DNA of 46,713 nt, counting the filler, from Catajapyx aquilonaris (taxonomy: Eukaryota): NCBI GenBank assembly GCA_000934665.2. It is 2 parts of 2 records of this genome, joined end to end, with 100 filler letters (N's around TTAATTAATTAA, not from the genome) between each part and the next. Parts side by side here need not be neighbours in the genome. Positions count along the whole stretch, not along the records: positions 23,258 to 46,713 come from JYFJ02005720.1; 1 more part is not named here. One strand, given 5' to 3'. Made by a program: the position numbers and the translations under genes. Of the stretch, positions 1 through 46,713 are shown piece by piece. Under the pieces are notes generated by a model. That model saw nothing but the letters and a program-made list of their open reading frames with translations. It had not been told where the DNA came from and made no database searches. How positions within the stretch are numbered: position 1 is the first letter of the stretch; every line of letters begins with the position of its first letter.

Positions 1-718
1 CGAAAAAAGTGCTTCCCTGTAGAATGAGAGAAATGCACATCAGTCATAATCTCTGCAAATACTGTGTATGGGCCTTTTTGTATCGGACATGGCCACATAC
101 ACGCAAGGCAAGCAACATGCACGCGATGGTCCACCAACTTCGATAGAGAAACGATCTACGTCCATGTACTCTTGCACCTTCCGACCGACGACCCACTTTC
201 TCTATTACACCCGGTACAGGCCTGCTCACCACAAGCGGTTCACATAACAATACTCACCACTGTCCACTTTCATTACAATTAGTCCGCCTGATAAGTTCCT
301 TGATCGCTTATTCACTTGTTATTCACCATGAGTTGACAAGTGGAGATGTATTGTTCACCTGTCCTTGCGTTGTCACAAAGAGTGGCTACTTGCAAATCAT
401 AACCTTTGGAAGTCAACGCGGACATAAGTATTGTCATATAATAATAGCTCCAGTTTAAAAAGGGTCCAGCGTAAGAAATTTAGAGGTCCCCAGCGCAAGG
501 TGATAAACATTAATCTTAGGTTGGGCGACCTCAGCTGTTCTTTGGACCAGTGTACTCTAATGTGTCACGCATGAGCCTAATAGGGTGAAGGTAAAAAGGT
601 AAAGCGGTTTTCAAAACTTGTTAGTGGAACGTGATTTCAGGGTTATGGATTTGGTAGCAAGTAATGGCAATCTGACGTAATATTATTTGTCGAATATAGG
701 TGGCGGAAAGACAACGTC

Positions 719-3329
719 ATGAAGAAATCAGAAGAGAATGTTCCTGCACCAGAAACCAAGTTTGAAGATTTGTTGGCTCTGGTGGGATCAGCTGGACGAT
801 GGCAGCTCCAAGTGTGTCTAGTCGGAGTCATAATGGGCACAATAGTCATATCTCAAGCACATAATTATGTCTTCCTAATGATGGTACCGGACCACTGGTG
901 TCGTCTACCGGCGTTGGACGATGGCGCCGGAGCCAACTGGACGCTAGAACGTCTGAAAGATGTGGCTCTTCCAAAAGAAACACGCAACAATAAATTCACC
1001 CATAGTCAATGCCGGATTTTTCAAATGGATCTGGAATCGTTGATTCAGGAGCCTTGGGATCCTCAATTGGCAGAGAAACTTCTGAGCAACAACAGTACTG
1101 AATCAGTAGCATGCACCCAGTGGGACTACAATCGCACTCCGTACGAGGAGACGACAGTATCTGAGGTACGACTTGACTTTCTAAACTAACTGAAGCTATA
1201 TAATTCCACGCCATAATTCACTAATTACATTACAAAAGTTGCCTTGCATGACGCTAATTTACTTTTAATAGCTACAGTAAACCTCCTGAGTCACATGATG
1301 GTTCAATGTTGCAATAGAACTAACAGTTTGAATTTCTCTCTGTAGACGCTACACCATAGTATGTCACAAAGCTTTTTTCCTCAAATGTCTTTTAGTGGGA
1401 TCTGGTCTGCGACAGAGCTGCACTGCGGTCAACCCTCATTAGCATCATGATATTCGGAAACTTGATTGGTTCCTTGGCCGGTGGGATTATCAGTGATAAG
1501 TACGAGTCCCCAGTTCTCTGTACATTGCATCACCGTAATGTTGTTTTGCATATACCAACAGATTCGGAAGACGAATAGCGTGCATTGTTACCGGAGCAGC
1601 ATTTGCAGTAGGATCGGTGTCCAGTTCTTTCGCCCCTTCATACGTGTACATGCTGGTCCTTAGAGCCATCAATGGAGCAGGTGGAGTGGGGCTATTCACA
1701 TGCACCTTCACTCTTAGTGAGTCACGTCGAGTAGTTTATTCGATCACTTCAAAGTGCAGTAAATAATAATCATTGCAGTGATCGAGTTGGTCAGCACCAA
1801 GAACAGGGCCAAATGGAATAATTATTTTGATACCGGGCCTGCATGCGCCTTCTTTCTAAGCGCCACTCTAGGGTATTTCTTCACCAGTTGGAGAACAATC
1901 CAACTGTCAGGAAGCCTTCCCTCTATACCACTACTCATTATCATCTGGTGGTAAGAATGAACATGCTCTCTCACATATCTATTGCATTCAACCGAGTGAG
2001 AAATGATTAATACAATTTGTCACACTTTTTTTAAAGGTTGATCCCTGAATCGCCTCGATGGTTGTTGACTAAAGGAAGGCTGGAAGAGGCTCAAAGCCTT
2101 CTAGAAAATGTTGCTGCCAAGAATAGAAAGGAAGTGAAGCCTGAGTTGCTTCGTCAGGTAATCGAGTCCGTCCGTAAGGAAGTATTGAAGGAATCGTCCA
2201 CGTCGACAGATGATCGAGGTTATTGGAAGAAAATGGCAGGACGGCTCAAGAAGACTCTTGCCAAGATATGCGGAAGAGAGTTTCGTACAAGGAGTATGAA
2301 GATGGCGTTTTGTTGGTTTGTGACAGCCTTCTTGATATATGCTGTCATTTACATGAATGCTAGGCTGGATGCAGGGCCCGTGATTGCCATTGCCCTTCAG
2401 GGAGGTCAGTACTGCATTTAGTAATGTCTAAGGACCTCATTAATTTTAAGCCATTCTTGCAGTCATGGTTTTACTGTCTCGTCTGACAATCTGGTGGCCC
2501 CTGGACCACTGGGGAAGGAAGAACACGTTTTGTACAGCGTTTTTCCTAGCTGGAGGACTGATGATAGGTGTCGCATTTGTGCCAGAACAGATGAGTTGGC
2601 TCATCCTGTGCCTCTTCTTGGTGGTCACATACAATGGTTCCACGCTTTTCAGCGTCGTTTACCTCATCACTGCTGAACTGTTCCCGACCGAAGTTAGAAA
2701 TCTCACCATAGGGGCTGGTTCTGTTTGCGCCAGATTAGGAGGCATTGCTTCGCCTTATGTCGTCGACCTGTTGGTTCGTAGTGTAGCCAGGGTTTTATGG
2801 CTACTTTGGTTGACAACATGTATTTTTTTGTTGCAGGGTCGATACAGTTACTTTGTGCCGAACTTGGTCCTAGGAATCGCAGGCCTTCTCGCCGGAGTAG
2901 TCAGTCTTACTTTGCCCGAGACAAGGAAGGAGACACTTCCTGACACAGTTCACGATGTGGAAGAGCAACAAGCACAACAACGGTACGACTCCTCTTCCCA
3001 AACCTTATCTTAGTTAAACAATAAGAGTACGACACCCTTCTTATTAAAACAGGAATATGCTGGGGACATGGGAAACTTCAACAAACAAAATAAGTTCTAA
3101 AGTTGTAAGAATCGAATAATGAAGGTTCGTTGGGTGATGTAAAAGGGTGTGGTCTCTGCCTAATGTCGCTGGTTGTGCTGAGAGTTGTCACTTTAAAACG
3201 TAATGGCTGACTTTCTTTTGCAGAAGAAAATCTTCTAGTCGTACACCTTCCGTCTGGACAACAACTGAGAGCGCGTCAGGACAGCTTGGCAATGGTGTCG
3301 CTGCTGGGAAGCAAATAACCAGACTTTAA
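719..3329 (+). CDS. SLC22/organic cation transporter-like MFS protein, paralog 1 (8 exons, ~602 aa)
   Basis: Exons 719-1165, 1396-1499, 1562-1716, 1779-1950, 2037-2404, 2463-2773, 2837-2982, 3224-3329. All introns are GT-AG and the frame is continuous. SLC22 motifs: FEDLL..VG..GRWQ, PDHWC, WDLVCD, SDKFGRR, IPESPRWL, ELFPTEVRN, LPET. C-terminus is ITRL. Confidence 0.93.
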
Positions 3330-6300
3330 AGAATCCCTAGGGACTCTTATTTCATTGTTGTACTCGCAATAATAATGTGATGCCACGTGTAAACTTTAGC
3401 TGGTTAGGTTGTGAAAAATGCTCAAGCAGCCATTGACGGACACTTTCGCAGTACCGCCTGCACTGGTAGAACGGAAGGTGAAAAGTGACATTATTTTGTA
3501 ATGTACACAGTATAACTTCGGCTTTGCTTCAGACGTCTGACTTCCTTGGTGGGATAAGGGCAAGGCTATATAGCTTTGAATGCCAGTAGTTGATTTGCAT
3601 TATGAGTTCCTATTACCTCCACGACACAGAACAAAAACAGTATTATGAGTCTGACGTGTGACATAAAAATGCAGTCCACCAAATGTACTCTTCGAAGTAG
3701 GCCCTAATTGAAGCAGTAAGAATCAGTGAGTAGTCATCTGCTAAATTAATATGCTACGGTAAGTGCAGTAAATGCTGCAAATAATCTCAATTATTGTCGA
3801 TGGAAAAACATGGAAATATCTCATAGGGCAGGGAGTACCGAACTCATTTGTCAGTAAAACAGAAACCAGCTAGAATTTGATTTATTAATTATTATTGACA
3901 ATAACTAATCCACCATTAGGCCAACATTAATAATAGGGCAAAGCACTGGGTTTATGTTTTACTGAGTTCAGTGATTTCCACCCTTAGACTAATCACATAA
4001 GCAGCTGTGGTGGCTGGTACTGTACATCCGGCATGAAACAATAAGGTGTGACAGTGTTTTGTCGTAAAGTACAGTAGTTGTTTTAAAAATTTCTGATTTT
4101 TTTGTTTTCATTCCTACACTTCTGGGTTTTAAAAATATGCAATCAGTATTATTGAACCAAGTGTAATTATATAACTATACAGTATACAGTGTATACAGGA
4201 CAGTGTAGCCTACTGATAATATTTCGCTATCTAAGCTATACACCGCCCTCGTTTTCTTTCATTATATTATAAAGTATTTATTAAAATTTGCAATAATACT
4301 ATGTATAAGGAGTAACAATTCGAAGCATGAACTTAGTCACTACTATTTTGTATTAAAATGATAGCCAATATATGACATTACTTGCTGCTAATAAATAACT
4401 TGCATAATATTTTTGAATATAAAATGACATTGAATCCCTAGCAATACTCTGATCTAAAGTGGTGATATTACATACACATTTTTATGTGGCTTTCTGACAG
4501 AAATGAGCAGAGATAGGTTTTGCAGTTGATGCATAAAATGAGTATCGCTTTGCAACGTAGACAGTTCGGTAATTCTCTTCCATCAAGCACTACCTATTTT
4601 GATATTTTTTATCTTACTCAGAATGACAAGTTATACAGCATTGTGTGTACGTATATTAGTAGTGTCACTATCTTTGCCATCTGGGTCACATTTAGGCGGT
4701 ACTAACGGGAGAGTATGTGAAGGAGGAATGACTCGTCTAGTGTATTTCATCGGTATAATATTAATTATTTAATTGCATATTCAATTATGCCATCTAAAGG
4801 TTTGCGTATACAAGTACAGTGAAAGTTGTCTATAATAAAGTGTCTTCGTTCCGCAAAATTTTTCCAGAATTTACTGGTCAAGTGTCCTTTTTTACTGTAC
4901 GTACATGCAATGAAAATCTTTACCAGGATCGACAAAAGTGGCCGAAGTGGACATGTTTCCATTACCATGCTGATACTTTCTAATACTATCTACCCCATAC
5001 ATAAGAAATACTAACATATTTCAGAATAGAAGAAAAATCCCTTACGACCATTATATTTTGGCGATTTCTATTTATTTATACCAATGGCATGTTTTCTGAT
5101 CTGACGTCTGGTGAAGTCCTTAGTCCTAAATGTTCATAAGGAGCCATAGGAGATCTCATTCACATATACGATAGTGCAACTGAGTCCAGTCATAGCAATA
5201 GAAAGAGGGGGTTTCACGATCATTTCAGTCTTATTTATATAAGAAGTAGACTATTATTCTACTGGCATCAGTTCAATTCACTGCTCATTATACGTATTAC
5301 AGGAATGAGTTACAAGATCAACACCACCCTACAGTTTGCACATTCATATTTTTCCAGTATGATCCAAACTATCATTATTTATATCTTGTACACTCAGTTC
5401 TTTTCTGAGAGAACAATGGCGATTTTCCCTTAGAATATTCATATCTTATCAACATTCATCAGCAGAGTATAGACTCACAATGGATGAGAATATTTTTGAA
5501 ATTAGCATTTTATTCAACACATACATTACCTTTATAGTGCACTACATGTGGATTGGCCTTCTTTTCAATGAGAAGGCATATCGCACTTCAAACTGTAAAT
5601 ATTTATGGAGTCAAATATTCTGGCTGGTACCGTTAATTGATTGTATAAATGACATCTTATCAAGTTGGAGTAAGATCGCTACAAGCTGTACCGTTGGGTG
5701 ATTACCATCGAACTCTGACCTTTCCTTACGCAAACAACACCACCAAAATGTCTCTTTCTCGCTTCCACCTAATTAGAACCATTGAGAAACCCTCTCAGAC
5801 ATCTCTGTCTGTACCAAGCCGACAGGGTTGTTGACTTGTCCTATACCCTAATAGTCTTCACGTGACTACTACAACATCGTCCGCTCTTGACCTGGCGACA
5901 AATCGACTACTTTCTTTTCCTATCCCAGGAATCCTTCACAATGGGACCACGTGCGCCCGGCACTTCGATAGCATTTGTCGTGACATCACCGGGTACCTAG
6001 CATCAGTAGCATCCAGGCACAACCGGAGCCAGTGACCCTCACAATAGTCAGTCCCCAATCCTCCAGCAGCATCATCAACACCTCCTCCTCCTTCCCCCCC
6101 CCACTCCCCTACCCTCCTTCCTTCTCTCCTCCTGGCTTCACTTATTACACACATTGAGTAGGTCCACACAAATGAGCTGCTCCTTATTAGTTCGTGAGCT
6201 TGACTTGCCTTAGCTGATATCCGGTAATATCCAGGTGAGTGTTCACATTGTTCTTTCATATCACAGTGTGTTCGCAAGCATCATGGGTTAGCGAGGAATG

Positions 6301-7814
6301 TTTCCCAGGTAAATTAATTTTCTGTTAGACCTTGAATATAATTAAGGGGGGTCATATGAGAGGTAATGTTGAACATAATGCAATATAATGCTGTAAATTA
6401 CTGTCGTCACGTAGCCATGTTAATATATCATCAAGTGACAAACATAGGTTGTAACAACTGGCATATATAATTAGATGTTATTGTGGGATTACCACAACAC
6501 ACTGCTTATTGTCCCTGTGCTGTGATAACATTTTATATCCAATGCCAAACTGTGTATGGATATTCCCTTGAATATATGGCACGCTCCCTATGCATTCATC
6601 ATTGTCACTTGACTGGTATGTGTGCAATATTAGCAAAGTGAAAAACAGATTCGGTAACATGTAGTACCAGAACGTGCTTGTAAGTATTGCTGCAGACAAT
6701 TATTGCTGCTTAGCATGTGATAATTGCAGCCAGACGCGTATTATTTCACCTTTTACCCTTCCGTACTCCTTACCTGCTGTGCCTTCTGTTTCACTATATT
6801 TTATTGCCTTAAATAACATGTTTTCTTTCATTGAAGATTCTACTTAATATTAAGGTTAAAAACTACCAAGCTTCAACCATCGCAGGTCTCAGTTCAACCT
6901 ATACAGTAATATTATTGCTGCACATAGGAACAGTTGTTTAAGAATTACAATTGCAACAGTACTATATTATATTTTGTAAAGAGACAAAGCATAATATTTC
7001 ATAAAAAATTTCGGCTAATAAAATTGTAATAGGAATAAAATAAAATAGCTACTTCACCGCACAATACATCACTATTGACTCTCTGACTCGTGAATTGCGC
7101 CTGTATACGTAATTATTGCTATGTGAAAGTTAGGTTAGAGACAAAGGAGAGTAAAAATGTTGATCACCAATGGCATTTAATCAGTTAATCATAACTGTGA
7201 TAGTTTTCATTAATCATAATAATACTGCCATCATAACTATGTGCTACTCCTTTGCCCACGTGAAATGCTTATCTTAACACACCCAGCCAGTTGTAGCTAG
7301 CCAAGGCGTTTTAATTATAGTCCTGTTTGAATTCTCCTACAGTTTTACTATCTCCATTGAATGGATAAGGAAGCGCATGCTTCATAACGGATAATAATTG
7401 CGGACACATTTTGTAGTCATATCTATCTCACTCCTGTGTTGGAAGATATACGCTAGGAATGTGCAACTCGAAAACAAATTTTCTACCATGTACCCTATTC
7501 AATAATCAAGTTATTAGTAGTGAAGCCACCACCTCATTTGCGTGGTCCTTACAAACAAGGGGTGTGCAGGTCGTGCATATCACATGGCGTGTAACTTCCT
7601 GAAAGTGGCATCAAACTCTCGTTCTTTTTTTTCTTTCTTTACCAGCTGTAATGTCTTTATAATAGCGTTTAAATGACGACACCGGGTCTAACACCTCTAC
7701 TTTGTGCAGTTATGTCCTTGCCATTAAGTAGACAAACAAGATGGGTTCTTTCCTTCCCTGCAGTCAAACAGTAGCAGACATTACTTATTGGTCCATCACC
7801 TCGGAGGAGCAGAC

Positions 7815-10236
7815 ATGTTTGAGGATTTGCTGGATTTGGTGGGCGGCGAGGGTCGCTGGCAGCTGGAAGTGCTGCTCTTGGCCTCTTTGCAAGGGGTACT
7901 CAGCAACCTTCAAATGTACTCGTTTGTGTTCCTCTTGGCCGTGCCAGACCACTGGTGCCATGTCCCAGCCCTGGAGGCCGCGAACTGGACCAGAGAACAA
8001 ATTCAGAAGGTTGCCTTCCCCAGGTCTGCCTTATTATAATTTGCATGTGGCAACTGATTACATTGCACTGATTAATGACAATTTCGTGGTTTCCAGGCAA
8101 GACACTGAAGGGCATGAAACTTACAGTCGGTGTCATATGTACGACCATAATTACACCCTTCTGGCGGAGAACCCTTGGTTAGTAGAAATTGATGACAATA
8201 TCACAGATGCCCCCATCGTTCCTTGCACTTCGTGGGTGTACAGCACTGATGATTATGAAGAAACTTTAGTGTCCCAGGTATGGTTCAGAGCATTACGAAT
8301 AAAACAGTTTCAGTAATAGTGTAATCTTTGACAGTGGGACATGGTGTGTTCTCGAGTGGCGTTGGCGTCCACAACTGAATCTCTCTACGTCCTCGGACAA
8401 CTGTCCGGATCGTTAATTGGAGGAATACTGTCGGACAAATTCGGTCGCAGACAGGTGACCCTCCTGAGTATGGGACTCTGGGCCGTGTGCTCAGTAGCTG
8501 TTGTCTTTGTTCCCATCCATGGGCTCTTCTTGGCGTTGCGATTGGCAGCAGGGGCTGGTCAATTTGCAACTTACACCTGCTTCTTTACCTTGAGTACGTG
8601 CCTGATATGATGGAAGCTTAATTTGTTTAATAATTTTGCATGTGTACTTATTTTTCTATTTGAACGCAGTGATGGAAATAGTGGCTTTGGATGCCAGAGC
8701 ACGATGGACAAACTATTTCAACATTGGAAATGCTCTTGGAATTGTGATGCTCGCAGGGGTTGGATATTTTCTGAGACACTGGAGGACCCTTCAATTAGCA
8801 ATAAGCTTACCATGCTTACTGCTGCCTCCTCTTTCGTGGTGGTTAGTGACACTGGCAATATTTGGTTGCATGTTATATCAGTGATATTGCAATTCTTTTG
8901 CAGGCTGCTTCCGGAATCACCCCGATGGCTCATTTTACAAAACCGTACGAAGGAAGCCGAAGAGATCCTCCGGTTTGCTGCATCCAAAAATGGCAAGACC
9001 CTTCCTGAGGGTGACAAATTCACTCGTGAACTACGCGTACTTGTAAAGGTGACCAGGTGGTGTGAGATTGACACCTTTTATGGCCCTACCATGCCCTTAT
9101 TATTTGCTTTTACTCCTGTCTTTCCGTACCATTTCAGGACACAAGTACTCCAGCTAAAGTTCCTCAGGAATCTTCACCTCCTTCAAAACGTTGGATCCAA
9201 AGACTCTCAATACCGAGAACTCTAGTGCTCTTCCGAGGCCGAAAAATGCGTTCTCGAAGCCTCATGGTCAACTTTGCATGGTTGGTCACGTTCATGCTCC
9301 TCTACGGAGTCACATACGCCTCGTCCAAACTTGGCACAGGACCGGTGGTGCTTTTGGCCTTCCAAGGAAGTAAGTCACTGGTTACAGGGCTTGGACTGAA
9401 TAGATTATGAAACTCTCACTTTATTCACAGTGGCCAACGTCCTGTCCAGGTTAACAACTTCCCGACCCCTGCAAAGCCTTGGTCGTAAACCCATGATGGT
9501 CGCCAGTTTTTTGCTGGCTGGTTTATCTACAACCGCAGCTGGTTTCGCTCCCGAGACCATGCCTTGGATGGTGCTATGCCTGTTCGTAGTGGCGTCGTTC
9601 AGCGTCGCGACGCTCTTTCCGGTTGTGTATTTGGTCACTGCTGAGCTGTTTCCTACTCAGGTGCGCAATATGGCACTGGGTATTGGAAACATTTGTGGTA
9701 GATGTGGAGGAATGGCTGCCACCTATGTCGTCGACCTTCTCGTAAGTACGTGTCACTCTAAGTCATGGTATTGTATCACATGTTTGGCTTATTTTTCAGG
9801 CTCAGTACCGTCACTTTATTCCAAGTATGATTTTCGGAGGACTGGCAGCCTTGGCCGCCATGGCTACTTACCTTCTACCAGAGACAAAGGAGGAGACACT
9901 TCCTGACACTCTGGAGGAAGTGGAAGACGAGGCCTCTTCAGCAAGGTAATCTAGTCCAGACATTCAAATATGTTACGTATGTGTGTAGCATGTTATGCTG
10001 GCATAAGGTTTTTCTACCAAGTTATAATACATCAGCAAAAAAACTCATTCATTGCATAGCATGAATTCTTCATATTATATAAGCCATGCACTCTTATTTT
10101 TGAAGTATGTACACTCCAGTTTTTATTTCTCTTCAGATCCAGTCGATTGGACCTCGCAGAAGTAGGAAAGGCCAAAACAAACAACCTGTGTCATGCCCCG
10201 CTCCCTAATCAATCGGCGGAAATCACCAGATTATGA
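7815..10236 (+). CDS. SLC22/organic cation transporter-like MFS protein, paralog 2 (9 coding exons, ~584 aa)
   Basis: Exons 7815-8023, 8097-8277, 8335-8593, 8670-8841, 8904-9048, 9138-9369, 9431-9741, 9800-9945, 10137-10236. Same motifs as paralog 1 (MFEDLLDLVGGEGRWQ, PDHWC, WDMVC, SDKFGRR, LPESPRWL, ELFPTQVRN, LPET) and ends in ITRL. An acceptor at 7763 implies an upstream exon, so the start codon is less certain. Confidence 0.92.
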
Positions 10237-10570
10237 TGTTTGTTCTCTAGCGATAACTAATAAGTGTGTATAAGTATTAATGCGTATATTTTGTGTATTT
10301 TTTATAATCGAATCATAACATATTGTATCACATTGCCCTTGTCCTTGAATTGGATGTTGTTGTTTTCAACATCACGATATTGTTCCTCTTGAATATCTCC
10401 CAAGTTTGGGCATTTTGTCGTCATACACCAATTATCTGGTTGTGTTGGTATCAGAACGTGCGTATGTGGAGTAAAAAAAATAAACTTAAATGATATTGTT
10501 ACTACTGTGTTATCAGCAGGCCATCAGTTGCGACATTTTTTTTTATACATCTAACCAACCTCATAGAGTA

Positions 10571-11556
10571 TCCTTATTAATATAAAGCACAAAGTTTGTT
10601 GGTATAGTGTATGTATGTCACCCCTATTTAGCCCACTTCTCGAGTACCGAGAGCTCTGAAATTTGACATGCCCATGTCTTACGTTTCGCTGATTCCGGGA
10701 AAAGTGCTAAAACCATGAATATTTGGAAACAAAGCGATGGGTTATGAACAAATCCGTATTTTAGTGCTAAACTTCTATAGGCTCCTCTGATAGTTCTGTG
10801 TAAAAAAAATATTCCCGAAAGTCATTGCTGTGTCTCAACTTTTAATGTAGACTGTGATGTCAAAATATATGGGGAATTCTTCAAGGCTGCAGTAGCCTAC
10901 ATGCAATGACTCAAGTTCTTGGAATAGTACTTCAAAACTGCATATAGGCTAATTAACACTGCAACGATGTTGCAAGCAATTGTGGGATAAGCCGCCTATT
11001 TAGAGAAATTGGTTTGTAATACGGAAATTGTTATTTTTCACCGAATCGTTTTTGCCAACTCCTTAAATTACAGCCCTCATCGTTCATGTTTTATACTGTA
11101 AGAGAGCTATTTTATAAAACTTTTATGTAATTTACAGATGTTTTTAACTACAATTAGTACTGTAATGTGAAAGATAAAATATTCTCCAACTGCATGAACA
11201 CTTGAAAAAAAAATTGCTCAATGCACTATTCCGTGCCATTCGTTGCTTATTTCTTTGGTTGTTTTTTTTAAATATATAAGTGGCGTATATTAACAAGGAC
11301 AAAAAGAAGCGTGTCGAAATGCGTGACGCACTTTCGGTCATGGATCACTCGACCTCGAGATAATTACATAGTATCAAATTTCTATTGTTTTGTCATAAAA
11401 AATGAAGGCCGTGATCTTCTTGACACACTGATTTTTACACCAGCATCCTTAAGAAAAGTACTGTCCCCAAACTCCCAATGCATTAACCACGCAACAAAAC
11501 GTGATTATCCGAAGAGCAGCGCTGGAGCAACCCGCGTAAATACAGTATCGGCTACA
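10571..11556 (+). mobile_element. Possible degraded non-autonomous Helitron
   Basis: Begins A|TCCTTATTAATATAAAGCACAAAGTTTGT..GTATGTATGTC, which resembles arthropod Helitron 5' ends. The 3' end is degraded and its position is a guess. Confidence 0.3.
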
Positions 11557-11815
11557 GTATTGATGTCAAATATGTTGTCAACTTCCCCCTCCTCCTGGCT
11601 ACGTCGAATCCCGAATATCTAGGCACCCTCACTCTCCTGGCTGTCTGCTTTCCTCCTCCTGTGATGAGGTAACGAACCGAGCATCGCTGTAACACCCAAC
11701 GTGTGTCGCAGTGGTGGTGGCCTGCTGCCCCGGGCAGCCTCACTCCGCCCGCTCGTTGCCCCCACCCCGACTAGGACAGGTGTGCCTCCTCCAACCCTCC
11801 AGCGCCCCACTTTCC

Positions 11816-11896
11816 ATGGGCGAGATGGTGTCTCTTTGTGGAGAGAGCATCCTCTGCCTGCTCAAGGGAAACTGCCGGTACTACGGTACCTCCGCC
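11816..11896 (+). CDS. Candidate alternative first coding exon A of HMG-CoA lyase (MGEMVSLCGESILCLLKGNCRYYGTSA)
   Basis: ATG-initiated 27-codon segment ending at a consensus GTGAGT donor in phase 0, compatible with the phase-0 acceptor at 13518. Confidence 0.6.
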
Positions 11897-13138
11897 GTGA
11901 GTATTTTGTCTCCATTCACGCTGTTATAACTAGGCGACTACTCACAACTGGCTAAATAAAAATAATGCCATGCAGAGGCCAAGTCGTCAGGTGGTACCAC
12001 AACTAATGGTACAGGTACCATACCTTTTGCATTTTCCCGGAAGTATTGTACTGTAACTGATTGCAATAACCAGTGGCCTTAACTGTAGATCCAGAGGCAG
12101 TCTACTGAGGCCATTGACTTATTGCCACAAGTCTAGTGATGAAACCTACAAGGTTTTAGCATTGAATGGTGTATTACCCAAGACTAATGTAGAGCTTTTT
12201 GTGTCTATGATCCGACACTCTCCGGCAACTGTTTTTGACAGGCACTGCAGAAAAACATTGCCAAAGAATGTTGGCTAATTGTAAAGAGAACAGGGGGAAT
12301 ATGCAGAGTTCATCCCCATCTGCTGCAATTTGCCTTAAAAGCGTGCAAGTTAAAGGTGTGTAATTATCCAGGAGAAAAACTTGAATTGACGTATATAAGA
12401 TCAGCAGTTTTAGTTTGGAAAAAAAAAATCAGTGCAATATCGCTGGGTTTTTTTCATCATAAAGTTACTATACCAACCCAAGTTGCTGTGTAAGGTTGTC
12501 AGTGTGTTATATTCAAGCACGTGATAAATATGCATCTTGATAAGGTAAGATTTTGCATCTTAGATAGGTACAATATATCTTAAAAAGTCAGACTCTACCG
12601 TGGAACTGAATTTGTAACAAATGCGGTAATTATTAATGCATAATTCTATTCACCTCATATTCATTGTACGTACATATTGTCTAAATCCTTTTTGCAGGAA
12701 AGTGCTTTTTTTGTGAGGCAGATGGTGGATTGTACAATGTGACATTTCTGCAGAGGTTAACGTGACTTATATTATTCTGGCACAGTACAGCCACTGCTGC
12801 TGTTACACTATAAAAAGTCTAATCAATCAATTATATTATTGCACATGGATAGGTGTTTCATTTTCTGCATATTCCCAGCAAATAAGTTTATTTTATTCCT
12901 CAATGGTCATACAGACTATTGAAACCAATGCCAATACCATTAACAATGTAACCCTTGGAGACATAATGAGGTGCTGATATAAAGGCTATGACACAATAAG
13001 TATTATTTTGCAATTGGAAATATTGCCCTGAAGAAGAAAGTGGGGACCTTGGAAACTTGCCAGGAGAAATGTCAAGGGCAGGGGTGGCAAGCCAGGGTGA
13101 GTGAGGAGGGTGTGGGGTGGTTGTGGAGGACACAGTCC

Positions 13139-13169
13139 TTTTATAAGTCATACATCACAGACATCAGTT
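13139..13169 (+). promoter_or_regulatory. TATA-like box plus TCAGTT initiator upstream of HMGCL exon B
   Basis: TATAA at 13142-13146 and TCAGTT (arthropod Inr consensus) at 13164-13169, about 60 nt before the ATG at 13227. Confidence 0.45.
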
Positions 13170-13226
13170 TCATTTTTCCGGCCAGCAGCATTAGTTGGGA
13201 TTGATTCCTTGTTTACAAGCTGAGCT

Positions 13227-13277
13227 ATGGCCCCTCACTCCACACTGCAAGATCAGCCACAGGCGTGGTCTGGCCAG
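13227..13277 (+). CDS. Candidate alternative first coding exon B of HMG-CoA lyase (MAPHSTLQDQPQAWSGQ)
   Basis: 17 codons ending CAG|GTAAAC in phase 0, preceded by TATA- and Inr-like motifs. Confidence 0.55.
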
Positions 13278-13518
13278 GTAAACTTGAGGCTAACAGTGTC
13301 CTGACCAACAGGATTTTTTTTTTTTTTTTTAAGAACTAGGCAAGTGTACAGGGTTGATCATGCATGCTCCTCATGCCCTTGCTTCACAAGGCAGCTCTTT
13401 CCACATGTTGGCTTGTGACCTATCATGTAACACATGTCTGGTCAGAGTGTAGACATTTTGATGGGTTACTGATTATTCTTAGGCAAGTGATTCATATTAA
13501 TAAGTACTTGTCTTTCAG

Positions 13519-15041
13519 TTGGCCACATTTCGAAAGCCCCGTTTTCCGAAGAAAGTGAGATTGGTAGAGGTTGGTCCTCGAGATGGACTTCAAAATGAGA
13601 AGCAGCTGGTGCCCACTGATGTCAAAATCGAACTTATCCAGAGGCTGGCAGATGCAGGCCTGCGCACTGTGGAGGCCACCAGCTTTGTCTCCCCAAAGTG
13701 GGTGCCGCAGATGGCTGACCACACGCAGGTCTTTGGTGGAATTAGAAAACTTCCTGATGTCAACTATCCTGTTCTGGTGCCAAATATCAAGGGTTTCAAG
13801 GCAGCTGTAAGTCACCCTTTATCTGATAATCATATCTTGAATTCTAATTTTATAATTCTGCTTCATAATCAAGTGATGAATCTGTGCATCACTTCAAAAT
13901 TTTCCCTCATGTCTGCCAAAGAAAAATCTGATTGCATATTTATGAATAATTAATTCTGAAGTATTGGCTGTATTGCACATGTTTGTTGCAGATGGAAGTA
14001 GGTGTGCAAGAGATAGCCATCTTTGGTGCAGCCTCAGAGACTTTTAGCAAGCGCAATATCAACTGTTCCATTGAGGAGAGCCTTCAGAAGTTTAAGGAAG
14101 TTGTGGATGCTGCCAAGGAGAAAGATGTGAGAGTCCGCGGATATGTTTCTTGTGTATGTGGCTGTCCTTATGAAGGCCCTGTTGACCCATCAAATGTAGC
14201 AAAGGTAAGAATTAATACACTTTGTGCAGAGTTGGTTTTAACATGATAATTATCATTTCAGGTTGCTGTGGCAATGTACAACTTTGGCTGTTATGAAATC
14301 TCTCTCGGTGATACTATAGGAACAGGAACTCCAGGATCCATGAGAGCAGTCTTGGAGGAGGTGTTAAAATATTTGCCACAAGAAGTACTTGCTGTGCACT
14401 GCCATGATACTTACGGACAAGCTTTGGCCAACATCCTTACGGCTCTAGAAGTAATAGTCCCTTCAAGTTCTTATCTTTGCAATTTATTCTTTTGGCCTTT
14501 TTGCATCCCCTCCTTTGTGGGATAAAACAATTTTGATGTGAAAGACCAGAAGGAAATGGGGAGAGGGGATCAGGCTTTTCAAATAATAGAGTTCTTAATG
14601 AAATCTGACTTAGAAGACTACATGTAAATTTCACAGGTCTTTTTATAAAACTGCTTATGGGGACATTCAAACGTAATCGAAATTGAAATTCCGAATGAGG
14701 ATGGCAAAAGAGAGAGAGAAGGGGAGACTGCTATAGGCAGCCAGTCCCCTCGCCAACTAGACTAATAGATTTGGTGTTGTATAGCAACTGAACCTTTTTT
14801 TTCACATTTGCAGATGGGCATTTCGGTTGTGGATTCATCAGTGGCTGGTCTAGGTGGATGCCCCTACGCCAAAGGAGCATCTGGAAATGTGGCGACTGAA
14901 GATGTTGTGTACATGTTACAGGGAATGGAAATTGACACTGGAGTTGACCTACAAAAGCTACTTAATGTAGGCGACTTTATATCCCAATTTCTTGGGAGGC
15001 CCACCAATTCCAAAGTGGGACGGGCTTTAAGCAAGCTGTGA
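13519..15041 (+). CDS. HMGCL: Hydroxymethylglutaryl-CoA lyase, shared exons
   Basis: Exons 13519-13806, 13992-14204, 14262-14450, 14814-15041, all phase-0 introns. Signature motifs [45 protein letters not shown]-terminus is SKL. AATAAA at 15303-15308. Confidence 0.96.
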
Positions 15042-17538
15042 TTTTAACTTCATACCTGACAAACTAGCGGAAATGGTCTTGTTGTTAGGCATGTATGTAT
15101 TATTCACCTGCCATGTTACTTGTAGAAACGGTTGTAAATGCATTTAAAAATATATATTAGAGAAAGAATGCATATTTTTCAGCAATTATGCACTTTGCAT
15201 TAATGATACTCCAAAATAGCAATATATCAGGTTCTCTTTTTGTGACTACAGTGAGGTTTTAAATCACCAGATTGTCACCAGTTCATGCACATTTATTTGG
15301 AAAATAAAGCATTAATTTATTTTAGTGGGTCTATTATTTCTGCTGTTATTCTTTTTTCTATTTATATTGTTTGATTAATCAAATACTAGTGCTCAGTTAA
15401 TATTTATGATAACTTCTACAAATTCCAAAAGCTAACCTCTTAATAATAAGCAGCTTAAGGCCAAAGAATGGCTCACCACTCTGCATAATATGGTGCATTT
15501 GTGATGTTATTACATTATTAGTGATTGAATTCTAATATTAAATGGCCTTCTGAACCAGTTTTCTGATACTTGAGATTGCATGAGGCATAAAATATCTCAT
15601 GGGATTATGGGAAAGCCCTAAGTACAATGGTAAATGTGGCGTATATAAAATGATTTTCATGTGATAACACGTGGATGAGTGTGGGTCATGCTGGTCATTA
15701 GGTAGCCCAAGGCAGGGATATTTTGCATATACAACATTGGCATGTACTCCTATTTTTATAATGTTAAAATGATGTCACTATTATTGTTGTCATTACAAAG
15801 AGAGTTACAATAACAATAGTAATACGATGATGCAATGTGGATCTTATAAAAAGAAAAGTACAGTGGGGTTGTGTACTATGTCCCATTTTTCTCTCAATCC
15901 CTCTACCCCCACCACACTGAAGAAAAAAAAGGTCACACACCACTATAATAAGCTTTCTGAGCCGTGTATCATCCATGCCCTGGGTCACAGGCCACTTCAC
16001 TACTGGAGTGGAGCATCCTTAGCTTATAATACATCAGCAGGAACCCTGGCAGGAACCAAGTCTTCCAGGAAATGTGATGTCTGAAAGAAGTGTGTCTGGT
16101 GCCAGATGCTGACTCTGCCACTGTCAGAGTATGAATAAAGACTTTTGTACTGGCAAAGAGGTTTTACCACAATCACATAGACCTACATGTATTTTTCTCC
16201 AGTGTAAAGGTGATCTGCATAGAATTTCACAATTGGCAAATAGGTCTTGCTAGTGTTCTCTTTGAATCTACGTTAGTGATGATACATGATAGAGCGCTAA
16301 CATGGCACCTAGTCAACCTGGATTGGTATAGGCATTCAGTGACTACAAATTAGCTGCTTTTATTCATTTTCTTTATGTGATAGGAATTGAGTTCAAAGCG
16401 GTTCAAAGAGTCACAATCATCCACAACAGATTTGGCTTAATATTTGTTCCCAATTTGATAGTCTACAAAGTCCTGTCACAGCGTATACCACAATAACACA
16501 TGAATTCAACATGTGCACATCGTTATTTTCTGTATATTGCCACAGCTCTAGGAATATTCAGTGAATCGACACTTCTTTCTGTTAAATTTAAATACATCAA
16601 ATACGTAAATCAATGTACTGATTATTTCTTATGGAATTTATTTTATCACCTACTGTTATGAAGGTCCACCGTCACACAGTCACTTGTGGCATTTAGAGGA
16701 CATTGATAAACTGACAAAATTCCAGTGTCCAGTGCTGAATATTCACTTGATGTTCACTTAACATCGACATTGAACACTGGACGTTGACTGGACATTTCTG
16801 AATTATCATTGAACATTTGTGTGTTAAAGGGGCAGCTAACACGACTGCAGGATATTTCAAATGGAATTTTATTATTATGACAGTGCACAATCTCTGAAAT
16901 TGGGTACAGTCACAGGTTCCCAAGGGAATACGGCACTCCTGCATAGACTTCCAGTCATTTCGTATCCTCAGACAATCCTCTATTCCTGGCATACACCGGT
17001 AGTACACCACCCTGTCCAATGCAATGGTTTAAGAAAAATACTGTGCTTCTCCCGAATGCAGTAGAAATTCTTTCTTCCACAGATAGATAAATTCTGTGGA
17101 CCACAGAGGTGGCATTGCTTTCGTCAGACCAGTCCATTACACTTTCCACAAAAGTCATGTGACTGAACGTTTACCTAAGTATCATTTGGAGAAACATGAA
17201 AACACCTCAAATTCATGCGCCTGTACTAGAACCGCACCTTATGGCGACACTCTAAAAATTCCTAAAAATCCATTAATGGCAGGTCTGTGAACTTGATAGA
17301 GTGAAGAGGGTTGCGGCTAATTGCTTAGTTGGCACCAGAACAATGCCAACTAGTAATTGCGAGTCACAGCAAGATGTGATGTTTCTACCATAGCAGAGCA
17401 TCATTATAATGCAGTGGGATGTATCAACAAGATATATCCTCACACGTGTGTCAGAGGATTACATTTTCCATGTCATTGAGCAACTCACCCTGGGCTAGGT
17501 TTTAAAAACTCTGACACGCCCTATTGAAACAGTCTGCC

Positions 17539-20500
17539 ATGGGCACTCTTCCAGTTTTCGTCTTACTTGCTCTCGTCGGTCAAGGGGTACACTCTCAGGT
17601 AATGCCACGTTAATCACTTTGATTTTACCCATGTCACCGGTTGGCAGCAGGAAGCCAGCAGTTAGAACATCGGCAATTTATGTTATCTTCCATTGTCGTT
17701 ATTAGCTTAAAACTCATTTATTTTACTATTCATGATCATATTATTATGGATAACTTACGCAGGGCTACAGAAAGCCAGCTACATACTATTTTGGACAATA
17801 TGGATTACTGACAACAACTACTACGACTCCGGCTACAACACAGACACCGCCAGATATTGAAAGTGCAGGTAATATTATTCTGCACAATCCTTTTTTTGTG
17901 TGATAGTACCTAGCCAGAATGTCTAGACTTCACTGATTACAGATGAAATTCGAGTGGTGTGGCCCTACCATGACATGGAGCAGATATCTGTGCAGGAAGC
18001 AAAGGTGCGTGTCGTACAGCGACTCTTGCAGGACATGGCTTTGCCTCTGCAGAGGAGGGTGTGCGTCAGGGTGTACCGTCACATCTACGACACTGCTCCC
18101 TTCCTGGTCATCACCAGGGAAGAAGTAGGGGAAATTCTAATGGCCATGCAGTCAAGCACCAGCTCTCCTGACACGGGAGTGTCCGGAGACGATCAAAGGA
18201 TGGTTTTGATCACAAGAATACAACAGAAGTTGGTTCAAGGTCTGAAGCGCAGGATATCCATTTTCATCCGGTTGTTGCGTCTCCTCAAAAACGATGCAGG
18301 TAATGCAGCTACATTACAGTATTACGATTACGCATTTTAATTTAATTTAATGTCATTTGTTAGTGAGTGATCGTGACCGCATTCGCATCGACTCTGGCAT
18401 CCAAACAGTCGTGGAAACCCTGGATGCTGAGGAACAGAAAGAGATGGGTCGAATTCTCAAGGGAGATTGGCTTCTTTTGGTGTCTGAAGATACTCGTCAG
18501 TGGTGGGCCAATGTGGTTATTTTGATGTCCAAAATACATGTCCTGCTCGGTCCTGATCGGGACAGAAAACTAAGTATGATCTTATATCATTTTTAAAAAA
18601 TTAACAAGGAGTCGGGTTATTAAAATCCTCCTTTCCTGCTCAGGTATCAGAGATCAAGTAGTGACGGAGGAAGTGGCGCTGCTGAAGGAAGAACTTATCA
18701 GCTTTGCCGAAAACGTGGGCATGACATATACCCTTACAGCTTCCGATGGATTTGGTTCCGTCAAGGGTCAAAGGACACTGCGGGCCACCATACGACTTAT
18801 CGTCAGGATCACGTCTCATCTCATTTCTAATTACAGTAAGGATTTTAAACCAATTCTGTCACTTTTTCAGCCTGTTATGACTTACAATGTGGCTCAACAG
18901 TTGTAATGGATTTTGTGACTCACCATGTATAACCTATATTGATGGCATGTTTCTGTAACAGGTACCGACGACCGCTTTATAAGGAAGGTTTTGACAACCA
19001 TTCAACGACAGGCCTCATCGGCAATTTCGTCAGAAACAACAACTACAACCGTCGGAAGCCAAGAAGGAGACCGACTATTTCCCCGGACTCAACGTCAATG
19101 GAAGCGATTAGGAGACATCCTTAAGAAATGGATCTCAATCGTGATTGCAACATCCAAACAGGACGTGAATCTCTCTGACCTCTATCTTCAACTAAGGCAA
19201 CTGTCACTAGAACTGGGTCAAAGTGACAATGAAGTGACATCTTTCCCCACAATGTCGACGGTGTGGAGACAAATCAGACACGTCCTCCGGATTATCATCC
19301 GAAAGGTGAAGACACTAACGCGACACACACCCGGACAAGACAAAAATGACCTCAACACCCTCCTGGAAGAACTCGACTCTTTCGCAGTCCAACAAGCCAT
19401 CGAGAAGCTTGTATCCGCTGAACCCAATGAAAAGCAACAGGCCTTCTTAACTCTGAAAGGTCTGACGGTCAGGATTCTAAGGCGAATCATCGTGTTCTGG
19501 AAGAGTAAGTATGGTCGTTAACAGCTTCTCTTAATGTTTGGTAATGCAACTTAATGTTATTATTTCAGATGTCAACGTCAAGTTAGAACAAGAACTGGAA
19601 GTGTTACTAGAGCAACTGAAAGGTACCGAGTCTGATTGGGAAACTCGAGCAGTATCGTGGGAAGATGACGTCTCCAGCGGTGAGGTTGAGCCAGAAGTTT
19701 CGGAAGAGTTGTCAGAGGAAGACTTCACCTCATTGTCAACCGAGCAACCAAGTGATGCACGAGATGTAGTCACCAGACTCAAACCGATAGTTCGAGACCA
19801 GATTATCATCATAAAAATCCTCAGGAATAAACGTGAGACATGCTCTTGTGATGTCCTCTTCCTGCAATGCTAATATTTCTAACCAATATTATGACAGCCA
19901 TTAACGACGTGAAGGTCAACCGTGATGTGGACACCATCCTAAACCGTCTGGAGGAAACACCTACTTCGGAAACTGACAAACGGACTGCCATTGGCGTAGT
20001 ACTCAAGTCTCTCGTACGACGTGTGGGGTCAATGCGGCCACCGAAATCAGAGACAAGTAGGCAATTTATAAGGTTCAGAGCTGTTGCTCAAAGATTATGC
20101 GACTCTTTGAACACTCCACAGCACTTCAAAACGACTGGAATCGAATTGTGTCCGTAATTTCTCAACTGACAAATGGCGAGAGGGTCACGATTAATATTGA
20201 GACTGGACACATCCGAATAGATGAAGGGACCAGCACTTCCGACTTGAAAGCGCGAGGAAGAGTTTACCTTTGGAGAAGACTTATATCCGACTTTGCTCAC
20301 GTTTTAAGAATATCGCAGCGCTACCTGTCCAATTCCGGTAAATATTTAAGTAGAAATATAAAATACCTGCAATGTCTTCTAAAACTTAATTGCTTGACCA
20401 CAGATCTAGATGACGTAACAGCCGAAGACAGTGAGACTCTGGATAATGCCTCGGGTAAATTTACTATTGAATATGCGTCATAGATAACTGATTTATTTGT

Positions 20501-21328
20501 ATTTCATATTAATTTGCCAATTCAGAAACATCCGATGGCGAAAGTGATTACAATGATGATTGGGATGATGATGGTGAATCTGGCCAAGAAGGTAAGACTA
20601 ACACATCTTGGAACGATTTTAAGTCTGATTCCCTCCTGATACATTTCAGGTAATGTTGGTACTACAAGTAGTAGTAGGCCTACTTCTGGAGAAAAGCCAC
20701 TAGTGGAGCCAATACCAAGTCCTGAAGAATTTTCGTGCACGTCTGAAGGACGTTTCCCGGTACCCCAGAGCTGCCACGAGTACTACGTGTGCTTCCAGGC
20801 CAGTTACGGACAGCTGCACCAGCAAAAGTTATCCTGCTCGCAATCGGGTATACTCACACCCTAATTAACTATCACTCCAGGATGTTATTCGCAAACTAAC
20901 GTATGCTAATTCTATGTTATTCACACTTTTCAGGTGAAGGCCCATACTTCAATCCCGGGGCCAGCAGCTGTTCCACCAACCCGCCTTCTCATTGCGCGTA
21001 TCCAAGCACCACGAAGGCTTACGAATACACGACTACTCCAAAACCCACGTATGGTTACAACTATTACACTACCACCACACCTCAACCTTATACTTACCCC
21101 ACCACCACCACTTACGCTTACACCACCACTCCTAAGCCTTATACATATCCTACTACCACTGCTTATGTCTATACTACCACCACGCCTAAGCCTTACACTT
21201 ATCCCACTACCACACCATATGTCTACACTACCACTACTCCGCAGCCTTACACGTACCCCACCACTACTTACGGGTACCCAACTACAACCTACGGTTATCC
21301 CACAACTGCTGCTGCCAAATACTATTAG
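17539..21328 (+). CDS. Large secreted chitin-binding (CBM14/peritrophin-A) protein with an unrecognised helical body and a Tyr/Thr/Pro-rich tail (13 exons, ~938 aa)
   Basis: Exons 17539-17598, 17763-17868, 17943-18299, 18364-18573, 18644-18835, 18962-19504, 19569-19832, 19898-20056, 20122-20337, 20404-20454, 20526-20591, 20650-20847, 20934-21328 join into one open frame. Signal peptide MGTLPVFVLLALVGQGVHS. Six-Cys domain CTSEGRFPVPQSCHEYYVC..C..PYFNPGASSC..C. AATAAA at 21407-21412. Confidence 0.88.
21000..21325 (+). repeat. Coding repeat encoding YTTTTP(K/Q)PYTYPTTT units
   Basis: Repeated TACACTACCACC / CCTTACACTTATCCC motifs in the last exon. Confidence 0.85.
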
Positions 21329-22668
21329 AATATTTTTTTGAAACCAGCAGTACAGGCGAATCATCTAAGCAAGTATGTAACACTCTTGTATCGTTCGTAT
21401 GTGCCAAATAAAGAAACTTTCATTCAATGTCTCATCTGTACACATCACTTGGAAAGCCCTACCTGGGTGCTACCTGTAGCTGATCTACAGTAGACAGTTC
21501 TCAGGGTTGTCGAAGCACAAAGCCCAACCACCATGTCCAGGTATAGCGATAAGACATGAGCAGTCTGTCTAAAATAATTAACGTTGTTAAATAAAATCAA
21601 TTACAATATCATCCCATACCCCTTAAGTAGTGGAAAGTAAAACAGCCGCCTATTTATTGAAATACTGCAGTTATTCTGACAAGTTTGAGTGGACTACTTA
21701 ACACTGATTCTCGGTCACACATTTTGTCGCACATACATATTCACTCATGACAGGAAAAAAAAACAGTTTTGTTTTTACATTGCAAAGCACACGTTATGTC
21801 CGCGACACATGTGTTCGAAATAAGCAGGATAGCATGTGAATATACCGCATTCTTGCGAGAGAAACAGAACAGAAACACTTCCTCTCAGTTTTTGCCCATT
21901 ACTTAGCGTTGCTCATCATGTAACTGATTTATGAAGTAGCCTAGAATAAGTAGATAAAAATGACTTATAGAGTGCAAACTTTCAAGTTCTAGTCATGCTC
22001 AGTGATTTCCTATATTCGGTTGGAAATAGGTTGTATATACACGTTTTTAAAAAGGGTGCTAGGCATTTCACTTTTCACAGTGCCGGAATTTTGCATAATT
22101 ATGGCCATTCATTCACCTGCGGAAAGTAGAGGTGCTAACCACATTTTGGACAGTGGAGTATAATCGCTAATAATATTACACGCTTTTAAACAAATCATGG
22201 CGTCTCTTAGAACTATGGAGTAGTCGTCATAAGCATGATAAGGCCTATTCCCAAGACTAGCGCCGAGAGCATGTAACAAGTTGAAAGGAATGTGTTGGAG
22301 GGCACATGTGAATAGACTGTAAGTTATTTGCAACATCAGGACAAACACCAGAGTCATGGTCGACAAACAACTCGAGTCAACACTTCATTTATGTCATAGC
22401 ACACCATGGCGTGACGCACAACAATTTCATTTCTACGCAAACAACCGAAAGTACCAAGCGAATGGGTAGAATGATGGACTTCGCACAAAATCCTAGCATA
22501 TTTGGAACACTGTGCTGGCCATTGCAGAAATGTGACGAATTCTCGAGCTACATGCAAATACCTCAGGTCATGAAAAAAATAACTGGGCGAGGCATTTTAG
22601 GATTGCAGCTATGTTCTTTGCGACTAGGACCATTTCCCCCCAGTCTGTGTGCGTCATTAACACCACCC

Positions 22669-22675
22669 TATATAA
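22669..22675 (+). promoter_or_regulatory. TATA box of the second CBM14 gene
   Basis: TATATAA about 30 nt before a CCAGT Inr-like site and 69 nt before the ATG, which is in a strong CACCACCATGG context. Confidence 0.6.
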
Positions 22676-22737
22676 GGAAGGCGTCTGTGAATATTGTTGA
22701 TCCAGTACTAGTCTGTTTGCATTGTGCTCTCACCACC

Positions 22738-23157
22738 ATGGTACGCCATATTAGTGCGACGCTATTGTGCCCCACATTATTTTTGATGACAGCAGCAGCT
22801 CAAGGTGTAAGTGTTAATTAGAGTTAATGATACAAGGTTTCTACTCCCCAGACTGTGAGAACCAATCACAATAATTTCCTCCCAAGTGCTGCACATTTAT
22901 AGCCGAAGCCTTATGTTAGAGTAGTTCTTATTATGGAGTTTCCGTGTTCTACTTTGGCAGGTGCTGGAGTTCCCATCAATGAAGCAAGATGCTGGCTTCA
23001 CGTCTACCAGTAGGACAATGAGGACGCAGAACGAGCAGTTTCCACCAACCGCAGCAGCCAACAGCAGAGGATCAGCTCCACACCAGCAATCTCCGACTCC
23101 AATAGATTCCTATCCCACCATCCCGCCCTGCACTTCCGAAGGAACATTCCTGTCCCC
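22738..23157 (+). CDS. 5' part of a second secreted chitin-binding (CBM14) protein, truncated by the gap
   Basis: Exon 22738-22806 encodes a signal peptide (MVRHISATLLCPTLFLMTAAAQG, GTAAGT donor). Exon 22961 onward ends in PPCTSEGTFLSP, matching the CTSEGRF start of the neighbouring CBM14 domain. Confidence 0.7.
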
Positions 23158-23257
23158 NNNNNNNNNNNNNNNNNNNNNNNNNNNNNNNNNNNNNNNNNNN
23201 NTTAATTAATTAANNNNNNNNNNNNNNNNNNNNNNNNNNNNNNNNNNNNNNNNNNNN
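23158..23257. other. Artificial 100-bp contig spacer (44 N, TTAATTAATTAA, 44 N)
   Basis: Symmetric N runs around a palindromic 12-mer that gives stops in all six frames. Confidence 0.95.
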
Positions 23258-23264
23258 GTCCACC

Positions 23265-23350
23265 GCAGGCGTAGAAAAACGTGAGCGAAGCGAGCGGTTT
23301 TCTGCGCCTGCGCCCTAGGAAAAGGCGAGCGGAGCGAGGATTTTCCTAGT
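23265..23350 (+). mobile_element. Helitron-like 3' terminus (two hairpins ending in CTAG|T)
   Basis: Stems 23265-23278/23298-23311 and 23315-23323/23341-23349. Both loops carry GAGCG(A/G)AGCGAG. The second stem ends CTAG followed by T. Confidence 0.55.
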
Positions 23351-23378
23351 TCATAATAAAAACCAGCTCATCATAATT

Positions 23379-23626
23379 GGGCGCTCAGAGGAGAAGCGGC
23401 ATATCCCAACCGACCTCCAATTTTGAGATTGTAGTGCTTTTGTACTCTCCTGCCATCTACCTTTCATGTGCTGAAGTCCCAAATTAATTGGGATATGCCA
23501 AAGGTCACATATTCCACTTGTAAAAATTGGTCTGCAATGGAAAGTCCTATTTTCTTGCAACACAAGAAGCTATTTATCTCAAAATGAACTCGGGTTGGGA
23601 TATGCCATTTTTCCTCTGAGCGCCTC
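23379..23626. mobile_element. MITE with ~50-bp TIRs and AATT TSD (Sola-like)
   Basis: G(A)GGCGCTCAGAGGA..GGCATATCCCAACC..TTTTGAGAT occurs inverted at both ends. AATT flanks it at 23375-23378 and 23627-23630. Confidence 0.8.
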
Positions 23627-23669
23627 AATTGCTTTGGCTTCGTTACCTTTTTTTTCTTTTGTAGATATA

Positions 23670-24059
23670 GGGTAAACCAGACAGTTATGGGACACCATAC
23701 AGTAATGAACCCCTTATTATAACTTCGCGCCAAACATTGCTGGGCAACACCCTACACCACGAAAGTGCTGCAAACAACAATAGAGTCCCTACAATTATTA
23801 AATGTCCCATTACTGTCCCAAAGGCGGCCGATAACTGTGAAGAGTGGCCAATAACTATACTTTTGTGACTATTTTGGAACTTTTCATTACCAAAAGTCAC
23901 AGAAAAGGAGAATTTCAAAATTACAGTTGCTCATTGAAATAGAACATTCTGAAGATCAAGAAAAAAATGTAATCAAACTGCAGATGTAATTACTGTGGGT
24001 CATGTGACGATGTGAACTTGGGAAATTTCTTAAGTGACCCATAACTGTATGGTTTACCC
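23670..24059. mobile_element. MITE with TA TSD (Tc1/mariner/pogo-like)
   Basis: 26-bp TIR GGGTAAACCA(G/T)ACAGTTATGGG(A/T)CAC at both ends, flanked by TA. Confidence 0.8.
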
Positions 24060-24099
24060 TACTTTACCAACACTCTGTAGTCACAAGTTCTTTTGCTAC

Positions 24100-26020
24100 C
24101 TAAAATCTTGAGTCTGCCAAAATCGGAGAGCTGAGGTTCACAAATCCACATATCACTGTGACAATGTCATTTGCATGGGTGAGAAGTGTCCAATCCAGCT
24201 TCTTTTGGAATATGGCAAAACATTTCATGCGCTGTATGGCTCTTTCCACATGCACCCTTGCTCGGGCGATCCTCGCTGTCTCCAGGGCTTCCTGCTGACT
24301 CAGTTGCTTCTTTTTTTGCAAAAATGGAGGCTGCACCACACCTATTGCATTTACAGAGCACACATCATTGATCCTGAAGCCCTTATCAACCATCACTTTA
24401 TCAACATATGGCTCCATCTTTTCCACAATACCAGACAATTCAAATATCGCTTTATCGGATGCACGGCCACCATATACCTTGCTACGAGCCACGATGACTC
24501 CTGCAGGACTCACCCCCACCATAACCTTGATAGTGTTGCCTCCATAGTAATGTGAGTAGGTCAGCAACCTGCAGTTGAGGCAGCCTGACTGTTCTACAAA
24601 CACTTCCGTGCAATCCAAAACCACTCTAGTGTTGTTGTAGCATCGGAAGCATTTTGGTAAATTGTTCATGACCTCCTTGGAAGGCCAAGGTATAACGCTA
24701 GTCAAAACCTCTGACAGGGCCTTCAAAGACCTATCAAAAATATAGGTGCACGTGGAGGGACTAACCTGAAATAAAAGGGCCACTGCTGCGAAACTTATCC
24801 CACATTTCAGTTTTGTCATTACCAGTGCTACACGTTCAGCAGTGGATAGAACCTTGCATGCATATGTATCTAACTCATCCACACATTGAGCTATGCATTG
24901 CAAAAGGGAAAATTTAGGAATGCCTGTCAATGTCTGCAAGTCCTTATCTGTTTTCATCATATCCATTACGTTCATCCCCCTAGTAACAGTCTCCAATATA
25001 GTGTTTACTTGAACCTCCTTGTCCTCCGTCTGAATTTCATGATTAACTGTAAGTTCGTGACGAATCTCTTCAATGATTTCAGCTTTCTTCCCAGTATCAC
25101 CCTGAACATCATTACACGGAAAGTCTTCTGTTTGTTGCTGTTCAGTCTCCACTAAATTACAGTCTGATTCAAGTGCAACAAGCTGCTGCAGTGGTGCAGT
25201 GGAGGTTCCCCTTCCTGTCAATAAGGAGAAATCATAGTAATGGCAAGATGAAACTTGGAAAATTCTGCCTTTCAAAGAAAGAAAAGGAACGCCAGTCAAG
25301 GGATTTGATCCTGGGTCCTCTCGATCTGTGAGCATGAATGTTCTGATGTACCACTTCACTCCCCATAGCTCTAAATGATGATATTTTTGAAACTCACCCT
25401 CAAGTGTCTTGGCACGTTGAACAGCTCGGTCTCTTCGATTGCTGACACTTTTCTCATCAACAGGTTTTTCGTGCAACCTTTGCGGGATTTTTTTTGAAGG
25501 CACAGCACCAGGCCTCAGTCTATGGGTTGTCGTCTCAATCCCTGTAAAGGACGGTATGGGCCAGCTATTAGTGATTTTAAAGGGAATGCAGCATTGACAC
25601 TTTGTCCTTTCTACGTTATTATTAGCTCTTGACGTTATGAACGAAACTGTTTTGTGCAAACCCACCATTAGCCCCCAACGATGTGGTGCTTTTACTTAGT
25701 AATGCATGCATCATCTTGCATTATAGTTTCGCTTTTCTATCCTGAAGCTCTACAACATGAGATAAGAAAAACTCACCGGGCAAGTAGTAGTCAGACTCGT
25801 CAAAATGTAGGCTGCAGACGTACATGGTGTTCGTAGCGCGTTTGGCGAGTCGCAACTTGACCTCCCATGTTTTCCGCAGTGGAACTTCTTTCGGAAATAG
25901 GTGCAGCCAAATTCTTTTTGCCCTGTCAAAGGTGGACTTGCATCCGAATACGCAGCAATACCGTCTGCTGCACTTGGATCCCATTAGCGGCCTGCGAGCG
26001 ACACCTTTTCCGGCCGCCAT
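24100..26020 (-). CDS. THAP + DDE_Tnp_4 transposase (ISL2EU/PIF-Harbinger-related), apparently intact, ~500 aa
   Basis: Exons 26020-25777, 25541-25398, 25214-24100. THAP motifs CCVFGC..FP..W..VCSLHF..AVPS. Catalytic motifs LDCTE, YGGRASD, MVDKGF, RVHVERAIQR. Confidence 0.85.
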
Positions 26021-26376
26021 TACTGTTACTCCAGCGATCGCCGCTAGGAGCCGCCCCCTTCACTTGTGCTTGCGAATACGTCAGTAAGTGCAAAAACTTG
26101 AGCTTTCTCTCAACAGTTGGCGTCCAACGCTTCTTTCTGAGGTGGTTTCACCACCTCACCACAATGCTGAAGGCGGGAAATAATTCTCTAAGATGTGGTT
26201 AGACTCTCTAACCACATTTTACCTGTTTATTCCGCACACGGCACACCCACGTGGCAAATAAAACACCATCAACTATGACTATCCAGCACTTCCAACCACA
26301 TCACCATACTCTGTGATTTTTGCGTCCACCATTTTCTGGGTGACCCGAGATCCAAAAACATTTCCAAAAGCCTCTC

Positions 26377-26688
26377 CTATGGTTGCCTGGCTTGAATTTT
26401 TTTTTTTTTTACTTGTGTGGTGTGGCTGCTGCCAGGCGGTAGTCTTCGTTTTCCACGAGAATCACCAGCGTTAATGGTCTCTTGAAACTTGACGAAATGC
26501 CCTGGATGTTTCCTCTTAACATGCGACTTTAAGTTCGTCAGGCTTTCCACATGCCCCCTAATCAAGGTGTGTTTGGTGCACAAGGCACATGTGTAATGTA
26601 GGGCGTTTGACTCTTTGCGCAGATAGACAAAGTAGCCCACCAGGTGCGGCCATGGGTTATCATCCTCAGCAGTGTCAGACGTGATCAA
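26377..26688 (-). mobile_element. BED zinc-finger fragment (hAT transposase N-terminus)
   Basis: PWPHLVGYF..CALC..TNLKSHVKRKHP. Confidence 0.7.
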
Positions 26689-27384
26689 CTGGTCCTACCA
26701 GGAGCGTTTGTAAGCGCCAAGCCCAAGCGTAGGTCTGACCGCAGGCAGTCAGGCACTGAGGCAGAGGCACACCACAGGTCTGACCAGCCGACGCTGATGC
26801 GGTGTTGCCGATGTAACCATTGGGGATAACCAACAACAATCTTAAGTATATTGTCACCGAATGGTGGAACATAAACATAGTGTGTTCATCTCCAGATATC
26901 CTTATTTATTGATCTTCACATTTGCAAGATGGCGGGTAAAAGGAGCAACAGGTAAAGAAAAGAAGTGGCGTGGCCAGTTGCCTCCCCAAGGGGGGGAGGG
27001 GGGGGGGAAGACAAAAGGCCTGGAGGAGAGCAAAGGCTTTTAAGGAGTATCGAACGCAATGCATGATGGGGATTTTCCAGAATGCAGGATGACGTGGGAG
27101 TGACAAGGTCGGGTAGGAAAAACAAGGATACAGTCAATATATACAGTCTGCTAGGAATACAGTTCAGATGAAATGTCTCAGCCGGTTCCGTCACACACCC
27201 CACGGCCAAGCTTCCACTAAACAAAGCAAAGAGGTGGGGGGGGGGGGGTGGAGCCCAGAAAATATGGAGGGAGGATGAAAGAGGAAAAAAACCATAAGAT
27301 AGCCCGGAAATGTCCTCTGGCGGCCATCGCACAACTTAAACTTGAAACATCCATCCAACAACCGACATCCAACATCCAACATCC

Positions 27385-28430
27385 GACAAGATCACTATCG
27401 AACCGTGTTGTACCTCCTCTAGATCCCGATAGTAATAAACGACCGTGAAGATGGTGCAATGGTCGTTATTCCATCGGTATCCTTGGATGGCATCCTGAAC
27501 CACAAAAGAATAGTATTCAGCAAAGTCGCATTGGATCAGAAACTCTCCATCCGCCAGGACGTTCTTGCGTTGGTCCAGATACTCGGCCTGTTGGCGAGCG
27601 ATGAAAGCGTGGGGCTTTAATGCGACGATCTTCTTGCAGAATTCTTCCACGAAGTCATCACTGGAGGCAATCAGCTTCTTCATGGCAGACCTGTTTGATT
27701 CTGTCCACACATGGTACTCAACGGTGTCGATGTCTTCGTCATTCAGCAGGCCCAACAGGTGTTGGTGCAGATGGTCAGGTCCGGGGCAAGACGGGCATTC
27801 GTTGAGGTGGCGCGATGGCGTAGGGTTGCCACATATCAGCAGCTGCATGCACTCACGGTGACCTTTCAGTCTAGAGAACTTGGCCGCTTTGAACATCAAC
27901 TTGACGTTTTCATGATACACACAAACGCACACGCTGTGTGTTCCACTCGAACCTGCCAAACGCAATGTTTTGGCCGCAGCAAGGCCAACGAGGAAAACCC
28001 AATCTTGTGGCTAGGATTTTCATCCTTGAAAAGGGTGTAAAGCTCCTTTAAGTTGCTGCACAACAGCCTCTTCTGCACCTGCACCCGGGTTCCGTCACAT
28101 TGCTTCACGGATATAAAGTCTTTAGCACCTGCCAGCAATTTCCCGTTGACATCTGCATCGTAGAACAATTGGACGGCATTCACAATTTCCTCCTTCAGCT
28201 TCTTCCCTAGCTTGGGATTAGGTGATGCGAGTATTCCATGCGCAGCGACGAGCTTCTTGGCCTTGCGAACCCTTCTCCGCGACGTCGAGAAGAATGCTGC
28301 CACCTGTCTTTGGCTCCAGCTTTTTGGAGCCAAAGTAAGAAGCGTGATCTTCTCTGAAGGCGTCGTCAATGGGTCGTGAAACTTCTCTTGAAGTTGGCGC
28401 AAGACCTCCACACCGCCAAGTTCATTTCCT
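27385..28430 (-). pseudogene. Sola2-like transposase fragment, frameshifted near 27960
   Basis: QKRLLCSNLKELY..KIGFSSLALLRPKHC / HSVCVCVYHEN..DFAEYYSFVVQDAIQGYRW, truncated after IVILSD. Confidence 0.65.
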
Positions 28431-28929
28431 CCGTCTTCCTCTTCTTCGCAGGCGGAGGGTGGTAGGACGCACTGCTACCCTGACTGCAGGAATGTGTGCT
28501 GTCATCTGCCGCGAGGGCTGCTGACGATGGCGCAAGCTGTCTTACTTTCTTACTGCACCTGATGCAAATCTTCCACCCAGCCTGTAGAGATGGCTGATCG
28601 GACTTGTGGAGGCTGCCTCCTCCTCGGCCTTGACATGGTGGCCTCCCGAACCGGAGTGTTAGTGTGCCGCTTACCAATTATGTGGATTTGATGTGTACCG
28701 TCGGATCAAGTGTTTATGCAAACGGACTGGCCCCGGGGCAGACGGACAGCGGGCAGAACACAACCGACTCCCAAGAAGACAAAAAGAACGAGTGACGTCA
28801 CAAAGGGCACAGTCACATCGCGGGTTGAAATAACGGCTACTGGATGTCGCGCTTATCACAAGCTGTTGTTTGTCTAATAAATTATATAGGTGGCAGAACT
28901 GCTACTGGCAAATAATAAATAAATAAAAT

Positions 28930-29265
28930 TAAATCGATGAAATGCATTATTGTGCGGACCGTCCACTTCTTGGTCCTGGCAGACATCATAAAAAAGCTCA
29001 GCATTCTATCACCAAGATCAACCCCGCCCATTTTTGAATTGTAAATGCCAGCAATAGATGGGCGTTGAACTGTAACGTATTCGTGATCCTTTTTGGACCA
29101 TCTGTCACACTGGTCCATAGGTTGGGAATCGATGAAATTGGATGCCATATGCACAGGTTTGTTGTCAAGCCACTTTACAATCACCAGTTCTCCATCTTCC
29201 TGCACCATCTGATCATAGGACCCTCGGACCTCCTTCATATCCTTTAACTGGATTTGTTTTTTCGG
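28930..29265 (-). mobile_element. piggyBac transposase internal fragment
   Basis: RGSYD..VKWLDNKPVHMASN..YNSKMGGVDLGD..RTKKWT. Confidence 0.85.
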
Positions 29266-29520
29266 AAAGGTACACTCCACCACCGACCTTGCCCCACACA
29301 TCATCTTATTATACTGCACTTCATACTGGGTTAGCCGGCCTGTATCGGCAAAGGGTTTCATGAGCCATGGTAGGAGGGGATATGCCCCATCGCCTATGAT
29401 GTACATGGGGACAGATTCATTGGTTGCAGTACCGGTACAAAAAGATTGAGTCGGGAACAGTTTACCTTTCAAGTATCTCTTGTACAGAGATGACTCTGTG
29501 AACACCCTACGTTCACGTCC
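29266..29520 (-). mobile_element. Harbinger (HARBI1-like) transposase catalytic fragment
   Basis: RVFTESSLY..IIGDGAYPLLPWLMKPF..YN..ARSVVECTF. Confidence 0.85.
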
Positions 29521-29585
29521 CAAATACTGCCATCCGCTCCAACTAGTCCGGGCCCTAAGCGCAAAAATCAGGCCTAACCTTGCAC

Positions 29586-29870
29586 TTTGTGATAAGAAGG
29601 TGCCACTTGGCACATATGTTCCTTAGGCCTATAGGAGCAATTCCAGAGTTGCAGGCAACTGATCGGCCCCTTAGGTCACGAGTTATGCGGTGTTGCCAAC
29701 ATGCCCTGGGATGACCTGAGCGTTTTTAACGTTGAATTTTGTGATAAGAAGGTGCCGCTTGGCACATATGTTCCCTAGGCCTGTAGGAGTCGTTTGAGAC
29801 ATGGCGGCACTTGATCGGCTCCTTAGGTCAGGAGTTATGCGGTGTTGCCAACCTGGTCCTGGACCCAAGT
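29586..29870. repeat. Diverged ~152-bp direct repeat, about 2 copies
   Basis: GTGATAAGAAGGTGCC..GGCACATATGTTCC..GAGTTATGCGGTGTTGCCAAC begins at 29589 and again at 29741. Confidence 0.85.
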
Positions 29871-30074
29871 GTTTTGAACAATTTTTAACGTTGCCTTTTG
29901 GGATTTAAAACTGTGAGGACCGTAGTTCGGTACCGTACACCTGGCTAGCTCATGGGTCCAAATACTGGGTTCAGTAAATGATACTCGGGCTGGTATAACA
30001 ACAGCACGTCTATTGCTCTGAGGTTACAGCCAAGCAGGAGAGGAGTATAAGGGTAAGAGGGCGGAGCTCAGTAG

Positions 30075-30173
30075 CAGCGTTGCCAACCTGACGCGACCTT
30101 ACCGTACCACGATAGTCAAAATTACCGTACCACGATAGTCAAAATTACCGTATTTCGCCTAAAATTACCGTAC
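30075..30173. repeat. TIR-like CAGCGTTGCCAAC followed by TTACCGTA subterminal repeats
   Basis: A 23-bp unit TTACCGTACCACGATAGTCAAAA occurs twice, plus two further TTACCGTA copies. Confidence 0.6.
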
Positions 30174-30299
30174 ATTATAAAACCTGACATTTTGTGAATG
30201 AAACATTAGGGGGAAATATTAGATACCCGTAAATATGTACTCCATAATGTATTCCTACACGTTCCTGCCAAAGTTCTTTGTTTTGAACCATAACCCAAA

Positions 30300-30395
30300 G
30301 ATCTTGTATCCAATCTGATTCTGGCACACTGCAGATGTGGCGTTAGTCAAGTCGTCCGGGTCCCATTGCTGCTCATTCACTCCTTTTTTTGGCAT
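30300..30395 (-). mobile_element. pogo/CENP-B-like transposase N-terminal HTH fragment
   Basis: MPKKG..QQWDPDDLTNATSAV..IGY resembles a psq-type HTH start. Confidence 0.5.
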
Positions 30396-31163
30396 CTTGA
30401 TTACTGTATTATGTGATAAATTGCAATCAGTGACACTGACTTTCAACAAGTGATGTGTTCCTAATGTGGAATACTATTCCACATTAGGCACACAGTGCAT
30501 GTCATTACTGTGATTAATTTTTTCATGCATAATTAAAATACTCAGTTGTAATTTTCAACTGCACTGATTCTCCAGACTTCGCTGGTGAGATTGGTGACGG
30601 CAGTTTTGAGCTGGGTAATACTTACTCGTTGGTCGATTGTGATAGCTTGTTGATAGGTATTGTATGCTGGACAATGAACGATTCCGATTCGGAATTTTGC
30701 TGCCCGTCAGAGATGTCTGTCTCCCTACAATGAAATAACATTTTTACTCAAGTAAGTAAATCGAGCAACGTTACTGAAAATTTTGATTGATGAATGAAAT
30801 GCTCACGCCTACGTCTACAAATAAGTGGGAACCCATCATCACCGATCGTGTCCTGCTCCCATTGCATGGAGTTGTTCCTTTTTTTACCTTTATGAAACCC
30901 TTTAAATTTTATTTTTAGTTTTATGGCACATTTTTTGAAGCAAGTGTTTATGGCCATGTCTGTGATGATGCATATGATCCTACATGACAGTCCTCTCCAC
31001 ATTATGAGTTAAATGAATGCCAGTTCCTGGATAATGCTACAATTTCCTAGAATGTACTACGTACATGGCATATACTTTTGCATATAAACTGGTATGAAAT
31101 GCTCGTGGATGGTGGCCTGTGACTGTCCACTCAAACCTGGTCACAATTATAAATGGGACTCAC

Positions 31164-31864
31164 CTCCATGTTTGTCCTAGTAGGACGTGGCGTCACTACA
31201 TCTTTCAGAAAGTGGAGTTGCTCAAAGCACCACCACTGCTTCTTGTGCCCACCCTCAGCCCCACTCTTCCCCTTCTGCCGACGGAGCTCCTCGTTATACT
31301 GGCTCCGGAGGTTCGCCAGCTTGTTCTTGATAGCCGGCCCGAGGACGCCTGGCCTCACCGCTTGCATAGCTGCAATCATCTCCTCCATCGCCACGTTACG
31401 CTTATTTACATCGTGGTACTCCTTGCTCTTGCTGTCCCACAATACTGGACGGTCCCTCCAGAGGTCCACTAATGAAACGGTATCTTCATGCGGCCAGTAC
31501 GCCATGGTGGCAGGTAAAAGGGTGGAAAGGTGCGGGAAAAGGGGGGAGGTGGGGGGAAAAGGACAAAGCACGCGGCAACTGGCAGAGTGGCAGGTCAGGC
31601 AGGGAGGGAAGATGAGGCCTTGTGAGGCCCGGAGTGAGGCTGCAGAAATCACTCTCCGGATTGGCTATCGGGAGTCACGTGCTGTGACGTATGTAAGAGG
31701 CGAAAGAGAAAAGTAGAAATATTCCAACGTTTCTCGTGTCCCTCTTGCGAGGACTTGCGAGGACTCGCGAGGCGTAGCAGATTCCGTCTCGACCAGGTCT
31801 CGACGTTCAAGATTTCTCGCGTACGAGGACTCGCATACGAGGAACTCGCACGTCCATACCGGCC
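31164..31864 (-). mobile_element. Harbinger terminus with the first exon of a MADF (Myb/SANT-like) ORF
   Basis: On the minus strand TAA|GGCCGGTATGGACG starts at 31864, followed by subterminal CTCGC repeats. Exon 31505-31164 reads MAYW..LWRDRPVLWD..LRSQY..WWCFEQLHFL and ends at a GTGAGT donor. Confidence 0.8.
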
Positions 31865-31976
31865 TTAATTCACAGTGACTCTTTCTTTATGTGGCCTAGT
31901 GGCTAGTGTTTCCATTGCATGCATGATCATAAATACATTTCCATGCTGCGGGTACATTGCATGTTGGTTACTATAC

Positions 31977-32470
31977 CTGAGTGTGACCGCCAACCTCTCC
32001 GCTGCGGAAATCGGCCTTCTCATCACTGTCGTCTGCTTGGAGATGAGAGGCTCCACACGTCTGACGAGGTCGTCAAACTGCTCCGGGGTCAGCCTTGTGT
32101 AGGTTTTAAAAGACTCTCGATCCCGCATTGCCTCATCTTGACCAAGAGGGTGTGGAAATCGCCTTCCTTCTGACGATCGATGTAAATCTCCTTCACCCAC
32201 CACCTCCGTGGTCGACGCTTCTCTCTGCGTCTAGCCCGACGGAGTCGGGCGTTGACCATCATCAGGAGGACGATCTGTTGCATTTGCAGCAGCAACTCAT
32301 CTTCGTCGGCGGCCTCCATCTTTGCCTGCCCACGGGATTGGAGCTTGGCTACTACCGGCCCACTTCCATAAGTACGAACGTTAGCAAAGTGGCCGTGTGG
32401 AGTGTAGGGACTTGCGTTAGGAAAGTTGCGTAAAGTACAAACGTTAGGAAAGTCATCGTGTAAACGGGCC
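31977..32470 (-). mobile_element. Harbinger terminus with the first transposase exon (frameshifted)
   Basis: GGCCCGTTTACACG terminus at 32470. Exon 32319-31977 reads RRWWV..GDFHTL / FKTYTRLTPEQFDDLV..MRRPISAAERLAVTLR. Confidence 0.8.
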
Positions 32471-32475
32471 TTCAC

Positions 32476-33274
32476 TTGTTATCCAGCGCCTCCAGCAGCT
32501 GGCTCTGCTGGGAGTGTCTGTGAGTTTTTGTTGGGTTCCGGGGCACGCGGGCATTCGGGGCAACGAGTTGGCGGACGAGGCAGCTCGCACCGCCTCCTCC
32601 CCCCGTGCCCAGGGCTGCGTGCCCCACCCGGATCTGCGGCAGGTGACGAGGGAAAGGCTGCTGGGCGAGTGGCAGGTCCTCTGGGACGGGGAGACGGGGA
32701 ACAAGCTCCACGGGGTGAAGCCGGTCCCCTCCCCCTGGGGGTCCTCCTCCCGTCCCGACAGGAGGGAGGAGGTCGTTCTGGCCAGGCTCAGGATGGGGCA
32801 CACCCGCCTCACCCACGGCCACCTCCTCAGGGGCGGGGACGGCCCCCCTCTCTGCGGCCACTGCCACCAGGCCCCTTCTCTGACGGTCCAGCACATGCTG
32901 CTGGACTGTCCTGCATTGCACCAACTCCGCCTAGACACCGGTCTCCTGCGGGCGGGAGACCCCGCTCCTTCCACCCTCGCTCATCTGCTGTCCGACTCTG
33001 CGGACCCCACTGTTATGTTGGCTCTCTTTTCTTTTTTGAAAAGAACCAACATGTATAGAGATCTATAACCGTTGCATTTTAAAAATATACTCGAAGCGTT
33101 TTGTTTCACTTGTTACACTCTATTGAAATTTTATAGTCACTACTGTAATAAATGCTCATTTAACGTTGGGGTAGGGGTGGTATTGCCTGCCCTCCCCTAC
33201 AACGTCACAGGTGCTTGGCGCAGTATAGCCATTGCTGCTGTTGCGCCAATAAACCATTACTTAATCAATCAATC
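32476..33274 (+). mobile_element. 5'-truncated I-group LINE: RNase H end, C-terminal CCHC knuckle, 3' UTR and (AATC)n tail
   Basis: FCWVPGHAGIRGNELADEAA..RLRMGHTRLTH..CGHC..TVQHMLLDC, stop at 33068. GGCGCA..TGCGCC stem, AATAAA and (AATC)3 at 33263-33274. Confidence 0.88.
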
Positions 33275-33539
33275 CTCACAAAACGCAATGGCGCCTGCAA
33301 AATATCCCCCCCCCCCTCCAAAAAAAAAAATGCACTCTCTAATGGATGTTATTTTTACCATTAAGTTAATTATCTTGTGAAACAGGCATATTGTACCTTC
33401 TGCTCCTATTTCTGCAGGTGGATCTGTATTTCTTACTTCCGAAGACCCAGTAGCCACATTGAGGTCAGAGCCACTGAAATGCTTCTGTCACGTATCGGTT
33501 GAAAACGGATTTACTCCCAGCTTTGAGATTTTACCCACT

Positions 33540-34030
33540 AACAGACAGCAGTCCATAGATGTTGAAAATGTGGGTTATTGGTTTCATGCACGGAGCCACA
33601 GAATTCATCTTGGCCTTTCCTAAGGGAAACCTGCACATCTTTCTTCTTTGAAACCTTTGAGAATTCCGTGATCTTAGGCATCATTGACCGTAACTGCTCA
33701 GTGAGCAGTGCCTCCTGCTCAAATCCCATGAGCAGACTGAAATGCTGGGTCAAACAAAAGTGGCAAATTGTCTTAAAGCGTGGCAATGCTTCCGTCTTTT
33801 GTTAAACTTGGTCTCTGGCTTCTGTAAATGAGTCCCATAATCTCCTTCAATTTGCTTGAATCCCTCTTCTTCTTTGAATGCTCAGTCTTAAGCCACTGCC
33901 TGTGAGCTTCCTGGCTTTCCTCATCTTCCCCCCGTCCTCCGGGTAGGTGGGAGGCGGAAAATTGACAGCCCCCATAGCCGTCAAGTGACCTACCCTGATG
34001 GCTTGGCTGTCTGGCTCTTTGGCTTTGGCT
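33540..34030 (-). mobile_element. SAMD3-like second-ORF fragment typical of animal CACTA/EnSpm-type elements
   Basis: GEDEESQEAHRQWLKTEHSKKKRDSSKLKEIMGL, followed by frameshifts. Confidence 0.45.
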
Positions 34031-34099
34031 TTCAGGCCTTTTTCTCTTCACCTGATGGGCTTCTATTTCTGTTCTCGATTCGAGTAATCAATTGGTTCA

Positions 34100-34335
34100 A
34101 CAGGGAAGTTGAACCATCCACAAAGTCTGCTAAAGATGTGGCAGGGATAACCAACAGCAATCTAAGTATAGTTTTGAATTTGTCAACAAAATCTTGCATA
34201 CTCTCAGCGTCGGGGACCAAGTCGTGTAGTAGTGCCATTTGGTTTCTAAGCCGGCGTTCATCCATTTCATATTCCCTAATGACATCCAAAACCGATGTAC
34301 TCCATGAGTCAGGTTTGGTAAGCAAGATGTCTTCA
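34100..34335 (-). mobile_element. hAT transposase C-terminal fragment
   Basis: YEMDERRLRNQMALL..ILRLLLVIPATS, the start of the dimerisation domain. Confidence 0.6.
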
Positions 34336-34339
34336 AGCT

Positions 34340-34620
34340 TGTAACGACGTTACTCGTCGTCGGTACCGGCTACTCAGTAATAACACAGTAGGTTCAGGTA
34401 ACACAGGTTTTATTGCCAACTAGCCCCAAAAGGGCCTGGAGTACCACTCCACACTTTTTCGGAGGGAAAAAGGGAAGGAGCAGAGGGCTCCTTCTTGGGG
34501 GGCCCATCCCCCAGGGGGGAGAAGAACTGGGTCAGCCCAACCCCCTGGTGAGTGGGACGTCACAAGCTTCATGTACTTCTATATGCCCGGTTGGTCAAAG
34601 CGAGACTCCATCTCATTAAA
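34340..34620 (-). mobile_element. Possible LTR fragment
   Basis: The minus strand reads AATAAA..GTCGTTACA ending at 34340, an LTR-like 3' end. The other boundary is unknown. Confidence 0.35.
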
Positions 34621-35084
34621 GATTTCATCCAACACTTCAAAATAAACTTTCCTGTATAATTATGTCCTCCGAGGGTGACCACAGCAAAGGCCTCCCACGG
34701 CTTCCCCTACACCGATGGCCAGGGTGGTAGAATGCCTGGTGTCGTTAGCAGCCTCCGATGTATCCCCTCAATTCTGGCGGGATGCCGCCTGCGCGGGGTA
34801 GGAAATTCATAATCGCCCGCAGTCTCTTCGACCCCTCCTCCTCCAACACCTTCTTTTGACAGCACTTCAACCTCCTCTTCTCCTTCAGCATAGAGGTAGT
34901 ATTCGCCTACGTAAAAATCATCATCAGCAGCAACTGCAACTTCCTCCTCTTCTTCTATTATATGTGGCATCACTTCCACTTTACGCAGAGGGATAATATT
35001 TCCGCTAAGTCCCTGAACTATTGAGCGGTTCCACTGCCACCGCCGCTGGGCTTCATGTTCTTCTGCCCAGTTCTTATGATCATG

Positions 35085-35785
35085 GTCGCTTCCCATTTCT
35101 TCGCACAGTAAAGAAAATATCACTATTTTGACGGCATCGTCAAGCACTGCCTTGAGAGATGGAGGCAAATTTTTTGGAGCCAAGATTTTCTCTGTGGATA
35201 CTACAGTGAATCCACCTTGCCTCCGTGGCTACCGACTTCACTCGAGCCACAAGCCCGCTGTATTTTCCAATCATTGATTTTGCTCCGTCTCGTCTGTGCA
35301 AATGCCGTTACATTTTGACCAGTCTATGCGTTCTCTTTCATTAACTCATCCATTATGGTGAAAATATCTTCCCCGGTAGTCCTGGCCAGAAGGGCGCGGC
35401 AGAATAATTTTAAAAAATCCTCTATCTTCTCTCATTCACCTAAATATCTTATGTAGACTAGCAGCTGGGCTAATCCGGCCACGTCGGTAGATTCATCTAC
35501 ATGCAGAGAATGAAATTGAGTGTTCTTCACACGGCCGACAAGCTGATTTAGCACATCATCCGCCATATCACTGATTCGGCGCGACACAGTATCAGAGAGG
35601 GGAACAGTTTTAAGCTTCTTTCCCGCCTTTTCCCCAAGCGTGCAAGTAACCATGTCTCTCGCAGCAAGAACAATGAGTTCTTCTGCAATAGTATGGGGTT
35701 TCCCCGCTTTTGCAATTCGGTAACTCACCATATACGTATGATGCTCAAAGGCAGCGGCGGACTGGGACCTAAAATTGACTGTGGA
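35085..35785 (-). pseudogene. hAT Buster/Charlie (ZBED5/SCAND3-like) transposase fragment
   Basis: SYRIAKAGKPHTIAEELI..VPLSDTVSRRI..DESTDV..QLLVYIRY..TTGEDIF..HCSIHRE, with stops and frameshifts. Confidence 0.9.
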
Positions 35786-36049
35786 ACTGCCGACAAGCGG
35801 CCCCAGCCTAGTCACCCCCCCCCCCCCGCCCCCAAGTGGTAGGCTACAATCTTGGACCTTTTTACGTCCATATTTTTCCGCAGTTAAGCGCCATACGGAA
35901 ATGTGCAAATAATATCCTGATATTAAAATGAATAATTGCTGCACGTATTTGTGTTACACTCTCCAAAAGTGGACGTTGCCGTTTTCGATCTCAGAGCCCT
36001 CAATTATTAAACAATTACATGGTAGGTAAATTGTTAAGCTTTCAAAAGT

Positions 36050-36243
36050 TTTGTCATCAAATCACTTTTATCTGCCACACAATCTATTATACAATCTGTA
36101 TCAAGACTGAAGTATTTCTTTCTCGACTACCATAAGCATGAATGCTTCCAGGTGGTCTTCAGTGAGAGTACTTCGAAGTCTGTTTTTTACAAACTTTAAT
36201 ACAGAAAGACTTCTTTCGCAGGCTACTTGCGTGAAAGAAAGTG
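36050..36243 (-). mobile_element. hAT (ZMYM1-like) dimerisation-domain fragment
   Basis: The minus strand reads TQVACERSLSVLKFVKNRLRSTLTEDHLEAFMLM. Confidence 0.8.
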
Positions 36244-36800
36244 TTAGCATGTAGTGTTAGCACGTGACATTGCGTCTTCCAATTCTTGATAAAAGGTTGT
36301 AGTTTTGTGTGATGGTGGTGAGGCTCCTACAATAGAATGAAGGTCCACTCTCAGGGAGGCATCTTTCCTCTTCTTTCTAATCACAATATTGCCCTTGTTG
36401 GCCACAACCTCCATCTCCATATCAAGCCTGTGGATACGCTGGAGAAGTCCATTGTTACTGAAGTTCACTTTCGTGTAGAAGATGCTGGTCATGCTTCTTA
36501 TGGCACGAAACAGTGATTCACACTGTTGTGAACCAAACCCTGGTGCATGAAACTTTTCCAAAGCGCCCTGGGCTGCAAACAGGACATACATCAAAATGAG
36601 GCTGTGGGCGTTGATCTCAATGCAAAAATATTATGCATTGGTGGAAATGAAGTTCTTGCATATGGTGCAGTGTGATGCAGACTTCAAGAAGCTCGCCCAC
36701 GATCTCAGAATGCAAACTGCCGTCCAGATTAATTCTATTCTCTTCAGGGCCAATATAGGTTTTCCACTGAAGGAATCCAGTACGTTAGCTTGAGTGTCAT
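36244..36800 (-). mobile_element. P-element-related transposase C-terminal fragment
   Basis: NFISTNA*YFCIEINAHSLI..FGSQQCESLFRAIRSM. The family call is by resemblance to the P/THAP9 SQD.LE..F..IR motif. Confidence 0.5.
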
Positions 36801-36959
36801 ATCCAGTTCAACACTCACGCCTAAAGTTAGAAACAAACACGGTAATGAACTTATGTACTCTCTGATGTTCTGAATAGTCGTCTGGTATAGCTGAGGCAGA
36901 TAGTTCTTTCGGAGTGTCGACTTGAGTAGTAACACTCTGAAGTTTGGTCGCTCCCTGAA

Positions 36960-37464
36960 CCTTGACTAGGCCCCGGAAGCGCATCGTCTGGGAGCTAGCG
37001 GTCGCGCTGCACGGGATGCCGCTAACCTCCCTTACTGCGCAGAGTTTCTCCGCTTCTAACTCCGTGGCCACTTTGACCCGGAGATCGCCCGACTTCAGGA
37101 CCCACAACTGAATGGGCTTCACGTTGTATTGGCCAATCGATCGTGCCAGGAGGTTCGGGTTTGTTCGCCCGAAGCTGTCCTCCTTGTTTCGGGGCTTGAA
37201 CGTTACCACCGTTCTTACCCCTTTGTGGCGTTCCTGGGGCACGGCTTGGTCTGGTGTCTTGGCCAGAGTCAGTTTGGCAGCCATGTGGCATACCTTTTTG
37301 GGGGCGATCTGTTGGAGGGGGTGGCTCCCTTCCTCCGTGTCACTTTCAGAGAATGATCGATCGCGTTTTGATAGCCGTGTTGTGCTATCCATAGCTTCCG
37401 CTGGGGTTTCCAGCGGGAGCTCACCATCGTTCCCGGGGGCTGCTGCACCATTGTGGGCCGCCAT
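36960..37464 (-). mobile_element. LINE ORF1 (I-group gag-like) 5' fragment
   Basis: NPNLLARSI..LKSGDLRVKV..AEKL..IPCSAT..RGLV, truncated before the zinc knuckles. Confidence 0.65.
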
Positions 37465-38087
37465 GGGTTACGATTTTGAGGTCAAACAATCAGTGTTAAG
37501 AGTCAAGTTGTCAATAATGAGTCAACAACCACTCATCAGTGACAAATTTCCCCCGTTGGCCCTACTTCCTACGCCAAGGGGAGTGCTGTCTGACGTTTCC
37601 CGCTTGTTGTTGGTTGGTCAACAATGAGCCAACAACCAATCATCAGTGACGAACTTCCCTTCAGAGAGTCACTTTCTTAACGTTTTCCGCTAAGTCATCC
37701 ATCTTGGTCTGTGGGGAGATGAGGAGGACTGCAGCTCTCTCCAGGCTGGCGGCCGTTTATTTATACGGAAATGGGCGCATGCGCTGTACAACATTGACAA
37801 AGTGGGAGGAGTCAGGAGGAGACATGCACAACAGAGTGAGCTGTTTGAAAAAAGGCGTAGATGGGGGATGACGTGATGTGGAGGTTGCCAGATGAAGCGG
37901 GGCGGTAGACTCAAACATAAAGAAATTAGATGGATAAAATATCTAACTACAATACTAAAATGGAGGGGTGGGTTTATGAGTCTTTACATAAGCATGGAGA
38001 GTAGAAAGCCCATACTCACTTACAGTTTCATTTACCTCTCTGACCAACACCTTGTCAATGTCAATTCACTTGTTTTGATGTAACACC

Positions 38088-38900
38088 ACACATATTGCAG
38101 GCCTGAAATGAAGCAGTGTCAGTGATAGCATGACAGGTTCTACCGTCAATCATTTTCACTCACAATTTATGCTTCACGCGCAAAGGTGCACAAAAATCCC
38201 GATCCTCGGTGACAGTTTCCTTAAGGGCTTCAATCTGCTGATCCATGGCTGCCTTTTCCTTCTTTATGATCTCCGTCGTCTCAGGTGCAAACTCTAACTT
38301 TACAGGTCTACAAAATCTGGTTGATGATGGCCGGGGTTTTTGCCAGACGATAACATTTGGGCCACCATCTCCCGGTGAAGCGTATAGTTGGAGAGGTACA
38401 AGGCAAGTCATGAATAAACTACTATCAAACATATCTGGATTGTCACTTCGCTGCTTATAGAGAGAATGGCCACTGCTGCCATCGCACCCCCATTTTGAAA
38501 TCAAATTTAAGTTGGTCAGCAAAGCAGGGGAAATGGTTATTACTACATCCTTTTGGAGAGTAACAATACGACTTAGTCAAGTCCAGCAACGCTTGCAGTG
38601 AAATCTCTGCTTTGGTTTCAGTGATCACTACAGACTCTGTTGGTGGGTAGCACTCCTCTTTTGCTTGCCTCACCTTTTTGTATGATGGGTATATATCTGC
38701 ACCCCTTGACTTCCCTTCTACCCGAAAAGTCTGATAGGACCCTTTAGATAAGTCTGTGTGTAACATGAGTTAGAGTGCCTCCTGAGCCGTGTAAGGTCTG
38801 ATACCCTCACTCTGTTGCGCAGAAGTCCAAGCCTCGTTGATCTTCTTTGTACGCTTTGGTGTACTGATAAGTCCCTCCTTCACCAGCTTGGCCTCTTCCG
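38088..38900 (-). pseudogene. Transib transposase fragment
   Basis: IYPSYKKVRQAKEECYP..LQALLD / KWGCDGSSGHSLYKQ..LVPL..PSSTRFCRP..MIDG..CNMC, with frameshifts. Confidence 0.9.
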
Positions 38901-39003
38901 GTCTTCCCGCGGCACCCATACGCAGGACTGAATAGTCCTAAATTTCCTGAAGGAGAAAAGACAGGAATGCCAATGGTTTTATTCTGAACTGGAATTAATA
39001 CCC

Positions 39004-39380
39004 TTATCTCCGTAGGTCCCCGGTGAGGTGGTCCGTATAGATTTCCCTGGACTATCGAATGGCGTCGCTGACGCACAGCCTCCGGAGCGTCGTCAGATAG
39101 GTCCTGCTGCAGAAGCGCCGCAAGACCCGGTCGTTGCTTGGGTCCCAGGAGCCCACCACTATCGCCTCCACCGTTACACGACGGAAGCGCTGCTGGAGTG
39201 TGTTTGCCAGTGGAGCATACTTAACCTCCTTTCTTTCTCGAGCCTCCCAGAGGGCCTCCGGGCGGTTGTCGAAGGGGACGGTAACATCGATAATGATGGC
39301 TGTGTCACGCCCCTGAGTGAGCAGCAGGTCCGGGCGGAGAGGGCAACCCGGCGTCACCTGCTGATTCGTCCTCTCCACCG
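39004..39380 (-). mobile_element. Restriction-like-endonuclease non-LTR retrotransposon 3' end (NeSL/Utopia-like)
   Basis: LRPDLLL..IDVTVPFDN..KEVKYAPLA..GSWDPSN..LCVSDAIR*SREIYTDHLTG. Confidence 0.8.
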
Positions 39381-39399
39381 TGAACTTGGAGCCTGCTGC

Positions 39400-39742
39400 T
39401 TGCTGGATGCTCTATAATTGAGGTGTATACCTTTCACTCTCATGCACACCTTCTCCTCCCCCAAGCTATTTTTCACAATATAGCCATAATTTTTAGGCCC
39501 GCCGGAGCAAAACTAAGCTACAGATGCTTCCGGACCATATTCCTGGAGCTCGCTGGTTAGCTCACCAAGGTAGTCACCAGTTGGTAGAGGCGTATCTGCA
39601 GCTCTTGTTACATATATTATGGAATCTGTATCGCAGTACAGCGCCCTCTCCTGCACAGTTCCAAAAATTCGTACAGTTTCAGGCGTGCTTGGGCAGTTGT
39701 GAAAGCGCCGATAATGACGTTGGTGGAAGGGTGGGATAGCTT
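39400..39742 (-). mobile_element. Polinton/Maverick protein-primed DNA polymerase B fragment
   Basis: TNVIIGAFTTAQARLKLY / LYCDTDSIIY..GDYLGELTSEL..SGGPKNYGY..VKGI, with one frameshift and one stop. Confidence 0.88.
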
Positions 39743-40681
39743 TTCACAAACTTCGCATCCCCAATCTCGCCCTGTGCCGATTCCCACTGTTGGCGAGTTA
39801 TCGTAATGACACAACCAAGTGTCACCTGTAAGGTATAACAGAAATCGGTGTCACATTGCATGTTAGTAGATTTACATTCATGAATGATGAATTTCATTGC
39901 TGAATGAATATGTTCACATAAAACAGCAAATGGAATTAGGTTACTGGAATTGTTCTAATCATTCAATATAAGACAGAAGTACGCGTATCATTTGCTCATC
40001 ACTTACAGAGCTATTCAATTTGTTAAGCTACTAAAATCAAAAAGTTACTGTAAAATGCAAAAATTTAAGAAATCTCACTCAGAATCATACTAATACTCGC
40101 ATTTCAGATGATCATGGAACAAATACCCTCATACTGATCTGCCATGTGTGTACTTAATGCATTAAACATCCTAATGTTGTTATCAGACCTCATGTCTCTT
40201 GAAAGTGCAACTAAAGCTGGAAGTTAATATTCAACTTTTTTTTTTTACATACTCCTAAAATTTGAAATGTAATATTCCTCTAACACCATAAAATTCAAAC
40301 ACCCCTTGTGAAGGAATCTGATTATAATTATGTGATTCTATGTCATGTGTGGCAAAGCCATCATTTCACTTGTTGGACTAATACTGTATATAGAGAAAAA
40401 TCACTAGTCATACTGACTGAAGACAGGCAGAAGAAATCCAGATTAGTATCATCCATACCTTCTCATCTTCAATTGTCACAAAATCATACCTGCGTCTCCA
40501 GATGCTACTGCACTTGTAGCATGTAGCATGTAGCATCGACGCCAGCGCCACGCGCGGTTATTACCGCGACTGTGGAAAAGCGGGAAATCAAAATGGGATA
40601 ACTAATGCTGAAAATTTAAATGAAAATCCCGCAATCCCCAGCTGGAACAACAGACATTTAAAAACGGAGTATAACTTTTCA

Positions 40682-40870
40682 GGTTTTATTGTTACATTTA
40701 TGCATTAATATGCAAAAACGGTTTTATTGTTACATTTATGCATTATATGCAAAAAAGGTTTTATTGTTACATTTATGCATTAATATGCAAAAAAGGTTTT
40801 AATGTTACATTTATGCATTAATATGCAAAAAAGGTTTTATTGTTACATTTATGCATTAATATGCAAAAAA
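40682..40870. repeat. 38-bp tandem repeat, 5 copies, inside the MULE
   Basis: GGTTTTATTGTTACATTTATGCATTAATATGCAAAAAA starts at 40682, 40720, 40757, 40795 and 40833. Confidence 0.95.
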
Positions 40871-41066
40871 ATGTAAAAATGTTGATTTAACTGCACTTGC
40901 CAACTTAAACCCCAGCAAAAAATTTGATTGCTCTTTAAACCTCGCAGGGAATGAATTGTAGCTACGAAGTAAAATATAAGAGTGCAGTTAATAAGAGTGC
41001 AGTAAAATGAGAGTGCAATCAAATGGATATATTACAAGGCGAGTTTTTGATTTTCATTAAGTGATT

Positions 41067-42863
41067 TTAAAGATACCCATGATCACCAACACCAGAACAT
41101 GTAATGTTCAAGACTTCCTCACTGCTGCCAGCAATGAGTGTCTTCAGGACACTCTTTTCAGTGCTCGTGGGCTTCTTCAATCCCATCCGTTTCTGCTGGG
41201 GTTTTTTCTTTGTTGAGTGTAAAGTTGAAAGAAGCCTTCTCTGAGTCTGTGGTTTCTTGTTTGAAGGCTCCCTCGCTGCCTCGTCAGTCATTTTGAATCC
41301 ACGTGATGCTTCAGAGCTCTTGAGATGCTGCACCATTGCATTGCTCATCCTCTTGATGGTTGACACACTTTCCGGGGGCAGTGCATCGATGGAGCCCAGG
41401 ACAGCATTGAAATTTGCTTTTATGATGCTTATCGATTGCTGATTCTCATCTAGTGCTTCTGGCTCAGCGGAGAAAAGTAACACTTTTTGGTCCATATCCT
41501 TTGGATCTGGGAAATGTGTTGGTAACTCCTGCTGGATTTGTAAGCAGTGAATTATGACGGCATGAACATGCTTGCAAATTGTGGAGTGCACCATTGCATC
41601 AGTGCAGGAGCATGTATACATATGCATGCACACTGAACATGCCAAACATTTCTCACTACAGTCGCCTTCAGGTTTTATGCATTTGTCTTGCACTTTACGT
41701 ACATTGTAAGTGTCCTGCACATGAAGTTTTTTTTGTGAACTGACATACCATGACATCCCATCCTCACTGCATGTCACGTCCTCCCTAGGAATACGTTCTG
41801 CCTTCCTGTGCCGATCTCTGATGCCCTTCATAGTTATACTGGCGGTTTTTTTAAATGGTCCTTATGGCGTAGTCCTGCACCTTATCTCTGGTCATCTTCA
41901 TGAGAGCATCAATGCATTTATCCACTCGCTTTATCTTTTTTGATTGGAAATATATGTGCTTCAGAACCCTATGCATGGCTTCCAGGCGCATATTGGTGCT
42001 GATTCCACAGTCTTTTCTGTAGCAATAAGCCCACATGTGAACTCTGCATCCATAATGTGACTGGAAGTACTTGCCAAATTGTTTTGTTTCAGGGTTTTGC
42101 AGAAACATGCATATCACCTGGGACAGGAATTCTTCCAAGGAATTTTCTTCCCTCTCCTCCAGCAGGAGTCTGACAAATTGGTAAGCAGATGCTTTAACGA
42201 CTTCTCCTCCTGTTACCAATTTGCCAATATTCTCCCGCCAGTTCCTGTCCACATGCCAAGAACAAAGAAGGTGTTTTGGGCTGTGATTCATGACTTGCCT
42301 CCATGCATTATAATACGCTGGCGCATCATCAGACATAAATACTTTTGATTCTATTGTTTTGCCCACTTTGTTCCTTACAGCAGAGAAGAAAACCTCCATG
42401 GCTCCCTGGTTGCATTTATTACTTATACAATATGCCACGGGAAACCCTCTTCCCATATCATCCACTACCAGCAATGTAGTTAGTAGAAAATCATAGGCGT
42501 TAGTTCCATGTGTGCTGTCTACACACATTCTATCATCACCGAATCTCACCATCATGTCCTTCTGTGCTTGTGTCATCACCACAAGCATAAAGTCTTCATT
42601 TTCAAGTGGCACATCTTCATCCATAGTGTGCTGATTCTTGAAGATTAGGACAGGAGAATCTTCTCCTAGGCTTTCTGAACTCTTCACCCACATTGCATCA
42701 TTTTCATGTAGCTTTTCTTTGCACAGATGAAAGTCTCGGATGACATTATGCAATGTCTTTCTCTGAGTCATGCTCATGACATCACATATAGTTCCTTGCT
42801 GAGACACCTTCTCCCTGATATCATCCAGAATTTTCCCTAATGCAATTCCCTGGCGAATTTTAC
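41067..42863 (-). pseudogene. MULE transposase with SWIM zinc finger, frameshifted near 41850
   Basis: CVDSTHGTNAYDF..GFPVAY..FMSDDA..LCSWHVDRNW..TNMRLEAMHRVLK / YTCSCTD..ICKHVHAV. Confidence 0.9.
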
Positions 42864-43469
42864 CTGAAATAGGAATACAGTAAACCATTATGGCTAATGC
42901 TCATAAAATTCACCCTATAACTATTAGGGGTAGTATGGCCAACAATCTGGCCCTCCCCTCCACATCAGTTTGGAACCGAAAAAAAGGCCGGCGTGGCTTA
43001 CTTACTCGATATATTGTTGCAGAAATAGCCCGCTCAGCATGCCGCCATTGATGGTTCTGCCCAACCAACATGGCCGCCGCGAAAAAAAAAGGTAAACAAA
43101 TACGTCACGGCTAAAAGGTCCATACGCCCCACCTCCCACCTGACTGGACTAGGTTACAGTTGCGGTAATAACCGCGCGTGGCGCTGGCGTCGATGCTACA
43201 TGCTACAAGTGCAGTAGCATCTGGAGACGCAGGTCAAAATCATCAGCTGGTGGCAATGGTAGCATAGCAGTTGTAGCTGGAGGGTGGGGGTCACCTGTCG
43301 GCACGTGCTCGGCACCAGGCGCGTAGCTGGAAAATTCTTAAGGGGGGGGGGGGGGNTGATCGGTTTTCTGCACTAAGCTGTTTATTATTAAGCAGTTACT
43401 TTCGAACCGTTATTTTAGTAGTTATCAAAAATAATAACTTAATATGAGGCCGAACAGAAAGCACGATAA

Positions 43470-43630
43470 ACGTTCTGGGGGTCTGTAACAGTGTACTGGC
43501 ATCCACGGGCAAGTCTCCAAAGCACGAATGGCCTTTGAGGAGTTTTAGCAAATGTGAAAGTGCTTTGTGCGTAATGCCGAATGAGAGTGCCCAAATTCGG
43601 AAAGATGTTCTCAAGCTGCTGCTGGCTGGC
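43470..43630 (-). mobile_element. CACTA/EnSpm-type transposase N-terminal fragment
   Basis: WALSFGITHKALSHLLKLLK..LPVDASTLLQTPR. Confidence 0.7.
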
Positions 43631-44034
43631 TCATCACTGATGCTGTTCAGGGATTCACTCCAGAGATGGGCAGTATATTATATACAAATATACATATATA
43701 CATTTGTATATTGTATATATGTATATGTCGTGAGCCAATTGTGCGCGCTGGCCCAATAGTCCGCGAGTGAATTGGCAGCCGGCCAAGAGTTCTGCCCCTC
43801 CAAGCCACCACCATCACCACTATTAGGCAGTTCACCTGCCAACGCAGGGGGCACATTAGCAGCCACCGATTTCACCTCAGGTGCACTTCACTTTTTTCTT
43901 GTGTGGGTCCCGTCCCCATCCGACTCGACCCTGTTTGACTTGGACAGCATTGGCTCCGGGGGCGACACGGAAGGAGGCCTCTTGTTCCTGCCAGGTTCCG
44001 CCCCGGCACTGGTCCGCCCCCCCCCCCCCCCCNC

Positions 44035-44684
44035 CGGCCCTCAATTCTCAACTTATTGTCCCGCCTCAGCGTGGCGGCCTTTCCCTCTTCACGTGCAGAC
44101 CTTAGATACGGAAGCAGCTGCCTGCGAGCCTCTCTGGTTTCCGGAGAGAAGTCTTCTGACAGAGCCATAGGCGTATTCTTCAACTTAAACGAGTTGCGTA
44201 ACACTGCCTCCTTGTCCTTGAAATACGTGCACTTTGCTATTATTGGTCGCACATTTCCTGGGGCCATACGGGCTAGTCTGTGACATCTTTCAAAGGGGAG
44301 ACGGTAATCAGAAGGAAATACCTCCTTCCACGCCAAAAACTTCCTCACCTTCTCCTCCGTTTCGCCCCATGGTTCCTGCACATCCGGCCCCAGACCAAAT
44401 AACAGGATATTCTTGCGCCTACCCCTATCTTCCATATCTATAAGGCGAGCTTCCAGTTCCAGATTCTTTGACACCAACACCGTCGCCTTGCCTGCCAGTT
44501 CCGTGACCTCCGCCTTAAGAGAGTCCAATGCACTATTCTGTTCGTCCAACTTCTTCTCGAGAAGACTCGTAAGTGTTCCAGTTAGCTTGTCCGCCACCAC
44601 TTGGACCGCCACTTGTGTCTGCTTGCTTAGCTTCTCCTCTAAACCGGCCAAGAGAGTAACCATCTCCTCCTTCGAGACCCCCAT
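44035..44684 (-). mobile_element. LINE ORF1 (L1-type coiled-coil/RRM/CTD, as carried by L2/CR1-group elements)
   Basis: MEDRGRRKNILLFGL..ERCHRL..RPIIAK..SEDFSPETREARRQL. Confidence 0.82.
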
Positions 44685-44784
44685 TTGGCAAGTTAACCAG
44701 TGAACGACCCAGCACGTGTATCGATCGGCCTTGGCAGGAGCCCAATTTCTGCACGTCCACTCAGCTCTGGCAGTGAACCTCCCA

Positions 44785-45500
44785 GAGGACTGTAATAAAC
44801 CCAACGGTTTATTACGCTCCGTTTTAGTCAATTGACACAATATATTGACAGCTACGGACATATTGCAACACGTCTCTTTTCTGACCAATCCAGGTGAAAA
44901 GATGCTTTATAGCGTCCTATGCCCGCCAAAATGGCCACCTAGTGCCGTATCGTGATAAGCGTGCACAATTTTTTCGCGCATGCCCTTTGGAACCACAATC
45001 TTAAAAGGGTTATACCCCAGAGAAGCAGCGCCTTTTGCCTCCGGCAAAAACTCGGCTATTAACCCAGAATTGTTGATCAGGTACATTTTAAGGTCCACCT
45101 TAAGCCTCGCTCTAGACTTTCCGTCTAACTCCGCGTCGCATGACCCTTCCAGGTAATCACGCAACGCCCTGAGATCGGCGTCAGCTAATTGGTGTTCCCT
45201 CAATTCCTTGAGATCAACTTTTCCGGTTTCCACCTGGTCACCTGAAACAGGTGCCGTGTCATCGGCGGCTAAAACAGCCCCTGCCAGATTATCGTACCCC
45301 CTACTAGGAGACCCTTCCTCGTGTACTACGCCAGCCCCCTGTGACTTTTTGCCACTCGTACACATTTGTTCCGCTCCATCTGGCACACCCGCACGGTCAA
45401 ACATCCGAGAAAGACAGTCAGCGGCTACGTTAGGGTGACCTTGAACATGCTTGATTTGCAAATCAAATCCTTGCAAGTTCATTGACCATCGGCCCATTGG
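44785..45500 (-). mobile_element. Ty3/gypsy pol fragment (RNase H end to integrase H2C2 finger)
   Basis: RWSMNLQGFDLQIKHVQGHPNVAADCLSR..IVVPK..HDTALGGHFG / FTWIG..YVRSC..CQ. Confidence 0.85.
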
Positions 45501-45529
45501 GTAGGGCCCTATCAACGGGGCCAGGATGG

Positions 45530-45702
45530 TTGGCGTCGGCTGCATGCTGGTCGGCTGCTGGAGGTGCAGCGGTGCCTGGGCCGGCCACGACAGGCTGGTC
45601 GGATGCAGGAGGTGGAGCGGTGCGTGGGGCGGCCACGTGGCCAGGCTGGTCGGGTTCAGGTGGAGCGGGACCTGGGGCGGCCACGGGGCCAGGCTGGGGT
45701 CC
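45530..45702. repeat. GC-rich ~45-48-bp minisatellite (WP..PLHL..PTSL units on the minus strand)
   Basis: Three to four diverged copies of AGGTGGAGCGG..GGCGGCCACG..CAGGCTGGTCGG. Confidence 0.7.
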
Positions 45703-45901
45703 ATGACACACACGTAGTCGTCAGAATGACCACCCTCTTATGCTGGCACCCAAGCTACAATGAGCGTCTTCCCGTCTTCTGACTCATCGTCCCGCGCGAT
45801 GCCGCGCGCGCCCTTCCCCCCAGAACTCCCCGCCTGCCATCCCCGCCTTCCCCCACTGGTTGGGGCCCCGCCACGAGCATAGAAACCAGAGGGACAGAGA
45901 G

Positions 45902-46230
45902 CTAGGGGGTGGGAGGGGCATCATTTTCAATCAGCTTCAAACTCAGCTTCATCCTTATTGACGAATCCGAAGTGCTGCTAGAATTTAGGTTACACTGAAT
46001 GCCGATACTTGATGTTGGTTCCTGCAGAAACCCATCAGAAGGTACCTCCCCATCTTCTGTAGTAATTTCTGTCTCCGCTGTGATTTCCAGAAGGACATGT
46101 GCCAGGTCCATGTGTTTATCCTTCTTCCTGCCTCTTACCGCTGTCCTAACTTCCCGAGCGGTAACCACTGGCTCTGGTTGGAACGCGAATACTGATGGAA
46201 CAGCTTCTCGCTTCAGTCTGCGCCTCCTGA
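45902..46230 (-). mobile_element. THAP C-terminal exon fragment (transposase N-terminal region)
   Basis: An acceptor precedes RRRRLKREAVPSVFAF, followed later by IGIQCNL. Confidence 0.6.
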
Positions 46231-46713
46231 CTACAGGAAATGCATTATTATTCATTGAAACCATTATACTGACATGCACTAGTGTCCTCTGATCCAAAGA
46301 AGATGAATCTGAACTGTGGCTCGGGAGCTTATGAAAATGGCTTAAGTCTGCCAAAATTTCAAGGTTAAATTTAAGAACGCACCTAAGCAAAGCTGGCCCC
46401 AGGAAAATTACCGGTACCATTCAATAATCACCCCTCATTTTTATTTTGTCGTTTTTATTAACTGCCCATGTGTGTAAATTTACTTTTCGGTTTTTTTGGC
46501 CACATTTTGTGAGGTTCAGCTTTAAATTGAGTGCCAAGGACAAGAATGATAAGAGCAGCCTACTGAACAGTGACTCTTGGTAAAATATAGTCAATAAGTG
46601 ATATTTCTTACCTGGGCTATAGTACCTACAAGACCTAGTATGCCAACCGGCCTATGCCTCCAATGGAAAGCTCGCCCCCCAAAAAAGTTGAAAATCCGCC
46701 AGGTGGCACTGCG

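Follow-up and report, generated by a model that had tools for sequence, protein, structure and literature searches.

The question raised by this locus of Catajapyx aquilonaris is why many unrelated transposon remnants should lie in one direction within a short piece of DNA. The window, that is the whole stretch analyzed (46,713 nt), consists of two separate pieces, and the right-hand one, 23258-46713 (23,456 nt), had been interpreted in an initial annotation as a gene-free archive of transposon fragments forming a candidate uni-strand piRNA cluster. Because an artificial linker precedes it, position 23258 is not a biological start or locus edge, and the statement that there is no host gene concerns one short piece only and not a wider locus. 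Within 23258-46713 that statement held, as ORF scans, covering 84 ORFs of at least 76 aa (39 on the plus strand, 45 on the minus) and 118 of 52-75 aa (70 and 48, respectively), together with six-frame read-through scans, found no non-transposon Pfam family above cut-off on either strand. Tool-supported transposon homology covered ~8.8 kb of the 23.5 kb. Some 38% of the piece can be recognised as coding sequence of autonomous transposons, belonging to about ten unrelated superfamilies; an ORF Pfam scan found none in the window's other piece, unrelated DNA which carries plus-strand genes. The scans therefore upheld the structural half of the earlier description, a gene-free, one-way array of many unrelated superfamilies, mostly cut-and-paste, with the following features.

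23158-23257, no strand: artificial linker, C-N44-TTAATTAATTAA-N44-G, joining the two pieces; left edge of the finding
23380-24061, no strand: two MITE-like units with terminal inverted repeats, both high copy
24103-25695, minus: PIF/Harbinger-type transposase, intact 531-codon ORF (DDE_Tnp_4 E 1e-38, profile 1-158/158; HTH_Tnp_4 7e-9)
25724-26059, minus: THAP zinc-finger ORF (THAP E 1.8e-10)
26380-26694, minus: weak BED zinc finger, hAT-type N-terminus (zf-BED E 0.0052, 17.2 bits, under cut-off 20.6)
27228-28468, minus: middle part of an unnamed animal protein family, initially called Sola2 (37 relatives, best E 6e-64, 49% identity)
28924-29268, minus: piggyBac transposase, C-terminal part (DDE_Tnp_1_7 E 1.6e-10, profile 242-345/349)
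29266-29508, minus: second PIF/Harbinger-type DDE fragment (DDE_Tnp_4 E 2.5e-5, 24.4 bits vs cut-off 24.8, profile 57-124/158)
29575-29855, no strand: very high-copy repeat, two 129-nt direct copies (bin 29261-29927, depth 5852-10611)
31134-31664, minus: MADF/Myb-SANT DNA-binding ORF (MADF_DNA_bdg E 8.5e-19)
31638-31865, plus: possible second plus fragment, weak piggyBac-type C-terminal zinc finger (zf-Tnp_2 E 0.0027, 18.7 bits, under cut-off 24)
31868-32478: Harbinger N-terminus, by-eye motif only
32478-33275, plus: high-copy LINE, 3' part, truncated at its 5' side (RNase_H E 1.4e-6, 29 bits, over the cut-off)
35076-35809, minus: ZBED5/Buster-like hAT transposase, middle part (52 relatives, best E 2.7e-31, 67% identity)
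36104-36256, minus: weak hAT C-terminal dimerisation piece (Dimer_Tnp_hAT E 0.0011, 19.2 bits, under cut-off 21.4)
36250-36888, minus: P-element-superfamily transposase fragment (query residues 987-1193 matched, lowest E 2.5e-25)
36811-37467, minus: 219-codon ORF (Atlas score 0.92 to arthropod hypothetical proteins; PRE_C2HC in 14% of one cluster)
37982-38985, minus: Transib (RAG1-like) transposase fragment in several frames (PDB 6pqn, Transib transposase, E 1.2e-21)
39001-39483, minus: non-LTR retrotransposon ORF2, C-terminal about 140 residues (query residues 137-293, best E 1.3e-94)
39516-39743, minus: Polinton-type DNA polymerase B-like stretch with YCDTDS motif, by-eye recognition only
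40488-43234, minus: complete MULE (MULE E 6.8e-12; ZSWIM1-3_RNaseH-like 1.7e-9)
43875-44906, minus: 344-codon ORF (Atlas 0.93; Baculo_FP_2nd in 60-63% of two clusters; L1 ORF1p E 0.17, weak)
44910-45737, minus: Ty3/gypsy Pol fragment (Integrase_H2C2 E 3.5e-5, 24.3 bits vs cut-off 25.5)
45905-46420: THAP-like end, by-eye motif only

The strand polarity is real but weaker than first claimed. At E <= 1e-3 there were 11 coding loci on the minus strand (two PIF/Harbinger-type, Sola2-like, piggyBac, MADF, hAT, P-like, Transib, the non-LTR RT C-terminus, MULE and gypsy integrase) and one, the LINE 3' part, on the plus strand (two-sided binomial p = 0.0063). Adding sub-cut-off Pfam matches (E 1e-3 to 1e-2) gave 13 minus and 2 plus (p = 0.0074), and six-frame read-through Pfam scans gave 7 loci and 1. 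As an alignment-free control, ORF counts were compared with those in 200 local-composition shuffles. ORFs of at least 100 aa numbered 30 on the minus strand against 7.0 +/- 2.5 after shuffling (maximum 13) and 17 against 10.2 +/- 2.8 on the plus strand; for at least 150 aa the numbers were 15 against 0.7 and 5 against 1.2, respectively. The strong minus polarity originally reported was therefore confirmed, while the count of 22 of 23 (p = 6e-6) was not reproduced, the verified figure being 11 vs 1 (p = 0.006). Several of the fragments first reported, further hAT C-termini among them, were by-eye motifs only, and the reported pogo and CACTA fragments had no match by our tools in the piece.

The claim that no family is present twice stood for close copies, as tblastn with 239 fetched homologues placed five families at one place each with no second copy found, but not more broadly, since the Pfam ORF scan found the DDE_Tnp_4 superfamily at two loci and hAT-type matches occurred at three, two of them weak. 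Likewise the elements are mostly pieces of 0.1-2 kb, with the exceptions of the complete MULE and the intact 531-codon ORF. The DNA runs gave no sign of a second, near-identical copy of this ORF, initially termed ISL2EU-like (word depth 19-31), and the ORF probably makes up one element with the THAP ORF immediately upstream, in a different frame. To its left, the MITE-like units carry inverted repeats of 32 nt (23380-23411/23593-23624, 91%) and 28 nt (23668-23695/24034-24061, 93%), with summed word depth of 1488-2350 versus about 20-50 elsewhere. The 27228-28468 fragment corresponds to about residues 110-603 of about 760 (tblastn extents) with one frameshift, and belongs to a family with relatives in insects and hagfish in which no Pfam domain was found. 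The piggyBac and second DDE fragments are fused in frame within ORF 28885-29622. The MADF/Myb-SANT ORF is presumably the kind of accessory protein found on Harbinger elements.

In the central part, the ZBED5/Buster-like fragment represents about residues 168-395 of about 660, and its relatives carry PF14291 and PF05699; the dimerisation piece lies upstream of it and so must be a separate remnant. Homologues of the P-element fragment (P0105, P0142) carry Tnp_P_element and PHD, and a Transib homologue (P0148) gave a weak RAG1 match. Within 15 nt of the Transib piece is the non-LTR fragment, previously called NeSL-like, whose matches fall at the C-termini of 900-1600-aa proteins (RVT_1 in P0039, P0044 and P0053) and whose match to R2 protein was weak (E 0.68). 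The Polinton identity proposed for 39516-39743 was not borne out, the YCDTDS motif having been recognised by eye and neither Pfam nor PDB giving a match. The 36811-37467 ORF, which had no PDB match, is possibly a LINE gag-like protein, a lead only.

How did these elements come to be there? The MULE has terminal inverted repeats of ~86 nt (40488-40573 and 43156-43234, 98-100% alike) and a perfect 9-bp target site duplication, CAAAATCAT, at 40479-40487 and 43235-43243. A single additional base at 41853, missing from other genomic copies, breaks its transposase into two ORFs, 41854-42900 and 41070-41861. It is a separate, recent insertion in the same orientation as the array, and the perfect duplication indicates that the locus accepts ordinary insertions. 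To our knowledge cut-and-paste insertion does not fix orientation, and the common orientation thus suggests that copies were filtered once they had inserted. The array also has an age structure. The one clear wrong-way element is young and abundant: the LINE holds the RNase H end, the C-terminal region and the 3' UTR, ends in AATC repeats, and shows depth of 1660-3060, three runs having loose ends at 32477. For most of the polarised remnants word depth is close to the baseline (about 20-60), which is consistent with a filter acting over time.

We give roughly even chances to the reading that the piece may be part of a transposon trap within one long plus-strand transcription unit, most likely a polarised uni-strand piRNA cluster. 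All classes of transposon would insert in either orientation, and copies sense to the precursor would disappear over time, since the sense piRNAs made from them serve no purpose and each copy introduces terminators and splice sites of its own. Antisense copies would be retained and then eroded by deletions to abutting fragments, and the precursor would give piRNAs antisense to a broad cross-section of the mobilome, in this piece chiefly cut-and-paste elements. The layout of the 23-kb array is that expected of a locus making transposon-silencing small RNAs; that the piece is transcribed, and in which direction, that it yields piRNAs and that a selective filter acts on it are inferences. None of the listed sequencing runs that contain the locus is recorded as RNA. 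Polarity, diversity, real insertions, age structure and the literature on flam-like and mosquito clusters were counted in favor of the cluster reading.

Flam-like clusters are described as recognised by transposon accumulation in one orientation, opposite to transcription (PMC10643416), and their arrays are read as a memory of past invasions (PMC10643416; FlaHMM, PMC11400887). The present piece resembles flamenco and the flam-like clusters of these reports in being a gene-poor fragment array mostly in one orientation. In Drosophila, however, the flam-like strand bias is given as exclusively one of Gypsy LTR elements, in clusters of 227-1085 kb (PMC10643416), whereas the present piece has a single gypsy fragment, its polarised remnants come chiefly from cut-and-paste transposases (Harbinger-type, piggyBac, hAT, P, Transib, MULE), and 23.5 kb is visible, known from sequence alone. 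Mosquito core piRNA clusters are reported to be unidirectional and made by read-through from an upstream gene, with the great majority of non-retroviral viral fragments in Aedes lying antisense (10.1101/2022.08.22.504762); if the cluster reading is true, the present locus would likewise be a unidirectional arthropod locus trapping antisense foreign sequence. The polarised cargo in mosquitoes is viral fragments, the text of that source making no mention of 'DNA transposon', and a co-oriented upstream gene is defining there, whereas here the cargo is transposon remnants and the piece begins at 23258 after the linker. Uni-strand clusters of Rhodnius prolixus, a non-dipteran arthropod, hold DNA transposons (Mariner-like), LINE and Ty3 elements, but are explicitly described as not polarised, with transposons on both strands (PMC11614815), so that strict polarity is not simply the look of a uni-strand cluster outside Drosophila. 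This, the Gypsy-driven bias of flam-like clusters beside a single gypsy fragment here, the presence of an intact transposase ORF and a complete MULE inside a supposed graveyard, and the modest verified count were held against the cluster reading.

The main rival, already named in the initial annotation but a good deal less probable, places the array within a plus-strand host gene, in a very long intron, the 3' UTR or a lncRNA body. Selection against sense insertions, with the terminators and splice sites they carry, would then leave the antisense copies, and there would be no piRNA role. Exons could lie outside the piece, whose left edge is the linker, and plus-strand genes do occur in the window's other piece, unrelated as that DNA is. 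The genome-wide intronic orientation bias known to us is, however, far weaker than the near-total 11 vs 1 (or 13 vs 2) seen here. The ~38% of transposon coding from about ten superfamilies, absent from the ORF Pfam scan of the other piece, also speaks against an intron, and the canonical poly(A) signal AATAAA (13 plus, 15 minus in the piece) is not depleted on the proposed precursor strand, which counts equally against the cluster and intron readings. The antisense excess of LINEs and LTR elements in mammalian introns, strongest near exons and attributed to purifying selection (PMC3088655), is a similar case of a transcription unit filtering insertions by orientation, but that analysis excluded DNA transposons, and the bias here spans cut-and-paste elements.

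We regard as improbable, more so than an intron, a neutral nest whose orientation is a historical accident of a few large events (nested insertions, non-inverting deletions), the fragments then not being independent trials. Fragments do abut within tens of bases or share a frame (ORF 28885-29622; the 15 nt between Transib and non-LTR pieces), so deletions have shaped the array, and the verified count is small (12 loci); yet separate entry is needed for about ten unrelated superfamilies, and the MULE entered separately and recently in the same direction.

Template switching between transposon mRNAs with integration of chimeric cDNA, or one-way capture, e.g. by a Helitron, would account for mostly coding, co-oriented, tightly abutting fragments and for the frame kept open across two junctions (ORFs 28885-29622 and 43875-44906). 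The latter ORF begins with ~40 codons that extend the gypsy integrase finger, and its remainder resembles a LINE ORF1/FP25K-like protein, a lead only; the H2C2 finger (44910-44993) closes the gypsy fragment, which has an ADCLSR-type motif upstream, seen by eye. Such joining is nevertheless very unlikely, as the complete MULE and the MITE-like units are DNA-level insertions, so that capture alone does not explain the polarity, ORF and six-frame Pfam scans of the piece found neither Helitron Rep/helicase nor a reverse-transcriptase domain, and all chimeric retrocopies known to us are far shorter than 23 kb.

A collapsed or chimeric repeat contig, with an order and orientation absent from the genome, is hardly to be expected either: the DNA runs consist of short unitigs, all drawn from one sample that is probably the source of the assembly and so gives no independent support, the longest match is 1662 nt, none crosses more than one or two junctions and a few alternative joints occur (e.g. 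27195 to 34168, depth 40.6, one run), but three runs covered 30/30 bins over 20 kb, depth was low and even over most of the array, and contigs over 24596-26254 (1659 nt) and 27782-28764 showed 0 differences from the window.

The right-hand piece of the window (23258-46713, JYFJ02005720.1), here called the array, is separated from the left-hand piece (1-23157, JYFJ02005719.1) by a linker at 23158-23257 with the structure C-N44-TTAATTAATTAA-N44-G, a six-frame-stop sequence between two N runs, which we take to be the joint of two separately assembled pieces. Since the linker joins unrelated pieces, any feature or statistic running across 23158-23257 is meaningless. The array begins at the first base past the linker and is thus 23,456 nt long, being either a complete piece or the beginning of one; its extent of 23.5 kb is that from an artificial linker to the window edge.

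Pfam was run on 150 of the 151 ORFs of at least 76 aa in the window (the ORF left out lies at 46424-46651, minus strand); the array contains 84 ORFs of this length (39 plus, 45 minus). A further 118 array ORFs of 52-75 aa (70 plus, 48 minus) were scanned, and both strands were also translated through their stops (written as X) and searched in all six frames. On neither strand of the 23,456 nt did the ORF and six-frame scans detect a non-TE Pfam family scoring above its cut-off, which bears out the statement in the initial annotation that the array holds no host gene. The 118 short ORFs contained no transposon family by Pfam, a search of 52 ORFs at E <= 1 added nothing to the scan of ORFs of at least 76 aa, and no tRNA or Rfam family was found in the array. 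The only plus-strand coding match inside the array in the six-frame scan was to a LINE. As Pfam is blind to many transposases, long minus-strand ORFs with no Pfam match were searched against sequence databases. TE protein homology spans about 8.8 kb of the array, and coding remnants of autonomous elements account for about 38% of it, from about 10 superfamilies, each present once.

Coding remnants of the array (by eye, motif spotted in reading the sequence; Atlas, a protein-cluster resource giving leads)
24103-25695, minus: full DDE_Tnp_4 and HTH_Tnp_4, intact 531-codon ORF (Pfam E 1e-38)
25724-26059, minus: THAP ORF just upstream of the 531-codon ORF (Pfam E 1.8e-10)
27228-28468, minus: unnamed family of ORF 27339-28010 (tblastn; residues ~110-603 of ~760)
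in ORF 28885-29622, minus: piggyBac C-terminal part (Pfam E 1.6e-10)
in ORF 28885-29622, minus: second DDE_Tnp_4 fragment, same open frame as the piggyBac part (Pfam E 2.5e-5)
31134-31664, minus: MADF (Pfam E 8.5e-19)
31638-31865, plus: weak zf-Tnp_2 (Pfam E 0.0027)
31868-32478: Harbinger-like N-terminus (by eye only)
32448-33065, plus: RNase_H (Pfam E 1.4e-6), the sole plus-strand match above cut-off
35076-35809, minus: ZBED5/Buster-like hAT piece (mapped from relatives of ORF 35435-35953)
36104-36256, minus: weak hAT dimerisation piece (E 0.0011)
36250-36888, minus: P-element-superfamily transposase (homologues carry Tnp_P_element and PHD)
36811-37467, minus: gag-like ORF, lead only (Atlas)
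37982-38985, minus: Transib fragment (database homologues and PDB 6pqn)
39001-39483, minus: C-terminus of non-LTR retrotransposon ORF2 (homologues carry RVT_1)
39516-39743, minus: PolB-like YCDTDS stretch (by eye only)
41854-42900, minus: MULE (Pfam E 6.8e-12)
43875-44906, minus: ORF1/FP25K-like ORF, lead only (Atlas; L1 ORF1p E 0.17)
44910-44993, minus: gypsy integrase zinc finger (Pfam E 3.5e-5, slightly below cut-off)
45905-46420: THAP-like end (by eye only)
minus strand: weak BED finger (Pfam E 0.0052)

ORF 27339-28010 (minus) has 37 relatives, in insects and a hagfish (best E 6e-64, 49% identity), all named 'uncharacterised' and none with a Pfam domain; the remnant at 27228-28468 would fit the 'Sola2' of the initial annotation. 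ORF 35435-35953 (minus) gave 52 relatives of ZBED5/Buster-like hAT type (best E 2.7e-31, 67% identity). The read-through minus-strand frame 36247-39846 returned 2450 matches at E <= 1e-3 among 1.8 billion representatives, in three separate query ranges which were identified by Pfam on 16 of the matches and by tblastn. The transposase of PDB 6pqn matched the Transib fragment over residues 92-193 of 497 (E 1.2e-21), so that 37982-38985, a fragment only, has homology to the Transib/RAG1-type transposase core. The large protein search found no match for the read-through 875-residue frame 33702-36326 (minus). PDB gave no relevant match for the hAT ORF, the P-like ORF, 45905-46420, 36811-37467 or the PolB-like ORF, and weak ones to R2 protein (E 0.68) and L1 ORF1p (E 0.17). 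Further hAT C-termini were recognized by eye only, and the supposed Harbinger N-terminus (31868-32230) showed no similarity to the 531-aa transposase by BLASTP. For the Polinton fragment of the initial annotation a PolB-like YCDTDS motif was seen by eye at 39516-39743 and received no PDB support, and no evidence was found in the array for the pogo and CACTA fragments named with it.

The PIF/Harbinger-type transposase ORF (531 codons) and the upstream THAP ORF at 24103-26059 (minus) are at single-copy depth. A search around the 531-codon ORF yielded no terminal inverted repeats; this ORF may be the last copy to survive or a gene domesticated within the array. A single 246-codon frame at 28885-29622 (minus) joins a Harbinger-type DDE fragment directly to the piggyBac C-terminal fragment, and a second stop-free junction, from the gypsy integrase finger into ORF1-like sequence, was observed at 43875-44906 (minus).

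Loci with a tool match at E <= 1e-3 numbered 11 on the minus strand and 1 on the plus strand (two-sided binomial p = 0.0063), or 13 and 2 when weaker matches were added (p = 0.0074). The initial annotation had placed 22 of 23 fragments on the minus strand with p = 6e-6; the bias persisted on recounting, at a level which is significant and far from 6e-6, and not all of the 23 fragments were verified. An alignment-free ORF check with 200 local-composition shuffles agrees with the locus count and is stronger: the shuffles gave 7.0 +/- 2.5 minus-strand ORFs of at least 100 aa (maximum 13) and 0.7 of at least 150 aa, where the array has 30 and 15. The modest plus-strand excess (17 against 10.2 and 5 against 1.2 for the same lengths) is what the LINE and the frames antisense to real coding sequence would be expected to contribute. 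Because several fragments abut or share a frame they are not strictly independent trials, and the true significance therefore lies between the homology-count and ORF measures. The observation as first made holds for polarity, with lower counts, with some elements whole and with an artificial left edge at 23258.

The array is a patchwork from insertions and deletions. The Sola2-like and hAT remnants are internal pieces only (residues ~110-603 and ~168-395, respectively), and 15 nt separate the Transib fragment from the non-LTR C-terminus. Some elements are whole and not pieces of 0.1-2 kb: the 531-codon ORF is intact, and a MULE at 40488-43234 (minus) is complete. This MULE has TIRs of about 86 nt which are 98-100% alike (arms of 42 and 52 nt detected) and a MULE transposase domain (E 6.8e-12), and it is flanked by a perfect 9-bp TSD, CAAAATCAT; a 9-bp target-site duplication is a hallmark of MULEs. 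Its ORF is split at 41853, where one base differs from other genomic copies. The element arrived by ordinary transposition, likewise pointing minus. A 38-nt tandem repeat of about 5 copies (40681-40906) lies inside it between the left TIR and the transposase ORFs.

DNA depth was taken from contigs of three DNA runs of one sample, probably the source of the assembly, and these contigs covered 30 of 30 bins. The summed word depth of most remnants was near a baseline of about 20-60, indicating that most have few or no copies at least 95% alike elsewhere.

High-copy parts of the array
left end of the array: MITE-like units (depth 1488-2350)
29575-29855: repeat (bin depth 5852-10611 against a baseline of ~20-50)
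bin 42601-43257: depth 378-900
LINE 3' part, plus: depth 1660-3060

The repeat at 29575-29855 contains two 129-nt direct copies, 84% alike. One further run, X5, matched the MITE-like units at 23283-24061 only, with unlike flanks. The idea that the array is an artificial string of repeat consensus sequences was rejected, as genomic contigs were identical to the array at low, even depth.

The LINE is 5'-truncated at 32478, and loose ends were seen there in 3 of 3 DNA runs. The clear element of opposite orientation thus comes from a young, abundant family, and most remnants in the prevailing orientation are old and unique, as a post-insertion filter would produce. Two young insertions, one each way, by themselves prove nothing on a filter.

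Cut-and-paste insertion is not known to impose an orientation, and a bias that extends to cut-and-paste elements therefore calls for selection acting on elements already inserted. In density and diversity the remnants resemble a trap and not ordinary intergenic DNA, which favours a filtering unit. We therefore put at about an even chance, judging from sequence features, a long plus-strand transcription unit within which insertions would be filtered by orientation, the unit most likely being a putative polarised uni-strand piRNA cluster. In the main rival reading, which we consider rather unlikely, the array lies in a long intron, or in a non-coding transcript, of a gene on the plus strand, where the same filter would act without piRNAs; if the intron reading holds, a host gene would here be filtering insertions by orientation with unusual strength. 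Poly(A) signals should be depleted under both transcription-based readings. Within the array AATAAA occurs 13 times on the plus strand and 15 on the minus, and ATTAAA 7 and 3 times, so that neither strand, the proposed precursor (plus) strand included, is depleted, which neither helps nor clearly hurts these readings. Splice-donor hexamers on the proposed precursor strand of the array gave no informative signal. Historical accident is improbable and fits less well than an orientation-filtering transcription unit. RNA-level or Helitron-type capture also fits less well than such a unit, and we regard it as highly improbable. Misassembly is equally hard to credit and again the poorer fit. The DNA contigs are short (longest placed piece 1662 nt), too short to confirm long-range fragment order.

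The structural half of the piRNA-cluster interpretation stands, in that a one-way, gene-poor TE array fits it. As described in the cited part of PMC10643416, TEs in the flam-like clusters of Drosophila accumulate in one orientation opposite to transcription. The layout of the array is the same, with TEs gathered in one orientation and an ORF asymmetry far beyond shuffles, and it is likewise gene-poor and dense in TE fragments. In contrast to flam-like clusters, it is dominated by DNA transposons, with one gypsy Pol/integrase fragment (44910-45737), and Gypsy-family LTR elements show neither enrichment nor strand bias there. The array lacks this one defining feature, Gypsy enrichment, yet may be working like a flam-like cluster. 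Other defining features of such clusters are uniquely mapping, 1U-biased piRNAs of 24-32 nt from a single strand, antisense to the TEs, a single promoter with a long single-stranded precursor, and a length of hundreds of kb. A range of 0.2-3% has been modelled for the total size of effective clusters (PMC7259680). Mosquito core clusters are described, in the portion cited, as unidirectional, with trapped antisense viral fragments and read-through from an upstream gene (10.1101/2022.08.22.504762), while the cited portion on Rhodnius describes uni-strand clusters which hold DNA transposons and are explicitly unpolarised (PMC11614815). A mosquito-type cluster begins immediately past the transcript end of an expressed, co-oriented gene. 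Polarity is reported in the cited portions only for Gypsy elements (Drosophila, PMC10643416) and viral fragments (mosquitoes, 10.1101/2022.08.22.504762). The portions of the literature covered do not describe a uni-strand cluster whose polarity concerns mainly DNA transposons, and absence from print is unproven.

The pattern of the array is striking. We would tentatively suggest, at somewhat less than even chances, that the array belongs to a set of strictly polarised uni-strand piRNA clusters in this genome, with polarity extending to many cut-and-paste superfamilies. The flamenco principle is that of an antisense-only trap giving primary piRNAs, for which ping-pong is not needed; such a set would extend it beyond Gypsy retroviruses to the mobilome as a whole, and its strictly polarised clusters would contrast with the unpolarised uni-strand clusters of Rhodnius. 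If the array yields plus-strand piRNAs, it would show that a cluster can become as strongly polarised against DNA transposons, through selection for antisense insertions, as flamenco is against Gypsy, and such loci would be findable from sequence alone outside Drosophila, as with FlaHMM, a sequence-based cluster finder, within it.

The left piece (1-23157) contains plus-strand host genes by the Pfam ORF scan, two MFS/sugar-transporter and one HMGL-like; as they belong to a separate piece they say nothing on the neighbourhood of the array. The two MFS/sugar-transporter copies (2035-3010 and 8332-9903, plus) look like tandem paralogues and have in common, near their 3' ends, a 50-nt stretch that is 82% alike (2915-2964 and 9878-9927, plus). 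The HMGL-like (HMG-CoA lyase type) gene at 13504-15038 (plus) consists of four Pfam-matching segments in different frames, almost end to end, which points to very short introns or a frameshifted retrocopy. About 10 ORFs of 80-190 codons, on the plus strand and without a Pfam family, follow one another over 17927-23157, up to where the left piece ends; they may represent a gene or element that went unrecognised.
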